Shown here: positions 1-64,000 of the stretch, piece by piece
Numbering within the stretch: position 1 is the stretch's first letter
Layout of the letters: the number at the start of each line of letters is the position of its first letter
DNA from: a virus
Strand: one strand, 5' to 3'
IMG/VR virus record: IMGVR_UViG_3300032046_000013
Location: 22,228-86,227 of that record
Length of the DNA: 64,000 nt
Translations under genes and position numbers: made by a program
The notes under the pieces: generated by a model
What the model saw: the letters and a program-made list of their open reading frames with translations, nothing else
Database searches by the model: none
Told to the model about the DNA's origin: nothing

Positions 1-270
1 CAACTGGCCGACGAACTTCAGCTTCTCGTCCTGGGATTCAAAGGTATAATTCCCAACCCGCGTGAGCGAATGGGCGACGGTCAGAATCCGTAGCCGAGAT
101 TCCCGGGCCAGGAGGTCCAGACCTGAGCATCTGACTCGAATCTGAGCCTCGGTCTCCGCATCGAGCGTCCGCATCTCCACGGGCTGACCCAGGACCTGAA
201 ATTCGCGGGCGATCTTACCCACGAAGATTAGTTCGGTCAGCACCGAGTTCCATGCTTGTTCTTCAGCCAA
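1..270 (-). CDS. putative tail assembly chaperone (partial, runs off window)
   Basis: Open frame from TTG at 270 (MAEEQAWNSVLTELIFVGKIAREFQVLG...) after a GAAGGGG RBS, directly downstream of the tail tube gene. The function is inferred from position. Confidence 0.5.
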   Translation of the reverse strand, partial: MAEEQAWNSVLTELIFVGKIAREFQVLGQPVEMRTLDAETEAQIRVRCSGLDLLARESRLRILTVAHSLTRVGNYTFESQDEKLKFVGQL

Positions 271-298
271 TCACTCACCCCCTTCTGGCAAATAGTTG

Positions 299-790
299 TC
301 ACTCCACCCAACAAGGTTGTGTAATTGCAGTCTCGGAGACAGTAATTGTTCCAATATTTATGGGGCGGGTCCAATTCGTCAGCCAGTTCGCCAGATAGTA
401 AACCATCTGGGCCGAGTTAGCGTCCGCTGGATGGACTGACCGTTCCGTGATGTCGAACGGAATGTGCTGGCCGTTCAGACTGCGGAAATTCACCCGACCG
501 CCGGTGATCCGGTGCACCAGAGACTGCCGTCGACCGCCCTGGGAATACAGGGCGAAGCCCGTGATGTTTAGCGTCGGATCGTCCGGGGCCGGGGCCTGCT
601 CGATGATCCGGCCCGCGTCTTCTTTGTCCAGATGCCGAATCCGATCCGCCCGGCGCGTGTCCGTGAGCTGCAGGGACTGGATGAATCCGATGTTCGCCCC
701 CATTTCGTCCCAAACGTCAACGGTGGTGGAAATTAACGCCCTGTTCGTTTGAGGAATCGAAACTCCGTCACCGCGTGTTACCAATGGCAT
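299..790 (-). CDS. tail tube protein
   Basis: 163 aa beta-rich protein (IGFIQSLQLTD...NWLTNWTRPI...VSETAITQP) immediately after the sheath gene, the usual myophage order. Confidence 0.75.
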   Translation of the reverse strand: MPLVTRGDGVSIPQTNRALISTTVDVWDEMGANIGFIQSLQLTDTRRADRIRHLDKEDAGRIIEQAPAPDDPTLNITGFALYSQGGRRQSLVHRITGGRVNFRSLNGQHIPFDITERSVHPADANSAQMVYYLANWLTNWTRPINIGTITVSETAITQPCWVE

Positions 791-805
791 GATCTTCTCC
801 TTTCA

Positions 806-2545
806 TCAGGCCGCTGCCGCGAGCAAATCGAAGCTGTAGCGAAATTCGATCTCGCGGATGGTATAGACTGGTGTGTAAGCGAAATACACAATCACCTTAT
901 CCGGGAACAATGGATCAACTGTCGCACTCACGGTCTGGGGATTGTAATTGGTGATCAGTCCCAACTTCAGGAACCGCGCCAGGATATTCAGAGTCAATCG
1001 TTCGATCTGGGCACGGATCGACTCGATATTCTTCTGGCCCAAGAACTGCTGGAATGATTGGCGCAGGGATTGTCTCAGGAAATCCTCGACGAGTCCGATA
1101 GTGATGTCCTGATCTTCAAGACTTGCGAGGCTCGTGGTCAGGGCGTCCCGGACGATAAACACATTGGTCGAACCCTCCTGGGGACAGATCACACAGATGC
1201 CCGAGGCTCCCATGAAGTCCCGCTGAGCATTGTCGATTTCCCGACCTCCGGGATTGCCCAACTTGGAAATCCCCTGCACTCGTTTGCGGGTCACCGAAGT
1301 CGCCCGATCTGGCTGGGACGCGATCAGCCCAGCCACAGCGGCGGCTCCGAAACATCCATCCAGTTCTTCCTCGGCCACCACCCCGTCATCCCCCTGGGTG
1401 TAAGCATAGGGCCAAGGCGCAACATAAATCGCCCGGTTGTCATCCAGTTGCCGGGCCTCGTAGATCATCGTGCCCGAGGTGCTGGCATCTCCGATCATCG
1501 CACCCTTGGCTGGTCCGCCGACAACCCGCCGTTCCTTGTTATGGTTCGGGTCCGAGGCCAATCTACAATGCGCCAAGGCCGCAATCAGCACATCGAGATC
1601 ATCAGTCAGGGGCACCAATAATTCCAGGTCTTTGTTCGCCAGTAGATCGAATGCGGTCTCGAACGTGCCCAATGTCTCGTCCGGGATGGCCATGACCCAG
1701 CAATACTGGGCCTCGTTGCCCCGGCCCGAAGTCCCCATTGCGAGTGTCGCGGCCTTGGCGATCTTCGATCCCAAGCCGTAGTCGCTGATGATGTCGCTTA
1801 TCCGAGTGTAAAGCACGGGCGTGAAATACGCATAGGCTTTGCGCACGTAGTCCACGTAATACGTGGCTTCGGTCGGAGGACGCTTATACGCGGTGTTCGC
1901 CACGGGGAAGGTTTCGGCACTCGGGGTATCTCCCTCATCCGTGTAGGTGTTGGTGAACTCCCCGACCACGGTGGCGATCAGGCAGTTATCGTAAGGTCCG
2001 CCAGCGGCCAGTGCTCGCCACACTCGGTAAGCGTAGGCCCCGGGCACCGGATTCCATACGAGCGTGACCTTCGAGGTCGAACCCGTGGTCAGCACATGCA
2101 CTTCGTTGCTCTCCAGGGTCTCGCCCAATACCGGAGTCCCGCCGCCCAGATCGGTCACCCGTTGAGCCGTAACCACGTAGTAGTAGTCGTCTTCCGCGAG
2201 AGTCCCGCCCGTGGCCACGGCAGTCCCGCTCATTATGTAGGGTGCGGGAATGACCGTGGCGTTCCAGACGATGCTCGTCGGGTCCTCAAAAGTGTAATCG
2301 ATGTTTTGCAACCAGACCATGCCCCCGACTTCCTCGGATCGGATTTCGCTTATGCCCAGGATTTCCAGGGCTTCGGTCAGTGCATCGGGATACCCGGCTT
2401 CACCCCGGGTCACTTCCGAGGCCCGAACCGCTTCCTGACGGCCCAGGGACGTGCCGACAATAGCCAGACGGACGGCCAGACCAGCGGAAACCGCCGTGAT
2501 TTGTCCCTGCTGACGAATCGTTCTTACCTGCGGTGCACGATACAT
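806..2545 (-). CDS. contractile tail sheath protein with an inserted FN3-like domain
   Basis: 579 aa. It starts YRAPQVRT and has AAAVAGLIAS, SVTRKRVQG, IVRDALTT and a C-terminal YTPVYTIREI typical of sheath proteins. YYYVVTA...VTLVWNPVPGAYAYRVWR is FN3-like. Confidence 0.88.
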   Translation of the reverse strand: MYRAPQVRTIRQQGQITAVSAGLAVRLAIVGTSLGRQEAVRASEVTRGEAGYPDALTEALEILGISEIRSEEVGGMVWLQNIDYTFEDPTSIVWNATVIPAPYIMSGTAVATGGTLAEDDYYYVVTAQRVTDLGGGTPVLGETLESNEVHVLTTGSTSKVTLVWNPVPGAYAYRVWRALAAGGPYDNCLIATVVGEFTNTYTDEGDTPSAETFPVANTAYKRPPTEATYYVDYVRKAYAYFTPVLYTRISDIISDYGLGSKIAKAATLAMGTSGRGNEAQYCWVMAIPDETLGTFETAFDLLANKDLELLVPLTDDLDVLIAALAHCRLASDPNHNKERRVVGGPAKGAMIGDASTSGTMIYEARQLDDNRAIYVAPWPYAYTQGDDGVVAEEELDGCFGAAAVAGLIASQPDRATSVTRKRVQGISKLGNPGGREIDNAQRDFMGASGICVICPQEGSTNVFIVRDALTTSLASLEDQDITIGLVEDFLRQSLRQSFQQFLGQKNIESIRAQIERLTLNILARFLKLGLITNYNPQTVSATVDPLFPDKVIVYFAYTPVYTIREIEFRYSFDLLAAAA

Positions 2546-2563
2546 GTGATCCTCCTTCTCGAC

Positions 2564-3241
2564 TCACTGAATCGGTTCAATCCTGACTCTCGAAATGTCG
2601 GCGTTGATCTGAGAAATGTCCACGCCGTTAAAATAGAAATCATCGAACCATTCGCTCTCGACGGAAAAACCTAGTGTCCGCACATGCACGGCCTGGCCCA
2701 GTTTCTCCGGTTGTTCCACCGTCGGGGGTCCAGATTGACCAGAATTCGCTACCCACACGAATCCCTCTTTCATCAAAGACCAGCCCAGAGGTCCGACCAT
2801 CCCATACATCAGGAGATCATGCAGAATGTCCCGGTCGGGCGTGGTGAAGGCCCCGACTTTCAGGGTAGTCGAGAGCTTGAATCTCCCACCCAACCGCTCT
2901 CCGATCAGTCTTTCCGTCCCATCCTTCTGAAGGAAGCTCAGGGTTCCCATCTTCTTGGCCAGGAATAAATCCTGGAGATTCACCGTCGTGCCGGAGATTA
3001 TGACCGCTGGATAGTATTGCCGTTCGGTTCCCCATTCTTCCGCGATGTGGACTTTGTTCCAGAAATTCGCAGTTCGGGGATTCGTGTCGAAAAAAGCTCG
3101 CAACTGCGCTTGTAAGGTTTTAGTCCAGGTCTCAATAAACCCCAGGTAGAATGACAATAGTTGCTGGGATTCCGCGCCTTCCGGGGACTGCACCGGATAG
3201 GCGTAAGTTCCTTTATCCACCGTGTCTTTAGGTGCAAACAT
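2564..3241 (-). CDS. putative tail terminator/completion protein
   Basis: 225 aa with YPAVIIS and a beta-rich C-terminal half, immediately upstream of the sheath gene. Confidence 0.55.
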   Translation of the reverse strand: MFAPKDTVDKGTYAYPVQSPEGAESQQLLSFYLGFIETWTKTLQAQLRAFFDTNPRTANFWNKVHIAEEWGTERQYYPAVIISGTTVNLQDLFLAKKMGTLSFLQKDGTERLIGERLGGRFKLSTTLKVGAFTTPDRDILHDLLMYGMVGPLGWSLMKEGFVWVANSGQSGPPTVEQPEKLGQAVHVRTLGFSVESEWFDDFYFNGVDISQINADISRVRIEPIQ

Positions 3242-3243
3242 AA

Positions 3244-4026
3244 TTACCCCATGAGCACCCGTTCGCGTTTCCAGGGCACGATCCGCGCTCCCGAAAAATA
3301 AATATCCACCAATGAATAGGGCGAGATTTCAGACCAAGGAATTGAATATGCGCCCGCCATGTCGGTTTCCGTCGAATACAGCAGACTCGAAGTTCCTGCC
3401 CGATAAACCTGAATCTGAACTCCGGGTATTGCGTTTCCCCGGTCATCCCGCACCACATCGTAGAAAACGAAATCCGCCTTACTCAGAACTTCCGTGATCT
3501 GTTGGTAATCGAAAATCGTGTAGTTCGCGTCCAGGCCCGAGACCTTGAACGTGTATTGGCGATCCAGCGAGACCCCGATACTGACCGTCCCATTGGAGTT
3601 CACGATTATCGTCTGAAACTCCTCATCGAAGTATTCGATCAGAGCCTGTCCGCCAGCAGGCAGACCCTGAATGTCAAACAACAGAGTCGTCCTGGACGCC
3701 GAACGGTGCAAATCCGTGAGTTCAAGTGATCCATCTGGGTCCGTGATGAGTCGGGGAATGATCGCCGAAGGCGCGGATGTCTCTCCTCCAAGTTCGGCCA
3801 CGGCGAATATCAGAACTGGGCGGAGATCGAATTGACCTGCGGGAATTCCCGACAGATTGAGATTAACTACGCCTGGGCCGACGCAGCTCCCGACCTCAAC
3901 CACGGAAATCGAACTGGCTAGGGGATTGAATCCGCGAACTCGCGCCGTCGCTGTCGGATCAACCGAGCCGACAGTGACTGTCGCGGCCAGACCGGAACGA
4001 ATATAATTGGTCAGGGTTGGATTCAT
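3244..4026 (-). CDS. virion structural protein, beta-sandwich domains
   Basis: Likely start is ATG 4026 (MNPTLTNY), directly after the IsrB element end. The C-terminal VRDDRGNAIPGVQIQVY...TDMAGAYSI resembles a carboxypeptidase-regulatory-like Ig domain. Confidence 0.6.
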   Translation of the reverse strand: MNPTLTNYIRSGLAATVTVGSVDPTATARVRGFNPLASSISVVEVGSCVGPGVVNLNLSGIPAGQFDLRPVLIFAVAELGGETSAPSAIIPRLITDPDGSLELTDLHRSASRTTLLFDIQGLPAGGQALIEYFDEEFQTIIVNSNGTVSIGVSLDRQYTFKVSGLDANYTIFDYQQITEVLSKADFVFYDVVRDDRGNAIPGVQIQVYRAGTSSLLYSTETDMAGAYSIPWSEISPYSLVDIYFSGARIVPWKRERVLMG

Positions 4027-4055
4027 AAATAACTTGGCCCGGAAACCCGCTCCGT

Positions 4056-5078
4056 TTACGGGGCGGGAGGAAGGGCCACTCCTTTCCAGGTTCGCCAACT
4101 ATTGTAAGTTCGGAACCTGCAATCAGTCGGTTTTGCACTTTGGGTTAATCTCTGACCATCCACAATCCGATGCAGACTGATGCGTTGGCCCATCGTCCCG
4201 CCTACATATACAGTTCCGTATCGAGGATGCTCGATCAGGGAGCCACGCTTGAATCCCAAACTCCGGGTTCCGCCGTAGAGTTTTCTAATCCCGCCCTGGG
4301 CTGGTTGGAGCACATGAAGTTGCCGCCGGTGGAATCTCAGCGGAGCCATGCACAGAAGTTCCGTGTTGTCCGGTTTTATATGTCCGCCTGTCCAAGAGTT
4401 GGCGAGCACCCAGGAGTCAACGCAGTGGGCGGAGAACACTTCATCCAACTTTCCACCCGTCTTTTTCAGCCCAGCTTCGTCTCGTAATTCTCTCGTGTCG
4501 TAGCCCTGTTTTTTGTCCACCGGAGCCAGCTTGCTCAGTTCGGTATAGAACCAGGCTTTGCCGACTTCCAACGGCGAAAATGAGACATCCCACTTCCGTT
4601 TGCCTTTCGTCCGGGCCTTAATGTCCTCGACTACGAAGTGAGAGACCGGGAACAATTTCGACAATCCCTGCGCGATGCGAAGTTTAGCCTGCCACCGAGC
4701 GCGAGTCGAAGGTGGTAATGATCCTTTCGTCCGGTTAAATCGCGGTTGACGACAAGGCGTGTTCCGATTCCGCCGTGTCCTTCGTATCTCCCGCCGAGTT
4801 CTTACCGCACCCTTCACCCAGTCGACGGCCTGGGTCTGGATATTCAGATATGTATGTGCTTCCGACTTCACCGTGAACCCCTCGCGCTTGCTCCCCGGAT
4901 CAATCCCCACGGCAACTTCCTGGACTTCCCGGCCTGACGGCTCGACATTCAGCCGAACACAAAACACTCCTTTGCTGAAAAACGGTGTGGCTTTTCCGTC
5001 CTTGATCCACCGTCTAGCCCTTGACGGAGTGGTGGGCATCAAAGGCTTCTGCTGGCTATCCACTACTGGAACGAACAT
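4056..5078 (-). CDS. isrB: IsrB RNA-guided nickase (PLMP/RRXRR, split RuvC, no HNH)
   Basis: 340 aa with KPLMP, RuvC-I GIDPGSK, Arg-rich bridge helix RRTRRNR, RuvC-II VVEDIK, RuvC-III HCVDS and RRQLH. There is no HNH insertion. Confidence 0.88.
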   Translation of the reverse strand: MFVPVVDSQQKPLMPTTPSRARRWIKDGKATPFFSKGVFCVRLNVEPSGREVQEVAVGIDPGSKREGFTVKSEAHTYLNIQTQAVDWVKGAVRTRREIRRTRRNRNTPCRQPRFNRTKGSLPPSTRARWQAKLRIAQGLSKLFPVSHFVVEDIKARTKGKRKWDVSFSPLEVGKAWFYTELSKLAPVDKKQGYDTRELRDEAGLKKTGGKLDEVFSAHCVDSWVLANSWTGGHIKPDNTELLCMAPLRFHRRQLHVLQPAQGGIRKLYGGTRSLGFKRGSLIEHPRYGTVYVGGTMGQRISLHRIVDGQRLTQSAKPTDCRFRTYNSWRTWKGVALPPAP

Positions 5079-5311
5079 GATAAGTCTCCCTTCGGAGTTT
5101 CTACGGCCCTTCGCGGCTGACGGTCGAAGAGGTTGCAAACTAGGGCGGCATTCGCAACGTCCTGCGGGCTACCACGCCCAAAACCGTTCAGTTGGCTTCA
5201 ATCGACTGTTTCCAATCTTGCCCACGCTAGTCTCCCGTTTGCTCTTTTGGCTTTCAAGTTGGTAGCCCTACTCGCCAAAAGCCCCTTCCCTTTAGGGGAG
5301 GGGTGGTTTAC
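5079..5311 (-). ncRNA. omegaRNA scaffold of IsrB element 1
   Basis: About 230 nt of hairpin-rich non-coding sequence between the element end and isrB, the established position of omegaRNA. Boundaries are approximate. Confidence 0.7.
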
Positions 5312-5628
5312 TTATAATGTCCCTCTATACCCCAGACTACCAGACCACCGAGAAGTGTCGCTAGGGTCAATAGGATCGGCACCACAATCCATAAACTGCG
5401 TCGGGTTTCCCGGAAAGTCGGACACGGCGGATCGTGATGGATGTTTTCTTGCGCAATGTGCGCATGTAACCGCTCCTCGACCCGGATTACCGCATTATTG
5501 CTATCGATCATTGCCTGATGGGATGATTCCAATTTTGCATCAAACTGATCCATCCGATTGGATTGGCGTTGCTCCACCTGGTCGAGTTTGGCTTCCAACC
5601 GCGTAGCCAGTTCTTCGAGTTTGGTCAC
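5308..5628 (-). CDS. coiled-coil protein with C-terminal TM helix (holin-like candidate)
   Basis: GTG start overlaps the upstream TGA and has an AAGGAAGG RBS. A heptad N-terminus precedes the hydrophobic SLWIVVPILLTLATLLGGLVVWG segment. Confidence 0.5.
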   Translation of the reverse strand: MTKLEELATRLEAKLDQVEQRQSNRMDQFDAKLESSHQAMIDSNNAVIRVEERLHAHIAQENIHHDPPCPTFRETRRSLWIVVPILLTLATLLGGLVVWGIEGHYK

Positions 5629-6050
5629 GGCCTTCCTTTCAAAACGGGCTTCTGTCGGGACCTCAACCAATCCAGGGTCTCCTGCAATTTCGGTCTGACG
5701 TTCTCCGGTTTCCAACTGAGAACCCGAATTTCAACTTTATCCTCGGCGTCACACAGATGATCCGCCACTACCTGATGTTCCATGATTACCGCACATGCGG
5801 GTCTCGTTAATCTTTCTCTGAGACTTTGGTATTTTCCCAGATTCTGAATCTTCTGCGTGATCGGACACCTGGGACATTTTACACCCGCAATCCGGGTTTC
5901 CCGGTATTGGACACAAAGAGCACAACCATATCCATACCACGACTGGGCCAAACATTGCTCGGTAGCGCGAATCTGAACCAGCAGTTCCTCGTCTGGGGAT
6001 AACTTGGGGGGGGTCTGCCGGGAATTTAGCAATGATAAATAATCTTCCAT
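5625..6050 (-). CDS. hypothetical Cys-rich protein
   Basis: ATG 6050 (MEDYLSLL) directly follows the end of IsrB element 2. It has CALC and CPRCP motifs. Confidence 0.5.
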   Translation of the reverse strand: MEDYLSLLNSRQTPPKLSPDEELLVQIRATEQCLAQSWYGYGCALCVQYRETRIAGVKCPRCPITQKIQNLGKYQSLRERLTRPACAVIMEHQVVADHLCDAEDKVEIRVLSWKPENVRPKLQETLDWLRSRQKPVLKGRP

Positions 6051-6079
6051 AGAAAAATCGGCGAGGGAACCCGCTCCAT

Positions 6080-7093
6080 TCACGGGGCGGGAGGAATCGC
6101 CGCCTCCTTTCCGAGTCTTGTGATCCAATGTCCGCAGGCCCAAGCCAACTTCCGGGTTGACTGCCTGCGGCCCCGTTGATCGTAGTAGCGGTAGCCACCG
6201 CGATATTCGCCGCACAACCGACCCTGATTCCCGTCCGGGCGGCCTACCAGCAGTCCTTTCCGCAGTCCGAACACCGTGCCCTGGGAATATCGGGCGCGGA
6301 TTCCCCCTGGGGCTGGCTGGGTATCATGCAACTGCCGCCGCACTGGACGATACGTGTCGTCCACCACGATCATTCTTCCTGGCTCAATCCGCGAACCTTC
6401 GCCCGCTTCACAAGCTAAGGCCAGAGCATCCGAGCAATGAGCCTCGAACCGATCCGCATGTTTGTCCGCAATCTTCCGATAGCCGTATTGGAGCCGCAAG
6501 TCCTTCGTATCATAGCCCGCAAATTCATGCAGTTCAGCATGGGCCTCTATAAATTCCCGGATACGAGCCTTTCCGATCTCGACCGTGGAGAAGTTCGCAC
6601 CCCACCGTTTATGCGCATGGTCAAACCGCACGTCCTCTAATCCCACGGACTGAATCGGATAGCAGGAAAAAAACTTACGCAACATCTTCAACCGGGAGCC
6701 GACAATCATCGCCTGGGACGGGGCCAAAAATCCTGCGCGACTTCGGTTGTCGAACCGCTGGGGCCGTCTCCGACAATTACGGAACCTCCGCGCTCTTCGC
6801 AAATGCCGCCGTGCTTCCAACTTCTTCACCAATAACTTCTTGCTCGGCAAGTCCAACTTCACGGCCAAGTTGTTTTCCGTCCCGCACACCACGGCATAGC
6901 CCTCGAACTTCGTTCCGTGGTCCACCCCCAGCGTTGTTACCAGAGTCTCGTGTCGCGTCTCGACCAACATCTGAATCCCCATCTCGTTGAACCTGCTCCA
7001 CACGGGTTTCGCTACTCTGGCTCGCATCAGTTTCCTCGCCTTGGCAGGCGTCATGGGAGTCAATGGATGACCACCCTTGCTCACAACCCACAC
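6080..7093 (-). CDS. isrB: IsrB-like RNA-guided nickase (PLTP variant, no HNH)
   Basis: Has HPLTPM, GVDHGTK, RRARRFRNCRRR, GLEDVR, HCSDAL and RRQLH. The start codon is uncertain: GTG 7093 was chosen, and the frame is open to 7282. Confidence 0.8.
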   Translation of the reverse strand: MWVVSKGGHPLTPMTPAKARKLMRARVAKPVWSRFNEMGIQMLVETRHETLVTTLGVDHGTKFEGYAVVCGTENNLAVKLDLPSKKLLVKKLEARRHLRRARRFRNCRRRPQRFDNRSRAGFLAPSQAMIVGSRLKMLRKFFSCYPIQSVGLEDVRFDHAHKRWGANFSTVEIGKARIREFIEAHAELHEFAGYDTKDLRLQYGYRKIADKHADRFEAHCSDALALACEAGEGSRIEPGRMIVVDDTYRPVRRQLHDTQPAPGGIRARYSQGTVFGLRKGLLVGRPDGNQGRLCGEYRGGYRYYDQRGRRQSTRKLAWACGHWITRLGKEAAIPPAP

Positions 7094-7362
7094 CGAATGG
7101 TTGGCCAGTTTAACGCCGACATGCGGCCCGCGCTGGCCTCGCGGTAATCTCTCCTCGGGGTTGCGATCTGGGCTTAGCGAGCGATCTCGCATGGCATTCA
7201 GCGGTTCTGCCGAAGCGGGCACAACTGGAGAAGCATTGTGCCGTTCTTGAAGTAGTCCTGATCGCGTCTGCTGACTCCTCATCGTTTTCTCAGCCCCCTA
7301 GTCAACCCTTGCGTTGCAACCGCCGTCACAAGCCCGCTCCCTTCAGGGGGCGGGTGGTTGAC
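7094..7362 (-). ncRNA. omegaRNA scaffold of IsrB element 2
   Basis: Structured region between the element end and the PLTP N-terminus. Boundaries are approximate. Confidence 0.65.
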
Positions 7363-7369
7363 GTTGCTC

Positions 7370-8827
7370 CTACGTAGTATCAGAATAACCCCAGCCGATA
7401 ACATTGACCGTAATTCCCAATATGCCAGCAACGGTAGCCCACCATTCGATCCAATGATTATCCATCAACACGGGAATTATCATCGGGTTTTCGTTGTAGT
7501 ATAGAACCGAACGAACGGTGGCACCTTTGGCGTCCCCGGGTTTGCGAAATTCCACATTGGAAGTTCCGTCATAAGGGTTCCCGCTGAGCATGACTTCCAG
7601 GAAAGCCACAGTCGTTCCCTGGGGCGCAACGGCGGATAAATCCAGGATTTGCCAACCTTCCGAAGATTCAGTTAAGGCCGCATCCAACACCGTGAGAGCA
7701 ATCACGGACTCAGAGAAATCTGGCGGAGGCATTGGCAAGTCGCTTTGATTATGGACCAGATCGGAATACGATGGATAGCGAACATCAAAAGTATCGTCTG
7801 GCAGTAACCCATCTGCTTCAGGAGTGCCCATCACGGTAATTTCTTTGGTATCCTCATTATTGCCCGTGATAGTATATTGATGACCACGAATGATACCGGA
7901 GGTGACAACTACTATCAGATTCTTTAACGAATCGTCTGGATAGCCAGTCACGCTGTAAATGTGGGTGCTTGACACATTAGTAACCGTGTCCTGCGCATAA
8001 ACGCCTTCGTGCTGTAATACGAAACAATTCGGATTTACAGTGCCATGGTAAATCTCAACACAAGTTAATGTATCGAGGCTAAGAATCGGAGTTGAGAAAT
8101 CCATGTTGACCAATATCGGGTTTATCAGATTAAGAACCATGCCTGATTCGACCAGCAATCCATTGGTGCATTCGATTGCTCGATGGTTCGTGTCGACATT
8201 GAGAATCATGGGCAAAACCAGACTCAATATCGGTTTAATGTTCGCTTTTTTACTGATCGCCACCGCCGCGCCAGTATTACCCAAGCCGAATATGCTTTCG
8301 AGGGCATAGATAGTCCCTCCTGAACACAGAAGGGAATTAACGCAGGTGCCACTCATGATTCCCGAAGCCACCACCCGATGAATCAGAATCTGTGCTCCAG
8401 ACCGGACTTCGATCAGGGCTGGTTTATTAACCGTATTGCCGGTCACCATATTTAATAGCGTAAAATATTTGCCTGAACCTGGATCGATGGTAATAAGATT
8501 TACCCCGGTATTGGATGTGCCTACCAGATATGCACCATCTTCAAATTTGAGAATCGCATGATCGTGTGCGGCGGTGATCGATAGGTCCTCGGCGTATTTA
8601 CCAGGACAGACCAGAACCTGGGGCCATTTACCCGAGGCTCGCAAAATGGCTGTGCGGGCCAGACCCTGGGTGATCGTCGGATAATGGTTAAGTTCGTCAT
8701 CGGCCTCGAATGTCGGAGAGACCTCGATGAACGCATCGGAAGGACAACCCCCTGGACCAGGAACTCCCCTGGGACCCCGAGGCCCTTCGGGACCCGAAGT
8801 CAGTTCTGGAATGTTGATAACCGGCAT
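7370..8827 (-). CDS. virion fibre/spike-like protein (short collagen repeat, beta-helix-like region)
   Basis: Has GPEGPRGPRGVPGPGG and YPTITQG...VLVCPGKYAEDLSI, a pectin-lyase-like beta-helix start. GC is lower than in the flanks. Confidence 0.55.
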   Translation of the reverse strand: MPVINIPELTSGPEGPRGPRGVPGPGGCPSDAFIEVSPTFEADDELNHYPTITQGLARTAILRASGKWPQVLVCPGKYAEDLSITAAHDHAILKFEDGAYLVGTSNTGVNLITIDPGSGKYFTLLNMVTGNTVNKPALIEVRSGAQILIHRVVASGIMSGTCVNSLLCSGGTIYALESIFGLGNTGAAVAISKKANIKPILSLVLPMILNVDTNHRAIECTNGLLVESGMVLNLINPILVNMDFSTPILSLDTLTCVEIYHGTVNPNCFVLQHEGVYAQDTVTNVSSTHIYSVTGYPDDSLKNLIVVVTSGIIRGHQYTITGNNEDTKEITVMGTPEADGLLPDDTFDVRYPSYSDLVHNQSDLPMPPPDFSESVIALTVLDAALTESSEGWQILDLSAVAPQGTTVAFLEVMLSGNPYDGTSNVEFRKPGDAKGATVRSVLYYNENPMIIPVLMDNHWIEWWATVAGILGITVNVIGWGYSDTT

Positions 8828-9150
8828 CACATATTCCTGCCCATGACCTGAATCGAGAAATTGGATGGTGTAACGGCCACGACCCGCATCCGCCATTTCT
8901 GAAGTGCGTAGGAAACGAAGAGGATCGTCGGTTCGGCCTGGCCCGTCACGGCCTGATTAAACGCATCCGTCCGCCATTGGTCATCCAGCCACAGATCGAA
9001 ATAGATGTCGAGATCAACATCGGTCACGACGAATATCGAAAAGGGCAGAAGCACTCCCTCGGACATCAGGATCGGATTGGACGTATAGGTTCCAGCATCC
9101 CTCGCGGCCAAGGGAAAAATCGGTCCACCGTCCATAAAAATCTCAGGCAA
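8827..9150 (-). CDS. small beta-rich structural protein
   Basis: GGAGGAGG RBS before TTG 9150. The sequence AARDAGTYTSNPI...KWRMRVVA is beta-rich. Confidence 0.5.
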   Translation of the reverse strand: MPEIFMDGGPIFPLAARDAGTYTSNPILMSEGVLLPFSIFVVTDVDLDIYFDLWLDDQWRTDAFNQAVTGQAEPTILFVSYALQKWRMRVVAVTPSNFSIQVMGRNM

Positions 9151-9279
9151 GGTTTTATCCTCCTCCTCCACAAAGCGACTCAGGGACCTTAGACTCCTGA
9201 GAGTTTCCGAGAGTCCGAGCGAGCACATTCAATTTGCTTTCGGTAGCAAATTCTAGGGATATTTTTGCTGAACGAATCA

Positions 9280-10131
9280 TTAAGACATGACTCCTTCAAA
9301 ATACGATTGATATCCTGGAATTAAGCCGATCACCCTGAAAATCCTGAACGGCAATCTCTGGCTCTTGAGTCCGATAGGCTGTGGCGGTGTCGCCTTTTTC
9401 CATCCTTCAATGGCCTGATCCCATGATTGTCGTAATTGGGAAGCCAAAGCCTGGTATCGGGGTCCCCGATCAATGCTCAAGCTATGGCCGTCGGTGTAGC
9501 TCATGGCATTCGCTATTTCCATCCGAGCGCGGCTTTCCAGGGCATAGATCAGGCCCCCGGTCGTTATCAGGTCCTCCGGCACGGTATCAAAACTCAGGGG
9601 CCGGTATTGCGGACCGCGAATCACGATATGATCCAAGGCGTTGGCCAGACAGGTCATCAGGGTGTCGGTCGGCCATTGAAACACAGGCTCATCCAGCCGA
9701 TACCAACTCACCAGATCGTCCATTAGTCGGATGCGCAACTGTGTGATGTAATACTGCAGCATCGTGATCTCGCCGATCTCGATCACGCCTCCGATCAGTA
9801 TTTTCAGGTTCCGGCCCTGATAAGTCAGATCACCCGTGAATTCGATTCGATACAGGCCGAACTCCATGAAGGACGGAAGAAAACTGATGCTGTAGCGACC
9901 AGTTCCCAGATGTTCAAGAATTACTGACCCGCCTTCGGCCAGGGTTCCGCTTACCAGTTGGAGATTCAGAACGACTTCGCCCTCGCGGAGGACCCGGGCG
10001 CGAGGGTTATCCACGTCCGCGAGATTGGATTGCGGATCACGGAAGCTAACCCGGATTGAAATCAGGGCTTGCTTCTTCTGCTCCCGCACCTCATTGGGTA
10101 GGGTTGCCCCGAACTCGAAGACTCGGGCCAC
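9280..10131 (-). CDS. putative head-tail adaptor/neck protein
   Basis: N-terminal Ig-like part (ISIRVSFRDP...GTGRYSISF) and a helical C-terminal part (ITQLRIRLMD...SYTDGHSLSIDR). It lies downstream of the capsid genes. Confidence 0.55.
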   Translation of the reverse strand: MARVFEFGATLPNEVREQKKQALISIRVSFRDPQSNLADVDNPRARVLREGEVVLNLQLVSGTLAEGGSVILEHLGTGRYSISFLPSFMEFGLYRIEFTGDLTYQGRNLKILIGGVIEIGEITMLQYYITQLRIRLMDDLVSWYRLDEPVFQWPTDTLMTCLANALDHIVIRGPQYRPLSFDTVPEDLITTGGLIYALESRARMEIANAMSYTDGHSLSIDRGPRYQALASQLRQSWDQAIEGWKKATPPQPIGLKSQRLPFRIFRVIGLIPGYQSYFEGVMS

Positions 10132-10139
10132 AGCATCTC

Positions 10140-10622
10140 CTATCGAGCACCGGACCCGATCTGGGTAGCACGGTCTTCTTCCTCAGCTTGCCTCTTCACC
10201 TCTTCCAACCGAATGTCATATTCATTATCGACCGTCGGGTCTGCGAACTCGTTCATCTCTTTACCGCGTTGCCGTATCACCCCGGCTGGACTGGAAACCG
10301 GATTCCCGGGAACCGGCTCGCCCACTTCCAACTCGACCAAGAACTTGCGTTCGATGAAATCGCGGATCGCCCGGGACTTCAATAGTTGCTCATCCGTGTA
10401 GTAGGCCCCGAGGTCTTTGGTCTCGTGCGGTTCCAGTGTCTCGAAACTCACCATCTGGCCCAGGGCGTTCTGGGTGCCGAGGTCACCGAGGAACAACCGG
10501 GTGTCGGTCATGTTCTTGAACCGCCGCCGCCCCGTGGTGCTGGCCTTCTCGGGTTGAGTATCGAATAACTTTTTCGGTGTCCCGGTAATCCCCTCGTTTC
10601 GGTCGCCTGCTTGCTCGCTCAT
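10140..10622 (-). CDS. hypothetical head-associated protein
   Basis: MSEQAGD start overlaps the upstream stop. It shares a weak motif pattern with the upstream ORF. Confidence 0.5.
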   Translation of the reverse strand: MSEQAGDRNEGITGTPKKLFDTQPEKASTTGRRRFKNMTDTRLFLGDLGTQNALGQMVSFETLEPHETKDLGAYYTDEQLLKSRAIRDFIERKFLVELEVGEPVPGNPVSSPAGVIRQRGKEMNEFADPTVDNEYDIRLEEVKRQAEEEDRATQIGSGAR

Positions 10623-11194
10623 TTCATCCCTCCTGTTTTTCTGCGTCCCCTTCCGGGAACGGTTTCCGCATCGGTGCGGCTCACCCCGAATAGTGCCGTC
10701 GATGACGGCGGTTCGGGAATCTCTGGTTCTGGCAAAGGAACTGGTGGTTCTGCTGGATTTGATGTTGACACTCTCCCAAGAGGTATGGTGCCTCCTTGAT
10801 TGCTTGGCCCATAACCATCGGTCGGCGGTCGATGTGGCGGAGACACTGACTGAGCGACCATACACAGAGCCAATGCCTTGTCCAAATCGGTGAATCGCCG
10901 CAGTTCTGCCGGTGTCCAATTTTGGAGATCAATCCATCCGTTCGGACTGAGACTGATCTTTTCCCGAGACGGTTTGACACTCCCCACGGCTAAAGCCGGG
11001 AGATTCTTCAGAGGCATGATGCCTCCAAACGGCTCTGCCCGAGCCTCAAGGCGCAGGGCGTTGCCCTCGGTATCTGAGCGGCGATTCCGGTCAAGCCCTG
11101 GTGGCGAGTTCAGAACCAACTTCGCCACCGTCACGTTGGTAAAAATTGTGCCTTTATCCAGATCAACCATCGAAAGGGAGGGGCGGGGTCTCAC
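10619..11194 (-). CDS. hypothetical protein, Pro-rich C-terminus
   Basis: ORF directly downstream of the major capsid gene in the same operon. Confidence 0.5.
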   Translation of the reverse strand: MRPRPSLSMVDLDKGTIFTNVTVAKLVLNSPPGLDRNRRSDTEGNALRLEARAEPFGGIMPLKNLPALAVGSVKPSREKISLSPNGWIDLQNWTPAELRRFTDLDKALALCMVAQSVSPPHRPPTDGYGPSNQGGTIPLGRVSTSNPAEPPVPLPEPEIPEPPSSTALFGVSRTDAETVPGRGRRKTGGMK

Positions 11195-11235
11195 ACCGCC
11201 GCCCGCTCCCGTTCCTTTCGTGTCCTGATCACCGA

Positions 11236-12177
11236 TTAGGCGATGATGCTATGGGTCATCTTGGCCACGCCGTTGGCGCAGGTGATGGCCAAGCCGATCA
11301 GTTCGTAGCCCACGAGACCCAGGCGCAGATTCTTCGGATCATCCGCCGGGATCACGTCCACGTCTTTACGGATCGGCATCCATCCGCAGAACTTCGGAGT
11401 CGCCAGGACAAAGACTCGGCCCGCAGTGATCTGGTCCGACACGTAGTAGTCGGCTCCCCAGTGGGAACCCAGGTAGCCAGATTCCCGGACTTCCTGCATT
11501 CCGACCTGGTCCAGGTCCTGGAAAGTCCAACGCCGGATGCCTTGGGTGCCGTAGGGACTCATCAGAACTGCCGCTGGCACGAGCCGGTGCCGTTCCACCT
11601 CGGTAAAGAGCCGAGCCAGATGGTCCCGGTCCATGTAGGTGCTACTGGTGATCGCCGTGTTGTTGATCGTCGAGGCGGTATTCAAGGCACCGAACCCGAT
11701 GAGGTCCTCCCGGAGTTCCATCCCCTCGATCAGCCGGTCCTTGGCACGGTCCAAGGCCCGGAAACGCCGGGTGTAGAGTTCCCGGTAGGGAATCTGCGGA
11801 GTCGCCACGATCTCGAACGGTTCGACCTCTATGCGGGCACCCTTCATCTCGACCATCCGGTTGGTCCCGAATCGTCCGACCTTGACCGCCGGAACGTCCG
11901 GCAAGTCCTTGTCGTAGATCAGGGGCACGCCGTCCGGCATCTGCTCGATCACCACGAACTTCCGAAAGATGCCCTTGTAGTCGAGTTTGGTGCGAACCGG
12001 GTTGGCCATGTTCGCTGCGATCTTCCGCAGTCCCATCTCCGACTGCATGACCCGGGACAGCGCGGCCTCTTTCTGCATCAGCCGCTGGGCCTGTTGAACT
12101 CGGCCCTGGTGGGTCGAGTAATCGGGATGATACGACCGCCGATTCACGGTAGTTACGGGGGCACTTTGAGTTTTCAT
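11236..12177 (-). CDS. major capsid protein (HK97 fold)
   Basis: 313 aa with RTKLDYKGIFRK, PFEIVATPQI, LREDLIGF, VLMSP, WGADYYVS and GLVGYELIGLAI. It follows the protease, scaffold and decoration genes. Confidence 0.88.
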   Translation of the reverse strand: MKTQSAPVTTVNRRSYHPDYSTHQGRVQQAQRLMQKEAALSRVMQSEMGLRKIAANMANPVRTKLDYKGIFRKFVVIEQMPDGVPLIYDKDLPDVPAVKVGRFGTNRMVEMKGARIEVEPFEIVATPQIPYRELYTRRFRALDRAKDRLIEGMELREDLIGFGALNTASTINNTAITSSTYMDRDHLARLFTEVERHRLVPAAVLMSPYGTQGIRRWTFQDLDQVGMQEVRESGYLGSHWGADYYVSDQITAGRVFVLATPKFCGWMPIRKDVDVIPADDPKNLRLGLVGYELIGLAITCANGVAKMTHSIIA

Positions 12178-12189
12178 CTGTTCACCTCC

Positions 12190-12669
12190 TTATATCAAGA
12201 TCGGGGCCTGGTAAACGTCCAGGGCGGTCGGGGTTGAGGACGGCAGGCCGTCGCCACTGACGATCTTGAGATATGCGGACTTGCCGGTGCCGTTGTCGTT
12301 GTCCCACAGACCATCGGCTCCGACATACAGCGGATCATTCAGGCTGTAAGTCCCGCCAGTCGGAGTCTCGGTCCACGGGGTCGTCCCGTCGGCCTCGGGG
12401 ATCAATCGAAGTTTGTTGCAACCGAAGATCACGGTGCAGATCAGGCTATCCGTCTGCACTGTCTCCGCGATCTGGATGTCGCCCTTCAGATCATACACCG
12501 AGTTGTTTTGGAACACCCCGATGATGTCATCCGAAGTGGCGAGTTTGGCGCCGGAGGCTCCGAGTTTCGCCGGGGACCCGCCGTAATACGGGTTGGACGC
12601 CGCATCAGCGGCGTCCAGGGCGATTTCCCCGTCTTTGAAGCCACCCCACTGAAGGATGTCAACTGACAT
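12190..12669 (-). CDS. capsid decoration/cement protein
   Basis: 159 aa Gly-rich beta protein (IIGVFQN, YSLNDPLYVGADGLW) directly upstream of the capsid gene. Confidence 0.65.
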   Translation of the reverse strand: MSVDILQWGGFKDGEIALDAADAASNPYYGGSPAKLGASGAKLATSDDIIGVFQNNSVYDLKGDIQIAETVQTDSLICTVIFGCNKLRLIPEADGTTPWTETPTGGTYSLNDPLYVGADGLWDNDNGTGKSAYLKIVSGDGLPSSTPTALDVYQAPILI

Positions 12670-12722
12670 GTTTTTCTGCTCTCTATTCTGTGCTCGTCGC
12701 TGAGCACGGTCTGGTTCCCATT

Positions 12723-14945
12723 TCAATCATCCCACATGCTTTCCAGCGAATCCGTGAGTTCATCGCCGCCTTGAACCAACGGCAGATGTTGCGCGGTCTT
12801 TTTCAACCCCTGGACCGGCACGGGCCGGATGTCCTTGGCCATTGCCGCCACGTGCTCGAACTCCCCGGAAGTCATTTTCACGTAGTTTGCCACCTTTTCC
12901 GGTATCTCCATCTGGTCGATCTGCCCTTTTTCCAGAAGCAAGATAGCGACCTTCAGGGCCGGGCCTACCCGGGCTAACCGCTGATTTCTCGCCTCGATTT
13001 CGGCACTGAGCGCGGATGCGACTTTCAATACCGGAATCGCTTCGGCCAGACAACGATTAGCCAACTTCACGGCCTGTCCGATTTTCGCCCGATGCTCTTT
13101 AATCCCCGCCTTGTTTGGGCGGATTTTCATCAGGCTTTCGATCTGATCCCCCACTGTCTTCGTATTGACCATCAGGCCACTGATGGCCGAGGTCAAGTTC
13201 TTGGTGGTGGATTTCAGGGCCGCGTCTTTTTTCCACGAACTGGCCAATGCCCGTAGCTGATCATGCGTTCCGTCGAGGATTTTCAGCCGGGCCACGATTC
13301 CTTTTTTCTCCGCCGAGGTCATGGCCGTGGTGCCCGCCACATCCTCCCGATGTTCGGCATTCAGATAGGCATCGGCGGAGTTCGCCACTTGCTGGGTCTC
13401 GGGCGAGGTCAGGGAAGTATCCGAGCCTTGGGAAATTTCATCTGGTGTTCGGGTTCCCGCATCCGGGCCTGTGTATTCCGGGTGTTCGCCTGCGGGAACC
13501 GAAGCCGCGCCGGGATCGAGTTTCCGGTCCTCGGCCATCCGCAGATACCGCTGGAATTCCCGAACGGCTTTCCGATACTGGGCATTGGAAACCCGGATGG
13601 ATCGCGCATGTTTGCGTCCGATCTCCTGAACCGCTTTTTCAAATGTCAAGCCCGAGGCTATGCGCTTTTTGACCTCGGCCAAAGCCGAAGCCATGATTTT
13701 ATGGACAAACACTTTGGTGGATTCCACTTGTTTCCACCGACGATGTATGACCGATGCCTCGATTTGGTGTCGGACGTGCGCCTGATCCATCCCGGAGATC
13801 TGGAGTTTTTTCGCCTGTTTGATCATCGCCCTTCGATAGGCCCCCTTCATTTGCGCATAATCCGTATCCGAGGCCCCACCGAACTCCTGGGGCATTCGCG
13901 CTTTCGGCGTTGAAGGTGATCCAGTCCGAGCCTCCTGGGCCAGAGCCTGATCCGGGTCAGGACTTCGGGTCATGTCCGGGATATCGACCGCCGCATGGGG
14001 CACCTTGGGATTTGGTTCATTCGAGGCCGGGGTTCCCACATCGGCCCCGGTCTTGTTAGTGCGACCCATCGTTCGGGTTCCGCTACCTGATCGTTTACCG
14101 CCCTGGGATTCCAACGCCTGGATCGCGGATTGGGGATCGCCAAAATCATCAGACGGGCCAACCCGACTCATGGTCTTGGTATCGTAATATCCGACCGAAC
14201 CATCGCCTTGGACTATCGCTGTCAGGCCATCGGGCATCAGGTAACTTCCGTGAACTGTTGCTTGCTTGGCTCCGATGGTCGGAATCTCGGCCTTCTCTGC
14301 CACATCGGTCAAGGCTTTTAACACTTCCTGCTCGGTTTTCACCTGATCTGCCCGGGTTCTAATCTCCTCCTGGATGATCGCATCGGTGCCACCGCTGGGT
14401 TTGCCCGGGGCCGCTACCGGGGTTTCTGCCGGTTCTTCAGCTTCTTCTTTCGGCGCGGGTTCGCCCCCCAGTTCCGGTCCCTCGGCTGGTCTCTGGCCTG
14501 GCCCAGTGGGTTCGCCCTGGGCTTCTTTGGCCATCAGGTGCAGGGCCTCGGCATTGGCCGTGGCCACGGCGGTGATCGCTTGCACTTGCCGCTTCTTCAC
14601 GGCCAGAGTGTAATTGATGTCGGTTTCCTGCTTGGCCGTCTGCACCTGGGACCCGCCCATGCTGGCCACGGGCGGTGCTCCAGGTTCCCGAGTCTCCTGG
14701 GCCTGGGCCGCCACGGCCTGAGTCTGGGTTCCGTAATCCCCTGCGTCGTGCTGAGTCTGGATGTTCGACGCGGCCCGCACGTCCCCGCTTTCGGTTTGGG
14801 CCGTTTTTACTCCCGTTTTGATTCCCGCTTCCGCAGACTTCGCTTCCGCCGTCTTCATTTGTTCCTCCTGCAAGCCGAGTATTTTCCCAAGTTTCTTGAA
14901 TGATCGGCCAAGTGCGGCCTGACTCCGATCAACATTCTCCGCCAT
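12723..14945 (-). CDS. putative scaffolding protein
   Basis: 740 aa, low-complexity and coiled-coil, between protease and decoration/capsid genes. It has many KTA/KQA/KEA motifs. Confidence 0.65.
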   Translation of the reverse strand: MAENVDRSQAALGRSFKKLGKILGLQEEQMKTAEAKSAEAGIKTGVKTAQTESGDVRAASNIQTQHDAGDYGTQTQAVAAQAQETREPGAPPVASMGGSQVQTAKQETDINYTLAVKKRQVQAITAVATANAEALHLMAKEAQGEPTGPGQRPAEGPELGGEPAPKEEAEEPAETPVAAPGKPSGGTDAIIQEEIRTRADQVKTEQEVLKALTDVAEKAEIPTIGAKQATVHGSYLMPDGLTAIVQGDGSVGYYDTKTMSRVGPSDDFGDPQSAIQALESQGGKRSGSGTRTMGRTNKTGADVGTPASNEPNPKVPHAAVDIPDMTRSPDPDQALAQEARTGSPSTPKARMPQEFGGASDTDYAQMKGAYRRAMIKQAKKLQISGMDQAHVRHQIEASVIHRRWKQVESTKVFVHKIMASALAEVKKRIASGLTFEKAVQEIGRKHARSIRVSNAQYRKAVREFQRYLRMAEDRKLDPGAASVPAGEHPEYTGPDAGTRTPDEISQGSDTSLTSPETQQVANSADAYLNAEHREDVAGTTAMTSAEKKGIVARLKILDGTHDQLRALASSWKKDAALKSTTKNLTSAISGLMVNTKTVGDQIESLMKIRPNKAGIKEHRAKIGQAVKLANRCLAEAIPVLKVASALSAEIEARNQRLARVGPALKVAILLLEKGQIDQMEIPEKVANYVKMTSGEFEHVAAMAKDIRPVPVQGLKKTAQHLPLVQGGDELTDSLESMWDD

Positions 14946-15753
14946 GCTCTGCCTCCCCATCGAGTTGCTGGCCCAGCCGCTCAATCAAATGCGCCCAAAA
15001 CATTTTCCCATGTTCTGTCCGATCTTCAGCGGCGATCTTCCACAACGCACCATAGAGCCGATCCCCGGCGATCCAGAGTCCGACCGGGGTTTGCCTCAGA
15101 CCGGATGACGCGAGTTTGGCCAAGATTTTGGCGTTCTGATCCGCTCCCTCCGAGGTGGTGATGATAGAATTTTCAAAGAACACTACGCCCCGGTTCAGTT
15201 CCACCGCTTTTTTTTGTTGGAAATTCGTCGACGCATCGCAGATCATGGTGCCGCGTTTCGGAGGTCTGATGTGATCGCAGAAGTCCTGGGGCATGGCCGC
15301 GACGTTCCCACAGACGTTGCATACCGAGGTCGTGCACCAGGCTCCCATCGAAGTGTCGGTGATCCGCTGTTCCTGTATGGCCCGTTCGATCCCCGGTCGC
15401 CGGGACTCCGCGAGTTTCCGGTCCACGGCCATCAGGACCTTGACGTAATTCTGAGGCGTGTAAACCGCATCCGGGTTTGACCCGATCTTCAGGGATTCGT
15501 CCCAGTTCTCGTGATCCAGGCAGGCCCAGGAATCGACGAAAGTTCGGTAAGCAAGTTTCAGTTCTGCCCGCTCGAAGGCATCGTGATTTTCGTTCGAGCC
15601 GAAATCTTCCCAAGCTGACACTGCCCAGCTCTCAATATAGAAATTTTCTTCTGGATTCAGGGAAAAGCGAATAGCACTTTCTTTGAGTAGGCCCTGGACT
15701 TCGGCCTCGGGCCGGAGCCATAATTGATGGGATCGGGCAAATTTGAAAAACAT
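14929..15753 (-). CDS. prohead (capsid maturation) protease with Zn ribbon
   Basis: Has NENHDAF...YRTF...LDHEN, TSMGA (candidate catalytic Ser), CNVCG...CDH and FFENSII...AD. It sits at the head of the capsid operon. Confidence 0.8.
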   Translation of the reverse strand: MFFKFARSHQLWLRPEAEVQGLLKESAIRFSLNPEENFYIESWAVSAWEDFGSNENHDAFERAELKLAYRTFVDSWACLDHENWDESLKIGSNPDAVYTPQNYVKVLMAVDRKLAESRRPGIERAIQEQRITDTSMGAWCTTSVCNVCGNVAAMPQDFCDHIRPPKRGTMICDASTNFQQKKAVELNRGVVFFENSIITTSEGADQNAKILAKLASSGLRQTPVGLWIAGDRLYGALWKIAAEDRTEHGKMFWAHLIERLGQQLDGEAEHGGEC

Positions 15754-15992
15754 CAGAATTCCCGCAGAGCTTCGGTCAACAAGTCATCTGCACGGTGCGT
15801 TCCCGCACTCCGAATTCGGTTCAGCACCGAGGCTAGAAGTTGAGCCAGTTCCTGGCGTTCATCCTGGGTCGGGGCCACGGCCAGCCGGTTGTAAATTTCG
15901 GTCTGGAGCGTGCGCAGGGCTTCGACTGATGGAGTTTCTTCCCCGCTAAGGTCTGTCCAGGTTCGCCAAAGAGTCGCAAAATCTTGAGCCAT
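15753..15992 (-). CDS. small hypothetical protein, first gene of head operon
   Basis: ATG 15992 (MAQDFATLW) lies 3 nt downstream of the 49-bp repeat, and its stop overlaps the protease start. Confidence 0.55.
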   Translation of the reverse strand: MAQDFATLWRTWTDLSGEETPSVEALRTLQTEIYNRLAVAPTQDERQELAQLLASVLNRIRSAGTHRADDLLTEALREF

Positions 15993-15995
15993 CAC

Positions 15996-16044
15996 AAGAG
16001 ATTCGTTTTGACGAATCAAATTTGTTTCATTGAGGTTAAAAATC
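15996..16044 (-). promoter_or_regulatory. putative late promoter/activator site, copy 1
   Basis: 49-bp match (1 mismatch) to 46573-46621 containing the palindrome GATTCG-TTTTGA-CGAATC. It lies directly upstream of the head operon. Confidence 0.7.
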
Positions 16045-16347
16045 GTATGAAAAAGTTTAAGGCCTTATGCCCGTTTTGGACACTTTTTGCGCATTTTAGT
16101 CCAGTTTGGGGAACTTTGGCAGATCGGACAAAAACTTTATTTGTTAGCTAGATGAAGCACTTACGACCAATTTGGGCTACTTTGGCCCACTTTGGCACAG
16201 AAAAAGCATAGTTTGGAGGTATGAAACTCGATCACAATGGTCACTGGATGTGGCCCGACCCCACGGCTCAAGCCAGGGGCTTTCTCGAAGGATTCTGTAA
16301 GGTTTCACGGGAAACATGTAAGCCAGATTACGAAAGAAGCGTAATCG

Positions 16348-16533
16348 ATGATGAAGCACGAAGATCAAACCTGTAGAGTCTGTGGCTGGACCTCCGGGGA
16401 CTTCCGGCAGGCCGATCTGTGCCTGCCTTGTGCGGAGACCCAGAGACGGCCCCAGGCTATCCCAGAGCCACGAAAGCCCCGGCCCCAGGACATCCGGTTG
16501 AGGCTCCAAACCTCGTTGGTCGGTGCCCCATGA
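16348..16533 (+). CDS. small Zn-finger-like protein
   Basis: CRVC...CLPC motif. Its stop overlaps the next ATG. Confidence 0.4.
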   Translation: MMKHEDQTCRVCGWTSGDFRQADLCLPCAETQRRPQAIPEPRKPRPQDIRLRLQTSLVGAP

Positions 16534-17042
16534 AAATCTACAACCACACGCGAATCCCCACAGCCTTATTGGAGCCGTTGCTTAGCGAAGCAGCAAAGGC
16601 TATTGGAGCTAGATTTTCCAGAGTTCCGGTCCGGGTCACCTGGAGTTCTCGTGGTGCTTATGGAAGACAACTGGATGCCGATGCCATTCGATCCAATAGC
16701 TTAGCCCGAAAACCTCGGACTAAAGAAGGAATATATCGCAAGGTTTGGGTTAAGGTTGACGGCGGATATTTATTTATCAGAATTGGCAAAAAAGGTGATC
16801 CGCTGGAAAGGGCGGAAAAGGCGTTCCAGATAGCCCTCCATGAATGGGCACATATCCGGGATCGCCAGCGCGGTGAGCGGTTTGGAAACTACAACCGCCG
16901 ATGGGCCAACCGGCCTCACGAACGACGGGCCGAGTGCCAGATGCGAGAGACCCTGGAACGTGGATTATCCGCCGAAGCCCAAGAAGCGATCCTGAATCTC
17001 GCGGTCTGGATGGCAGACCAAACGAAAGGAGAAACGCGATGA
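16530..17042 (+). CDS. HEXXH zinc-metallopeptidase-like protein
   Basis: IALHEWAHI plus downstream HERRAE. Start ATG at 16530. Confidence 0.6.
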   Translation: MKIYNHTRIPTALLEPLLSEAAKAIGARFSRVPVRVTWSSRGAYGRQLDADAIRSNSLARKPRTKEGIYRKVWVKVDGGYLFIRIGKKGDPLERAEKAFQIALHEWAHIRDRQRGERFGNYNRRWANRPHERRAECQMRETLERGLSAEAQEAILNLAVWMADQTKGETR

Positions 17043-17117
17043 TCTTCACCCGTAGTTGGTTGACTTGGCTCGGTCTTTGCCAGATCGCCGTGGTTCGGTA
17101 TCGGCGCAGGAAGTCCC

Positions 17118-17351
17118 ATGCAACTCGATAAGAACCATCTCAAGGAGATCGAACGACACCTGATGGTGCATCTCGATCTGGGAATCACGATTCCGGTGCT
17201 CGACGGCAAAGGCGAGGACACTGGCGTGGTGGTCTACGTCGGAACTCCAGTCTTGGGTTTGATCCGGGGCACTCGGGATATGATGACATTTGTGGCTCGG
17301 CACCTGACTCTGGACTTCCAAACCAATCCAAAAGGAGATACCCATGACTGA
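17118..17351 (+). CDS. hypothetical protein
   Basis: AGGAAG RBS, coupled to the next gene. Confidence 0.5.
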
Positions 17352-18258
17352 CGAAAAACCGATCATTCCCGTCCATCAATGGACTCACGACGGCGACAAA
17401 GTGCTCTTAATCAAGTGCATCAACGCTGACGGCACCAGTGGCCCAAAAAACGAATTCATCTGGCCTAAATCCGGTCCAGTTAAAAGTCCCCAGTGGGACG
17501 GGAAGCCGACCTGCGATGGTGGTGGTTTATTCGGTTGGCCGTGGGGAATCGGAATAGGCAGTGGAAAGGACCCAGATTATCAGGGAATCTGGATCGTGTG
17601 GGCAACTGACCCAAACAGGATTATCGTGGTTGATAATGAAAAGACGAAGGCCCCGGATGGAGAAGTGCTTTACTATGGGGAATGGGTCGGAGCTTTTCGG
17701 ATGGTGCTGCAAGGGCAGATTGCGTGGATTCAGCAATCATCAAGGGGGGCCGCAAGTGCCACGGGTGGGCAGGGGGCCGCAAGTGCCACGGGTTGGCGGG
17801 GGGCCGCAAGTGCCACGAGTTGGCAGGGGGCCGCAAGTGCCACGGGTTGGCAGGGGGCCGCAAGTGCCACGGGTTGGCAGGGGGCCGCAAGTGCCACGGG
17901 TAGGCAGGGGGCCGCAAGTGCCACGGGTTGGCAGGGGGCCGCAAGTGCCACGGGTAGGCAGGGGGCCGCAAGTGCCACGGGTTGGCAGGGGGCCGCAAGT
18001 GCCACGGGTGAGCAGGGAATCGCCACCATCACCGGAGACGAAGGCACAATCGAGGTTGGCTTTGGCGGTATTGCAGCGGTCTGTGCGAAAGTTGTAATCT
18101 GGAAAGTTCATAAAGATGCCGTGCTGATTCAACGATGGAAAGATTTCCGGAACCATTACCAAACGGCAGTGCTCTATCCCAAAAAACTTCGGCTAAAAAC
18201 TGGACGGGTAGTCAAGGTAGTTAAGGGAAAAATCCAGAAGAAGAATTCTCATGGCTGA
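17344..18258 (+). CDS. phage protein with GAASATG beta-solenoid-like repeats
   Basis: N-terminal F-x-WPKSG...[12 protein letters not shown] domain followed by ten 9-aa GAASATGxQ repeats. Confidence 0.75.
17746..18015 (+). repeat. 10 x 27-bp coding tandem repeat
   Basis: Unit GGGGCCGCAAGTGCCACGGGTTGGCAG with variation confined to the last codons of each unit. Confidence 0.95.
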
Positions 18259-18457
18259 AAAACACCAGCCGATCTATATGTCGCTGGCCGCGGCCGCGAG
18301 GATATTGGGTATCACACCCAAGTGGTTTCGTCACCGAGCTAATCGCGGCGATTTTAACCGCATGGAATTTCTCATGGAATTCGGGGGCAAACTCTACGTG
18401 GATCAGCAGAAGTTCCTGGCTTATCTGGATGAACACCATATCAAAACCGAGGACTAA
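18251..18457 (+). CDS. small HTH DNA-binding protein (excisionase/MerR-like)
   Basis: [25 protein letters not shown]...GGKLYVD. Confidence 0.6.
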
Positions 18458-18629
18458 AGGGACTCATCGAAATCTCCACGGGCCTAGCCCAACACGTGAG
18501 CATGACCGACGACGGCCTGGCCTTGGCCTCGCGGCTCCGCGCACACAAGGCTCGGGGTGGGAACTTCGCGGGCTTTGATCCGACATGGCCCGTGAATAGC
18601 GCAGAGGAACTTCCTGCATAGGGGAAAAC

Positions 18630-18893
18630 ATGGACTTGCGAGATTTCATATCAGAACTACGAGACATCGAGACGATAAAGGTCAGGGTCTTTCGGGGTTT
18701 TGGCTATTATCATAATTCTGGAAGTTCCTGGACTTGGGATGCGGATTATACTTGGAACCGCCCGGATAATCTCCATGTTAGTCGCAAAGCCGCGATGCGC
18801 TCGGCTCGTCAGTGTTTAGCTCGGTGTTTGCCTGGAGTTCGCATTGAATGGATAGAGAATTCCGAATCTCAGAAAGGACAATCCGATGGCTGA
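18630..18893 (+). CDS. hypothetical protein
   Basis: AGGGG RBS and ATG, overlapping the next start. Confidence 0.45.
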   Translation: MDLRDFISELRDIETIKVRVFRGFGYYHNSGSSWTWDADYTWNRPDNLHVSRKAAMRSARQCLARCLPGVRIEWIENSESQKGQSDG

Positions 18894-19227
18894 TCGGGAG
18901 ATCATTCAGGGTTACGAGGAGCGGAATCGCACACGGAGAGCCACGCAGGAACTCCGCGCTCAGGCCCGGGCGGCGGAGAAAGAACGGAGAGAACGGACGG
19001 ACCAGAAACTGGGCCTCCGGGAACTGGCGCGGAAGATCAATCCCGACATTTACATCCCCTATCGGAGAATCCTGGAACAGGACGGGTATCTGACGGAGGA
19101 AACCGTGCGGAAGGTCGTGGCCCGAAAGACCCAGATCGAGTCGCGGATGGCGACTCTCGCGGAGGAACTGATTCAGATTCAGCGGGTGCGGGTGAAGTTC
19201 CCGCAGAAATTTGAGGTCAAGCCATGA
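18886..19227 (+). CDS. hypothetical coiled-coil/HTH-like protein
   Basis: AAGGA RBS, LGLRELARKI segment, coupled to neighbours. Confidence 0.5.
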   Translation: MADREIIQGYEERNRTRRATQELRAQARAAEKERRERTDQKLGLRELARKINPDIYIPYRRILEQDGYLTEETVRKVVARKTQIESRMATLAEELIQIQRVRVKFPQKFEVKP

Positions 19228-19469
19228 AAATTTGCAGTGCGTATCTAGTTCACATCCACCGTTACGGATTCCGGGCTGGAACACCCGGAGAGATCGTCGG
19301 AGTCAAAATCGTGTCCCCAGATGTATGTAACCGCAATCCGCACCCGGCCTATGTCGTGCGGTTTCCCGATGGGATCGAGGACTTCGTGGCCGTCGAGGAC
19401 TCCGAGAACTTCCGTATCATATCTGGTGAGGACGTGGTGGCGGGTCGGATTCCCGAAGTGACGCGGTGA
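19224..19469 (+). CDS. hypothetical SH3-like protein
   Basis: HRYGFRAGTPGEIVGV...YVVRFPDGIEDFV with an ATGA overlap. Confidence 0.55.
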   Translation: MKICSAYLVHIHRYGFRAGTPGEIVGVKIVSPDVCNRNPHPAYVVRFPDGIEDFVAVEDSENFRIISGEDVVAGRIPEVTR

Positions 19470-19672
19470 GGTGTAAAATGTCGAAACCCCTGATGGACCT
19501 GGACTTGATCGACACCGAAACCCAGCCATCGGCCCATCGCTATTACCGGGAAGACCGAACTTTTATCCAAATCCGCTTCGAGGACGGAAACGATGCGTGT
19601 GCAGTGGTGATCCGGCTCGAAAAAGAGCAAGCCATGGCACTTGCCAGGGAATTGAAAGAAGTTGTGGACTAA
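19466..19672 (+). CDS. hypothetical protein
   Basis: ORF coupled to the upstream gene. ATG 19478 is an alternative start. Confidence 0.45.
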   Translation: MRCKMSKPLMDLDLIDTETQPSAHRYYREDRTFIQIRFEDGNDACAVVIRLEKEQAMALARELKEVVD

Positions 19673-19674
19673 GA

Positions 19675-19746
19675 GAGCGTAACCAGGGGACTTGAAAAGC
19701 TAGTCGCTATCCGCAGGTTGCAGGTTCGAGTCCTGATGGGCGCACA
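19675..19746 (+). tRNA. degenerate tRNA-like sequence (pseudo-tRNA?)
   Basis: Clean T-arm CAGG-TTCGAGT-CCTG. The acceptor stem pairs only partly, and D and anticodon arms are not convincing. Confidence 0.3.
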
Positions 19747-19761
19747 TCAAGGAAGTTCCGA

Positions 19762-19965
19762 ATGAAGAAACTTTATGCAGTCAAACATTTCCGTTCCGCG
19801 ACGCTGAAGATCATCGAGCAGGCAAATCAGATCATCGCCGAGTATCATGCGCAGGGATTTGAGTTGAAACTACGGCAACTGTATTATCAACATGTGGCTA
19901 GGGGCTTCATCCCCAACACTGACGCGGAATACGGCAAGTTGGGATCGGTCATCAACGATGCGCGG
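19762..19965 (+). pseudogene. N-terminal remnant of a topoisomerase VI-A/TOPRIM-like phage protein
   Basis: LKLRQLYYQ...IPNT..EYGKLGSVINDAR, after which similarity stops abruptly before the methyltransferase. Confidence 0.6.
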
Positions 19966-20020
19966 TGCTTTGCAGTGAGCTCCGCTCCCTTTCCACAAAG
20001 AACTGGAAGGAGATTCACGC

Positions 20021-20698
20021 ATGACTGCTGGCAGAACGGTTAATTCACTGAGTCAGGATTGGGGAACACCCAAGAAATATGTTGATGCGGTGCGTCGGGT
20101 TTTCGGAGGTGAAATTTATCTTGATCCATGCGCCAACCACTACGCCATCGTTAATGCCAAAAATGAATATCGTCTTCCGGAACACAATGGGCTAAGGGAG
20201 TCTTGGAAATTTCCAACGATTTATGTCAATCCTCCTTATGGAGCGGACCGGCAAAGAGGCACTACGATCAAGCACTGGCTGCACAGATGCGCCGAGGCGC
20301 ATAAAAAGTATGGATCAGAGGTTTTGGCACTGGTACCGGTTGCCACCAATACTGGTCATTGGAAAAATTACATATGGGGCAGAGCGACTGGCGTTTGTTT
20401 TTTGTATGACACGCGACTCCGATTTCTTGTGAATGGAAAAGACGAAGGAAAAGGCGCCCCAATGGCCTGTGCCATGGTCTATTGGGGTAAGAATTATGAA
20501 AAATTCATGGAGGTTTTTCTGGAGTTTGGATCTGTGATTGATCTACGAACACTTCAAGGAAAGAAAATTGGACAGAAGGATCGCTCTGCGGCTAGCCTTG
20601 AACATGGATCAGGTAAAAAAATTCAGCCCGCCACCGAACCCAGCGAAACTCACGGATTCCCGATACCAGGGTTACATGGAAAAATATGGAGTAGATAG
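20021..20698 (+). CDS. phage DNA N6-adenine methyltransferase
   Basis: Has DWGTP, LDPCA, YVNPPYG, LVPVATNTGHW and RLRF. GC is lower than in the flanks. Confidence 0.85.
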   Translation: MTAGRTVNSLSQDWGTPKKYVDAVRRVFGGEIYLDPCANHYAIVNAKNEYRLPEHNGLRESWKFPTIYVNPPYGADRQRGTTIKHWLHRCAEAHKKYGSEVLALVPVATNTGHWKNYIWGRATGVCFLYDTRLRFLVNGKDEGKGAPMACAMVYWGKNYEKFMEVFLEFGSVIDLRTLQGKKIGQKDRSAASLEHGSGKKIQPATEPSETHGFPIPGLHGKIWSR

Positions 20699-20864
20699 TT
20701 GGGAACTCGATGCGCTGGAACCCCGGATTTTGGCCGACTTGATAAATGACGAGATTGAAGACCTGCATAATGAGCAAGTGTGGGAGGCTGCGATCTCGAA
20801 AGAAACGGGCTATCGGAAGGAACTGCACAATGCGGCCCGGATACTGGCCAAGAGGAGTAAGTAA
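20590..20864 (+). pseudogene. C-terminal remnant of the same TOPRIM-like protein
   Basis: RLALNMDQV...PPNPAKLTDSR...SWELDALEP. The central TOPRIM core is missing. Confidence 0.6.
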
Positions 20865-20865
20865 T

Positions 20866-21756
20866 ATGTCCTCGGTGATCCAAAAGTTATGCGCTGACCA
20901 ACTGGTGACTCCCCCGGCTTTCGTAGCGACCGCGACTCAGTATGAGGTCGTGACGGGTTCCGTCGCTTATGGTATGGCGGACGAATCCTCGGATTGGGAC
21001 ATCTATGGATTTTGTATCCCATTCAAGGAAATGATCTTTCCCCACTTGCGGGGCGAAATACTGGGCTTCGGTCATCAGATTCAGCGGTTCGAGCAATGGC
21101 AAAAGCATCGTGTGGAGACCCCGAAGCACCAGTATGATCTCCAAATCTATTCCATCATCAAATACTTCCAGTTGTGCATGGAGAACAATCCAAACATGAT
21201 CGACACTCTGTTTGTGCCACAGCGGTGCATCCTCCACTCGACCAAGATCGGGAACATGGTGCGGGAGGCTCGGCGGTCATTCCTTCATCGCGGGTGCTGG
21301 CACAAATTCCGGGGCTACGCTTTTTCCCAGTTGCACAAGGCTCAGCAACAGGAGAGGGAAGGCAAGCGCAAGGACGACATTGAGCAATTCGGGTGGGATC
21401 GGAAATTTCTAAGCCATGTAGTTCGACTAATCAATGAGGTTGAACAGATTCTGGCCGAGGGCGATCTGGACTTGGAGCGGAACCGCCAGATGGTTGCCGC
21501 CGTCCGATCCGGGGAATGGTCCCTGACCCAAGTTCAAGAATGGTTTAATGTTAAGGAAAAAACAACGGAAGAACTATACGCTCAATCGAAGTTGCCCTGG
21601 GGACCGCCCGAAGATCAGATCAGGCAGTTATTGTTCGCCTGCCTAGAAGAACATTTCGGCTCCCTGGATCAGGTAATTGTCCAACAAGATCGAGCAATCT
21701 CGGCCTTGCGAAAAATCGAAAACATCGCGCAGGAAACCCTGAGAATCCGAGAATAG
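20866..21756 (+). CDS. Pol-beta-superfamily nucleotidyltransferase (RlaP/Nuc-transf-like)
   Basis: Has GSVAYG...SDWDIYG, NNPNMIDTLF, FRGYAFSQL and KFLSHVVRL. AGGAG RBS before ATG 20866. Confidence 0.8.
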   Translation: MSSVIQKLCADQLVTPPAFVATATQYEVVTGSVAYGMADESSDWDIYGFCIPFKEMIFPHLRGEILGFGHQIQRFEQWQKHRVETPKHQYDLQIYSIIKYFQLCMENNPNMIDTLFVPQRCILHSTKIGNMVREARRSFLHRGCWHKFRGYAFSQLHKAQQQEREGKRKDDIEQFGWDRKFLSHVVRLINEVEQILAEGDLDLERNRQMVAAVRSGEWSLTQVQEWFNVKEKTTEELYAQSKLPWGPPEDQIRQLLFACLEEHFGSLDQVIVQQDRAISALRKIENIAQETLRIRE

Positions 21757-21760
21757 AAAG

Positions 21761-21814
21761 CGGGGCCGGGATTTGGAGATTTGGATTTGGTAGGATTAAA
21801 TGTTCCCGGCCCCG
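21761..21814. terminator. inverted repeat between convergent genes (bidirectional terminator candidate)
   Basis: CGGGGCCGGGA ... TCCCGGCCCCG, an 11-bp stem between the stops at 21756 (+) and 21818 (-). Confidence 0.6.
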
Positions 21815-21817
21815 AAA

Positions 21818-22885
21818 TCATTTCCACTCAGGCAGTGTGTAATCCCGAATCTGCGTTTCCTCCGCATGGCCCATAAGTTTTTGAAGTTCTCGAATACACC
21901 CGCCGATGACTTCCCGAAGCACATCCGCATCTTCGCTTTGAGTTTGGGCGAACAACTCCCCTACCGCGTCTTCCAGTAAGTCCAGATACCCTTCTTCATC
22001 CATCTGGGAGATTTGCCTGATTTGCAGTATCTCAGCCCGGGCTTGGACATCGCCCTGGGGATCGATCTCGGGCAGAGGTTCGGCTGGAACTTCTTTGATC
22101 AGCGCGGCTTCCATATCCCGGACTCCCTGGCTCATCATTACAGCCTGGTCCGTTCCCAGGACCTCGAAGCCTGGACACCGTTCATCCTCAAATAGCAGGT
22201 CATTTTCCTGGAACCTGTTCAGGAAGTCCCTAACATCCGCATCATCAGCCGAGAGACATCCGATCTTGCCTGATGGCGCATAATCCGCGTTCTTGCAATT
22301 TGAACAGTAGGAAGGCAGTTCAGACCCCGTATAATACTGATCCAATTCGTCCACGATAAGCATGGCTTGGAGACGTCCGCCAAGACGCTGATACACGTCC
22401 AGGGCTGAGCCAGACCCCCGGAAGGCCACCCTACGGCAGGCTTCGACCCACAGAGGTAGATTCTGGACGACCTCGGGCAGGCCGTAGAGCACCAGACCAG
22501 CGGCCACGGACTTCACGTGGTCAGGATATGCCATCCCGGTTTTGAGCGTATCATTGCGGATCGCCTCCATCACGGCCTCCCATCCAGGAAAAGGTGGAAA
22601 ACTCCGGTCATCAAGATACAAATTAGCGAACAGCTTGGGATCACCGAAGTTGACTAGCGAATTCTCGTTGATCTCATCGTAGGCATACCCACCCTCGTCC
22701 AGGAACTTCCGTGCCTGCTCCAATCGTTCTCCGCTCCGGCACGTCCAGATGATGATGTGCCATCCCGCGTCTCTCAGGGCTTGCAGACCCTCCTGGGCCA
22801 GAGGCAGAGGTTCCCCGATCTGCGGATACCGTTGTTCGACTATCGTGTTGTCGAAATCAACCGCAATTATCTTTGGCGTCGGCAT
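21818..22885 (-). CDS. HAD-superfamily hydrolase domain fused to acidic C-terminal modules
   Basis: IIAVDFDNTIV (DxD), IIIWTCR and KLFANLYLDDR. Confidence 0.75.
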   Translation of the reverse strand: MPTPKIIAVDFDNTIVEQRYPQIGEPLPLAQEGLQALRDAGWHIIIWTCRSGERLEQARKFLDEGGYAYDEINENSLVNFGDPKLFANLYLDDRSFPPFPGWEAVMEAIRNDTLKTGMAYPDHVKSVAAGLVLYGLPEVVQNLPLWVEACRRVAFRGSGSALDVYQRLGGRLQAMLIVDELDQYYTGSELPSYCSNCKNADYAPSGKIGCLSADDADVRDFLNRFQENDLLFEDERCPGFEVLGTDQAVMMSQGVRDMEAALIKEVPAEPLPEIDPQGDVQARAEILQIRQISQMDEEGYLDLLEDAVGELFAQTQSEDADVLREVIGGCIRELQKLMGHAEETQIRDYTLPEWK

Positions 22886-23023
22886 CCTTCTCCACTTCCG
22901 GTTTCGGGGTCATCGTGGACCTCAACTTCGGTTGCCGACTCGCTTCTTTGGGCTGATTCGGCGTCGGAGGCACCACTTCTTTCACATCCTCGATCTTGCC
23001 ACGTCCGGTTTTGAACATCGCCA

Positions 23024-23323
23024 TCACCCTACTCCTTTCTCCGCTGGCGGTTGCACAATGTGAACCGCCGTTCGCCTGATCTCGCCCTGGATTTCGACCG
23101 GAATCTTTACCAGCTTGACAAATACCGTGGCCACGGATTTATTCACATCGGCGATCCACACGATTTTCTGGACATACCCAAGGGGTTTTCCATCAACCTC
23201 AATTTTCGTTCCCCGAGCCGTCCCATCGCTAATGATCTTCGCATGGCAATATGTTTCTGGCTCCTCTTTCCGCCCCGGAAGCGAGGAACTCTCGGGCACT
23301 TTCTCGACTTGTATTCTCGGCAT
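23024..23323 (-). CDS. hypothetical protein
   Basis: MPRIQVEK start right after the portal stop. It contains KIISDGT..GTKIEVDGKPLGYVQKIVW. Confidence 0.5.
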   Translation of the reverse strand: MPRIQVEKVPESSSLPGRKEEPETYCHAKIISDGTARGTKIEVDGKPLGYVQKIVWIADVNKSVATVFVKLVKIPVEIQGEIRRTAVHIVQPPAEKGVG

Positions 23324-23324
23324 C

Positions 23325-26060
23325 TCACCCCTCCTCAGTGGCCTCAGCCACACCTTCCTCGGGAGCCGGAGCGATCTCCGTCCCGCCGCCCGGGGGAGCC
23401 ACAGCCCCACTGGGAGTCGCACCCCCAGGCACTGTCCCTGTCTCCTCGGCCTTGGCCGTTCTCGCAGCTTTATACACTGGGTCAAACGGGGTGCCTTCCT
23501 CTTCCTTAAAATGCTTTTTCACCGTATTGTAATCCAAGTCCAGGATTTCACAGATAGTCCTCATCGGCAAATCCGGGCTGGTTCCCTGACGAAGCTGGAC
23601 CAGAAACTGAATTCTCTGGCTTTCATTCGTCAGGTCTAGCTTGAAATTCCACTCGATGTCGGGAACAATGACTTTCCGATCCTTCTTGGGTCGACGAATC
23701 CGATGCGATAACTCGGCTGGCGTCGTTTCGTAAAAGCCATGATGCCGGGCCAGGGGTTCAAAAATCTTTTTGACCATCAACCGTCGCAGGTTTTCCCGCT
23801 TGGTCTGATATCTTCCCTGAATCACTTTCATCGCCACCACGGCCCCGGCCTGAATCGCTGGACCTTCGCCCGAGGTCATGGCTTTGTTAGTATAGAGGCC
23901 AGTGAGTATCCTCGACTCCACCCATTCAAATTCGGGTATGACGGGCAATAGGTGGCCCGTATATCCGATGAGGTCCAAATTGACCGCCGCATGGGTCACG
24001 ATCTGGAACAACGGATCGTGTGCTCCAGCTTCGAGCATAGCCCGGAAAGTCAGCAATTCCTGGGAGGTCGGCATGTATCCGCTCGCCGCATCCCCGAGTT
24101 TCCATAGCTGGATGGGCGTGATATGGTGGTCAGCTATGGCGTATTGCACTTCCCGAAGTTTGTCCTCGTAAAGAAGGTCTTTCAAACAATTAGCTACTTT
24201 TTTTCCACCCGCCACAAATGTATGATTCGGAGCATCTACGGTAATGCAATGGGTTTCTCCATGATACTCCCTGGATTGAACTTTCTTGACTCTGGTAAAT
24301 AAATATCCGTCCCGGACATAATTTTCAAAACTGAATCGCTTGGTAGGACTTCTCCTGAATCGCACCGAATAAATAACCCTTCCTTTGTTATTTCTTGTAA
24401 TGGTTTCGACTTTGCATGGATAGTCATTTCTGTGCTTTTGCAAGGATGACCAAATACCGAGCCTCAATAACAGAAACTGCAATTGGTGGGCTAGAGTCAG
24501 ATTGGCAGTTGAAATGCGCTCTGTTCCCTCGGGAACCTGATGTCCGTCCGCATCAAACCATCCTTGGATAAACTGCTCCAATTGGGCACGAGGAAGGTTT
24601 ATGATTTCCTGACTCAGGCGTTTGGTTTTACAGGTTAATCCGCCCAATAGTTCTTCATATCTGATCCTTAACTTGTGATTACAAAAAGATACCCTCCAAT
24701 AGTTCGGCTGTTGCAAAACCCGGTAATGCACTCCCTGGCTATCGAGATAACTCTTAATCCGGGATTGAACATTCATGCCTACCCCAGAAGTGCAACCACA
24801 GAAGTTCATTTCCCATCGACCCATTCGGGAACCATCACCAAGAAAATATCCCAATATCCAGGGATCGACTTCAATCGGTTTTTCCTCTACGACTGGAAGG
24901 GGCGTAAGCATATAATCCCATTTTTGTAGATCACCAGCTGGAATTTCCTCTATCTTGCCACCGAATCTTTTGCATGTCGGGGGATCGCAAGTATAATGTT
25001 CTGGGGTCCGGGACGCACCACAATGACTGCCATTGCTATACATGTGTGGACAAGTTTTCATCCGCCCCCGAGTTGGCCTCATGGCAAAAAACTTATGGTC
25101 ATTCGTAGCCTCGATTTTGCTCCCCAGTGAATCTTCAATAGTGATGATCTTTTCTGGATTACTGTTCTTATGAACTGCTACCACATTGGTCAGTTTTCCG
25201 TCTCCATCCAACACAACATCACCGATCATTATGTCTTTGATCGGCTTTCGTGCTCCATCGGCTAACCAAACCATGGTATCGGGTGTAAAGCATCGAAGCA
25301 AGATAGAGGTTCCCCGGGTATCGTAGGGTGACCCCCTGCGGATCAGGCTCAGCACGTTGAACTCCGACAAGGGAATCCGATCATTGTTATAGATCGCGTC
25401 CAGAACCACGGGGTCCATGTTCTGTAGTGCTTCCTGAACCCGCTCGGATTGGCTATGAACCACTTTCTTTAATTCCTGTTCCGGTTCATAGGAATAAATC
25501 ATTTCCCGCTTGCCAGCCCAGTTGATCATCTGAATGTCCAGCAGGTCGGGATTCAACATCCGGCCCTCATCCCACATTCCGTCATCTTCATCGAAGGGGA
25601 AGAACTCCGAAGCCTCGCCGATCAATTCATATTCTCTCGATGTTTCAAAGCAGTAACCTACGAGATTCGCCCGCTCCTTCTGCTGTTCGTAGAAATCCAG
25701 AATCTCGTCATCCTCAATCTCGGTCAGCCGGAAGTCCGAGATCGGGAACTCCCCGTGCATGTCAATCGCGTTTCCGATCATCGGCTGGAAGCGGTCATAA
25801 TATCGAATCCACTGATTCAGGGTCCGCCGGTCATACGGGAGATAAAAGTTGACGAGATTGAGCAGGGGTGACCGAATTTCCGGGCTGGAATAAGTTACAT
25901 TCGTCGATCCGCTTTTGCCTATTGTTCCACCCGCATGAACTATCAATGGTCCAGGTAATGGCTCTCTTTCAGCCCGAACAGAACCCACTGATCCCTGTTT
26001 TGCCATCCGAAATTCCCGATCCAGATTATCAGTGATGATTGCCATCTGATTTTTTCTCAC
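23325..26060 (-). CDS. portal protein containing an intein
   Basis: Has WIRYYDRF.PMIGNAIDMHGEFP, SPYDTRGTSILLR|CLKDLLYEDKL, PIQLWKLG and LPMRTICEILDLDY. It lies between terminase and head genes. Confidence 0.8.
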   Translation of the reverse strand: MRKNQMAIITDNLDREFRMAKQGSVGSVRAEREPLPGPLIVHAGGTIGKSGSTNVTYSSPEIRSPLLNLVNFYLPYDRRTLNQWIRYYDRFQPMIGNAIDMHGEFPISDFRLTEIEDDEILDFYEQQKERANLVGYCFETSREYELIGEASEFFPFDEDDGMWDEGRMLNPDLLDIQMINWAGKREMIYSYEPEQELKKVVHSQSERVQEALQNMDPVVLDAIYNNDRIPLSEFNVLSLIRRGSPYDTRGTSILLRCFTPDTMVWLADGARKPIKDIMIGDVVLDGDGKLTNVVAVHKNSNPEKIITIEDSLGSKIEATNDHKFFAMRPTRGRMKTCPHMYSNGSHCGASRTPEHYTCDPPTCKRFGGKIEEIPAGDLQKWDYMLTPLPVVEEKPIEVDPWILGYFLGDGSRMGRWEMNFCGCTSGVGMNVQSRIKSYLDSQGVHYRVLQQPNYWRVSFCNHKLRIRYEELLGGLTCKTKRLSQEIINLPRAQLEQFIQGWFDADGHQVPEGTERISTANLTLAHQLQFLLLRLGIWSSLQKHRNDYPCKVETITRNNKGRVIYSVRFRRSPTKRFSFENYVRDGYLFTRVKKVQSREYHGETHCITVDAPNHTFVAGGKKVANCLKDLLYEDKLREVQYAIADHHITPIQLWKLGDAASGYMPTSQELLTFRAMLEAGAHDPLFQIVTHAAVNLDLIGYTGHLLPVIPEFEWVESRILTGLYTNKAMTSGEGPAIQAGAVVAMKVIQGRYQTKRENLRRLMVKKIFEPLARHHGFYETTPAELSHRIRRPKKDRKVIVPDIEWNFKLDLTNESQRIQFLVQLRQGTSPDLPMRTICEILDLDYNTVKKHFKEEEGTPFDPVYKAARTAKAEETGTVPGGATPSGAVAPPGGGTEIAPAPEEGVAEATEEG
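24189..25292 (-). mobile_element. intein (368 aa) with LAGLIDADG homing endonuclease
   Basis: N-terminus CFTPDTMVWLADG, block B ATNDHKF, LAGLIDADG motifs ILGYFLGDGS and FIQGWFDADG, and C-terminus HTFVAGGKKVAN followed by C+1. GC is low. Confidence 0.9.
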
Positions 26061-26398
26061 CCACTAAAAGACAGTCTTGCTGGTGATCTGCGCCGACCTG
26101 GACTTAGTTTTTCCCGCACGTTCATGTAAGCATACAAGGCAGGCATTGTCAATTCCTCGGCCTCGCCATTGGCTTTCAAGAAGGTCTGAGGCGGATGCGG
26201 ATTGCCAGCCACCACGGGAATCTCAAATTGGATCGTCCGTTCCCTCCGGTGCGCTGGAGCCACTACCCGGGTCGTCATCAGTATCTGGCCCTGAATCATC
26301 GTGCCCTCGGGTCCCACGATCTGGGGCACGATCCGAGAGCATCGCATGTGCCGGAACGCCAGACCACCGCCCAGTTGTTTCAGGCTCTGGCGAATCAC
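26057..26398 (-). CDS. hypothetical protein
   Basis: ORF whose stop overlaps the portal start. Confidence 0.5.
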   Translation of the reverse strand: MIRQSLKQLGGGLAFRHMRCSRIVPQIVGPEGTMIQGQILMTTRVVAPAHRRERTIQFEIPVVAGNPHPPQTFLKANGEAEELTMPALYAYMNVREKLSPGRRRSPARLSFSG

Positions 26399-26499
26399 GT
26401 CCGCGACTCTGGACAGGAGTTCCGATTTCTTGGCCAGAAGCCGGGGCCGGGCCTCACGGAGTCTCTCAACAGATTGCCAAGCTAGGGATTCTCGATCCT

Positions 26500-29400
26500 C
26501 TACTGGGTAAAACGCGCAGACTGTTTGACCTTACCTTTTGGAGTCTGGGGCTTGCCACTCTGCTCCCATACTTCTTTGGCGATCTGATAGACTTCGATGC
26601 CTTGCTTGGATAGACCCTGGAAAAGTCCTTCATGGAACTGCTCCATCAGATCGTAATACCGATCTAGCTGTTCCTCGAAGCCTTCCTCGCCCGCCACAAG
26701 GTCTCCAGCCAAGTCCATGACCTGCTGACTGTAAGTATCGAGATCGGCATTGCGGCCCAGATATTCCAGCCACGCCTGCACGAGGTCTTCGGAATGGTTG
26801 GCATATCGCAGTTGGCCAGTCATTTCTTCCCGAACCTGATCGGCGGAAACGGCTATGCCAGCTTCGGCGGCTTGGACACCCACATCGTAGGCCCCGCCAC
26901 CAGCCCCGATTTTCCGCCTTGATGTTTTCTCCGGGGCCTGGGGTTTCCTTGGAGTCTTTCCCTTTGGACGCTCGGGCACCAGTTGGCGAGCCAATTTCCA
27001 AACATTGATCCCGCGTTCGCCTAATCCCGCGTCCACGCCTTCCCAAAAACCTTCTGAGATTTCCAGGTGATCCTCCACCATATCTTCGCCTTCGCCTTCG
27101 GATTGCTCTACAACCTTCCGCAGATGCGACGCAAATTGGTCCGTGCTCTCCCATGATTGTTGCCAGTGTTGAACCAAGCTCTCCGCGTCATCGCCCGGCC
27201 CCATCTTATCCAAGTCCTGCTCCATCTGCTTAAGGATGTCGTCGGCAGATTCAAACATCCAGGCATCTTGAGCCGCATGAAGACCGGCCTGATATGCGAG
27301 ATTCCGAATATCCGGAGTGCCCCCGACTTTCCGCCTTGATGTTTTCTCCGGGGCCTGGGGTTCGCCTTCGGTGTCGGGTTCGACAGCGAAGAAATTGAGC
27401 GTGACATCAAGCAGTTGCTGGCCGATTCCCGAAACGCCTTCTTTTAATTTCCCCTCATCCGCATAGGCACCCAAGTCATACGGGGGCATCGCGCCGAATC
27501 TCAGTGGCTCACCGATACCTTCTTCGCTTGATTCGATTATGGCATTGTAAAGCGGGGACTCAGGCGTAGCATCGAAACTCCCGCTCAAGTCTCCATCATG
27601 ATCATGACCTTCATTTTGCGCCCAGTTCACAACGGTTTTCAGCCATGCTTCGGTGTTTTCCTCCAATAGGGCGACATCCTGATTCAATTGGTCCCAAGCC
27701 GCGTCGTCGAGAGTGATCCCCCGTTCCTCGGCGTTCTGCTCGATCTCAAATTGATCCGTGGTGCTGATCGAGAATCCACCTTTGATCGGCCCCTGGTAGT
27801 CGTCTGGGAGAGTGGCGGTCTTGCGCTGGCCCATTTTTTCTAATTCATTCCAGTCGCTTTCGCTACTGAGATATTCCTCTCGCTCTTGGTCTTCATCCCA
27901 CTCGATTACCACGCCTTCGATGCCATTGTAGGGTGGGTTGACCTCGATAACTCTCCCGATTCGACCTGACTGATCTTTCACTTCATCTCCAAGCCTGAAT
28001 GGATTCACGGCAGTCTTGCGCTGGCCTTCCACTTCATTTCCGCCACCCGAGTAGGTATCAATGGAATCCCGGACTTCCTGGATTTCCTGCGCGACTTCGC
28101 CCGTCGCTTCCGCCGCCACGGAGTTCACGAGGTTCTCCACCATTTCCAGTTCATCCGGTTCAAAGCCCCGCAAGTCCTCGCCATCGAGGATGCGCTGGAT
28201 ATTCTGGATCACATCGGTCTGGCCCCGGTCGGATTTTTGGGTCAACAGCGTCGCCAGTGGCCCGAACTTGGCCCCGACCTTGCGCCGACCTTCCTTGCGC
28301 GGCTTGACCTCGCCCCCGCCTTTCAGGTCTGGCGACTTCATCGTCCGGTCATCCACCAGATTCTTCTCCGGGTCCTGACCCCTCCGCTTGTATTCTTCTC
28401 TGAGCAGATTCAGTTCCCCCTGTTCGGTAATGGTCAGGGACTTCGCGGCTTCCCTCTGTTCGAGCCGTCCGATTGACTGAGCCAAGACTTTCGAGGGAAT
28501 GCTCTGGAAGTGCTTGGTGTAATGGTCGGCCTCCTTTTTCGTCGGTATGATCTCGGCCAGCACCTGATCCCGGAACAGGTCCTCCGCTGTGTCGCGCAGG
28601 GTAATGCCCGTGACGTGGGTTGAGGCGGCCCGGAACAGGCCCCCGATGCCCTGGGTGGCCATAATGCCTTCGGGCGTCTGGTCCCCGCGTTTGAGGGCTT
28701 CCCGAAGGTATTCCATGTCCCCCCGGCGTTCCCGTTCCAGGGCTTGCCAGACCTGATGGGCGTTTTTCTCGAAATACCGATCAAAGACTTGGCGATCCGA
28801 CTGCATGGCCTGGAGACGACGGCGCATCCCCTCGGCTTCGTGACCCGTGACTTCGGTGATGCGGATGGTAATATGACTCAAGGTTCCACCTTCGCCAGAA
28901 TTATCCGCCATACCCAAGGCTCCACCTTCGGCTATCGCAACCTGGTTTCCTGACTGATCTGAGATTCCGAAATACAGGGAACTCGTGAAATTCACCCAAC
29001 CCTGATTCGGGTCCACTTCATCGACCTCGGTGTTGATTCCATCTGGGGCGAATTCCGCATGGTAAGTGCCTTGGCCGAACTCCCGATCCAGAATGAAGTT
29101 CACGTTCTCCTCGATCAGATCGTTACGACCCCGACTATCCTCAAACTCCGCATCGATGTCTTCCAGTTCAAACTCCGCACCGAGTCCGAGCGAGAAGTCG
29201 AAGCCTTCCTCCAACTTGGCCCCGTGCTTGCGCATCCCCATTTTTCCGCCCTCGACTTTCTCCAGATTGCCATCTCCGAGGTTAACCCCGATAGCCCCCA
29301 AGGCCCATGTTCCCTTCCGACCCGTTGGTTGCAGTTCCTCATCCAGATATTCAACCGTGGCCACGAAACTATCCCAGCGGGCTTCGGGAATATCAGCCCG

Positions 29401-31116
29401 ACTGCCCGTGTCGGTGATATTGGTGATCCTGAATGACTTAAAGCCTGATCCTTGAAAAACATCACCGACCCGAATCTGCTCGATCAACTGGTTATAATCT
29501 GGTTTCCTGGCCCCTTTCTTACCCCCAGGCTGACGGTCCGCCATCGGACGGCCCGAGCTGGAATTGGGCCGGCAGCCGAAAATATCGCCTCCGCCGGCGT
29601 CCATCCCCTCATCCTCTGCCGTGCTCGCGGTCTGGTCAGCCACTGCAACCGCATGTTTGCATTTCCGGCCATGCTCACCGGCGGGACAGGAACAGGCCCA
29701 TCGCCGCAACTCGCCGTCCATTCCGAGAAACCGGACCTCATAGACGTTGCCGGAATCGCTGTGCACCGCCCAGGTTTCGTTTTCGCCGTTTTTTTCGATT
29801 TTCACCACGTGCTCGAAACCTGGGGGAGTAACCGAGAATTTGAGACTGGCCTGGAGTTTCTTTCCGCCCCGGGCCAGCAGTTGTTCAATCGCACTCTGGG
29901 GATCGTCGCCAAGTTTATCGGTCTTGGTGTCGCCGCCCCACCGATTGGGTTGGGAGATTTTCACCGGCCTCAGCACATGGGTCGGTCCATATTCGTAATA
30001 TCCGACCGAACCATCGCCCTGGACTATCGCCACTTCTCCGTCAGGCATCTGGTAGGCTCCATGAACCGTAGCTTGTTTGCGTTGGCCCATGTTGATCGTG
30101 CCTGATCCGACTCGCTTGCCGCCCTGCCTCACCAATTCCTGTATGGCTTTGCGCGGACCACCGAAATCATCAATCGGAGTATCGGTATGTTGCATCGTCT
30201 TGGCATCATAATATCCGACTGATCCGTCACCGCTTACTCTGGCGAGTTCCCCGTTGGGCATCAGATACATCCCGTAAGTCGAGCCTTGCTTGCTCCAGGC
30301 AGTCCGCAGAATGCGCGTGGCCTCTTTCGCTTCCTCGGCTTCCGGTTCGGGTTTCTTCGACTTCTCGCTCGGACTCGGTTTGGAATCCGAATTCTCCCCA
30401 AACGCTTCCGCCGTGGCCTCATCGATCAGTTTCTGACCATCCAGACCCTGGGAATCTGCGACCTCCACCAGTTTCTCCTGATGACTCTGCTCATCCAGGA
30501 TGATCTCGTCCACGAGGCCCTCGGCCTCCCCGTTTTCATCCGAGGTCAGGGACTCCGCGAGTTCCTGATATTCGCCTGGAGCCTTCACTTCATCGACCAT
30601 CGCATCCTCAATCAGGTCTTTCAATTCGGACTCCCCGGGTTCCGTTTCCTCGGTTTCCGGTGTCCGTTCCTCTTCCGCATGTTTCCGCATTTTCTTCTCT
30701 CCTTGTTTCGTCCCATAACCCGCGCTTTCCAGGACATCCAGAGCCGCCCGTGAACCGATGCTCCGCAAGATCAGCGTATAAACTCCCGCATTCTCCGTAT
30801 CGTAATTCAACTGGGCTTCCAGAATCGGCACGGCCCGATCTCCAAATTGCACGACAGTCCGATATGCGCCCGATTTCAGGCTGGCATCCGGGCTTTCAAT
30901 AACTTCACGCAATAAGTCGGTGATCGTTTCCTCAATATCGGGACGGCGAGATCGTTTGGGCACATCATATCCTTCACGTCGCGCCATGTCATAAGCAATA
31001 GCCGCCGCTTGTTCCTGGGATTTGCCTTCGCCAATCAATTTTTTGATCTTTTGGCTGATCCACGCTTGAGCCTCGTCCGTGAGTTTGGCCCCGATCTTAC
31101 GCACTTCGTTTCTCAT
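26500..31116 (-). CDS. 1538-aa acidic mosaic protein, putative internal head polyprotein
   Basis: About 14 small modules (HEAT-like, ferritin-like, two GDGSVGYY domains, SWIM, SH3-like) separated by RKIGA/RKHA/RKQA/RKTA/RKVG-type linkers. Confidence 0.7.
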   Translation of the reverse strand: MRNEVRKIGAKLTDEAQAWISQKIKKLIGEGKSQEQAAAIAYDMARREGYDVPKRSRRPDIEETITDLLREVIESPDASLKSGAYRTVVQFGDRAVPILEAQLNYDTENAGVYTLILRSIGSRAALDVLESAGYGTKQGEKKMRKHAEEERTPETEETEPGESELKDLIEDAMVDEVKAPGEYQELAESLTSDENGEAEGLVDEIILDEQSHQEKLVEVADSQGLDGQKLIDEATAEAFGENSDSKPSPSEKSKKPEPEAEEAKEATRILRTAWSKQGSTYGMYLMPNGELARVSGDGSVGYYDAKTMQHTDTPIDDFGGPRKAIQELVRQGGKRVGSGTINMGQRKQATVHGAYQMPDGEVAIVQGDGSVGYYEYGPTHVLRPVKISQPNRWGGDTKTDKLGDDPQSAIEQLLARGGKKLQASLKFSVTPPGFEHVVKIEKNGENETWAVHSDSGNVYEVRFLGMDGELRRWACSCPAGEHGRKCKHAVAVADQTASTAEDEGMDAGGGDIFGCRPNSSSGRPMADRQPGGKKGARKPDYNQLIEQIRVGDVFQGSGFKSFRITNITDTGSRADIPEARWDSFVATVEYLDEELQPTGRKGTWALGAIGVNLGDGNLEKVEGGKMGMRKHGAKLEEGFDFSLGLGAEFELEDIDAEFEDSRGRNDLIEENVNFILDREFGQGTYHAEFAPDGINTEVDEVDPNQGWVNFTSSLYFGISDQSGNQVAIAEGGALGMADNSGEGGTLSHITIRITEVTGHEAEGMRRRLQAMQSDRQVFDRYFEKNAHQVWQALERERRGDMEYLREALKRGDQTPEGIMATQGIGGLFRAASTHVTGITLRDTAEDLFRDQVLAEIIPTKKEADHYTKHFQSIPSKVLAQSIGRLEQREAAKSLTITEQGELNLLREEYKRRGQDPEKNLVDDRTMKSPDLKGGGEVKPRKEGRRKVGAKFGPLATLLTQKSDRGQTDVIQNIQRILDGEDLRGFEPDELEMVENLVNSVAAEATGEVAQEIQEVRDSIDTYSGGGNEVEGQRKTAVNPFRLGDEVKDQSGRIGRVIEVNPPYNGIEGVVIEWDEDQEREEYLSSESDWNELEKMGQRKTATLPDDYQGPIKGGFSISTTDQFEIEQNAEERGITLDDAAWDQLNQDVALLEENTEAWLKTVVNWAQNEGHDHDGDLSGSFDATPESPLYNAIIESSEEGIGEPLRFGAMPPYDLGAYADEGKLKEGVSGIGQQLLDVTLNFFAVEPDTEGEPQAPEKTSRRKVGGTPDIRNLAYQAGLHAAQDAWMFESADDILKQMEQDLDKMGPGDDAESLVQHWQQSWESTDQFASHLRKVVEQSEGEGEDMVEDHLEISEGFWEGVDAGLGERGINVWKLARQLVPERPKGKTPRKPQAPEKTSRRKIGAGGGAYDVGVQAAEAGIAVSADQVREEMTGQLRYANHSEDLVQAWLEYLGRNADLDTYSQQVMDLAGDLVAGEEGFEEQLDRYYDLMEQFHEGLFQGLSKQGIEVYQIAKEVWEQSGKPQTPKGKVKQSARFTQ
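29533..29804 (-). repeat. 272-bp copy of the SWIM zinc-finger gene at 54307-54578
   Basis: Direct alignment by eye gives 3 mismatches in 272 bp. Confidence 0.95.
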
Positions 31117-32573
31117 TTTTTTCTCCCCGGATAGGGTTCTTTCGCATAGGTCGGATCGTCCTGAGCGTTTTCATTTTCCCGCTCTTCCCATGCTTGCTGA
31201 TCTTCGGCCTGCAGTTCGGCCACGGCTTGATCGAATTTCCGATTGAACTCTATGGGATTATTCTCCTGAAACAGGTAATGCAATTCTTTCTCCGCATTAC
31301 CGAGTGGTTGCTTGTCGATTGTGATCTCACGGGCATTCACTGCGGATTCCAGCGCATCATAAATGGCTTGTCGCAACTGACCTTCGACATCGGAGATCGT
31401 TCTGAGTTCATCCCAGAGTGCGTCAGCAGGATTTACCTCAGTCCCGTGCTTGGCCAGCGTTCCGTATCCGCCTTGGCCCCGCTCTTCCACCGTTTCTTTG
31501 ACCTGACCGGACTGGCCGACCTGGGATTCCGACTTCTCGTTATTTTCCAGTTCTTTTAACGAATTGAGAAATGCCTCGGTGCCCAAGGTCTGCACGTGCT
31601 CCATATAGGACTGGGCTAAATCAGGCGCGACCTCCGCCGCAATTTGGCTTACCAAATCCCAATCAATTTCTTGACCTTTGGGAACTCCGTCCTCCACTTC
31701 CGACTGGCGTAGTTCCGGCAGATGCTCGGCCATCCGCTGATTGATCTCCCAGAAGTCCTGGTCCTCATCGGCTTGGTCAGTCTGTCCGATCTTCGATAAC
31801 GATGGTAATTTCCGGGGGTCCAGTGCCCGGCGTCCTGCTGATTCAAACTGGACGATCAGCACGTTCTCCTCGGGATGAACTTGGAGAACCTGACCCCGAC
31901 CATAGCGGCGATAGAATACTTCATCACCTGGGTGGAAGTCCGCGATCCGAACGGCGGTTTTCTCCATCCGTCCCACGGTCTCCTGACCTTGGCCGATGTC
32001 CAGGATATAGGCCCGAAGCCGATCCGTGTCCATTCGACGTGCGGATTCGACCTGAGAGTCCCCGATCCCCGCCATTGCGCACTTCGATTTCAGATAATCC
32101 ACTAGTTGCGAGTGCGAGGCTGATCCAAGTCTCGCATGATCGGCCTGGATCAATGCTGAAAGTTTTTTCATCTTCCGCTCCCTTATCCCATAATCCAACT
32201 TCGTCCGCATCGGATTTGGAAATTTACTCGCTGTCGGAATGAACGACGCGACTTCTGCTGGATCGCCCCGGAGTATCGACTGGCCATCCAGCACGACATC
32301 TAGCTGTGCAATCAGATTATCCCATTGGACATCGATCAATGCACCCTGGGGATGAACCTTCGGAGCCAGGGAGATCACGGTTCCGCCCAGCCGATCATAC
32401 GTCCTAGTCACTCGGTCGCCCCGGAACACATCGAACGGCCCGCCCCGGAGAATCGCTGGAACCATCACATCATGGGCCTGCATATCCTCAGACCGGGGAC
32501 CGAAACGGTTGATCGTGCTGTGTTTAATAGTCGCCACGTGCCATATCTTCCCGAGTCGGAGGATTCTCTTCAT
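31113..32573 (-). CDS. mosaic protein, putative internal head polyprotein (includes PcrA/UvrD-CTD-like Tudor module)
   Basis: Linkers KMKKLSA, MEKTAV, SKIGQ and AKHGT. It contains the module DFHPGDEVFYRRYGRGQV...VQFESAGRRAL. Confidence 0.6.
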   Translation of the reverse strand: MKRILRLGKIWHVATIKHSTINRFGPRSEDMQAHDVMVPAILRGGPFDVFRGDRVTRTYDRLGGTVISLAPKVHPQGALIDVQWDNLIAQLDVVLDGQSILRGDPAEVASFIPTASKFPNPMRTKLDYGIRERKMKKLSALIQADHARLGSASHSQLVDYLKSKCAMAGIGDSQVESARRMDTDRLRAYILDIGQGQETVGRMEKTAVRIADFHPGDEVFYRRYGRGQVLQVHPEENVLIVQFESAGRRALDPRKLPSLSKIGQTDQADEDQDFWEINQRMAEHLPELRQSEVEDGVPKGQEIDWDLVSQIAAEVAPDLAQSYMEHVQTLGTEAFLNSLKELENNEKSESQVGQSGQVKETVEERGQGGYGTLAKHGTEVNPADALWDELRTISDVEGQLRQAIYDALESAVNAREITIDKQPLGNAEKELHYLFQENNPIEFNRKFDQAVAELQAEDQQAWEERENENAQDDPTYAKEPYPGRKK

Positions 32574-35500
32574 GGTTTCTGATCTCGTCTTCGAGTTTCC
32601 GCTCATCTTCCTCAGTCAAGGGAATTTCCTGTCCATCCTCATCGACCAACCGGATACTGTGAATCTCCGTCTCTGGATGTTCCTCTGGCGAAGTCTCTGT
32701 CCGTCTCAGACCCGGACTGAAACTTGTTTGGTAATAAATCGTGGCATCCCGTTCATCCGGTCCCCAGACGGTGGGTAACGTTTCTTCACCTCCACGTTTG
32801 GGTAGGACCTCATCTATCGATGCCCGGACATCCTTGCTCGCTACGGTAGTCAGAGTCATGCCCCCGTGGTCATCCAGAATCCAGACATTGGGCCAGAACT
32901 GTTGCTGTTCCATGCAAGCCTTGATCGCATCGTCAATGTCCTCAAAGTGGTTTCCCTCCCCGAAAAGGAACTCATCAGAGCCGACTTGGACTTCGTAATA
33001 CCCATCTGGGGTTTGCTCGATGACTTTCTTACCTCCCTGTTCCCATACTTCAGTTTTTCCACCCAAATGTCCAGTTGATTGGATCACCAGATCGCCGTCC
33101 TCGGGTTCCTGCGGTTCGTCCATCGGCTCGGCTTCCAACTCTTCCAAGGTTCCTTGTTTGGGTAGGACCTCATCTTCGGAAAAGTCAATGTGCTTGATCA
33201 TGCCCGTGCCACCGCATTCGGGACATCCAGATTCCCTGCCCCCAGGAATTTGCCCTTCACCTTGGCAGGTGGGACATAGTTCGATTGAGGAAAATTCAGA
33301 GCCTCTGCCCGGAGGAACAGCCACTACTTTTGCTTTTCTTTTTTTAAATTCAGCCCATTCCTGTTCCTGCCTCTGGCTCCAATCCTCGATTTGTTTTTTC
33401 TGATATGCCTTATCTATCTTTTTTCCCTTCCAGTTTCCCCGGGGTTTGCTCAGCTCCGATGGTGCGTCTTTGTCCTGGGCGACTTTCTGGCTACTCGTGG
33501 CCAGAGTTCCCAACTGGGCCATCTGATTCTGGAGGTCAGTTGGAGGCCCATAATCCCAATACTTGACCTCGACTCCCGGAAACATGACCTTGAAATATTG
33601 CTTCGGTTGATTATGTTCCAACTGATAAGGTTCATTTCCATACATGGCCTTGGCCCAAGCGACCCATTGGTAAGCCGAGAGTTTGGCTTCCTGCTCGGAA
33701 TCGCGGTGCAGATGGATGGCCCCACTCGGATCGGTCTCAGGAATCTCGAACATCGGATCAGCCCCCTGCTTGGGCACGGCCCATGGGTCAATCGAAGCGG
33801 GTTTCTGACTTGTGCCCTTCACTTCTGGCATGTTCGGTGCAGGAGTCAATGGATCATATTCTCCGCCCTTGATCTGTTCTAAGTAATCATCCGCCAGTTC
33901 CTGGGCTACGGCTTGGCGCACGGCCTGGGGGAACATCTTGTGCCACGGCTGATCAGGACTTCCGAACTCCTTGGCGTATTTCTTGGCTCCATTCTCGACC
34001 AGATACATCCACAGTTTCGGGGCCAGTGCGTGGTTGTAAGTCTGGTTTTTGAGCCGCCGCTGGATGTTCCGAATGATCGGCATGAACTGCTGGTGGTAAA
34101 GGTCAGCATCGTTCTCGATGAACAACCGGAGTTCTTGCGCCCCATATTCATCTTTGTCTGGATCGGGAGGCAGATCACTCTGCCATTCATTGTAATCCAT
34201 GCCGAGGACTGGCAATCCCAGTTCTTCGTCCCAGACGCTCAGCTTTTTCATCTTGCTCCCCTTATGAGATTGAATAGCGCGTTCCTGTCGTTCGGCATCA
34301 GCCTTTGAATCATGGGTGCCCAGCCGTTTCTTTCCGTCATGGGAGTAGAGCACCCACGAGTCGCCTTCTTGGCGGATGACCGCAGTTTTGGCGGGGGCTA
34401 TGCTTTCGATTGATTTTTCAATCTGCGTATCCACCTCGAATTCTGTCAACCCGTTTTCGCGGGCCAGTCTTCCAGCCCACACTTTCGCCACTTCAAACAT
34501 ATCAGTAGATTGTGTAGTGCCAGCTATATTGGTTCCGTGAAACTTTTTAGGATCATCAACCACCTTGACTTGTAGTTGCCCACGCCTCGGCTGGCATACT
34601 GCTACCCAATACATTTGTCGTGCAGTCTTTCTCATCGCTAGCACTGGGGCGAACATCGGGAGATATAACGTGTCCTCGATCTCCTGGGCCAACACGGTTT
34701 CGCCCATGACTTTCAGCCGTTCGAGCAGGGCCATGAACCAGGCTTTGCCCCGTTCCAGATATTTACGGACGAACGCCTCGGCCCCAGTGTCGGTCGGCTG
34801 GGATTCGGTCTCAATCACCTGCTCGATCTGGGTGGGCAGGGGAAAGTCCGACATCGCCTCCTTGGCCTGGATCGGCGTAATATCGATCTCGTCCGCCTGG
34901 ACATAGCACTCGGACTGGAGGAACTTCGCAGCCTCGCGCACGGACCTCAGAGTCGGAAAGTCCGCGATTATAACTTTCTGGCCCTCGGTCACCAGCCGTC
35001 CACCGTGGGCGAGACAGAAAGACCGAGCGTCCCGGAAAGATGCCTGGACGAACCCGGGCATCTGAGACCACCCGGCCTTTACGAGGTTCGGGAACGTCAT
35101 CCTGTAATGTTCAGTCTGCGCGAGCGTCGGCATGGTCGGCTCCTTCAGTTTTAGCGGCTTCCCGTCAAAGATCGGACTGGGTTCCAACGTCCCGTCCTCG
35201 CGGGTGTGAAATCCCGCAGGTGTGCGGGGTTTCAGGTATGAGGGCGAAGTGATGTCACGTTTCTTTCCACCCTGTTTGAGTATGGATAATACCTGTTCCA
35301 GCGAATCGGATTCCGGGGAATCCTTGACGATATTAAAATCCTTCGGCTCGTGCTCGTGCGATGTCCGGGCATGGTCGGAGATGCGGACATCCAGATATTT
35401 TTCTTCCTCATCCGTCCCGTCCTTGCGGAAAGTCAGATAGTCGGACTGGGATGACATGGCCCCATACTCATTGCTCAGTTCCCAGCCCCCGGCATCGGCG

Positions 35501-35724
35501 GCATCCTTGATCTGATCTTCTACCGAATCCTTCCATTCGTGCCATTCTTCGCGTTCCTGGCACTGTTCGCATAACCGGGATTCGCCTTCCAAGGGCACGG
35601 CCTCAGTGTCTATCAGATCGCCGTCATCATCGTAAGTATCGGTGATCTCGGCCTTGACCTGCACCAGATGGTCACACTGTTCGCACGGCCACCGGGCATA
35701 GTCGGTTCGCGTTTCAGTTCGCAC
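32524..35724 (-). CDS. 1066-aa acidic mosaic protein, putative internal head polyprotein
   Basis: Linkers AKEAM, MRKTAR, AKTAV, KMKKLSV, QKVAQ and PKQG. Modules include VRISDH, ELRLFIENDADLY and a CPTCQGEG...CPECGGTG Zn finger. Confidence 0.65.
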   Translation of the reverse strand: MRTETRTDYARWPCEQCDHLVQVKAEITDTYDDDGDLIDTEAVPLEGESRLCEQCQEREEWHEWKDSVEDQIKDAADAGGWELSNEYGAMSSQSDYLTFRKDGTDEEEKYLDVRISDHARTSHEHEPKDFNIVKDSPESDSLEQVLSILKQGGKKRDITSPSYLKPRTPAGFHTREDGTLEPSPIFDGKPLKLKEPTMPTLAQTEHYRMTFPNLVKAGWSQMPGFVQASFRDARSFCLAHGGRLVTEGQKVIIADFPTLRSVREAAKFLQSECYVQADEIDITPIQAKEAMSDFPLPTQIEQVIETESQPTDTGAEAFVRKYLERGKAWFMALLERLKVMGETVLAQEIEDTLYLPMFAPVLAMRKTARQMYWVAVCQPRRGQLQVKVVDDPKKFHGTNIAGTTQSTDMFEVAKVWAGRLARENGLTEFEVDTQIEKSIESIAPAKTAVIRQEGDSWVLYSHDGKKRLGTHDSKADAERQERAIQSHKGSKMKKLSVWDEELGLPVLGMDYNEWQSDLPPDPDKDEYGAQELRLFIENDADLYHQQFMPIIRNIQRRLKNQTYNHALAPKLWMYLVENGAKKYAKEFGSPDQPWHKMFPQAVRQAVAQELADDYLEQIKGGEYDPLTPAPNMPEVKGTSQKPASIDPWAVPKQGADPMFEIPETDPSGAIHLHRDSEQEAKLSAYQWVAWAKAMYGNEPYQLEHNQPKQYFKVMFPGVEVKYWDYGPPTDLQNQMAQLGTLATSSQKVAQDKDAPSELSKPRGNWKGKKIDKAYQKKQIEDWSQRQEQEWAEFKKRKAKVVAVPPGRGSEFSSIELCPTCQGEGQIPGGRESGCPECGGTGMIKHIDFSEDEVLPKQGTLEELEAEPMDEPQEPEDGDLVIQSTGHLGGKTEVWEQGGKKVIEQTPDGYYEVQVGSDEFLFGEGNHFEDIDDAIKACMEQQQFWPNVWILDDHGGMTLTTVASKDVRASIDEVLPKRGGEETLPTVWGPDERDATIYYQTSFSPGLRRTETSPEEHPETEIHSIRLVDEDGQEIPLTEEDERKLEDEIRNHEENPPTREDMARGDY

Positions 35725-37655
35725 TATTCCGTGTCCTCGTTCGGATAGGGGACTTGCGATTCGTCCATTGGCTTTTCAATTCCCATCAAATCATCAAATT
35801 CTGAGCGATCACCATGAAGAAAAGCATCTGCAATAAGTTCCAACATGGGTGGTTCCGGTGCGGGTTCATCGAGTTCCGCGAAGAATTTTTGCATGGTCAT
35901 GGAGTTGATCTCGGCGTTGGGGTCTTCGGGAATTCTATTCATTGTTTTCTGAAGAAAATTCCAAAGGGCATTGGCGAGCGATGCAGTTTTCTTCCGTCCT
36001 TCCGTCGGCTCCTCGGCCCAGGGGTTGTTGTCAGGCGATTGCCCAGCCGAGGTCTTGCGCGAACCTACGGCTGAGGAAAACTTGGGCTTCCATCGGTTCT
36101 GTCTCTTGGCCGAATCCTTGAGCAGATCGCGGAGCCAACTCTCGAAATTCGATGTCCGCACCACGGCCCCATTGCGGGTCATCGCGTCCAGTTCGGACTT
36201 ACCCACGGAGGTCGTGGCCCCGTCCTCCCAGGCGACGATCCACAGAGACTGACCCCGCTCGACCGCTGCATCCACGATCTTACCAGTCCTGTAAGGTTCG
36301 ACCTGCTGGAACTCATCTTCGACATTCCACCGGAACATCCGCGATCCCTGAACAGGCTGTTTCTTCGCGTCCGCGAGCAACCGCTCGAACACATCCACGG
36401 CCCGTTCCAGATTACCCGTGAGTTTCTCCCACAGGCCCTTGATCGAGTCCCAGATCCCGGCGGTCACGATCCGGCTTTGCTTGGCTGGTTTGACCTTCAC
36501 CGTTTTGATGTCCGAGATCGAGGTCGTCTGTTTTGTCAGGTCAGCCAGCAGTTTCTCGACCGTCGCTTTTGCTTCGGCATCCACATGCTTCAGGGCCTCG
36601 GCAAGGGCTACGGGATATGTCCGGGCATACGACGGGTTCTCTTTGGTCGTCCATGCCAGTTCGTAAATGTCCTGGTCCAGCCGGATGCGGAGTTTGCCCA
36701 CCGACTGCACGGCCTTGAAGATTGCCGGGTAGGCCATGAGTGCATCCCTATCTTTCTTCATCTGCTTGTCCAGCGTCTCGAACTGGTGCTTGGCCTCGTC
36801 GCACTTGGCCAAAGTTTCTTTAAGCGACCGCAGAGACTGCTCGATCTCCGGTGGCAGACCCGCCAGTTCGCCTTCGGGAACCCGGGCCGGAAGTCCGGGG
36901 TCCTCGCCCATAGGCATGTTCTTGTCGGCAGTCTTGCGCGAACCTTGTTTTTTCCATTGACCCGAAGCAATCAAATTTTCCAACTCAGTTTCTTTCAGCC
37001 AATGTTCGCCACCATGAGGGTCTCCCTCGATAGTAACCCAGTAACGCGGTTCCCCCCATTCTTCAGGGCCTTCGTTGGCCATTTCCTTAATCGTATATCG
37101 CTGGCCTTTCGAGTCTGTGAAACTTTCCCCTACTTGATGTAGCATTGTCTCGGATCGTAAGGCACGCTTGGTCAGTCCGAGTTCCCGGGCCAGCCGATCA
37201 GCCCGGCCCAGCTTGCGCGAGGCTTCTTTCCAGGCATGGTCAGGATAGAACAGGTCTTTGGCGTTCGGGTTGTCCATGGAGTCCCCACGCCAACCGCCGT
37301 CCACGCGCTGACCCCGGATTCGGTGAGTATTCCTCTGCTGCTCCGGGGGGTTCCGATAAGATTGGGCGGCATCGCTCGGAATTAGCGTGAACTCCCGGAC
37401 TTCCGAATCATCGGCGGTCTTGTCCAGCCCGAGTTCCTGGGCCAGCCGGTCGGCCCGCGATTGTCCCTGCTTGGGCATCACTTCCTGCTTTTCCTGCCGG
37501 TGACCCACGAAGTCCAGTTCATCGGCCTTGAGGTCCCCATGAAAGAATCCCAAGTCCCCATACCGATCAATCTGCGCCCGCAGGTCATCCCGGGGTTCGC
37601 GTTTGGGACTTACCGCATTTTTCATCAACCTAGTCAGATGATCTGCTTCAGACAT
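35724..37655 (-). CDS. mosaic protein, putative internal head polyprotein
   Basis: Start MSEADHL with an AAGGAG RBS. Linkers DKTAD, TKRAL, SRKTAD, RKTSA and RKKTAS, and a duplicated RADRLA.ELGL. Confidence 0.65.
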   Translation of the reverse strand: MSEADHLTRLMKNAVSPKREPRDDLRAQIDRYGDLGFFHGDLKADELDFVGHRQEKQEVMPKQGQSRADRLAQELGLDKTADDSEVREFTLIPSDAAQSYRNPPEQQRNTHRIRGQRVDGGWRGDSMDNPNAKDLFYPDHAWKEASRKLGRADRLARELGLTKRALRSETMLHQVGESFTDSKGQRYTIKEMANEGPEEWGEPRYWVTIEGDPHGGEHWLKETELENLIASGQWKKQGSRKTADKNMPMGEDPGLPARVPEGELAGLPPEIEQSLRSLKETLAKCDEAKHQFETLDKQMKKDRDALMAYPAIFKAVQSVGKLRIRLDQDIYELAWTTKENPSYARTYPVALAEALKHVDAEAKATVEKLLADLTKQTTSISDIKTVKVKPAKQSRIVTAGIWDSIKGLWEKLTGNLERAVDVFERLLADAKKQPVQGSRMFRWNVEDEFQQVEPYRTGKIVDAAVERGQSLWIVAWEDGATTSVGKSELDAMTRNGAVVRTSNFESWLRDLLKDSAKRQNRWKPKFSSAVGSRKTSAGQSPDNNPWAEEPTEGRKKTASLANALWNFLQKTMNRIPEDPNAEINSMTMQKFFAELDEPAPEPPMLELIADAFLHGDRSEFDDLMGIEKPMDESQVPYPNEDTE

Positions 37656-38307
37656 CGCTATCTCCTTCATCATCAAAAATTTCGCGCAATCGCTCCAACC
37701 GCGCTTCGTGCGTTGATCCCTCGGCCAGCCCGAACTCATCCAGGTCGGGATGCACCCTGTCCGTGTAGCTGTTCCTGAACGTCTGTTCTTCCATGGTGAT
37801 ATCCGAGACGTTGCGTCGAAGTTCCGCATCTTCGCCTGCGGATTCCCGCACATCGGACTGTCCTCGATCATGGGACGAATCATACGGTGCTCGGGTAAAA
37901 TCGATGCCGGGAATGGCACCGGAGAAATCGTCCAAGCCGAGGTCTATCTCGTTTTCGTTGAATTCCGGGACTTCCCCAAACTGCGGATTTTCCCCTCGGG
38001 GTATGGGTTGGCCCCGGAATTCCCGTTCTCGGGGTTCAGAATCACGGCGAGGATCAGGGGTTGGCGCGGCTTGGACGGGTATCCCTTGGCTCGCACCCCA
38101 AGTCACAAACCCCGATTGGGGTCCTGCGAGATCAGCCCGAGTAATGCCTTGAAGCAAATCATCCGCTGATATTCCTGGCTCCGCACCCCACCGTTGTTCG
38201 ATGATCTGACTTCCGACCTTGATCGTCCGCCGAGGTCCCAAGAATCGGAAACCTTCTCGGGGGTCCTTGCCACCGCTACCCTCGCCATCAAATAATTTCC
38301 TCATCAC
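37648..38307 (-). CDS. hypothetical acidic protein
   Basis: AAGGAG RBS, overlapping the next gene. Confidence 0.55.
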   Translation of the reverse strand: MMRKLFDGEGSGGKDPREGFRFLGPRRTIKVGSQIIEQRWGAEPGISADDLLQGITRADLAGPQSGFVTWGASQGIPVQAAPTPDPRRDSEPREREFRGQPIPRGENPQFGEVPEFNENEIDLGLDDFSGAIPGIDFTRAPYDSSHDRGQSDVRESAGEDAELRRNVSDITMEEQTFRNSYTDRVHPDLDEFGLAEGSTHEARLERLREIFDDEGDSDV

Positions 38308-38316
38308 CCGCTCCTT

Positions 38317-38688
38317 TTATATGCCGATCAGCCGTTCATGCTCCGGCTTTTCCAGATAATGCCGGATCGCCGAGATCGAGGTCCGAGCCAGTTCGATAGC
38401 TCCTTCGTAGGTGGCGTGATCTATCTGATCGCCACTCAGCAAGTGCGGCAACTTCATGTTGATCTGCCACTCCTGAGTTCGGATACACGCCTGAAGCCAT
38501 TCCTCGAACTCGGATTTCAGGCCGACTCGATTCTGCTGAGCCGCTTGCAAAAACATTTCGTAGAGGTCCACGATATGCTGTTCGTCGTCCCAGTCGTCTG
38601 GCCGCAGTTTGCCCGCGAATAGAGTTCGCTTCTCCGCAGGCAGGCCCATGAAGGCCCGGATTTCATCGGGCGAGACTAGACTGACCAT
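38317..38688 (-). CDS. hypothetical protein
   Basis: GGAGGT RBS before ATG 38688 (MVSLVSPDE). Confidence 0.55.
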   Translation of the reverse strand: MVSLVSPDEIRAFMGLPAEKRTLFAGKLRPDDWDDEQHIVDLYEMFLQAAQQNRVGLKSEFEEWLQACIRTQEWQINMKLPHLLSGDQIDHATYEGAIELARTSISAIRHYLEKPEHERLIGI

Positions 38689-38997
38689 CGGCTTTTTACC
38701 TCCGAACGAAGTGTCCCGACTCGATCTGTGATACGCTCCCCCGCATGAATGCGGGGGCATCTCGGATCAGACATGGGCCTCACCCGATACGCTTGTCGGT
38801 TCTACGATCCGGCTTACTTTTCTGTAACGAAAAGCAGGGGCCGTGATCTCCCCGACCGTCACTTCGGGCGTAACCCGCCCTAGTTCGAGAATGATTCATC
38901 GAGGTCTGCCTGGGCTTCCCTTGGATACACTGGGGCAAATTTCATTGCCTCATCGTAGTCATGGTCATTTATCAGCCGTTTTTCTGTCGTTTCCATC

Positions 38998-39570
38998 TCA
39001 CCCTTCTCCTTTGATCGTCACATGCGTGATTCCCGGACTCGGCTTCGCTACTTCCGATTCCGGGGGCCTGAGCAATATCCGAAAAGCCGGGACCTGAATC
39101 AATGCGCTTTGAATGTCCGTAGGCAATTCATCCCATTGGTCTAGCAACAATTCACGGCTCGGAACTTCACCGAAAATCGATTGCAGAATCCCGACCCGTT
39201 TTTCGATAATCATCTGATCCCATTGCTCTTGCGCTCGGGTTTCTATCGAGGAAATGTGCGCGGTTTTACCGTAACTCAACATCGTCGCCCTCTGGTCCCC
39301 CATGCCCGGAGACTTCTCTTTTCCAGGCACGGGAAATGACAGTAGGTAATCTATGCGTTTCAAATACTGATCAACTGCGATGCAGGAGTTCACGATAGAC
39401 ACCACAGAGACTGCCATCGCCCGTTGGAGTTGGGATAACTGAATATCCTGCTCCCGGTCTGAGGGTAGCAGATGTCGGTTCTCCACGGTCTGCCGCAGAC
39501 GAATCGCCGCATTGCGGATGTCCGCCACGGCTTGGTCGATCTCACTGCGCTTATTTATCTGATCAGCCAT
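38998..39570 (-). CDS. hypothetical protein with K-x-A/S linkers
   Basis: Has INKRSE and GKTAH, and is coupled to the upstream gene. Confidence 0.55.
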   Translation of the reverse strand: MADQINKRSEIDQAVADIRNAAIRLRQTVENRHLLPSDREQDIQLSQLQRAMAVSVVSIVNSCIAVDQYLKRIDYLLSFPVPGKEKSPGMGDQRATMLSYGKTAHISSIETRAQEQWDQMIIEKRVGILQSIFGEVPSRELLLDQWDELPTDIQSALIQVPAFRILLRPPESEVAKPSPGITHVTIKGEG

Positions 39571-41597
39571 CAGAATCCATACTGGGACATCGAAGGCCCC
39601 TTGCTCACATTCTCATCCGACGGCTGGATGCCCCGCCGCACGGGTTCGCCCACTTCCAACCCCATCCCGAGTTCCTGCCGTAGGTCATCATCAGTCTGAA
39701 CGGGCAATCCCTGGGATTCCGCCTGTTCGACTAACTGATCAACCTCGGACTTCAGTTGGGAAATCTCTTCGGTCAATGAATCCCTGTGCGTTCGCCATTC
39801 CATCACCCGCTCTTTTAATGTATCCATCCGATCCGGCGTCTGGATCACTTGGGGCGTGACCGGGGCCACCATCTGGGTCAATTGATCCAGAGGCACCAGA
39901 TCGAAACTCAGGGGGCCTTCCACGACCTGAAATTCCATGCCGTCGCATCCGTCCAGACCGTAACCCTGCTTGGCGCGGAAGGCGAATATCCCGGGTTCCG
40001 TTTCCTCAAAATGTCCGTCTCGAATGCTTCCCATTTTGGACAGGGGGATGCGGTTGGGCAACCGAGCAATAGAGGCCCGGAATTGCTCGTCCGTAATTCG
40101 AGTATCCTCCAGGCCAGCGGTTTTCGCTGTGGCGGGTATTCGGCGCGAGAGCATTCCCTTGTAAAATTCCCGATCTTCCGGGGATGAGTAATAGTAGTTC
40201 ACCACCTCATCCGGGTCCAGGCCCTGATCTCGCGCCCAGTCCAGAATCTGATCTTCATCCCGCCCCTGGATACTGAATTGATCGATCTGGTCTTTCACTT
40301 CTTCGCTCAGGCGTGAGGTCTTGGCCACGGGTGTCGCGGACTTCCACTCTCCGGTCTCCGGGGTGAACCGATACCGCGAGATTTCCCGGTCTCCGTTCGG
40401 ACCAGAGAACACGGCAATCAGATAGGTCTGCTGGGGCGCAAACTGTCCATGCTGACGAGCCGCGAGCCGAGCCTGGGCTACGGATGGGAACTGGCCTAGG
40501 TCTTCCCCCTCGGGGGTTCGCACGGACACGACTTGGCGGAGTCTCCGCGAGGTCTTGGGCTTCTCATCCAGCGGCTTATGGCACTTCGGACACTCCTGCT
40601 TATCCGGGTCCAAAATCTGGAAATGACAATGCGGACATTCCCGAGGGTCCGGTTCGTTCACCGTATCGGCGTCCGCCGATGCCTGCTTTTTCCACCTGGG
40701 TTCATCCTCGACGTTCGCCGCAAGGTAGCCCATAACATCTTCCTTGAATTCCGAGGCCAGTTCGTGCACCGCTTCCTGGAGGCTCAGCTTGTCCGCACTC
40801 ACCTCGTTCACTTGCTCTCTGAGTGCTCGCACCCGATCCAGCATTTCCTGGTGCCCCGAACTCTTGGCCAGGGCCTCTTGCATGTCCAGCAGGTTCATGC
40901 CCAAGTCCCGGAGGTCCTGTTCGAGGCCCTGGCGTTCGGCCCCGACTTCCTCGATTTCCGAAGCAATGGTTCCGAATGGATCATCTTCACGAAAGGCCGC
41001 GAGAGTATCGCCTTCCTCAAGTCTCCACACTTCTCCGGCAGGATCGGGCCATTGATCGAATCGCTGGATTGCCCCGGACTTGGGTTTGATCTTCGCTTGT
41101 TTGTTCATCGCACCTTCATTCCGTTGGGCCTGTTTCATTACTGACCGGACATAGCCTAACTGGAATGGGGACACTTCGCCAGTTCTTTCATCTTGCAGAT
41201 CAATATCCGTCGCAAAAGGATTCCCAGAAGGCTGATATGGTTTCGATACCACCACATAAACATCTTCGCCATCGATCAATTTATCGCCGACACCAGGCGT
41301 TTCCATGAGTCCTTCCCAGTCGTCATCTTCATCTGGCTGTTCATTCACATTCGCACCTTCATTAGATTCATTTCTCATCGCAGTTTTCCTTCCCGTCGTA
41401 GCCGAATCATCGCGTTCCTGGACAATGGCCTGAGTGCCGATATTTGTCAAAAGGTTTTGCCTTGCCACCGCTTCTTCCTCAGTCTTGAACATCCCGTCCA
41501 ACATCCAGGAGTTAGCCACAAATTTCATCACCCGGAAACGTAGCATCGGACGATAGTCGATATCTCTCAATAGCCGATCAGCCGTGCGTGGCCTCAC
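39570..41597 (-). CDS. 675-aa mosaic protein, putative internal head polyprotein
   Basis: Linkers PRTAD, GRKTAM, MKQAQ, MNKQAK, KKQAS, AKTSR and AKTAG. It has a CPHC...CPKC Zn ribbon and coiled coils. Confidence 0.65.
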   Translation of the reverse strand: MRPRTADRLLRDIDYRPMLRFRVMKFVANSWMLDGMFKTEEEAVARQNLLTNIGTQAIVQERDDSATTGRKTAMRNESNEGANVNEQPDEDDDWEGLMETPGVGDKLIDGEDVYVVVSKPYQPSGNPFATDIDLQDERTGEVSPFQLGYVRSVMKQAQRNEGAMNKQAKIKPKSGAIQRFDQWPDPAGEVWRLEEGDTLAAFREDDPFGTIASEIEEVGAERQGLEQDLRDLGMNLLDMQEALAKSSGHQEMLDRVRALREQVNEVSADKLSLQEAVHELASEFKEDVMGYLAANVEDEPRWKKQASADADTVNEPDPRECPHCHFQILDPDKQECPKCHKPLDEKPKTSRRLRQVVSVRTPEGEDLGQFPSVAQARLAARQHGQFAPQQTYLIAVFSGPNGDREISRYRFTPETGEWKSATPVAKTSRLSEEVKDQIDQFSIQGRDEDQILDWARDQGLDPDEVVNYYYSSPEDREFYKGMLSRRIPATAKTAGLEDTRITDEQFRASIARLPNRIPLSKMGSIRDGHFEETEPGIFAFRAKQGYGLDGCDGMEFQVVEGPLSFDLVPLDQLTQMVAPVTPQVIQTPDRMDTLKERVMEWRTHRDSLTEEISQLKSEVDQLVEQAESQGLPVQTDDDLRQELGMGLEVGEPVRRGIQPSDENVSKGPSMSQYGF

Positions 41598-43273
41598 CTT
41601 CCGCTCCTTCGTGTAACCGCTGGCACGGGCATATTCCTATGGCTCCGAGGTCCCGAACTCGCCACAGGTTTGACCGGGGGCTGGTATCCATACCTGGACC
41701 GGATGGTATCCAGGGGATTGGCCCCAGGGATGGCTCCCATTCCCGGAGTCGGCATCAGGCCCCGCATCCGCTGAACCGGAGACTGGACGGTCGCCACGGG
41801 CTGGGCCATCGGCTGGGATTCCAGGCCGACCGCCGATTGTTTGAGCACGAAGTCCAGAAATCCCGCGAGGCATCGGACGAATATCCGATCTAACTGATTG
41901 TCCTCGGTGAGGAACTTCAGGTCCCGGATCAACTGCTCGACGCGGGGAAACCGGATGGCGGCCTTCCTGATCTGCTGGATCAGCACCTGGATGGATTTCC
42001 GACCTACTGTAGTGGACCGAATTAGCTGGCCCCGCGCCCGCTTCCTCGCGGCCAAGGCTGAGGTAAAACGCTTGCCCGTGGCCTTGATGAAGTCCAGGAT
42101 TTCCAGCGGCACTGATTCGTTGAGAGAGAATGCGAAAACCTCTACTTGGTCCGTGAGACCTGATAGGAATTGTATCACGGATTCACATCCAAAGTCAAGA
42201 TAAGATTGGGCCTCCCAGACGTAGTAGCCATCGACCATCACCAACTGGGCTTCCCGTGCATACCGGCCCACCGTCACGACCAGCAAGTCCTCCACCGCAT
42301 CGATCCGAATACCGAACCGCGCATTCTTAGGCATCAGATCGGTTATGCCGTGGAATACGGGAACCGGCGTTCCCTCGACCTCGACATATTCAACGGCAAA
42401 TAACTGGGTGTCCAGGATCACGGGTTCAATCTCCGTCTCTTTGAGGCTCATGCCGGTAATCGAGAGGATGCACCGGGAAACGCACCCAGCCACGGCATCG
42501 CTCGTATCCTTCGATCCACCACGACCCGAGGGATGATCGTATTTCTGGCCCCGGAATAACCGGAGTTGGGTCATTTCCTGGATGAATTCCGCGTTGAATG
42601 GCCAATCGACCCGTCGGGAAAATAGGCCAGAGATCAAGGTATCATAAGGGCCGGTTCCCCGATCCACCGAATACTGGACAACATCTATACCTATCTGTCC
42701 CAGTTCCTCGGCCAGCATCAGGTTCTGCCATCCATCGGTCGATACCCGGAGTTTGAATCCTCGATTATGGAGTTCCAGCACCGTGTTCTTGACTCGGGTG
42801 AAACTCAGGTCCCAATTGCGATCCGGCTTCCACGTGCGGATAAAATCCACCAAGACTTTGCCATCTTCTGGCACCCAATGGCACATAGACCAGCCCGTGT
42901 TGTCTCGGGATTTCGACAGGTCAATATGCAGGTAGTATTCATATCGCGGATCGCCCTTGAACCAGTCGAAGATCGCGCCCTCGGCGTCGAATGGCGAGAC
43001 TCGATGCGTGGCCAAGACCCGCAAGGTCTCTTCCGACGGAATGGCCTTCTGCATCGCCTGGGGAGGAATCGCCCCGAAGTCCCGCCATGCCAATGTCGGA
43101 TTTTCCTCCAGAACCTCGATGAATGATTCGTAGGGATTTTTCGGATTCAAAAACCATGCAGAAGCATGGATCGCCAGCTTAGACCCGTAACGCCAAGCTT
43201 CGAGCACCCCGGGTATCGGCTGAATCGGGAGTTCGGCCATCGGATTTTCTATAATTTCCGATTCGGGCATCAT
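41594..43273 (-). CDS. terL: terminase large subunit, C-terminal nuclease part (split gene)
   Basis: HASAWFLNP...WRDFGA linker and RNase H motifs YLHIDLSKSRDNTG, VSTDGWQ and KYDHP...SKDTSDAVAG. It has no Walker motifs. Confidence 0.8.
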   Translation of the reverse strand: MMPESEIIENPMAELPIQPIPGVLEAWRYGSKLAIHASAWFLNPKNPYESFIEVLEENPTLAWRDFGAIPPQAMQKAIPSEETLRVLATHRVSPFDAEGAIFDWFKGDPRYEYYLHIDLSKSRDNTGWSMCHWVPEDGKVLVDFIRTWKPDRNWDLSFTRVKNTVLELHNRGFKLRVSTDGWQNLMLAEELGQIGIDVVQYSVDRGTGPYDTLISGLFSRRVDWPFNAEFIQEMTQLRLFRGQKYDHPSGRGGSKDTSDAVAGCVSRCILSITGMSLKETEIEPVILDTQLFAVEYVEVEGTPVPVFHGITDLMPKNARFGIRIDAVEDLLVVTVGRYAREAQLVMVDGYYVWEAQSYLDFGCESVIQFLSGLTDQVEVFAFSLNESVPLEILDFIKATGKRFTSALAARKRARGQLIRSTTVGRKSIQVLIQQIRKAAIRFPRVEQLIRDLKFLTEDNQLDRIFVRCLAGFLDFVLKQSAVGLESQPMAQPVATVQSPVQRMRGLMPTPGMGAIPGANPLDTIRSRYGYQPPVKPVASSGPRSHRNMPVPAVTRRSGR

Positions 43274-44535
43274 TTTCCAATCGCGGGCCAGGCCGGGTGA
43301 GGAGCCTGACCCGCTTCCTGCGCGGAGGACTGAGCGAGCGCGGGAACTTCATGAGCATGAGCATCCAGCCAGAAGCCTCCACATGCGGGCCTAATTCGCA
43401 CCCCCCGCACCTCAAACACACGACGATTATGGGATACTTTACCCGAACCTCTACAGTCAGGGCATTGAACGAAATGCCAACCGTCATCGGACGGAGATTC
43501 TTTTTCAGCCACTTTCCACAGAGCGATCAGGCGCGGATCGGTCTCGACCGGGCCATGCAATCCCCTTTCCTTGTTCCTGATCTTGACTGGCACCATGCCC
43601 GTGCCCTCGCATTGACCAGGACAGACTGTCGCTGGATCAGGATAGGGAATCCCCAGAGCTTGGTAGCGGTCCGTGAATTCCAACCTGATCGGCTCCTGGG
43701 CCAGTTCCCGATTCAATGCCTGAGCGAGAACTCGGGCCTCGACCTGAAGACTTGGAAGCCACAAGGGCGCGATCCGCAAAGTGCTACCTTTCCACATCGG
43801 AGTCCGGCGGATCACCGAGGCCAGAGCCGTTGTCGGTTCATTCAAGCCGCGCCGCAACTCATACACATGGTTGGCTGTGGCAAAGTCGTCAAATAGCCCG
43901 GTGAATATGTGGCCACCCGATGGTTCCCACGAAAAGTATTGCCGCTTGATACCTCTCGAAGACAGAGTTAACTGAACTTGATGAAGTGTCGTATCGTCTT
44001 GTCTGGGTGATTGAATTCCTACTTCATTTTCCAATACCATTAACCGAATCCAGCCAGCCTTGATTGCTTCTGCGATACCCGGATACGGCTCGCCCTTGGC
44101 AGGCTTAATTCCCATCCGCTTGCCTTTCCATTCAAGCCAAGATTCGTGAGTGCCTTCTGCATCATAGACATTACCCTGGGGATCAAGCCACAGGCTTTGC
44201 CATGAGGATCGCGCCGATGCCTTGGTATTCTGCATCTGCGACACCTGCTGTTGAAGCGCGTTCGACATCTGCTGGAGCACGTTCACCTGTTGTTGGTTCG
44301 CCTGTGGTGCTTGGGGGGTTTGGGGCTTCTGTTGCGTATCGATCTTCGTTGAAAGATCGTTCACGGATTGCTGGAGATTCTGCAACTGCTGAATCGTCTG
44401 GTCAGGACTCCCAGGGGCAGGGGTTGGAGGCGGAGGTGTCATCGAAGGCGGTTGGGGAGGATTCGTCGCGTCCACGGCCTCGACCTGGATCAAGTCCGTT
44501 CGAGCAATCTGACGTAGCAAATTATCCGCAATCAT
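43270..44535 (-). CDS. mosaic protein (Gln/Pro-rich, WLxPxG..H..GWIR domain, DnaJ-type Zn finger)
   Basis: Start MIADNLL overlaps the upstream stop. It contains LWLDPQG...THESW...AGWIRL and CPGQCEGTG...CPDCRGSG. Confidence 0.55.
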   Translation of the reverse strand: MIADNLLRQIARTDLIQVEAVDATNPPQPPSMTPPPPTPAPGSPDQTIQQLQNLQQSVNDLSTKIDTQQKPQTPQAPQANQQQVNVLQQMSNALQQQVSQMQNTKASARSSWQSLWLDPQGNVYDAEGTHESWLEWKGKRMGIKPAKGEPYPGIAEAIKAGWIRLMVLENEVGIQSPRQDDTTLHQVQLTLSSRGIKRQYFSWEPSGGHIFTGLFDDFATANHVYELRRGLNEPTTALASVIRRTPMWKGSTLRIAPLWLPSLQVEARVLAQALNRELAQEPIRLEFTDRYQALGIPYPDPATVCPGQCEGTGMVPVKIRNKERGLHGPVETDPRLIALWKVAEKESPSDDGWHFVQCPDCRGSGKVSHNRRVFEVRGVRIRPACGGFWLDAHAHEVPALAQSSAQEAGQAPHPAWPAIGK

Positions 44536-44813
44536 TAGAAGCCCCGGAATTCCACGGGTTCCCATGCGGGCCACACAATTGTCCTTTGCGGCACCAAATA
44601 AATTGGAGTCTGATAGGGCTGGTATCTCTGCATGATCTTCTGGTATTCCCGCTCGATCTCCAGTAGTCTCTGATGCTCGGCTTGTGTGATCTGCACAGTC
44701 GGCACACTCGTGAAGTGGTAGTCCAGTCGAGAATGACACCGATAGCAGAAGCCATTGCTGCTCTCCACCACAGAGCCGCACTCCATGCACCGTCCAGCGT
44801 TATCGACCATCAA
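44535..44813 (-). CDS. small Zn-ribbon protein
   Basis: CMECG...CYRC motif, coupled to both neighbours. Confidence 0.45.
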   Translation of the reverse strand: MMVDNAGRCMECGSVVESSNGFCYRCHSRLDYHFTSVPTVQITQAEHQRLLEIEREYQKIMQRYQPYQTPIYLVPQRTIVWPAWEPVEFRGF

Positions 44814-45079
44814 TCCTGCTCCGGTTCTTCTTCGGCCATTCGTCGCGTGTGCGGGAACTCGTCCTCGGGTTCCTCATCCTGAAGTCCGCCACCGCCCTGT
44901 CCAGCCGGAGCACCGACGAGAATATCCATAATGTCATCGGCCTTGTGCATCATGTCTTCGGCTAGGTCCAAGTCCTCATCGATGATGTAATACGCATCGT
45001 CAATCAGGGCTTGCACTTCTTCCGCGTTCTGCTGTTTAATCGCTTCCTGCATGGTCATCGTTGGTCGTTTGCTTGGCAT
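44810..45079 (-). CDS. small acidic protein
   Basis: AAGGAAAGG RBS and ATG. Confidence 0.5.
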   Translation of the reverse strand: MPSKRPTMTMQEAIKQQNAEEVQALIDDAYYIIDEDLDLAEDMMHKADDIMDILVGAPAGQGGGGLQDEEPEDEFPHTRRMAEEEPEQD

Positions 45080-45090
45080 TGCCTTTCCTT

Positions 45091-45999
45091 TCAGTGAACC
45101 GTTAAGGGCGACATATCGGAATCGCTGTCCCCGCGAAAAATTTTCACCGCTTGGCCCCGGGTCTTGATTTCGTTGAGGTTCCGCACTAGAAAATCCGATT
45201 CGTCTCTCGGGCTGGAAATCGCAATGAACTTATAATCCAGGGGAAATCGCGTAATCTGCGAAGCCCGGATACCCTGGGCGATTTCCTGCGCCACGTCATG
45301 ATCCGGGGTCTCATCAAAGTGCGAGGCTTCATCCACGCATCCGTAAAATATGTTGAAACCGTAAAACGCTTGGTATCCCGAATGACCGCAGACTGCCAAA
45401 ACATCGTTCGGAAATCTGATGTCCCGCGTATTGATCTGAGCATTGGCGAAGCACGCGGAGTATTTGATCATGGATTTCAATTCCTGGAAGATCACGCCCT
45501 GAGCTTCGGTGGCGGAGATGCTCATGTTCAACATGAGGATGAATACCCCGGGAGCCGTATGATAAATTTCCCGGACGGCTGGATAAGAGTTGAGGATAAA
45601 GGCCCCACGAGACAGGAGACCCGAACAAATATGGGATTTGCCCACGCCCTTGCCCGCGCAGATATAGACTTCCCTGACCGTCGGATCATCCGCCGCCATC
45701 ATGATGTCCATAATCCGGGGATAGGTCTCTCTCCGATTCATGTATTTCCGGCTTAACATGAACTCATCCATCGGGGGAATCCGTCTCGCTGGTTCAAAAT
45801 TGCGCAGGCTGATGTTCCGCAGGTCCGCAGAAATCTCCAGTGTCTCCCAGGCTTTGCGCTGGAGCCGTTTTACGATGTCGGTCTGGCCTTGGGCGATCAA
45901 TTCCAGAACCTCCAGTAATTGCCGACGATGACTTTCAGACAAAGAACCCGAGGCGAGAATCCGCTGCAGTTTCTCCATCTCTTTCCCCGCCTCGGTCAC
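45091..45999 (-). CDS. terL: terminase large subunit, N-terminal ATPase part (split gene)
   Basis: Walker A AGKGVGKS, NMSISATEAQGVIF, Walker B CVDEASHF and motif III ISSP. It directly follows TerS and ends after 302 aa. Confidence 0.8.
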   Translation of the reverse strand: MTEAGKEMEKLQRILASGSLSESHRRQLLEVLELIAQGQTDIVKRLQRKAWETLEISADLRNISLRNFEPARRIPPMDEFMLSRKYMNRRETYPRIMDIMMAADDPTVREVYICAGKGVGKSHICSGLLSRGAFILNSYPAVREIYHTAPGVFILMLNMSISATEAQGVIFQELKSMIKYSACFANAQINTRDIRFPNDVLAVCGHSGYQAFYGFNIFYGCVDEASHFDETPDHDVAQEIAQGIRASQITRFPLDYKFIAISSPRDESDFLVRNLNEIKTRGQAVKIFRGDSDSDMSPLTVH

Positions 46000-46538
46000 C
46001 GATCACCCCCAAATTCATCCAACAGGGCCTGGGCCTGCTCGGGAGTCAACTTCGATAGGTCTTCAAGCAACCCGCGCCCCGAGGTCTCTGCTGGAAGCTC
46101 CGGGGCTTCTTCTGGCGGTTGGATAGCTGGGGACAAGAACCTCAGACCCCGGAGAACCTCAATCGCGGCTTTGAGCCGGATCGCCGCCTTGCTGTTTCCC
46201 AGTTCCGCAAGAATAACTTGCACCGCCTTGGTGGCCCCGGCCAGTAACTGATCGTGAACCGCGAGCCGGACTTCATACCGCAATCGTTGTAATTCGATCT
46301 CAAACGCTGGCTCAGCCATCCAAACATACAGGGTCTGCCGGTGAACCTGGATTTCCTTCGCAGTCGCGGTGAGGCTCTGGCCCGAGGCCAATAAATAGGC
46401 AGCTCTTTCCTGCCGGGAATTCAAAAGTGTCAGATTGTGTCCACAATTGTTTGTTTGGTTTTCTGCCAGAATTTCACCCTGAACAGGACTTTCTTGTATG
46501 TTTTCCGTGGGTTGAGTTGTGTTTTGACCTTCAGGCAT
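45996..46538 (-). CDS. terS: terminase small subunit (HTH)
   Basis: LNSRQERAAYLLASG...TAKEIQVHRQTLYVW..PAF and IRLKAAIEVL, overlapping the TerL-N start. Confidence 0.7.
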   Translation of the reverse strand: MPEGQNTTQPTENIQESPVQGEILAENQTNNCGHNLTLLNSRQERAAYLLASGQSLTATAKEIQVHRQTLYVWMAEPAFEIELQRLRYEVRLAVHDQLLAGATKAVQVILAELGNSKAAIRLKAAIEVLRGLRFLSPAIQPPEEAPELPAETSGRGLLEDLSKLTPEQAQALLDEFGGDR

Positions 46539-46572
46539 GGAAATCGGACAGGTAAAATCCTACCTATCCAAT

Positions 46573-46621
46573 AAGAGATTCGTTTTGACGAATCAAATTT
46601 GTTTCATTGAGGTTGAAAATC
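46573..46621 (-). promoter_or_regulatory. putative late promoter/activator site, copy 2
   Basis: Near-identical to 15996-16044, about 35 nt upstream of terS. Confidence 0.7.
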
Positions 46622-47195
46622 AGAGAAGTTTTTTGGGAATCATCCTTTGAAGTATGATCTGTTCGATCCGGTTCCGAAGTTCCATGAGGTCCTCAGTCGT
46701 AGCCTCGGGGTTGACAATGAACACATGTGGAGTTTTAACCTCCACCGGCAACAACTTCTTCGCCTTCGGCTCCCGGACCTTCTTCTCCGGGACCAAGGAG
46801 CATTGATTACAGACCACCTTACCATGATTCCGGCGGATGATCTGGCATTCCTTGCCCCCGGGCTTTATCGGCTCCCCTTTCTCCTGGAAATGGGGGCATA
46901 GGTCAGCCGCCAGGGCCTTCCCCGAACCCTGGCCGCAGGTTCCGCGATGCTGAGCGATCCAGCGGTTCGCCACCCACTTCCCGCACTTCTCGCACTGGCT
47001 CCGCCTGCCCCGCCTAGTTAATTCTTCCAACGACTGAGTTTCGGATTCCACGATCCCTCCTTTAAGGTGCTCGCAACCCAGGCAGGCCGACCAGTTTTTC
47101 AGGCGTTTGCTCTGGCAGACCTTGGAGTTAAAGACCACCGAGGTTCGATCATCATTGCGACAAAAACGACAGACCTTAGCGTCGATTCCATCCAC
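46620..47195 (-). CDS. multi-Zn-finger protein
   Basis: CRFC, CLGC, CEKC...H..TC and CNQC motifs. It is the last early gene before the late motif. Confidence 0.5.
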   Translation of the reverse strand: MDGIDAKVCRFCRNDDRTSVVFNSKVCQSKRLKNWSACLGCEHLKGGIVESETQSLEELTRRGRRSQCEKCGKWVANRWIAQHRGTCGQGSGKALAADLCPHFQEKGEPIKPGGKECQIIRRNHGKVVCNQCSLVPEKKVREPKAKKLLPVEVKTPHVFIVNPEATTEDLMELRNRIEQIILQRMIPKKLL

Positions 47196-47652
47196 CTTGG
47201 GGGGTCATCCTTTCCGCCTCCCTTTTTTCCCGAATTTGCTTCACCGCCTCTTCCAAATTTTGGAGCGAGAACACGAGACCGCGACAGTAGACCTTGCCTT
47301 CTTCCATGATGTCAAAGGTCTCATGGGGGATGTCCGTCTTGTAGGTCCAGGAGGTTTCGCCCTCGGCCCACACTGCAGTGATCTCCACCGTCTGTTGGAT
47401 CAGATGCCGAAAATACGGACAGTCTTCTTCGGGACATTCATTCTGAATTAACCCGTGCTCATTCAGGTATGCTGTTCCGCCCCTGAAACAGACGAATTCG
47501 TCATAAATCGCACCACGGAATTCTATCAGATCATCCGAGGCTCCATAAACCACGACCAATCCGGCCTCCTTCGCCTGCCCGATTTCCTCCTCGGTCATTT
47601 CCTCCCGATACTCCCGGCCATGAAGTTTCGCTGCCAATTCTTTCGCGTCCAT
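47176..47652 (-). CDS. conserved phage hypothetical protein
   Basis: AKEAGLVVVYGASDDLIEFRGAIYDE...WTYKTDIPHETFDIME..VYCRGLVF is a recurrent phage family pattern. Confidence 0.65.
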   Translation of the reverse strand: MDAKELAAKLHGREYREEMTEEEIGQAKEAGLVVVYGASDDLIEFRGAIYDEFVCFRGGTAYLNEHGLIQNECPEEDCPYFRHLIQQTVEITAVWAEGETSWTYKTDIPHETFDIMEEGKVYCRGLVFSLQNLEEAVKQIREKREAERMTPQGGWNRR

Positions 47653-47663
47653 TGTCGTTCCTT

Positions 47664-48773
47664 TCATTTTCCAGTCAGAATTGCCCAAGCCACGGCCACG
47701 CACAGAGGAACTTGGCCGTTGCCCAAACTTTTGAGCCTAGCTACCCGATCAGTTTTATCTTCGGTAACTCTCGGGATCAGCCCATCATCAGCGGGGTCTT
47801 GCTCCCACCATGAGCCGTCAAAGGTTCTGGTCAACCAATCCTCGAAATCTTGGGCGGACAAAGGTTCCAACGATTCCCAATTTATGGGCCAATTCATCAG
47901 CCACGCAACCCAACAAGGATTGAGTTGGGCGTTGTCCCGTCCGATCTGCGCCGAAATTTTGTCCTCCAACTTCCGAATCCCCCCGCCCCTGGTTTTGCGT
48001 TCTACCTGTCCCCCTCCACTCGGAACTTTTGGGGTCGGGTAAGTCTGCGGGGTCCTGAGACCACCAACCGCCGTAGTCAATGTCGGTGCTTTGGTCTTGC
48101 GAATTCGCTTGATCTGCCCAGTGCGATATTTTTCCAAACTGGCTTCCGATGGTATGGCTTCCGGGTCGTTCTCCCGCTCGGATGCTGTCGGTGTCGGCCA
48201 CTTCTTCACTTCCTCTGCCAATATCTTCCCGCCTTTCTGATTTGGGCGACTTCCCGGATTGCTTTGCCTTGGAGTCGGCCAGAACTGGCGGTTGATCTCC
48301 TGAACATGATCCCGGAGTTTGTATCTGCCCGCCATCCCATCCCGCATCTCCATGATCCCGCCCTCGCCGTCCGAACTTCCGGGCGACCGCCACAATCCAG
48401 AGCCGATCTCTCCGCTGCGGCGCTCCCAGTTCTCCCGCTGATATAACTTTCCATCGAGCATCATACCCGCTCTCGGCCAAGTCCCGGAGAATGGTTCCGA
48501 AGTAAGGGTGAGCAAGGAGACCTGGGACGTTTTCCAGCAGGCAGAACTTGGGCCGGACGATTCCAATGACGCGAATGGTGTCAGGCCAGAGGTTTCTCTC
48601 ATCCATATCTCCCTGACGCTTTCCGGCGACGGAGAAGGGCTGACAGGGGAAGCCTGCCGCAATGATGTCCGTAACTCCTCTATAAAGGTCTGCGGCTCCC
48701 GAATCAATGAATGTTCGGATAGGGCCATAGATAGGGGCGTTTGGCAAGTATCCATCTCTGATCCTTTGCGCAA
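47664..48773 (-). CDS. C5-cytosine methyltransferase, overlapping-frame subunit (WPTP repeats, motifs IX-X)
   Basis: WPTP/YPTP repeats, QLNPCWVAWLMNWP and RLKSLGNGQVP. Confidence 0.7.
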   Translation of the reverse strand: MRKGSEMDTCQTPLSMALSEHSLIREPQTFIEELRTSLRQASPVSPSPSPESVREIWMRETSGLTPFASLESSGPSSACWKTSQVSLLTLTSEPFSGTWPRAGMMLDGKLYQRENWERRSGEIGSGLWRSPGSSDGEGGIMEMRDGMAGRYKLRDHVQEINRQFWPTPRQSNPGSRPNQKGGKILAEEVKKWPTPTASERENDPEAIPSEASLEKYRTGQIKRIRKTKAPTLTTAVGGLRTPQTYPTPKVPSGGGQVERKTRGGGIRKLEDKISAQIGRDNAQLNPCWVAWLMNWPINWESLEPLSAQDFEDWLTRTFDGSWWEQDPADDGLIPRVTEDKTDRVARLKSLGNGQVPLCVAVAWAILTGK

Positions 48774-48885
48774 TTACTTTCTGGCAGTAATCATCCAATT
48801 CTACATAACCCACGGGTCGCCAACCCAAAAGATGTGTTCCGAGCAATCCACCACCAGCGCCGGAGAACAGGGACAACTCATTCAC
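47818..48885 (-). CDS. C5-cytosine DNA methyltransferase, catalytic subunit (motifs I-VIII)
   Basis: LFSGAGG, GFPCQPFS, LENVPGL and APQRRDRLWIVA. Confidence 0.88.
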   Translation of the reverse strand: MNELSLFSGAGGGLLGTHLLGWRPVGYVELDDYCQKVIAQRIRDGYLPNAPIYGPIRTFIDSGAADLYRGVTDIIAAGFPCQPFSVAGKRQGDMDERNLWPDTIRVIGIVRPKFCLLENVPGLLAHPYFGTILRDLAESGYDARWKVISAGELGAPQRRDRLWIVAVARKFGRRGRDHGDAGWDGGQIQTPGSCSGDQPPVLADSKAKQSGKSPKSERREDIGRGSEEVADTDSIRAGERPGSHTIGSQFGKISHWADQANSQDQSTDIDYGGWWSQDPADLPDPKSSEWRGTGRTQNQGRGDSEVGGQNFGADRTGQRPTQSLLGCVADELAHKLGIVGTFVRPRFRGLVDQNL

Positions 48886-48905
48886 TCTTCACGTCCTTTT
48901 TCCAA

Positions 48906-49910
48906 TTATACATTTTTCAGCAGACTCATCTGCCCCGCCTGCCATTGCTCAGTTGGGAAGCAATGCGGGCTGATCCATAACTGTTCGCGGTGGCGGTTCT
49001 CCATGCCCGGGCCCTTGCCTTGATTCCCGTATCCGCCCTGGGCCTTCCACTTGTGGACTCTCCATCCGGGCAGGTCATGTTCGTCCTCATAACCCGCCAA
49101 CACGATCCGATAGCGCGGGTTCTCGCCCCGCTCCCGACACCATGCGCCTACGTCCTGGGCCACCGTCAAGCTCTCCTGATGGTAAATGCCGGAGTCTCTA
49201 TCCGATACCGAATAGGGCGGGTCAAAAAACATTCCGCAAATACCGGAATGATCCTGCCAGTTGCCGCCGCAGACCCGCGTCCAATCGCCGCAGACTACGC
49301 GGACGTACCGGAGCCGGGCGGAAAGTTCCCCAAACCAGCGGTAGATATTCTCATTGCGAGCCGCGTGAACGCCCGTCCCCGTGTTGCCCAGGTTCGGTCT
49401 CTGGCCGATGGCGTGAACCCCCTCCCCCGCGTCGCTCAGGTGCGGTCTCTTGCCGATGGCATGAACGCCCTTCCCCGTGTCGCCCAGGTGCGGTCTCGCA
49501 TTAGGACGAGTCAAGCCTGATCCGATCCAACATGAGGCCGCCCAAATCCAATAACCGGCCATGACCGGATCGTGCCAGCGATCATCGGCAATCAGGTTTT
49601 CAAGTAGCCGTCCCTCGTTTTTAATCAAGGCCGCTCTCCGGACGCAAAGGTCGGCATGGTTCACGGGCCAGTCTGACCACTTGGCCGTTTCCTCCGGGCT
49701 GAACTGAATCGCCCGCCAAACGTTCGCTACGAACCCGTCCTTGTCGCAAACACTTTCTGTATGCCGGGTTGGATCATAACCGGGCCGATTGAGCAACACC
49801 GCCCCGGAGCCGAAAAACGGCTCAATGTAATGGGCCACATCGCCGAGGGCGGCCCAGACTACGGACGCGATCATGGACTTACCGCCGAAGTAAGGGAATG
49901 GAGCTTTCAT
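48906..49910 (-). CDS. DNA adenine methyltransferase (Dam/D12 class)
   Basis: PFPYFGGKS, YIEPFFGSGAV and FFDPPY, with an internal 3 x 16-aa repeat. Confidence 0.85.
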   Translation of the reverse strand: MKAPFPYFGGKSMIASVVWAALGDVAHYIEPFFGSGAVLLNRPGYDPTRHTESVCDKDGFVANVWRAIQFSPEETAKWSDWPVNHADLCVRRAALIKNEGRLLENLIADDRWHDPVMAGYWIWAASCWIGSGLTRPNARPHLGDTGKGVHAIGKRPHLSDAGEGVHAIGQRPNLGNTGTGVHAARNENIYRWFGELSARLRYVRVVCGDWTRVCGGNWQDHSGICGMFFDPPYSVSDRDSGIYHQESLTVAQDVGAWCRERGENPRYRIVLAGYEDEHDLPGWRVHKWKAQGGYGNQGKGPGMENRHREQLWISPHCFPTEQWQAGQMSLLKNV

Positions 49911-50211
49911 TTAATCAATCGGTTAAAGCCGCCAGTCCACCATCACTTATCCGAACCATCGGTCAGCAAGTGCATAGCCCTGGTCATTGTCAACTTACCG
50001 CGCTCTCCAACCGAGACAAGCGCCGTTTAACGCCTCATACACTTCGGAAAGGGCCTTGATTTCACAATTTCTTTGCACGACCATCGTTTTTTTCTTGCTC
50101 ATTTTTCTCCTCCTTTCATCGCGGTGCGCAATCTTTGCAAGGAAATACCAACTTCTATTTCATGTAATTCTTTCCAGGCGGCGTTCACTTCCTTTTTGAG
50201 TTGCCCGTAAG

Positions 50212-50694
50212 TCATTCCTTTTCCTCCTCCATCACGACTCGGTCATAATTGAACTCCTCGCGTTTTACATTTTCCTTGAATCGCCGCAACCGCTTAAACT
50301 CCTGCTCCAATTCCTTGATCCGGTCGAGCAGGGCTTGGCCGGGATGGGGCTGTTTTAATCTGTCAAAGTCTTCCCCGGTTATAACAAGATCAAGTTTAAC
50401 CCTTCCAGTTTTTTCTCTTTGGGTTGAATCCCAACAACGGAAAACCTGTCCCGATCCAAACAGAACTTCGGTCATCGCCGCATTATCCGCCAAGGCCAGG
50501 TCACGCTCGGACTGGACTTGGGCAAGAGCAGCCTTTGCCTCCTCCGCCTGCTCCCGTTGCGCCGCTGTTTCAGATTGGACAAAAACATTCACCTTCAACA
50601 TAATAAATCTTTCAGTCAAACTCCAATCATTGTTGCCTTCCCGGAACTGATGCAATAGATGAGCAATTTCCACAGCCAATTCTTTTTTGTTCAT
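50212..50694 (-). CDS. hypothetical coiled-coil protein
   Basis: GGAGAAGG RBS before MNKKEL. The frame is open to 50739. Confidence 0.5.
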   Translation of the reverse strand: MNKKELAVEIAHLLHQFREGNNDWSLTERFIMLKVNVFVQSETAAQREQAEEAKAALAQVQSERDLALADNAAMTEVLFGSGQVFRCWDSTQREKTGRVKLDLVITGEDFDRLKQPHPGQALLDRIKELEQEFKRLRRFKENVKREEFNYDRVVMEEEKE

Positions 50695-50965
50695 TTTCCT
50701 TCTCCATCCTCCATCATGGTTAGGTTTTAGTATTTTCATTATTGCCCCTCGATCAAAAGATATTTACCGATTCGATAAACTTCAACTTTCTCTACCCCCG
50801 TCGAATCCAGACAGAAACGATTAACAATCCGACCCCGCCTTCTCCGCCCGCTCCCGTTCCGCCGCTGTTTCGGATTGGACAAAAGCCTCAAGGCGATTCT
50901 GCGTTTCAATAAACGAGGATTTCCCCTCGACAAACTGGCCGAGAATATCTCTAATTTCGTCCATG

Positions 50966-51952
50966 TTATTCCTCCTCCGTGTCAAGTGTTTGAATCATTT
51001 CCATCGCGATCTCTCTTCGACACACGACAAGGGGGGTTCGGAAAGTCCCATCCCCTCTCCTGGATTCCGCCCGTTGATCGATCTCTATCCGTCGCTCTGC
51101 TGATTGGCTTGCATACCATTCATCAACTTGTTTTTCCAACAATCGAATCTGTTTGGTTTCATTCTCGATTTTTCTCGACGCTTCTTCTCGTTTTTTGTTC
51201 TGTTGTTCCTGGTTCCTCGCCAATTCTTTGGGTGTCGGTTCGACCATCGGCTGATCCAGGATGGTGAGCATCAGACCCACCGGATTTTTGGTGGAGTGGG
51301 TCTGGCAATAATGGATCAATCGTCGGATGTCCTGCGCGAGGTTCGCCAGATTGAGCAATTGTCGATGGCCTATTACTTGGTTCACAAGGTCGGGAGCCAA
51401 TCCCATGCTTTGGAGTTCGGTCTTTAATTTTGAAAATTCATCATCATCAGTTGATATACCAATCACCGAATCTGATGATGATGGTATAGGTATAGGTATA
51501 GGATTAGGAATAGGAGAATCCATACCCCCATCATACCTATTGAATAGGGTATCGCGTGGAAGGTCGAATTGATAGTAGTCACAGAACCGTTTGATGATCA
51601 AACTCTTGGGCAGTCCACTAAGGATTTTCTCAACGGCTCTGCGGAGTTTCGGGTTATCCGGTTTCCACGATGGATCGAATTTTAACCCGTTTTTTATCCA
51701 GACTACCACTCCATCATACGCAATCCATTCATGCGGGGCTTGGAGTTCGGTGAGGGTATGGGATAGGGTATCAATGGGGTATCCAGTATTTTCAGTCAAG
51801 AGGTTTATTCTCAGCCGGTAAATACATGCGATGTTCGACTGGGACCCCATGCGGAGAACCAGCAACGTGTGCCGGGCCTCGGGACTCAACCGCTCGTAAT
51901 CCAGGTCATCAAACAGCGCGGTATGGAGTGATCGGTAGGTGCCGCGTTTCAT
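50966..51952 (-). CDS. phage replication initiator-like protein
   Basis: N-terminal wHTH-like region (LFDDLDYERLSPEARHTLLVL...IYRL), PIPNPIPIPIP linker and C-terminal KNPVGLML. Confidence 0.6.
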   Translation of the reverse strand: MKRGTYRSLHTALFDDLDYERLSPEARHTLLVLRMGSQSNIACIYRLRINLLTENTGYPIDTLSHTLTELQAPHEWIAYDGVVVWIKNGLKFDPSWKPDNPKLRRAVEKILSGLPKSLIIKRFCDYYQFDLPRDTLFNRYDGGMDSPIPNPIPIPIPSSSDSVIGISTDDDEFSKLKTELQSMGLAPDLVNQVIGHRQLLNLANLAQDIRRLIHYCQTHSTKNPVGLMLTILDQPMVEPTPKELARNQEQQNKKREEASRKIENETKQIRLLEKQVDEWYASQSAERRIEIDQRAESRRGDGTFRTPLVVCRREIAMEMIQTLDTEEE

Positions 51953-52242
51953 ACCCACGGATTTCCATTTAACTCCGCATTTTCAGCGGTGCAAAGGGAA
52001 CACAGATGATCCGCACCAGTGGACCAGGGCTCAACGGTAATTTTATAGGGGCTAGAAAAACTTATGTCAATAACCCTCAAATAAAATGTTTTGCTACCCC
52101 CCTCGGATGTTTCCATATCGGCTTCATTTGTGATAGCAGAGAGACACTGCAATGTATTTATGAAATCACCAAGGCGCACCTTCCCTCCCTCACTAGCGAG
52201 ACCCTGGAATGTTAGTGTCAATCTGTGGTTACTCATTTTCAA
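51949..52242 (-). CDS. low-GC hypothetical protein, possibly truncated
   Basis: AAGGGG RBS. The N-terminus is low GC and the C-terminus switches composition. Confidence 0.4.
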   Translation of the reverse strand: MKMSNHRLTLTFQGLASEGGKVRLGDFINTLQCLSAITNEADMETSEGGSKTFYLRVIDISFSSPYKITVEPWSTGADHLCSLCTAENAELNGNPWV

Positions 52243-52369
52243 CCCCTTATGGCTATTCTGTTTTGTCCGACAAAGTTTGATGAATCCTTATACAAAAGGC
52301 GCTTTCCGGCAAAATCCTTACCTTGACCCCAATTTTTCCCCAATCTTTTGGATTTGGATTTATTGTGAT

Positions 52370-53806
52370 TCATGTTTTGCCCAATACTACCCTCTTAGAA
52401 AGCAAATCTTCAACTGTAACTAGTTCAATATCCACCTCCCCTGTATTCTTCAGGCGAGCCGTTTCTTCTTTAATCCCTTTCCCAAAACTAAACGCGACAA
52501 TGTAACCCTTTTTAAATTTCGCACGATCTAGCGCGGACTTGAAATTATCTACCACGTTCCGGCCAATTCCCTCTGATTGCTTGACTTGGATTCCGGCTTT
52601 TTCCCTGTATAAATTGGGTTCAACATAGCCATCTATCCCCATATCTCCAACTTTCTTGCGGCTATGTTTGGCTTGCATTTCATTGATAACCCAGTTTTGA
52701 AATTCAAAGGGTTTTAGGTCCTTCAATTGTGTAATCGTAGTGGGAGCACCGATTAGAATATAATCCTTATCTTTTAAAGCACCAATTTTCTTCAATTGAT
52801 TTTCTATAACCTTTATAGCAGTTGGCGATATATCTATGCCGATCCACTTCCTTCCCAATTTGTGAGCTTCAATACAAGCGGTTCCACAACCACAGAAGGC
52901 ATCTAATACCATGTCTCCTTCATTGCTACTGGCTTTAATGATGCGTTCCAATAGCCGTGGTGGTTTCTGGGTTGGATAACCCAGATGTTCGGCGGATTTT
53001 GCAGAAATGGGGGAAATATCAGTCCACAAGTCTAATAAAGCAGGACCTTCCAGTTCATCAACATACCATTTTAACCGAGGGGTTCCGCCCCGTTTGCTAG
53101 GCCAATAAATCCTTCCTGCTTTATCTAGGGAATCTAATTTCTCTTGAACTGTAGAACCACCGAGTTTTAATCTTGCTATTACTTTTCCTGGAATTGCCCA
53201 ATGCCGGCTTACCTTTGTCGGATCAATGCCTTTCCAGGGTTGACCGCTATCCCCATGTCTTATTCCCGCCCCTGTTAGTGAAATTGCCTGGAAACGGCGA
53301 TTATCCGAATCTATTAAGTTAAAATGATTGGCAATGTATTCTGGATCATGCTCACCTTTGGAATCAGTCCAGATATAATCTTTGCTTTTGGAATAGAATA
53401 GAATCGTATCATGCACTGGCCCAAACTTATTAGAAGAACCATGAGCATGAGTGCGTTTCCAGATTATCTCATTTCTGAAATTCTGATCCCCAAAAATCTT
53501 ATCCAACATGATTCTTATATGTGCGTTCGCGTGCCAGTCACAATGTATATAAAAAGAGCCTGTGGCTTTTAATACTTTCCATAATAATTGCGCTCTTGGC
53601 TCCAGCCAGCTAATAAAATGCTCAATTCCTCCCTCCCATCTATCCTCAAAACTCCGAACCTCTGCCTCATCTCCCCATACAACTTCATAAGGTTTTTGGG
53701 TAAAAAACGGCGGGTCAATATAAATCAGGTCAACACTTTCCTTCGGGAGCTTGACTAACTCCTCCAGATTGTCTCCGCAAATCAGCTTATTGACAATCTC
53801 ACTCAT
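52370..53806 (-). CDS. N4/N6 DNA methyltransferase fused to an Mrr-like restriction endonuclease domain
   Basis: IYIDPPF, YPTQKP and DAFCGCGT, then C-terminal FEFQNWV...DMGIDG...IQVKQS. GC is low. Confidence 0.85.
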   Translation of the reverse strand: MSEIVNKLICGDNLEELVKLPKESVDLIYIDPPFFTQKPYEVVWGDEAEVRSFEDRWEGGIEHFISWLEPRAQLLWKVLKATGSFYIHCDWHANAHIRIMLDKIFGDQNFRNEIIWKRTHAHGSSNKFGPVHDTILFYSKSKDYIWTDSKGEHDPEYIANHFNLIDSDNRRFQAISLTGAGIRHGDSGQPWKGIDPTKVSRHWAIPGKVIARLKLGGSTVQEKLDSLDKAGRIYWPSKRGGTPRLKWYVDELEGPALLDLWTDISPISAKSAEHLGYPTQKPPRLLERIIKASSNEGDMVLDAFCGCGTACIEAHKLGRKWIGIDISPTAIKVIENQLKKIGALKDKDYILIGAPTTITQLKDLKPFEFQNWVINEMQAKHSRKKVGDMGIDGYVEPNLYREKAGIQVKQSEGIGRNVVDNFKSALDRAKFKKGYIVAFSFGKGIKEETARLKNTGEVDIELVTVEDLLSKRVVLGKT

Positions 53807-53874
53807 GCCTTGCTCCGGCCCGTCCGGGTTGACCGCCCGATCCTGGCCGCCACTCGGACGGCCCGAGGCAGGGG

Positions 53875-54264
53875 TCAAATTTTCCAACCTTGTGTTTGGG
53901 CGTAGCCGTCGGGCCATTGCGATTGACAACCAAACAAAATGTCCAACACCTGCTCGACCATGAGGTCATTGCCTTGGGCAATCCCAACAGAGGTTATCAG
54001 ATAATCCGCCTGGTCCGGGTTGTCGGTTGTCTCACCGTAGAGACATTCGGTTTCACTCTGCGCGATCAGGTGAATCTCTCCTCCATTCTCTCCCGGCTCC
54101 GATCCGCTCCAATCCTCATTGGGCTTGAAATCCGGGCGGGCCACATAGAATTGACTATCAGAATGGTTTTCCGCCGCCCACGCCGCCAGTTTCCTGAGTT
54201 TGTGCCGGATTTTTTTCAAATCCTGCTCCGCAAATCTGAGTCTAATTTCCGCCGCTGTTTCCAT
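53875..54264 (-). CDS. hypothetical protein
   Basis: Strong GGAGGAGG RBS and ATG. Confidence 0.55.
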   Translation of the reverse strand: METAAEIRLRFAEQDLKKIRHKLRKLAAWAAENHSDSQFYVARPDFKPNEDWSGSEPGENGGEIHLIAQSETECLYGETTDNPDQADYLITSVGIAQGNDLMVEQVLDILFGCQSQWPDGYAQTQGWKI

Positions 54265-54294
54265 TTTTTCCTCCTCCTCCTTCGCTGGTCTGGA

Positions 54295-54579
54295 TTAACA
54301 ACCGTAACGGTCCGCCATCGGACGGCCCGAGCTGGAATTGGGCCGGCAGCCGAAAATATCGCCTCCGCCGGCGTCCATCCCCTCCTCCCCGGCCGTGCTC
54401 GCGGTCTGGTCAGCCACTGCAACCGCATGTTTGCATTTCCGGCCATGCTCACCGGCGGGACAGGAACAGGCCCATCGCCGCAACTCGCCGTCCATTCCGA
54501 GAAACCGGACCTCATAGACGTTGCCGGAATCGCTGTGCACCGCCCAGGTTTCGTTTTCGCCGTTTTTTTCGATTTTCAT
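54295..54579 (-). CDS. SWIM zinc-finger protein
   Basis: VHSDSGNVYEV...WACSCPAGEHGRKCKH fits CxC...CxH. AGGGGG RBS before ATG 54579. Confidence 0.8.
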   Translation of the reverse strand: MKIEKNGENETWAVHSDSGNVYEVRFLGMDGELRRWACSCPAGEHGRKCKHAVAVADQTASTAGEEGMDAGGGDIFGCRPNSSSGRPMADRYGC

Positions 54580-54643
54580 TGTTTCCCCCTGCCCTTGGTC
54601 CAGTTGTAACCGCCCCATGACCTCACCGATATTCCGTTCCTTT

Positions 54644-55762
54644 TTATCGCTGGACATTCTTGACCTCCCCTTCTTCGATGATAATTCCCACAGCACCTGT
54701 TTCATCTACTCGCTCGATCCAGATTTGGTAATCCTGATCCCGAGCCATCTCCTGGATGATCCGCATATTCTCCGAGTCCAGGAGCGATCCGTCGGTGATG
54801 CGGATGACTCTCAGCGTGGGGTTCATCGCCATCGCCATCGCCAGCGAGATTTTTAACTGTTCGGAAGAACTCAGTTGGGTGAACGGGAGTCCTCGGTAAG
54901 TCACGCCCGAGTCATCGAATCCCAGACCATCGATGGGCATTTTCGCGTCCCGAACCGCTTGTTCTTTCGCTTGATCTAGGCTCTTAATCTCTGCCGTGAA
55001 TTTCTCCGATTCCAGACTTTTCTCAGCCAGATGTTCCCGAACTTTTCGATATTCATCCCGAAGTCTGATCTTTTGGTTTGCTCGATCAGCCCCATCAATC
55101 TGGCTCTCGACTTCCAACCGACTAGCTGTGAGACTCTGAAGTTCGACATCGGGAATTATTTTGATTGCTTCCATGGCGGATTCGGCTTCAGCAAGTTGGG
55201 ATTTCAGGCTAAGAATTTTGTCGCGCAAAATATCGGCGGTTTTCCTGGAAGCCAATTCAGCCTCAATGAGATTACCCAGATGCCGATATTTTTTCATCAG
55301 TTCATCGACCCGGACTGGAGATTCTGGCACATCGGCGAAATTCGCTGGCTGGAACATCTGGGCTTGACCTTCCAGATGTCGGACTTCCCGGTTCACCTCA
55401 GTTCGGTTCTCGAACAGGGCGGTTCGGTGCGCATCCGAATCCAGGACTTTCTGCGGGGACTTCAGCACCGCCGAGTCCGGGGTCTCGATCTTCAAGTAGG
55501 TCGTGAACTCCCCGTCAGCTTGGCGGATGATCGTGCGTTTCACGACGTAGGTGCCGATGTCCAGCCTGATCTCCGCTCGATCCTCGCCCTCCCTTATGGG
55601 TTTGGGCGGAAGATCGCCCGTCAATGCCATGTAGATCGCATCCAGCACACTGGTCTTGCCCGTGCCGTTCCGACCGGCGATCACCACCACATCGCCCTGG
55701 GGCGTGATCTCCACGGCCCGGAGTTTTTTCACATTCTCGGCTTGGAGGCTGATGATCTTCAT
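54644..55762 (-). CDS. AAA/SMC-like ATPase (SbcC/RecF-type)
   Basis: Walker A GRNGTGKTS, coiled coil, signature LSSSEQ and degenerate Walker B ITDGSLLD. Confidence 0.75.
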   Translation of the reverse strand: MKIISLQAENVKKLRAVEITPQGDVVVIAGRNGTGKTSVLDAIYMALTGDLPPKPIREGEDRAEIRLDIGTYVVKRTIIRQADGEFTTYLKIETPDSAVLKSPQKVLDSDAHRTALFENRTEVNREVRHLEGQAQMFQPANFADVPESPVRVDELMKKYRHLGNLIEAELASRKTADILRDKILSLKSQLAEAESAMEAIKIIPDVELQSLTASRLEVESQIDGADRANQKIRLRDEYRKVREHLAEKSLESEKFTAEIKSLDQAKEQAVRDAKMPIDGLGFDDSGVTYRGLPFTQLSSSEQLKISLAMAMAMNPTLRVIRITDGSLLDSENMRIIQEMARDQDYQIWIERVDETGAVGIIIEEGEVKNVQR

Positions 55763-55872
55763 TTCTGCTTACCCTTTCCTTTCCGAAAAGACTTGACAAA
55801 AAGAACTTCCAATGTTACACTACGTTCAAATCCTGACCAACCGTTGTTGTCAGCGTCAGGTGTAATCTCCAT
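55759..55872 (-). CDS. 37-aa leader ORF coupled to the ATPase gene
   Basis: GAGGAGGAG RBS before MEITPDADNNGWSGFERSVTLEVLFVKSFRKGKGKQK*. Its stop overlaps the ATPase ATG (ATGA). Confidence 0.45.
   Translation of the reverse strand: MEITPDADNNGWSGFERSVTLEVLFVKSFRKGKGKQK
55793..55821 (+). promoter_or_regulatory. sigma70-type promoter, antisense orientation
   Basis: TTGACA-17 bp-TACACT with an extended TG motif. Confidence 0.6.
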
Positions 55873-56251
55873 CTCTCCTCCTCATCGCCACTTCCTTTTT
55901 CAACTTGAAAAACATTTCCAACTGAGCACGAATCAGGGGCTGGAGGTTGCCTCCGCAGTGGCATCGATGGTCGGCCAACCGAGAGCCGCGTCGAGAACTC
56001 ACACAAGTTTTGGAGCCGCAAGTTTGACAGATGCCGATCATGGTTGCTCCTTGTTGCTCCTTGAAAAGTTGACCCAATTCCAGGCCAAGCACTTGATGAA
56101 GTTTTGCTTCGTTTTCGGGTTTCGGATGGCTGGCTCCACGTCGCCACTCGCAGAGACTCTGATAACCGATACCGATTCTTCGGGCAACTTCGTGATTCGA
56201 TAGCCCGAGGGCACGATGGGTTGTTTGATAAAGCGTTTGATTGAAGGCCAT
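55856..56251 (-). CDS. XRE-family HTH regulator with C-terminal Zn ribbon
   Basis: GLSNHEVARRIGIGYQSLCEWRRG..HP and CQTCG...CHCGG. Confidence 0.7.
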   Translation of the reverse strand: MAFNQTLYQTTHRALGLSNHEVARRIGIGYQSLCEWRRGASHPKPENEAKLHQVLGLELGQLFKEQQGATMIGICQTCGSKTCVSSRRGSRLADHRCHCGGNLQPLIRAQLEMFFKLKKEVAMRRRDGDYT

Positions 56252-56468
56252 CCTGAATCTCCTTTGCGATTCGACTTATTAGTATGCCAATAGTATGCCA
56301 AAGCATCTAGGCGTGGAATATCAAACACTTACAAACGATGGCCAGAACCGATCTTGCAAGTTTTTGCATTTTTAAACCCTTTTATGGACTTTTTTGCATC
56401 CCAGGTAGCCCTGAAACTGGCTCTCAGCGGTTCCACAGTGGCCCTGAACTGGCCCAACCAGCTACTCA

Positions 56469-57701
56469 GTCAACCACCCATCCCCTGAAGGGGACGGGCT
56501 TGTAGCTCCCGAAGATCAGGATGTTGGATCGGGGCTACGATAGGCACATTGACTGGTGCCCGCGCCGCAATGTTGATCGCGGCATTGAGGTCAGCATGGA
56601 GAGTCAGACCGCAATGGACACATCGGAACTCAGATTGGGATCGGCGATTCGCCTTCTCGGTATGGCCGCAGGCAGAGCACTGGCGACTGGTGTTGCGCGG
56701 ATCAACCGCGATGACTGGGATACCCGCGAGTTTCGCCTTGTAGGAGATAAATTGCCGAAGTTCCGAAAATGCCCACTTCCCAAACCGTTCGCGGTCAGCC
56801 TTCCGAACCGTTGGCTGGAAACCTTTCAGGTTCTCCAGGGCAATGGCCCTGCCGGTGTCTTTGGCCGTGCGCACGATGGATTTGGAGATGCGGTGGTTTT
56901 CGTTACGCTTAAATCTTCGCTCCCGACCCGACGCCTTTTGCAAATGCCGCTTGGCCGAGCGGGAGCCGCAATGCTGGAGATTCTTTCTCAGTCGGTTGGC
57001 CCGGACTCGAACTCGGTTCACGGCTTTGCCGGAGAAAAACTGACCATCCGAGGTCGTGGCGATGTTGGACAACCCCAGGTCAATCCCGAGGGTTCCTTTG
57101 GGGTCTATCGGGGTTCCGTCCGGGACTTCGACGCAGATGCAGAGAAAGAATTTACCGCACTTGAACAGCAAGTCCGCTTGGCCCCGAACCATCTGCCTAT
57201 GCAGTTGAGCATAGGTTCCGCAGATCATGGGGAGCAGAATCCGACCATCCAAAGTCAAGATGCTCACCCGATCCAGGGCCTTGAACGAAAGGATGCGCTG
57301 GTCATAAACAATGGCCGAGAGTTCCTTGAACTGATGCTGTTTTTTCTTCTCGGCTTTGTAGGACTCCGAAACTTTGCCGATGGCCCGGACTGCCATCTGG
57401 GCGGACAAGCCAAACTGATCCCGGACTTCCCGGTAGGTTCGATGTTGGAGATGGACTTTGCCGAACCTCTGATCTGTCCAAGCGATGCCGGAAATATAGT
57501 TGCAAGCCCGGTTGAAGGCCCGGATCGTGCGAAGCAAGGATTCCCCTTGTTCCAGGGTCGGCAACAACTTCGTTTTGATCGTCAGGTTCATGCTACTCAT
57601 TGTATCCCAAGTTCAATAGGATGTCAAGAACTATTTTTCAGAAAGGAGATGGCCGATTCCTCCCCCCGCCTAAGGGCAGGGGGCTTCCTCGGCCAAACAC
57701 T
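56469..57701 (-). mobile_element. IS1341-like (TnpB-only) IS200/IS605 element
   Basis: The left end follows TTCAC with hairpin CCCCTGCCCTTAGGCGGGG. The right end is CAAGCCCGTCCCCTTCAGGGGATGGGTGGTTGAC. Confidence 0.85.
56470..57600 (-). CDS. tnpB: TnpB RNA-guided endonuclease
   Basis: GIDLGL, IALENL, TSRQCSACG, CVHCG and HADLNAAINI. The RuvC D-E-D triad is intact. Confidence 0.92.
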   Translation of the reverse strand: MSSMNLTIKTKLLPTLEQGESLLRTIRAFNRACNYISGIAWTDQRFGKVHLQHRTYREVRDQFGLSAQMAVRAIGKVSESYKAEKKKQHQFKELSAIVYDQRILSFKALDRVSILTLDGRILLPMICGTYAQLHRQMVRGQADLLFKCGKFFLCICVEVPDGTPIDPKGTLGIDLGLSNIATTSDGQFFSGKAVNRVRVRANRLRKNLQHCGSRSAKRHLQKASGRERRFKRNENHRISKSIVRTAKDTGRAIALENLKGFQPTVRKADRERFGKWAFSELRQFISYKAKLAGIPVIAVDPRNTSRQCSACGHTEKANRRSQSEFRCVHCGLTLHADLNAAINIAARAPVNVPIVAPIQHPDLRELQARPLQGMGG

Positions 57702-57897
57702 GTGAAAATTGGGGATCGTCCCGGCTCGGTAGGGGCAGACGAATTTTGATCGAACGGTTATTGAGCCGAAAAGCCACCATTGCATCTTTGCCTGAATAAA
57801 GATAGCCAAATCCATCGGCACCATAGCGAGTCAGCAACCGTTCGATCTCTGCTTTGGAACGATCAGACCCGACTCGGGTTTTTGAAGCATAGCGCAT
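57670..57897 (-). pseudogene. phage protein truncated at the TnpB element
   Basis: YASKTRV..DRSKAEIERLLTRYGA...IRLPLP runs into the element left end. Confidence 0.55.
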
Positions 57898-58628
57898 TAT
57901 CTGCTCCTCTGGAGTTTAGAAATCGCTCGGTCTCCTGGAAACTCCGACCATTCCTGGCCATCAAGGAGTCGGCCAGCCCCATGCGGACCCCATTGCTTGA
58001 AAAAGAACGGGATGTGGCGTTTAACACACGCATCCCGGATTTCTCTCACCCACTCGGGTTTGCACTCTCTGGCTCCTGGCCCGGATTCGCCGCCGACCAC
58101 TACCCAGTCCATGCCTTCCAAGGCATGGGGCGGAATCCGACTGAGCAGGGGTTCGAGCGAGAGCCAGCGCACGGTGGCGGGGATTTTCCGAAGGATGGCA
58201 ATGCGCGGAGCGTTCCGTCCGTTCTCGACCGTCACCCCCATCCAGATATTTTGCGGCCACCAGCGGAGATCACCCAGCATCTGTGTCCGTTCAGGCCGTT
58301 TGGTCAGGACTTGATAAGTGTGCCGATGGCACACGACCATCGTGTGCCAGACATCGAAAACAAATCCCGGATGCACGTCTTCGTGGAAAATGTCGCTCAT
58401 AGAACAGACAAAGACTCGACGCGGCTTTTTCCAGTCGTAGGGGATGTCCAGGGTGTCCGGGTGCATCCTGACCGCAAACCCATCTTTGTAGTGCACCTGT
58501 CCCATTGCCTGGAGCCGGTGAGCCATGCGCTCGGCATAACAGTTGGCACAACCCTCGCTAATCTTCGTGCAGCCGGTGACGGGGTTCCAGGTCGCGTTCG
58601 TCCACGCAATTTTTGATTTATCTGCCAT
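57897..58628 (-). CDS. phage Gp37/Gp68 (DUF5131) family protein
   Basis: IAWTNATWNPVTGCTKISEGCANCYA, FVCSMSDIFH, LTKRP, WVVVGGESG and FFFKQWG. Confidence 0.9.
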   Translation of the reverse strand: MADKSKIAWTNATWNPVTGCTKISEGCANCYAERMAHRLQAMGQVHYKDGFAVRMHPDTLDIPYDWKKPRRVFVCSMSDIFHEDVHPGFVFDVWHTMVVCHRHTYQVLTKRPERTQMLGDLRWWPQNIWMGVTVENGRNAPRIAILRKIPATVRWLSLEPLLSRIPPHALEGMDWVVVGGESGPGARECKPEWVREIRDACVKRHIPFFFKQWGPHGAGRLLDGQEWSEFPGDRAISKLQRSR

Positions 58629-58817
58629 GCTCTCTCCGCACCAAGGCGAATCCCCTCAATGGCATCAGCGGATGCAAGATCACTCGGAACTCCGCATCAC
58701 CGATCTGCACGATCTGCTCCCGTATCGGTTTTAGCAGTTTGTGCCAGCGGCGGAGTTCCGCCGTGTCGATCAGAAAGTCCCGATCACACTCGGTTCCAAA
58801 CTCCGTGCCGTCGTAGC

Positions 58818-59192
58818 TCACGCAAGCACTACGAATTCCACGGTCACGGGATTTACCTGATCCGGGTTCGTAATATACAAATTCGGATCGTCCATCTCCG
58901 GTGAGTCCTGATTGATCCACAGAAATAAGTCTCGGACCTTGATCTGTGGCCCGTAGCCGTCAAATAGCCGGACATAGACCTCGGCAGAAGCTCGGAGCAT
59001 CAGAAGTTGGAATTCTCCTGCCGTCTCGTCCAGGACATCCACCGGATGATCCGCCGCCGCCGCTGGAAGTGAGAATTCCCCAGCGGATTCCGCCGTCACG
59101 GTCATCTGATCAACCGCAAGCGAGATCGTCCGGGTTAACAGGGTGCCCGAATACCGACTGATTGCCCCATCTACTTTAACTATTTCGGCCAT
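58818..59192 (-). CDS. hypothetical beta-rich protein
   Basis: GGAGG RBS. It ends LYITNP...VTVEFVVLA. Confidence 0.55.
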   Translation of the reverse strand: MAEIVKVDGAISRYSGTLLTRTISLAVDQMTVTAESAGEFSLPAAAADHPVDVLDETAGEFQLLMLRASAEVYVRLFDGYGPQIKVRDLFLWINQDSPEMDDPNLYITNPDQVNPVTVEFVVLA

Positions 59193-59415
59193 TAGTTCCT
59201 CCTATTTGAGTTTTTTCTGAATCACCTCTCCGATGAGGTCACCCGCCAATTTTCGATGCGTTGGACAAAGCACGAGTTCGATTTCCAGGCTGTCATCATC
59301 TGGCTGCTGTTGATTCGTGTTGTAGCTGAGAAAGATTTGGAGCCAACGCCTGTTCATCGAGTTGGCCGAGACTTTACGCCCACAATGGGCGGCGTCACAT
59401 TGCTTGAGGTCCAAC

Positions 59416-59787
59416 TTACCCTCCTTCTGGACCCGAAAGGTCCTCCACTCGAGTTTTCTCCTGGTCGAACAGTGGACCGGGTTTGTCCAAAGTCCGAATC
59501 CGGTCCGAAATCTTATCGATCCGCTCGTCCAATTCGGCCAGAGTCTCATTCACGCTTTTGTTGTAGGTCCGCTTCGCATCCATTAGTTGCAATCGTTCCC
59601 GGATGACCCTTAGCAGTTCCTCCAACAGGGCTTCGCGTTTGGCCCGTTCCTCGGGTCCGAGCACATGCTTAACCACATCCTCGTCCTCGGCTAATTGCCG
59701 AAACACCGGATTGTCCAGGTCCCCGGGTCGCAATTCCGCGACGTTGCCACGGTATTCCACTGTCGTTTTCATCTTTTCCTCCGCCAT
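59416..59787 (-). CDS. hypothetical coiled-coil protein
   Basis: AAGGAG RBS before MAEEKMK. Confidence 0.5.
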   Translation of the reverse strand: MAEEKMKTTVEYRGNVAELRPGDLDNPVFRQLAEDEDVVKHVLGPEERAKREALLEELLRVIRERLQLMDAKRTYNKSVNETLAELDERIDKISDRIRTLDKPGPLFDQEKTRVEDLSGPEGG

Positions 59788-60152
59788 CAGCTTCTCCTTT
59801 TCTTTGCAATTCCTCCAATTCGTTTGCCCAAGTTCTCCCAAGATCGCCTGGGGTTGGTTCTCCGAAAAGCTTGGATGATATTCACGCTAGTTGCTTCGGC
59901 TTTGAACGAGAGTCGGAATGTCCAATTCGCAATCTTAGCTATGGATTTTGCAAATGCCTGGGCCTCTCGGAGATTCCGAAATCGATAACCATAATGGGGC
60001 ACGATCAGACCCGTGCCGATATGGGTGATGACCCAATCTGCATTATCGTTAAACATCCTACGATTGATCGCCAATCCTGGCACACCCGAATCGTAGGCCA
60101 TACCAGATTCTTGCCCGCCAGATCGCCGAACCGTAATCTGCATTTTAGTCAT
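59787..60152 (-). CDS. hypothetical protein
   Basis: GAGGT RBS. It contains PGLAINR...WVITHIGTGL. Confidence 0.5.
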   Translation of the reverse strand: MTKMQITVRRSGGQESGMAYDSGVPGLAINRRMFNDNADWVITHIGTGLIVPHYGYRFRNLREAQAFAKSIAKIANWTFRLSFKAEATSVNIIQAFRRTNPRRSWENLGKRIGGIAKKRRS

Positions 60153-60159
60153 TTGAACC

Positions 60160-60633
60160 TCATCTCATTCGAGAAACCACACCTGGAATCGAGAGCATCC
60201 ACACGATAGTATGCCCCTCCGCCGCGACCATCATCAGGATCATTTCTCCGCTAGTGTCCTGCCAGAAATAGCTACACGCATCGTAATCATAGTAGGTTGG
60301 AGAGTGAAAAGGATAAAGGCTTAAACTGTAGGCCAAGTGGTTTAACCCCTCACAGGTTTGGCGGTTCGTATAATGGGTGATCTCCGTTACTCCAAATAAT
60401 TCCCGAGTATCGGGCGTAAAAGAAAATATTACCACCCTTTTGCCAGACTGATTGGTGGTAATGTAGCGCACACTATTACGGTCAATCCATTCAAGTTTGT
60501 ATTTGGCTAAACATGCGGATTCGACTACGGCTTTCGGACTCATGCCCCATCGAGTGCAAAAATACCCATCTATTGGGCCAGCCCATACTGGATTGGCGAT
60601 GAGCACCAATAAAATGACTAGCAAACGTTTCAC
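60160..60633 (-). CDS. putative exported protein
   Basis: GTG start with a signal-peptide-like KRLLVILLVLIANPVWA and a GGAGG RBS. Confidence 0.5.
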   Translation of the reverse strand: MKRLLVILLVLIANPVWAGPIDGYFCTRWGMSPKAVVESACLAKYKLEWIDRNSVRYITTNQSGKRVVIFSFTPDTRELFGVTEITHYTNRQTCEGLNHLAYSLSLYPFHSPTYYDYDACSYFWQDTSGEMILMMVAAEGHTIVWMLSIPGVVSRMR

Positions 60634-61169
60634 AGTTTTTCCTCCCTTACGAATTCGTAAACCTGGACCTCTGGGTTCAAATGCCAAGCATAGTCCCATT
60701 TCTTTTGATGCTTACGTTTGCGGTAGATCGGGGCCACATTATCATCCGGGCTACGTGGGTGCGGACACATTTCTTTCGGGGCAGGTGGATACAAGGAATG
60801 CCACACAATTTTGAATACATCACAGTATCCTGTTTTGCCATTAGACATAAGTGTTGTCATTCCCTCTGCTTGGGCTTCGACCTCCGTAATCTCCTGCACT
60901 CGCTGAGTCCGCACCGCCGTGATCTTGATATAATACCGAGTCAACTTCCGGGGCATGAACATCGCGGGTTGTCGTCTCCATTTCTCCTCGTTGATATTAG
61001 GTATAGGGGAAAAAAGGCTTGCGAGTGATCTACGTTTCCACCATTGTTCTTTTACATACAGCACTTCCCCGACCTTATGGGGCCAATTCGAGATCATCCT
61101 CCGGGTCTGGGTCTTGCGGCCCTCAGCGATAGCCTGCACCATGTCTGGCTGAAACGAGATACCACGCAT
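60630..61169 (-). CDS. ASCH/PUA-like domain protein
   Basis: ISFQPDMVQAIAEGRKTQTRR, GEVLYVKE, PAMFMPR, AQAEG and NPEVQVYEF. Confidence 0.75.
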   Translation of the reverse strand: MRGISFQPDMVQAIAEGRKTQTRRMISNWPHKVGEVLYVKEQWWKRRSLASLFSPIPNINEEKWRRQPAMFMPRKLTRYYIKITAVRTQRVQEITEVEAQAEGMTTLMSNGKTGYCDVFKIVWHSLYPPAPKEMCPHPRSPDDNVAPIYRKRKHQKKWDYAWHLNPEVQVYEFVREEKL

Positions 61170-62017
61170 TATTCTGCCTCTCGCACATTAGCCTGGACAA
61201 ACGCACTGATGACGGCTTCCTGGATTGCCTGGACGATCAACTTAATTACTTTATGACGAAAAGGACGATCAGGCATCTCGCATTGGTCTGCCACATTTCG
61301 GGCGCGATCATCTGGTGTTGGGTGTAGAGCCAGCACTTCTTCCGCTGACTTTTGGGCAACCAATGATCTCTTGGATATCAGTTCCCGGATTGAAGGTAGA
61401 ACTTGGGTAACTTCTGTCGCGGCTTTCTCGGCCCATCTGATCTCAGCTTCAATAAGCATACCCAAGTTTGGACCATCTTTGGCAGGTTTGTATGAATTAT
61501 CCAGCTTCTTGAAAATCCGAGCCACACGGTCCTGTGGAGTCAGGGAACGACGTGGAGTATCGGAGAGAAAGCCAGGAATAGTCGGACCCAGTTTGTGCAG
61601 AGTTCCCAAACTTGGATCAACCGTGCTTTGCCTAATCGCATCAGAGACTTCGCCGATCTCCGATGATGACCATTTATGGGTGGCAATCACCGGGGGTTCC
61701 CACTCGGCCAACAGAGTCATTCCGATCAGCAAGTAATTCACTGCATCGGCAAAACGAGAAGTTAGGGACTCCGAAGCCAAGGTCCGAGTATTCACCCAAG
61801 TCTGGATCGCCATGATCTGTTTCATCAGGTATATCCACCATACATCCATCGCATCGAGACCCCGGCCTTGCATTGTCTCGGCCAATGCCTTAAAGTTCGA
61901 GTTCGCGTCGACTACCGAGAGTCCCGCGCAATAATCCCGGCCTTTGGTTTCCATGAGGGGAAAGCACTGAGTTTCCAGAAATGCCTTGATCAGTTTCAGC
62001 CGATCTTCGGAAGTCAT
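61169..62017 (-). CDS. hypothetical protein with N-terminal helical KGRDY domain (DUF1599-like)
   Basis: AAGGAAAGG RBS before MTSEDRL. It contains KGRDY...NF...SRFADAVNYL. Confidence 0.5.
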   Translation of the reverse strand: MTSEDRLKLIKAFLETQCFPLMETKGRDYCAGLSVVDANSNFKALAETMQGRGLDAMDVWWIYLMKQIMAIQTWVNTRTLASESLTSRFADAVNYLLIGMTLLAEWEPPVIATHKWSSSEIGEVSDAIRQSTVDPSLGTLHKLGPTIPGFLSDTPRRSLTPQDRVARIFKKLDNSYKPAKDGPNLGMLIEAEIRWAEKAATEVTQVLPSIRELISKRSLVAQKSAEEVLALHPTPDDRARNVADQCEMPDRPFRHKVIKLIVQAIQEAVISAFVQANVREAE

Positions 62018-62129
62018 AATTATCCTTTCCTTATGTCCTGGAAATTTTCGGGTGTCCAGAACACTTTCCAGCGATTTCGATGTCAACTACCCCTCCCCTA
62101 AAGGGGAAGGGCTTGTAGCAGAAGCGGAT

Positions 62130-62339
62130 CACGGCCCGGCATTCCGGGAACTCAGCCCGAACCTGCGTCAGTTCCTTTTGCTGATCCAGATAGCTGACCT
62201 TTTCCTGGTGCTGGTGTGCGAGTTTCCTCTGTTCCAGGGCCGCGTTATAAACCCGGCGACAAGCCTCCAACCAGGACTCCAACTGCACAACCTGATCGCC
62301 GTAGGGGTAGATTCGATATTGGTAAGTCAGTTTAGGCAT
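62130..62339 (-). pseudogene. tnpB: tnpB N-terminal remnant
   Basis: YQYRIYP...CRRVYNAALEQR...QQKELT, then an abrupt jump to the right end. Confidence 0.8.
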
Positions 62340-62745
62340 TCTGTTTCTGCCGCTTAATGTATTCGAGCACCACGGCCTGGGACATATCCCCGACCGATCC
62401 GATGTAGTAAGAAGGATTCCACAAGTGCTCGCTTCCCCTCATACCCCGTCGAAATCCAGGATTCTCGTAGAGGAAAATGCGGGAGGCCGCGCCTTTGAGA
62501 ATGCGAACGATGTTGGCCGGACTCATGGATGGCGGTGCACCCACGAAGCAATGCACATGATCGGCCATGACCTCTAACTGTTGCAGATCAAGCCGATGTG
62601 CCGTCGCAACTCGGTGTAAAACTTCCTGCATCTTCTGATCCCACGGGGATACCAACCATTGCCTCCGATACTTGGTGCACCATACAAGATGATAACCGAG
62701 CTTATAAACCGCATTGCAAGTGGACTTTTGCCCTTCCGACCTCAT
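62332..62745 (-). CDS. tnpA: IS200-family Y1 (HUH) transposase
   Basis: YHLVWCTKYRR, DHVHCFV, LKGAAS, LWNPSYY and YIKRQ. Confidence 0.92.
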   Translation of the reverse strand: MRSEGQKSTCNAVYKLGYHLVWCTKYRRQWLVSPWDQKMQEVLHRVATAHRLDLQQLEVMADHVHCFVGAPPSMSPANIVRILKGAASRIFLYENPGFRRGMRGSEHLWNPSYYIGSVGDMSQAVVLEYIKRQKQNA

Positions 62746-62800
62746 ACCATAATGATACCACGCTTGGAACCGGATATCAAGAATTATTTTTACCCCCTCT

Positions 62801-63280
62801 TCAAAGAGGGGGATCGTATGCCTCCTCAACCGCCTCGTTAACCAATTGGTCTGCCTCATCTAGTTTCGCTGGTCCCCAGGGGCCGTCTTTGTCCTCTGGG
62901 CTTGCTTCCGGGGTTGCAGGTTCGGAATCAAGGCCAATGTCTAAACCCAAGTTTTTCAACCTCGCTTGATGCAGGTTGCTTGGACCGAAGTCGGGCAATC
63001 CCGGTAACGCTTCAAGGAGAGCTTCGGTTAGCGGGTCTGGTGGTTTACTTTCAGAATCAAAAACATTATGTTTTTCCAATAGATGCCAGACAAATAATAT
63101 GGATGTCAACCCCCCAAATAATACTACCACGCCTATTTCTAATTTGGTATTGAAGTCCATTATTTTAACCTTATCCAAGCCTTTACTGGCTAGATTCCAA
63201 AGAGCTATCAATGTTGCCGGGAATGCTAGTATGCCATCTATTGCGGCAATCCACGATAGCCATGCTGGTGGTCTTTTCAT
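62801..63280 (-). CDS. membrane protein with two TM segments, low GC
   Basis: Two hydrophobic stretches. The C-terminus runs into the IS left end. Confidence 0.45.
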   Translation of the reverse strand: MKRPPAWLSWIAAIDGILAFPATLIALWNLASKGLDKVKIMDFNTKLEIGVVVLFGGLTSILFVWHLLEKHNVFDSESKPPDPLTEALLEALPGLPDFGPSNLHQARLKNLGLDIGLDSEPATPEASPEDKDGPWGPAKLDEADQLVNEAVEEAYDPPL

Positions 63281-63529
63281 CTTTCCTCACCCCCACTTGC
63301 GAATGAGGAAAACTACCACAAAGCCGCACCAGTTTCAACTTTTCACCCCCTGCTTTGCTAAATACATAATTCCGTTCCATAATATATCTATCCTGTGCTT
63401 TCCTTGAATTTCCATTTGAAGATGAACCAATCTCAAGTTCATTATTCATCGGCAGATTGCTCGACAAGTTGGGGATCACCCTCAACTTCCGCGCCTTTTC
63501 TCAGTTGGGCAGTAGTGATCTGCAGAATC

Positions 63530-64000
63530 TCAATCAGTCGCTGGATGTTCATCATCCGCTCCTTCCTCGGCTCCACGGAATTGGAACCATGTTTCTTGCT
63601 TCTTCACCACCAGTTTCTCCACGGCTTCCCACAGAGACTTATTGCCTTTGCACAAGCGTTTCAAATCCGTGACGCTCATGCCTAGCGAATCCCAAAGCCG
63701 AGTCCGATCCACGCCCTGGGCGATTAGCATCTCGACCACGATTTGAACATCCCGGACACTTTTTTTCTCATGGAGGAAAAATCCCAGGGTTTCGTTCCCG
63801 ACCTGAATTGAACCTCCAAGTTCGACCTCGGTTTTCAATTCGGCCCTTAATCGATTCACCGCCTGTTCCAGGACTTTTAACTGTCCAGCCCTAGCTACTC
63901 GGTCTCCCGTTTTTTCCAAGGTTTTGGGGCAATCCACGGGGAACCGACACCGCTGGCAGACCCTCCCGGGCTGGGGTAGCCACCCTGCCATCGCCTGAAT
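63530..64000 (-). CDS. C-terminal part of a PD-(D/E)XK (Cas4/RecB-like) nuclease, partial
   Basis: PQPGRVCQRCRFPVDCP Cys cluster followed by a coiled coil. The start lies outside the window. Confidence 0.5.
   Translation of the reverse strand: MQAMAGWLPQPGRVCQRCRFPVDCPKTLEKTGDRVARAGQLKVLEQAVNRLRAELKTEVELGGSIQVGNETLGFFLHEKKSVRDVQIVVEMLIAQGVDRTRLWDSLGMSVTDLKRLCKGNKSLWEAVEKLVVKKQETWFQFRGAEEGADDEHPATD

Follow-up and report, generated by a model that had tools for sequence, protein, structure and literature searches.

Giant head-gene ORFs of an uncultured phage G relative carry a recurrent tag resembling a capsid-protein cleavage site

Five giant open reading frames (ORFs) of an uncultured relative of Bacillus phage G probably encode multi-module internal head proteins, in a phage related both to phage G and to the Bixzunavirus mycobacteriophages. 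Taken as a whole, this is the best explanation for the arrangement found in the window, a 64,000-nucleotide stretch of an 86-kb viral record. The chains are punctuated by a short basic tag, and we consider it likely that this tag is a prohead-protease site, with the protease of the phage as the presumed cutter. We read the tag in this way because its specificity is confined to the non-prime side, because it matches a site in the capsid protein, because that site has a sequenced counterpart in phage G and because the tag recurs in the giant ORFs of relatives.

Layout of the array

All five ORFs lie on the minus strand and overlap or abut, with the portal on one side and a terminase-nuclease-like ORF on the other. 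The portal gene (23325..26060, minus; phrog_16240, E 2.6e-47), which carries a LAGLIDADG intein (PF14528, PF14890), bounds the array downstream. A sequence-only reading of this DNA had placed the array between terminase and portal. The portal end of that claim stands, whereas the 559-aa ORF at the upstream end (41594..43273, minus), taken there for the nuclease part of the terminase, returned zero matches in family and profile searches. A weak phrog_2 terminase match (E 0.0033) is found in the ORF at 45091-45999.

Each of the five ORFs that had been listed (1538, 486, 1066, 643 and 675 aa) is present, the second and fourth being counted from internal ATGs. Protein A (1538 aa; 26500..31116, minus) has nine strict tag sites, with the P3 Lys at residues 7, 145 and 347 (nt 31090-31098, 30676-30684 and 30070-30078, minus), 630, 946 and 1034 (29221-29229, 28273-28281 and 28009-28017, minus), and 1099, 1263 and 1402 (27814-27822, 27322-27330 and 26905-26913, minus). 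Protein B (31113..32573, minus) measures 486 aa from the second ATG at 32573, in a frame open to 32606 (31113-32606, 497 aa), and has one strict site at residue 205. Protein C (1066 aa; 32524..35724, minus) has strict sites at residues 366 and 446. Protein D (35724..37655, minus) measures 643 aa from the ATG at 37655, in a frame open to 37919 (35724-37919, 731 aa), with strict sites at 79, 148, 236, 241 and 556. Three small ORFs (219, 147 and 190 aa; 37648..39570, minus), for which a family search gave no match, separate it from protein E (675 aa; 39570..41597, minus), which has coiled-coil stretches and strict sites at 71, 155, 166, 304 and 492.

Distribution and consensus of the tag

With the five ORFs pooled, K[TQ]A occurs 14 times against 2.29 expected, [RK]K[TQIVHL][AG] 16 times against 1.57, and K[TQIVHL][AG] 36 times against 12.8; none of these counts was reached in 2000 shuffles. 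Per 1000 aa, K[TQ]A occurs 3.11 times in the five ORFs and 0.18 times in the 22,143 aa of other ORFs from the same 86-kb record, a 17-fold difference (Fisher 2.4e-8). The enrichment that the sequence-only reading had proposed as a check is thus found, and all 29 peptides that it quoted are present (19 in the five ORFs, 6 in the scaffold, 2 in the capsid protein and 2 in the protease). Taken protein by protein, the signal comes mainly from protein A (RK[TQIVHL][AG], 9 versus 0.2 expected, 0/500 shuffles), protein E (K[TQIVHL][AG], 6 versus 1.3, 1/500) and a scaffold-like protein of 740 aa (12723..14945, minus; 7 strict sites), in which K[TQIVHL][AG] occurs 14 times against 4.0 expected (0/500). 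The excess is weak and non-significant for proteins B (497-aa form) and C taken singly (75/500 and 47/500), and the shuffle test detects none in the portal, the terminase part, a 506-aa ORF or the tail-side ORFs. The tag excess is restricted to head-core proteins.

We also weighed the notion that K-x-A is a loose pattern to be expected by chance in Lys- and Ala-rich proteins. The broadest form, K.[AGS], is indeed merely about 1.5-fold above expectation in most ORFs, and many K-[VL]-A matches in the scaffold and protease fall in conserved helices. This explanation was nonetheless not upheld and is exceedingly improbable, given the shuffle results, the extra signal at P6, P5 and P4, and the repetition of the pattern in independent relatives.

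The extended consensus of the tag is G-[M/Q/L]-[R/K]-K-x-[A/G]. Among 30 sites, P6 is Gly in 10 (4.1-fold enriched) and P5 is Met in 6 (7.9-fold), neither position having played a part in site picking, and P4 is Arg in 15. The prime side is flat, so that specificity is confined to the non-prime side. The Lys codons at the sites are AAA in 16 cases and AAG in 14, and all four Ala codons are used; selection therefore acts on the peptide and not on the DNA. The flanks of the sites are weakly linker-like. With the motif excluded, upstream flanks are richer in disorder-type residues (0.694 versus 0.633, p ~0.017) and have a hydrophobic content of 0.242 versus 0.270 (p ~0.11), and downstream flanks show no compositional difference. 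Strict site 366 of protein C lies within a hydrophobic stretch, FAPVLAMRKTARQMYWV, and loose matches are found inside folded parts, as with K-H-A within the SWIM finger.

The tag might instead be the N-terminal signature, M-x-R-K-x-A, of once-separate genes or of live internal starts, such that the long ORFs would be read-through fusions or nested translation products that remain uncut. A Met stands five residues or fewer ahead of the Lys in 11 of the 30 sites (0.12 expected), and Shine-Dalgarno-like sequences precede 7 of 16 site-linked Mets versus 11 of the 105 internal Mets elsewhere (Fisher 0.0026). One such sequence lies ahead of MKKLSA at residue 135 of protein B, where AAGGGAGCGGAAG-ATG is nearly the sequence found at the genuine start of the 675-aa ORF. 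The first module of protein A also has stand-alone relatives that begin with the tag (P0202, MSRKIG...), and separate small head genes of phage G carry K-T-A near their N-termini. However, 19 of the 30 sites have no Met nearby, the Shine-Dalgarno-like signal may stem from Gly, Glu and Lys codons favoured at P6-P9, and the capsid site described below, which is invariant, lies 52 residues from the start of its protein, where phage G has a sequenced cut. We therefore regard the reading without proteolysis as unlikely. An origin by fusion is in any case compatible with cleavage, and would account for chain growth rather than for the function of the tag.

The capsid protein site and the prohead protease

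The major capsid protein (gene 11236-12177; phrog_2522, E 3.5e-43) carries the tag as K52-I53-A54 (12016..12024, minus) and is predicted to be cut at A54|A55, directly after K-I-A, although the exact scissile bond is deduced from sequence comparison. At the border of the N-arm, the capsid family has the site G-[LIM]-x-[KR]-[IVL]-[ASG]|A-N, which is invariant in 120 of 120 relatives. Gly at P6, Leu, Ile or Met at P5 and Ile, Val or Leu at P2 are each found in all 120, P3 is Lys in 109 and Arg in 11, and P1 is Ala in 117, Ser in 2 and Gly in 1, while the 30-50 residues ahead of the site are variable. The extended consensus of the giant ORFs agrees with this invariant site.

By N-terminal sequencing, as described in Hua et al. 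2017 (PMC5646251), the capsid protein of phage G starts as a precursor of 282 aa and 31.2 kDa and matures to 255 aa and 28.2 kDa. The masses that we computed for phage G gp27 are 31.19 kDa for the whole protein and 28.17 kDa once it is cut at A27|Q28, a bond that corresponds to A54|A55 of the source phage in an alignment to 6wkk that is gapless here. [quoted passage not shown] The sequenced cut reads R-V-A-L-A|Q, with Ala and not Lys at P3, and G-type capsid proteins have a [KR]-[IVL]-A triplet two residues upstream of the cut; how the cut is registered against K-x-A is therefore judged from positional homology and from the Ala at P1.

The candidate cutter is the head maturation protease of 274 aa (14929..15753, minus; phrog_18299, E 5.6e-8; phrog_2774, E 1.8e-10). 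Alignment reveals a conserved His in LDHEN and a conserved Ser in SMG, and the protein also has a Cys/His zinc-ribbon-like insert and candidate self-cleavage tags at K213-L-A and K239-I-A. A Pfam search found no protease family at E <= 0.01. Under the favoured reading, G-[M/Q/L]-[R/K]-K-x-[A/G] would be the substrate site of this serine protease, which would cut after a small residue, with Lys at P3 and Ala or Gly at P1. The giant chains would be made late alongside the scaffold and incorporated into the prohead core, for which a module common to the scaffold and a look-alike of the capsid N-arm in the 486-aa protein B (NPMRTKLDYG, residues 120-129) are possible loading handles. Cutting would remove 54 residues from the capsid protein, dice the scaffold, trim the protease and divide the five chains, at ~22 strict sites or as many as ~36 loose ones, into fragments 65-618 aa long. 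The earlier proposal that the linker is the prohead-protease site is therefore sustained by inference, through the consensus, the capsid site and the phage G cut.

The basic tag could also serve as a docking peptide that binds scaffold, portal, capsid interior or DNA and loads or anchors the modules without being cut. Its charge, set against acidic modules, suits such a role, and the 10-residue capsid targeting sequence of T4, as described in PMC9026906, holds both targeting and processing determinants. However, one-sided conservation, with P6-P1 constrained and the prime side free, together with a small P1, is a typical protease subsite pattern, and the capsid copy of the tag sits at the sequenced phage G cut. 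Docking without scission thus seems quite improbable, although docking and cutting are mutually compatible.

Modules and the fate of the fragments

The 22 strict sites in the five ORFs fall short of the "dozens" of linkers claimed earlier, and the fragments between them, which span 65-618 aa apart from short pieces of 5, 9 and 11 aa, are larger than the 40-150 aa modules envisaged. The description of the modules as mostly acidic holds: pI is below 7 in 19 of 26 fragments, and whole proteins have pI values of 4.7-5.6.

Protein A has three homology-defined modules, at residues 9-60 (DUF6496-like, phrog_2423), 444-498 (SWIM) and 1111-1184, and none has a strict site inside its core. Two of the three start 0-10 residues past a strict site (median start 9 after site 7-9, and 1111 after site 1099-1101), whereas the SWIM module starts 95 residues past the nearest one, such that the expected coincidence of joints and domain boundaries is weakly borne out. 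In protein C, a profile-search match to phrog_3684 begins at residue 447, directly past strict site 446.

A 272-nt segment of protein A (29533..29804, minus) is an in-frame copy, 99% identical, of a free SWIM gene at 54307-54578; it begins at the ATG of the free gene, which is GTG in the copy. Two near-identical DNA repeats also lie on linkers, each flanking a single module. One, of 42 nt (26904..26945, minus; 98% identical to 27321-27362), encodes PQAPEKTSRRK[I/V]G on both sides of module 1266-1401 of protein A; the other (32791-32815 and 33151-33175) is in protein C, where two DEVLPK[QR]G joints bracket module 856-976. If cutting at every joint releases its neighbours as separate products, a gene can be fused in frame or inserted between joints at little cost. 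This would account for the recent copying of the SWIM gene, for the doubled linker DNA around single modules and for the almost complete exchange of modules from one relative to the next. The image of an expandable magazine gains some support from these same features. The view of the modules as effectors is not supported: SWIM is the only domain past a curated cut-off, and no effector-type domain is recognisable. The cut pieces may remain in the head and enter the host, or may depart in the manner of scaffold fragments.

Relatives share almost none of the modules, an exception being residues 872-964 of protein C (38.7% identity with a G005 head ORF), and have the same tag in their giant head ORFs, as had been anticipated. 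Upstream of the portal, KTA occurs 13 times in giant ORFs of G002 and of G005 (1.27 and 1.49 expected, 0/1000 each) and 6 times in that of L033 (0.66 expected, 0/1000). The protease heads an ORF of 838-1637 aa in 12 of the 27 loci with a protease match; examples of such chains are P0138 (KTA, 7 versus 1.0 expected, 1/1000) and Alice gp90 ([KR][TQ]A, 7 versus 2.0, 6/1000). The scaffold of L028, the closest relative, retains the K-T-A sites of both its N- and C-terminal ends, with the middle replaced, at 37-41% overall identity. G001 has Arg at P3 of the capsid site, and its two head giants have R[TQIVL]A 11 and 10 times (1.0 and 1.3 expected; 0/300 and 0/500) and K[TQIVL]A just 2 and 1 times. 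Such covariation is not general, since L013 has the capsid Arg yet carries 9 K-x-A versus 2 R-x-A in its protease chain. No motif excess was found in L002 or in the 1412-aa ORF of G003.

We hold it possible, if rather doubtful, that the sites are true protease sites in an enlarged sacrificial scaffold, whose chains add core mass for a large capsid and whose pieces are expelled before or during DNA packaging, with nothing delivered to the host. Scaffold proteins that are expelled are acidic, and the acidic fragments suit an expelled, scaffold-like core equally well. In T4, as presented in PMC9026906, the internal proteins retained along with the DNA are basic, and SPN3US propeptides, in the account of PMC10052503, mostly leave the head. 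One protein A module (residues 272-424) is common to the scaffold (223-384, or 236-397 as numbered by BLAST on the 753-aa form; BLASTP 36.9% over 168 aa, E 2e-17, including a 38-nt DNA stretch that is 97% identical). That 12 of the 27 relatives have their protease fused to a long chain resembling scaffold points the same way, as does the result of family and profile searches, which recognised no enzyme or toxin-type domain in the five ORFs. Conversely, fragments thought to escape via capsid pores are small compared with folded pieces of 65-618 aa, and near-total module turnover is unusual for a purely structural core. The free SWIM gene, moreover, was copied into a chain with its frame kept, which makes more sense for a module active in the host.

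Comparison with known systems

Phage G (gp19 protease, gp20/gp21 scaffold, gp27 capsid protein, structure 6wkk) is the closest cultured relative, with 38.7% identity in the capsid protein and 33.9% in the protease. The two phages also agree in the order of their genes, which runs from terminase through several head ORFs, portal, protease, scaffold and decoration protein to capsid protein. K-T-A is near the N-termini of gp13, gp20 and gp19, and also in gp7, gp21, gp11 and gp4. Phage G differs in having mostly separate small genes in place of the five giant ORFs, and Ala at P3 of its sequenced capsid site. The main texts of papers that were searched gave no published cleavage rule or substrate list for this phage.

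In phiKZ and SPN3US, as reported in PMC10052503 and PMC9026906, a single prohead protease (gp175 and gp245) likewise processes many head proteins, guided by three residues; it makes several cuts in long propeptides, and ejection is presumed for many of the internal proteins. Their rule, however, is S/A/G-x-Glu, with Glu at P1, and their capsid protein family is unrelated. In the published account of SPN3US, 13 of 14 sites in 9 substrates lie where the products of separate genes shed their N-terminal propeptides, and the cuts do not separate modules of a chain, unlike those proposed here.

The T4 proteins IPI-III and Alt, in the description of PMC9026906, are loaded into the prohead core by a short N-terminal tag that ends in a gp21 protease site, and the cargo set differs between relatives. 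The N-terminus of protein A, MRNEVRKIG|A, shows this layout, with a putative targeting role. T4 cargo consists of single small basic proteins, whereas the source phage has chains of mostly acidic parts, and both motif and protease lineage are distinct.

Polyvalent proteins of phages and conjugative elements, as presented by Iyer et al. 2017 (PMC5512222), are likewise giant and multi-domain, have their genes close to phage head genes and are predicted to be packaged and processed. They are defined by several enzymatic effector domains, and a metallopeptidase domain of their own is the proposed processor; in the text of that paper covered by our search, "prohead protease" occurs in the reference list only. 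In the source phage, by contrast, no domain of an enzyme can be detected, and the joints agree with the capsid site of the head protease.

Herpesvirus assemblin, a serine protease that matures capsids and belongs to the same broad fold class as the phage capsid protease, acts on a protease-scaffold precursor, which it cleaves behind the Ala of (V/L/I)-x-A|S. A fusion of the protease to a scaffold chain is likewise seen in many relatives of the source phage. The source phage itself differs in that P3 is basic and not aliphatic, protease and scaffold are separate genes, and sites and modules are far more numerous.

The head module and its Lys-x-Ala/Gly tag

The window covers 64 kb of a viral record of 86,227 bases, and its minus strand holds the head module. 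The portal gene (23325-26060; phrog_16240, E = 2.6e-47) is interrupted by a LAGLIDADG intein, and genes on the same strand encode the head maturation protease (14929-15753; phrog_18299, E = 5.6e-8, and phrog_2774, E = 1.8e-10), a 740-aa scaffold-like protein that follows next (12723-14945) and the major capsid protein (11236-12177; phrog_2522, E = 3.5e-43). Five large and three small minus-strand ORFs, all of which abut or overlap, occupy the interval between the portal and a 559-aa ORF (41594-43273). The large ORFs encode chains of 1538 aa (26500-31116), 497 or 486 aa (31113-32606), 1066 aa (32524-35724), 731 or 643 aa (35724-37919) and 675 aa (39570-41597). The 559-aa ORF that adjoins this array matches no family, and an unrelated 506-aa ORF separates it from a terminase-like ORF at 45091-45999, which provides the only terminase match in 41594-45999, a weak one (phrog_2, E = 0.0033). 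The portal intein, with its LAGLIDADG endonuclease, spans about residues 257-622; the portals of two related genomes (G001 and G003) are intein-free, and those of two others (G002 and G005) carry inserts at other positions.

A sequence-only reading of this region had described the chains as strings of mostly acidic modules separated by short basic linkers, and had proposed that the linkers are prohead-protease sites and the chains a magazine of packaged effectors. Every linker peptide that it quoted is present in the window's proteins, and the pieces are indeed mostly acidic (19 of 26 have a pI below 7). The dimensions need revision, however: rather than dozens of linkers there are 22 strict sites in the five ORFs, and the pieces between them measure 65-618 aa, not 40-150 aa.

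The predicted enrichment is far above chance, although its strength is uneven among the ORFs. For the five ORFs pooled, K[TQ]A occurs 14 times (2.29 expected), [RK]K[TQIVHL][AG] 16 times (1.57 expected) and K[TQIVHL][AG] 36 times (12.8 expected), counts that were reached in none of 2000 residue shuffles. Per 1000 aa, K[TQ]A is found 3.11 times in these ORFs versus 0.18 times in the record's other ORFs (22,143 aa; Fisher 2.4e-8). The signal is very strong in the 1538-aa ORF (9 versus 0.2 expected), in the scaffold (14 versus 4.0) and in the 675-aa ORF, but weak in the 497-aa and 1066-aa ORFs when each is taken alone. No excess is seen in the portal, the terminase part or the 506-aa ORF.

The alignment comprised 30 strict sites, of which 22 lie in the chains, seven in the scaffold and one in the capsid protein. 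With residues numbered backwards from the small residue (P1), preferences extend upstream to positions that lie outside the pattern used for site selection: ten of the 30 sites have Gly at P6 (4.1-fold), six have Met at P5 (7.9-fold) and 15 have Arg at P4. The prime side is flat, with no preference past the Ala/Gly. Such one-sided conservation has the look of a protease subsite pattern. A motif acting at the DNA level, such as a recombination signal with the peptide as its by-product, was considered and rejected: codons at the sites vary freely, which indicates that the constraint acts on the peptide. Two DNA repeats do span linkers.

The capsid site and the protease

The same consensus, P6 Gly included, recurs in the capsid protein. 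In all 120 capsid relatives, a variable N-terminal segment of 30-50 residues ends in G-[LIM]-x-[KR]-[IVL]-[ASG], followed by A-N-[ML]-A-N-P-V-R, with which the N-arm begins. At this site, P3 is Lys in 109 sequences and Arg in 11, and P1 is Ala in 117, Ser in two and Gly in one.

Among cultured phages, the nearest relative is Bacillus phage G, whose capsid protein is 38.7% identical to that encoded here and whose protease, gp19, is 33.9% identical over 78% of the query; cluster C mycobacteriophages come next. The capsid protein of phage G provides the only measured cut in these systems (PMC5646251). As listed by Hua et al. 2017 (PMC5646251), it has 282 residues (31.2 kDa) and is shortened to 255 residues (28.2 kDa) in the mature form, with an asterisk on its entry denoting N-terminal sequencing. 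By our recalculation, the uncut protein has a mass of 31.19 kDa, and cleavage between A27 and Q28 leaves 28.17 kDa. An HMMER alignment of the window's capsid protein with phage G entry 6wkk_A is gapless at the site, such that residue n here is n-27 in phage G, and the sequenced cut therefore maps between A54 and A55, immediately after K52-I53-A54. Given this placement, the most plausible reading of the tag puts Lys at P3, leaves P2 free and has Ala or Gly at P1, with scission after the small residue. The sequenced site of phage G itself has Ala at P3 (R-V-A-L-A before Q), and in capsid proteins of the G type [KR]-[IVL]-A is found two residues farther upstream; the register relative to K-x-A thus rests on positional homology and on the P1 Ala found in both.

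Two other stretches of head proteins bear on these sequences. Residues 120-129 of the 486-aa ORF (32185-32214) read NPMRTKLDYG, resembling the invariant capsid N-arm NPVRTKLDYKG (11971-12003, capsid residues 59-69). This stretch directly precedes the MKKLSA joint. Apart from capsid genes, the record and 80 related loci contain no other match of this kind. Its codons differ from those of the N-arm, and it is thus not a recent copy; it may be a handle by which the 486-aa protein docks to the shell. The portal N-terminus contains M-A-K-Q-G followed by S (residues 21-23, 25993-26001), which resembles the K-Q-G joints of the chains and may be an N-terminal processing site.

No Pfam family matches the window's protease at E ≤ 0.01. 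Nonetheless, it resembles prohead serine proteases of the HK97/assemblin type in family match, conserved residues and gene position. A His in [LV][DN]H and a Ser in SMG, presumably the catalytic residues, are invariant in the four proteins aligned (this phage, phage G gp19, gp90 of the mycobacteriophage Alice and the related protein P0138), and the gene lies between the portal gene and those for scaffold and capsid, as expected for a prohead protease. Unlike in herpesvirus pUL26 and Alice gp90, where the protease is fused to a scaffold or cargo chain, protease and scaffold are separate ORFs here, with a 17-nt overlap. The protease heads an ORF of 838-1637 aa in 12 of the 27 related loci with a protease match; examples of such chains are Alice gp90 (1511 aa, with [KR]-T-A sites) and P0138 (1360 aa, K-T-A 7 versus 1.0). 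A search of a word-indexed database for longer, fused relatives of the protease yielded one match, an intein-bearing form.

With a consensus common to chains and capsid protein and a homologous cut in phage G, the proposal that the tag is the cutting site of the prohead protease is well supported, and we consider it probable.

Modules between the joints and growth of the chains

Residues 1-1200 of the 1538-aa ORF were searched against 1.84 billion representative sequences. Four stretches have relatives, three of which remain once the window's own two proteins are removed. A DUF6496-like module (82 matches) has its median start at residue 9, directly after the site at 7-9; a SWIM finger (31 matches) starts at 444; and a module of unknown function (35 matches) has its median start at 1111, ten residues past the site at 1099-1101. 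No strict site falls within the cores of these three modules. All three also exist as stand-alone small proteins (23, 30 and 21 matches, respectively), and they recur inside other phage proteins of at least 400 aa in 40, one and 11 cases, respectively. In the 1066-aa ORF, a match to phrog_3684 starts one residue past a site. Full-length homologues of the 1538-aa ORF were absent at E ≤ 0.001 among 8000 scored candidates, and its residues 633-945 gave no usable match in the ESM Atlas.

The expectation that sites coincide with domain boundaries is only partly borne out. Two of the three module starts lie near strict sites and the cores are free of them, but once the motif residues are removed, the flanks are barely linker-like, slightly so upstream and without linker character downstream. 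Nor do the modules recognizably form the broad set of effector domains that had been listed for them. SWIM alone passes the curated threshold; the others are zinc ribbons and coiled coils, whose matches are sub-threshold, SH3-like stretches and unknowns.

Several repeats suggest how the chains may have grown. Within the 1538-aa ORF, 272 nt match a free SWIM gene located 25 kb away at 99% identity, and the copy begins at the ATG of the free gene (GTG in the copy), which has a good ribosome-binding site. Elsewhere in this ORF, one module has the same linker on either side, encoded by a 42-nt repeat (98%), and the modules neighboring the repeat have diverged from each other past BLAST detection. 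A 25-nt repeat likewise flanks the single module in the 1066-aa ORF for which G005 has a counterpart. One scaffold module resembles part of the 1538-aa ORF (36.9% identity; 97% over a DNA stretch of 38 nt) and is missing at the same place from the scaffold of the closest relative.

Shine-Dalgarno-like (SD-like) sequences precede 7 of 16 site-linked Met codons versus 11 of 105 other internal ones (Fisher 0.0026), an indication that some joints derive from gene starts or still act as such. The same signal could instead come from Gly, Glu and Lys codons favored before the site. A strong AGGAGG before MKTAE was considered as marking the true scaffold start, and was dropped because the 30 residues upstream are kept as protein in L028, the closest locus with head genes.

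Relatives, known systems and possible function

The set of relatives comprised 52 metagenome loci anchored on the portal and 11 IMG/VR loci anchored on the capsid protein. The closest relatives of the capsid protein are 75-80% identical to it. Upstream of the portal, G002 has five giant ORFs (4555 aa in total; K-T-A 13 versus 1.27 expected) and G005 has three (3819 aa; 13 versus 1.49), neither count being reached in 1000 trials. Two loci, L033 and L039, show the same pattern on a smaller scale, and a 1412-aa ORF of G003 and Alice gp89 show no excess. In many other relatives, nothing but a terminase and one or two ordinary ORFs precedes the portal, and giant arrays are thus a feature of some lineages only. 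Only 533 bases precede the portal in the L028 locus, which leaves the array itself without an observed close relative.

BLAST comparison of this array with the giants of G002, G003 and G005 revealed almost nothing in common, and BLASTP and TBLASTN searches with the head-region proteins as queries produced, across all 80 loci, only three module-level matches, the genome's own paralogue aside. We also asked whether a common reader could be proven by covariation of Lys/Arg usage between the capsid site and the sites in the chains. The capsid site of G001 has Arg at P3, and its giants (locus L004; G001:C1:62539-65397 and 67426-70356) contain R-x-A 11 + 10 = 21 times versus 2.3 expected, with K-x-A at 2 + 1 = 3. 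L013 has the same capsid site, yet carries nine K-x-A and two R-x-A. This case breaks the covariation, and P3 is therefore taken only as basic, with lineage-specific habits.

That prohead proteases cleave head proteins is well established. T4-type cargo proteins have a short N-terminal propeptide ending in a protease site; here, the 1538-aa ORF opens with MRNEVRKIG before A and K-T-A occupies scaffold residues 31-33, whereas the other four ORFs lack such an N-terminus. T4-type cargo, which remains with the DNA and is ejected, is also small and basic, unlike the predominantly acidic fragments predicted here (19/26). The closest mechanism is head maturation in phiKZ/SPN3US and T4, where, in the accounts given in PMC10052503 and PMC9026906, a single protease, following a three-residue rule, cuts many head proteins, some of whose products are ejected. 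That rule ends in Glu and its substrates are separate proteins with N-terminal propeptides, in contrast to the chains and the Ala/Gly end proposed here. The closest cultured system is the head module of phage G. Polyvalent proteins, described by Iyer et al. 2017 (PMC5512222) as giant, packaged and proposed to be self-processing, likewise belong to phages with portal-terminase packaging and lie beside head genes, but they carry several enzyme effector domains, whereas SWIM alone passes here. In that article, "prohead protease" occurs in the reference list only.

The literature searched contains no cleavage rule for phage G or Bixzunavirus and no description of chains joined by head-protease sites; the main text of PMC12484599 does not name gp7, gp11 or gp21 of phage G. 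Two elements are absent from that literature: a proposed basic-x-Ala/Gly cutting rule for the protease lineage of phage G, cluster C mycobacteriophages and many uncultured soil and sediment phages, and the stringing of unrelated modules into giant chains joined by it. The rule yields exact and cheap predictions for cultivable phages (virions of phage G and Alice/Bxz1) and, applied to the hundreds of giant head genes now labelled "hypothetical", would correct their annotation.

The payload reading of the chains is not well supported. The acidic pieces, and the module that the scaffold has in common with the 1538-aa ORF, are as compatible with a sacrificial core as with injected proteins. That the pieces stay in the capsid and reach the host seems rather unlikely; if they do stay, they would constitute a large unexplored set of injected proteins and a route to protein loading of capsids. 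Similarly doubtful is the proposal that Lys/Arg-x-Ala serves as an open loading format, in which any in-frame gene between joints would be co-packaged via a few anchoring modules and freed inside the capsid. Under such a format, phages would pre-load their own early proteins (e.g. SWIM) together with fast-changing host-directed factors, these would enter the host with the DNA, and the five ORFs would be a naturally evolving payload magazine. The rule might then be reusable for putting chosen proteins into capsids of phage G-type phages or Bixzunavirus.

Additional repeats occur in the window. A 49-nt sequence with an internal inverted repeat is present in two copies (15996-16044 and 46573-46621; 98% identical), each directly upstream of a minus-strand gene block, one copy ahead of the protease operon and the other ahead of 46538, and is a candidate promoter or operator common to both. 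The plus-strand ORF 17344-18258 contains ten tandem copies of a 27-nt unit (17691-18068; up to 96% identical), and ORF 48906-49910 contains three tandem 48-nt repeats (49363-49506; 73-100% identical). Two GC-rich repeat pairs (4024-4077 with 6048-6101, and 5285-5313 with 7336-7364), their members about 2 kb apart, each adjoin a minus-strand ORF of 360-400 aa.

Follow-up and report, generated by a model that had tools for sequence, protein, structure and literature searches.

An in-frame copy of a stand-alone SWIM zinc-finger gene within a giant open reading frame of an uncultured sediment phage

Phage mosaicism arises by illegitimate recombination, and the internal proteins of T4, which are packaged in the head and cut by the prohead protease, are a comparison case for any phage protein thought to be loaded into the virion. 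In diversity-generating retroelements, the differences between template and copy are adenine-specific. Members of the SWIM domain family, whose defining zinc ligands are C-x-C...C-x-H, bind DNA or proteins, and this property is the sole basis on which we guess at the role of the SWIM protein considered here. The closest described systems include the phage polyvalent proteins: Iyer et al. (2017; PMC5512222), who treat those of phages and conjugative elements, conclude that they were assembled from solo versions of their domains, and such proteins are believed to enter the particle and reach the host along with the DNA. For the head internal and ejection proteins of SPN3US and phiKZ, PMC10052503 describes a prohead-protease motif common to capsid, portal, and cargo, and many head-packaged proteins with several cuts per precursor, the cleavage being proven by mass spectrometry. 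In composite (mosaic) viral genes (PMC4202312), a new architecture comes about when a segment of one family is joined into another.

The locus examined here belongs to an 86-kb myovirus record of IMG/VR (CheckV completeness 60%), derived from the metagenome assembly of one sediment sample and representing an uncultured sediment phage. All coordinates are positions in the window, the 64,000-nt stretch of that record under analysis; those of the main features are collected in Table 1. The recipient, a 1538-aa ORF, lies among virion and packaging genes, with the portal gene adjacent and the small terminase, protease, and capsid genes in the same block, and the donor, a free SWIM gene, lies outside that block, the boundary being the small terminase candidate. 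The head maturation protease candidate is a weak assignment, with its one PHROG match and no Pfam match, and P0003 may be a scaffold, to judge from its position. Three further proposals for this genome were set aside: a split large terminase (the ORFs proposed for it match neither PHROG nor Pfam), a synteny of decoration proteins with those of phage G (the match is weak, at E 0.011), and a 25-nt inverted repeat as an invertible segment (inversion introduces nine in-frame stops). A TnpB gene lies 1.9 kb from the donor, and the genome holds further mobile pieces.

Table 1. Positions of the donor, the recipient, and the genes and modules around them (window coordinates)
Feature	Position	Strand	Basis or remark
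Major capsid protein	11236..12177	-	phrog_2522, 3.5e-43; 39% identity to Bacillus phage G capsid protein
Scaffold-like protein P0003, 753 aa	12723..14984	-	between protease and capsid genes; shared module 14061-14285
Head maturation protease candidate	14929..15753	-	phrog_18299, 5.6e-8
Portal protein with intein carrying LAGLIDADG endonuclease domain	23325..26060	-	phrog_16240, 2.6e-47
Recipient: 1538-aa orphan multi-module ORF P0001	26500..31116	-	followed immediately downstream by a 113-aa ORF and the portal gene
Inserted SWIM copy, residues 438-528 of the 1538-aa ORF	29533..29805	-	repeat alignment; Pfam SWIM
Mismatch cluster	29611..29617 (partners 54385-54391)	-	repeat alignment and P0005 comparison
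Tandem pair of ~75-aa modules immediately upstream of the SWIM copy	29857..30309	-	homologous to P0003 module
Small terminase subunit candidate	45996..46538	-	phrog_2538, 9.3e-8; marks start of packaging/head block
Donor: free 94-aa SWIM gene	54295..54579	-	ATG 54577-54579; Pfam SWIM 27.1 bits (cut-off 19.6)

The two SWIM sequences form a pair of direct copies, 29533-29804 and 54307-54578, both on the minus strand, that are 98.9% identical over 272 nt (blastn E 1.5e-134). An earlier note on this DNA had reported this match with its three mismatches, and repeated self-comparisons bear it out; the sharp edges of the alignment likewise uphold its reading as a genuine duplication and not a chance resemblance. 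The homology ends abruptly on either side, the flanks are unrelated, and no decayed homology extends beyond the edges. A search of the junctions for flank homology or filler DNA returned short matches at chance level only, and at the 5′ junction sharing is limited to the start codon's TG. The pair carries no terminal repeats or target duplication, which fits a simple segmental duplication by illegitimate recombination. Self-comparison of the 86-kb record found no other near-identical dispersed repeat of more than 80 nt. The earlier note's suggestion that such a comparison might uncover further pairs of module and free gene came to nothing: when the large ORF and eight other ORFs of the block were compared with the 86 kb by tblastn and blastp, nothing emerged beyond the scaffold module and the SWIM pair.

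As that note had stated, the free gene begins with ATG and the copy, in frame, with GTG (29803-29805), which encodes residue 438 of the 1538, and all but the last three sense codons were copied. The copy thus comprises residues 1-91 of the 94-aa free protein and omits the final three residues together with the stop codon, its 5′ edge falling inside the start codon and its 3′ edge 9 nt short of the donor's stop. The recipient's 4617-nt reading frame is open across both insert junctions. Pfam recognizes the SWIM domain (PF04434) at residues 467-493 of the copy (22.1 bits; cut-off 19.6), and both the copy and the free gene retain the zinc ligands C-x-C...C-x-H. The three mismatches all fall within 7 nt (29611, 29615, and 29617, with partners 54385, 54389, and 54391), and from free gene to copy the coding-strand changes are C to A, G to A, and G to T; one is synonymous and two are replacements, so that the large ORF encodes A-E-D-E where the free gene encodes A-G-E-E. 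At both replaced positions the closest homologue, P0005, agrees with the free version.

The free gene is flanked by a gene for an SMC/RecF-like AAA_23 ATPase and by a 129-aa ORF, beyond which lies a DNA methyltransferase gene; its place in this DNA-metabolism module suggests that it may be expressed early. A scan for promoters and terminators around it gave nothing above shuffle level that bears on timing. Its frame remains open beyond the ATG at 54579 in the upstream direction, where two additional in-frame ATGs occur, and in the public gene call (P0004, 120 aa) the start is the ATG at 54657. We favor the start at 54579 because a G-rich, Shine-Dalgarno-like run lies immediately upstream, because the stop of the upstream gene falls at 54644-54646, and because the two closest homologues begin at the aligned position.

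An exhaustive HMMER search with the free gene returned 89 hits including itself, and the 88 others comprise 75 proteins of 56-131 aa, six of 147-229 aa, and seven of at least 369 aa; no comparable module of a phage giant ORF is among them. The ten best homologues are all free proteins of 78-108 aa, and in each of the 15 relatives whose DNA was retrieved, the frame spans 85-172 codons between consecutive stops. P0005 (95 aa, 58% identical) ends in the same five residues as the free gene, and P0006 (78 aa) starts at the aligned methionine. C38, C40, C49, and H51 are invariant across 76 aligned SWIM sequences. Relatives of the free gene's four neighbors were absent from all 15 fetched loci, a profile search for a solved structure of this SWIM subfamily gave spurious EGF-like matches only, and a full-text literature search found no publication that deals with SWIM domains as components of phage virions. 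Since the family consists overwhelmingly of small stand-alone proteins, since the closest of them share the free gene's N-terminal start and C-terminal end, and since the terminal residues shared with P0005 are missing from the inserted copy, the comparison identifies the free gene as the source and the giant ORF as the destination. This is the direction that had been proposed.

The modules of the 1538-aa ORF are mostly acidic, and the two tandem modules next to the SWIM copy are 58% and 50% identical in amino acid sequence to the module of P0003. A basic motif, R-K-x-[G/A]-[A/T/G/S], was found seven times in this ORF by pattern scan, where shuffles predict 0.27, and inspection by eye added an eighth variant; all other scanned ORFs together contain it four times. 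One of these four is in the capsid protein, where it occurs once, at residues 48-55, along with the M-G that precedes it. The capsid site is not conserved in the capsid proteins of phage G or L005, and since it lies within the region that is conserved among these proteins, it may be due to chance. The linkers described by the earlier note on either side of the SWIM copy are present in the translation as basic stretches, but they are degenerate versions of the strong motif. With the strong motif as the guide, the SWIM copy falls within an inter-motif piece of about 283 aa and not between two strong sites, and cleavage at that motif would not free SWIM alone. SWIM is the only Pfam family above its curated cut-off in the ORF; HEAT_2, DUF6496, Rubrerythrin, and DUF7553 appear below threshold, and phrog_2423, a family without an assigned function, also matches. 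It is plausible that the 1538-aa ORF encodes a packaged, protease-cut polyprotein, given its adjacency to the portal gene, the module that it shares with P0003, and the repeated motif that recurs once in the capsid protein.

Relatives of the recipient were sought widely. No match to the large ORF was found in GenBank phages (DNA and protein) or in GTDB genome contigs, and a protein atlas gave no usable match. Peptide-pattern scans of IMG/VR returned nothing for the large ORF or the portal N-extein and one 38%-identical relative for the capsid protein, and word-indexed protein searches, near-length and shorter, returned only this phage's free SWIM gene. When the large ORF was compared with the records of three SWIM or capsid relatives, the SWIM part alone matched, in two of the three, and none of five MAGs carrying distant capsid relatives had a match. 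The searches of GenBank phages, IMG/VR, GTDB contigs, and the five MAGs thus yielded neither a relative of this phage or its large ORF nor an empty insertion site from which the chemistry of the junctions could be read.

We consider it probable that the free SWIM gene was duplicated within this genome and inserted in frame into the 1538-aa ORF by illegitimate recombination or template switching. The donor is the 94-aa stand-alone zinc-finger gene, which belongs to the DNA-metabolism block of this phage-G-like myovirus, and the span from the TG of its start codon to three codons ahead of its stop came to lie, still in frame, within a short basic spacer that is part of the multi-module ORF of the packaging/head block. 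The comparisons above establish that the duplication took place, which way it went, that the frame was kept, and that the zinc ligands survived. The likeliest route would be ordinary illegitimate recombination at the level of microhomology, or a switch of template during replication; selection may then keep insertions only if they are in frame, lack a stop codon, and fall between folded modules. If the recipient is a head-internal protein whose repeated basic motif serves the prohead protease as a cutting site, the virion would now also carry a protein that is normally produced after infection.

How old the copy is may be read in two ways. The earlier note called the duplication very recent, and 99% DNA identity fits a young copy; it also allows a copy whose identity has been kept fresh by gene conversion, and we accept either. 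An old duplication whose copies were held near-identical by repeated conversion would leave the direction unchanged and would make the description "caught in the act" wrong. Other stretches in the same genes hint at such events: a 38-nt patch with one mismatch between the P0003 and large-ORF modules, which are otherwise about 66% identical in DNA, resembles a conversion tract, the 1538-aa ORF contains 42-nt linker repeats of 98% identity, and the clustering of the three SWIM-pair mismatches is what the margin of a patch would look like. A 272-nt island whose very sharp ends coincide with an ORF start is, however, no simpler to obtain by conversion than as a young copy, and the decayed homology that might lie beyond its edges is not seen, so we regard long-term maintenance by conversion as unlikely. 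The opposite course of events, in which the large-ORF module is ancestral and was copied out as the free gene, gains something from the fact that a G-to-A change alone gives a start codon and that a stop follows three codons further on. It runs against the usual form of the family, against the terminal residues that the closest homologue has and the module lacks, and against the want of homologues for the rest of the large ORF, and we find it barely credible.

Because the record is a metagenome assembly of a single sample, the two copies might instead stem from two co-occurring strains or from a repeat-induced chimera. The region occurs in one run alone, which may be the source, and the contigs of Logan, a second assembly of that run, break at the repeat edges, so that the pairing of flanks with each copy rests on the IMG assembly and the open frame. 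The IMG assembly is likewise the only source of the three mismatches, the Logan repeat contig having the large-ORF version and no variant. Against an artefact, the four junctions lie in four separate, k-mer-supported contigs of similar depth, the free-gene flanks (10.4 and 9.1) being slightly shallower than those of the large ORF (12.8 and 12), and the repeat contig, at 27.3, has roughly the depth of the two loci added together. Both insert junctions preserve the open 4.6-kb frame, and swapping the flanks would remove essential head and packaging genes from the genome. No Logan contig joins across an empty site; this last point is weak, since such contigs drop rare variants, and we do not take the Logan layout as proof of absence for any feature. 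On balance, an artefact seems very unlikely. A directed capture with ORF-precise edges, RNA-templated or nuclease-guided, was the route hinted at by the earlier note, which drew on the precise boundary at the start codon; the 3′ edge 9 nt before the stop, the nearby TnpB gene, and the other mobile pieces might be added in its favor. The proposal found no support. The reverse transcriptase that was to be sought in the rest of the genome did not appear, RVT_1 giving no match at E<=0.1 in the 86 kb, an absence that means little in a record of only about 60% of the genome. An mRNA copy would carry a leader and trailer and would not be start-codon precise, and the differences between the copies are not adenine-specific. 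Candidate guide regions share no 11-mer with three of the four junctions and a single chance-level one with the fourth, and an OMEGA guide acting at the junctions was rejected on this ground. One coincidence at a boundary, in the only pair of free gene and module in the record, makes no pattern of ORF-precise edges, and we give directed capture hardly any credence. The broader idea that the giant head-cargo ORFs of this lineage grow through repeated capture of whole small nonstructural ORFs of its own, with ORF-precise edges and by a dedicated, still active mechanism of which SWIM is the newest product, is highly improbable; if true, proteins made after infection would become proteins delivered with the DNA.

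We return, then, to the duplication of the free gene into the giant ORF, which is a real, tidy, and single case of a known and expected process, limited to one event on one metagenomic contig for which no relatives were found. It is a dated, testable entry to the question of which insertions a giant ORF of the virion block tolerates, and it raises two more: whether the repeated basic motif is a protease site, and whether preloading a normally expressed protein is useful to the phage.

Compared with small stand-alone SWIM proteins (PF04434), the free gene and the copy likewise pass the cut-off and keep the four zinc ligands. The features of retrohoming or a diversity-generating retroelement are wanting at the SWIM pair, where the changes are not adenine-specific and the 86 kb has no RVT_1. 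The 1538-aa ORF resembles the polyvalent proteins (PMC5512222) in being large, multi-domain, and located beside portal or terminase genes. Two or more effector or enzymatic domains were not found in it, Pfam detecting no MuF, metallopeptidase, ArdC, or methylase-helicase domain. Unlike those proteins, it has modules separated by a repeated basic motif, and its solo gene and fused copy occur in one genome at 99% DNA identity. The cargo of SPN3US and phiKZ (PMC10052503) consists of separate genes with N-terminal propeptides, whereas here there is one 1538-aa string, and cleavage, demonstrated in those phages by mass spectrometry, is here a possibility raised by the motif. The assembly of composite phage proteins from solo genes is normally inferred from diverged families, and the composite viral genes of PMC4202312 were recognized in this way across genomes; in this phage, parent and product stand together in a single genome, the breakpoints being exact, the ligands intact, and the frame open.

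The near-identical duplication of a SWIM-domain gene that the earlier note described is real. Two 272-nt stretches on the minus strand, 29533-29804 and 54307-54578, differ at only three positions, and the pair reappears as the strongest dispersed repeat (98.9%, E 1.5e-134) when the source record, an IMG/VR virus of 86,227 bases without end repeats and about 60% complete by CheckV, of which the window is bases 22228-86227, is compared with itself. Identity is lost sharply at both edges, and the four flanks show chance-level short matches only, to each other or elsewhere. The copy in the 1538-aa multi-module ORF (the large ORF) has GTG where the free gene, its donor, has ATG, and ends before the three final codons and the stop codon of the donor. 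All three mismatches fall inside 7 nt (29611, 29615 and 29617), so that A-G-E-E in the free gene reads A-E-D-E in the large ORF. Both copies exceed the Pfam SWIM cut-off, with the four zinc ligands intact in each.

Positions of the two SWIM copies
Feature	Position	Strand	Basis
Free SWIM gene (donor)	54295-54579	-	94-aa ORF
Inserted SWIM copy	residues 438-528 of the 1538-aa ORF (26500-31116)	-	translation and alignment

The region is also held by a second assembly, the Logan contigs of one public run (a 2019 sediment metagenome, possibly the source run). An assembly built from k-mers necessarily breaks at repeat edges, and these contigs end there: four junction-bearing contigs each reach 30 nt into the repeat, with depths of 12.8 and 12 where they carry large-ORF flanks and of 10.4 and 9.1 where they carry free-gene flanks, and a separate 272-nt contig carries the repeat at a depth of 27.3. 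All four junctions are thus present in the reads, and the repeat occurs about twice per genome. The flanks, whose pairing is not readable from the contigs, are paired on the strength of the IMG assembly, of the 4617-nt frame of the large ORF, open through both junctions, and of the cost of a swapped arrangement, in which 24.7 kb of head and packaging genes would be cut out. The repeat contig is identical to the large-ORF version and has no variants, so the three mismatches are seen in the IMG assembly only.

Homologues of the free protein agree with the direction claimed in the earlier note, from free gene to large ORF. An exhaustive HMMER search with this protein (1.84 billion representatives, E ≤ 0.001) returned 89 matches, one being the free gene itself, called in the source as 120 aa from an upstream ATG. 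By length, 75 of the other 88 are 56-131 aa, six are 147-229 aa and seven are at least 369 aa; the best ten are 78-108 aa. Five of the seven longest were inspected, and four proved to be unrelated repeat proteins, while the fifth, of 414 aa, has a SWIM domain at its N terminus. P0005, a 95-aa homologue 58% identical to the free protein, ends in the same five residues, including the three missing from the inserted copy, and sides with the free gene at both replacement mismatches; P0006, a homologue of 78 aa, starts at the aligned methionine. All 15 relatives fetched with their DNA (three from IMG/VR, 12 from metagenome contigs) have short frames, of 85-172 codons between stops, and in two cases the frame touches a contig end. 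Given these small homologues, common C-terminal residues and short frames, we regard the direction as settled: the module derives from the small free gene, which represents the ancestral form.

The homologue alignment also favours the ATG at 54579 as the probable start of the free gene; it lies downstream of a G-rich, ribosome-binding-like run and of the upstream gene's stop. The free gene stands outside the packaging and head block, among genes for DNA methyltransferases, a DnaD-like loader, an SMC/RecF-like AAA_23 ATPase and TnpB, and it is from this genome position only that early expression may be suggested. The TnpB gene (56470-57600; OrfB_IS605 and a Cas12f1-like TNB domain) is 1.9 kb away, and a 175-aa transposase-family ORF (62332-62859) lies further upstream.

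How the copy was made is best approached through its edges. The earlier note saw in the start-codon boundary a hint of a directed or RNA-templated route. An mRNA-templated copy would bring untranslated ends with it, so the precision of the boundary does not favour such a template. The 3′ edge had to lie ahead of the stop if the frame was to stay open, and the match of the 5′ edge with the start codon counts as one coincidence, because the donor frame has no stop upstream of its ATG and other edges would have been tolerable too; at the 5′ junction only the TG of the start codon is common to both sites. A directed route finds no support; against it are the lack of any RVT_1 match in the 86-kb record (about 60% of the genome), changes from free gene to copy that are not adenine-specific, candidate OMEGA-guide regions that match the junctions only in one chance 11-mer, and a self-comparison of the record that holds no second pair of free gene and module. 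Neither terminal repeats nor a target duplication accompany the SWIM copies. The inserted copy is most simply read as the product of an ectopic duplication, through either illegitimate recombination or template switching, after which selection would have kept an open frame and an insertion between folded modules. The "very recent" age once proposed for it fits the 98.9% identity, but an older copy kept identical by gene conversion is a less likely alternative, given a conversion-like 38-nt patch and near-identical linker repeats in the large ORF. The copy is either young or conversion-kept. A relative with an empty insertion site, which the earlier note had proposed as a check, was not found in the large-ORF searches.

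The phage is a myovirus with a tail sheath gene, and its capsid protein shares 39% identity with its counterpart in Bacillus phage G. The large ORF lies within the packaging and head block, which includes a protease candidate, a portal gene and a small terminase candidate (45996-46538); a 113-aa ORF and the portal gene follow the large ORF directly. Within the portal gene (23325-26060), at about residues 256-620, sits an intein that has a LAGLIDADG endonuclease domain. Besides SWIM, family matches in the large ORF are confined to its first 50 or so residues (phrog_2423, of unknown function, and weakly DUF6496, profiles each about 50-60 positions long). Its modules are mostly acidic. Immediately upstream of the SWIM copy stand two tandem modules of about 75 aa, with 58% and 50% identity to a module that lies in a 753-aa scaffold-like protein, encoded between the protease and capsid genes, and the modules common to the two proteins include the 38-nt patch, with one mismatch. 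The motif R-K-x-[G/A]-[A/T/G/S], often after M-G, occurs seven times in the large ORF (0.27 expected by shuffling), an additional variant being visible by eye, and four times in about 110 other ORFs. One of these four (M-G-x-R-K-x-A-A) is at residues 48-55 of the capsid protein (gene 11236-12177), near where a maturation cut could lie; neither phage G nor the IMG/VR relative (L005) preserves it in its capsid protein, so the match is no more than suggestive. The spacing of strong motifs would place the SWIM copy in a piece of about 283 aa with one scaffold-like and one orphan module. The "linkers" reported around the copy are present as basic stretches, but only as degenerate forms of the motif. 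Portal adjacency, scaffold-like modules and the repeated motif tie the large ORF to the head, and it is plausible that its product is packaged and processed as a polyprotein. The ORF also holds a perfect 25-nt inverted repeat (29179-29203 and 30355-30379, arms 1151 nt apart) enclosing both scaffold-like modules, the SWIM copy and the module that follows it; it is accompanied by no visible target duplication, and a coding switch is ruled out by nine in-frame stops in the inverted segment.

No homologue of the large ORF turned up in searches of GenBank phages, IMG/VR, GTDB contigs, the protein atlas or, at near and shorter lengths, a 5.8-billion-protein index, nor in the record of the single IMG/VR capsid relative or any of five MAGs carrying distant capsid relatives. 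The public collection files it (P0001) in a 90% cluster represented by the 120-aa free SWIM call (P0004); it is therefore not a representative itself, and goes unseen as one in cluster-based searches.

Other repeats were found in the record. Ten tandem copies of a 27-nt unit (17691-18068) lie in a 304-aa ORF, part of a plus-strand gene block interrupting the head module. A hairpin-containing 49-nt repeat (98%), possibly a regulatory element, follows the protease gene (15996-16044) and recurs just upstream of the small terminase gene (46573-46621), at the border of DNA metabolism and packaging. A 78-nt repeat (97%) links 10973-11049, in the gene after the capsid gene, with record bases 233-309 at the far left end; a 54-nt repeat (80%; 4024-4077 and 6048-6101) sits where two HNH-endonuclease paralogues of the tail-gene region begin; and an 847-aa ORF left of the window (record bases about 19800-21300) has internal DNA repeats of 65-76%.

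Phage polyvalent proteins are described as encoded with portal and terminase genes, probably packaged, and assembled out of solo forms of their domains (Iyer et al. 2017, PMC5512222). The large ORF may resemble this class in behaviour, but falls outside it by the domain criteria. The best analogue of its putative processing is offered by SPN3US-type giant phages, whose many packaged head proteins are cut by a prohead protease at a recurring motif, some precursors receiving several cuts; there the cargo is encoded by separate genes (PMC10052503). A full-text literature search for SWIM in phage virions gave nothing relevant. Composite genes in viruses have been described in general terms (PMC4202312), and the SWIM duplication is one clean case of an evolutionary process already known, its attraction being that parent and product stand side by side in one genome.
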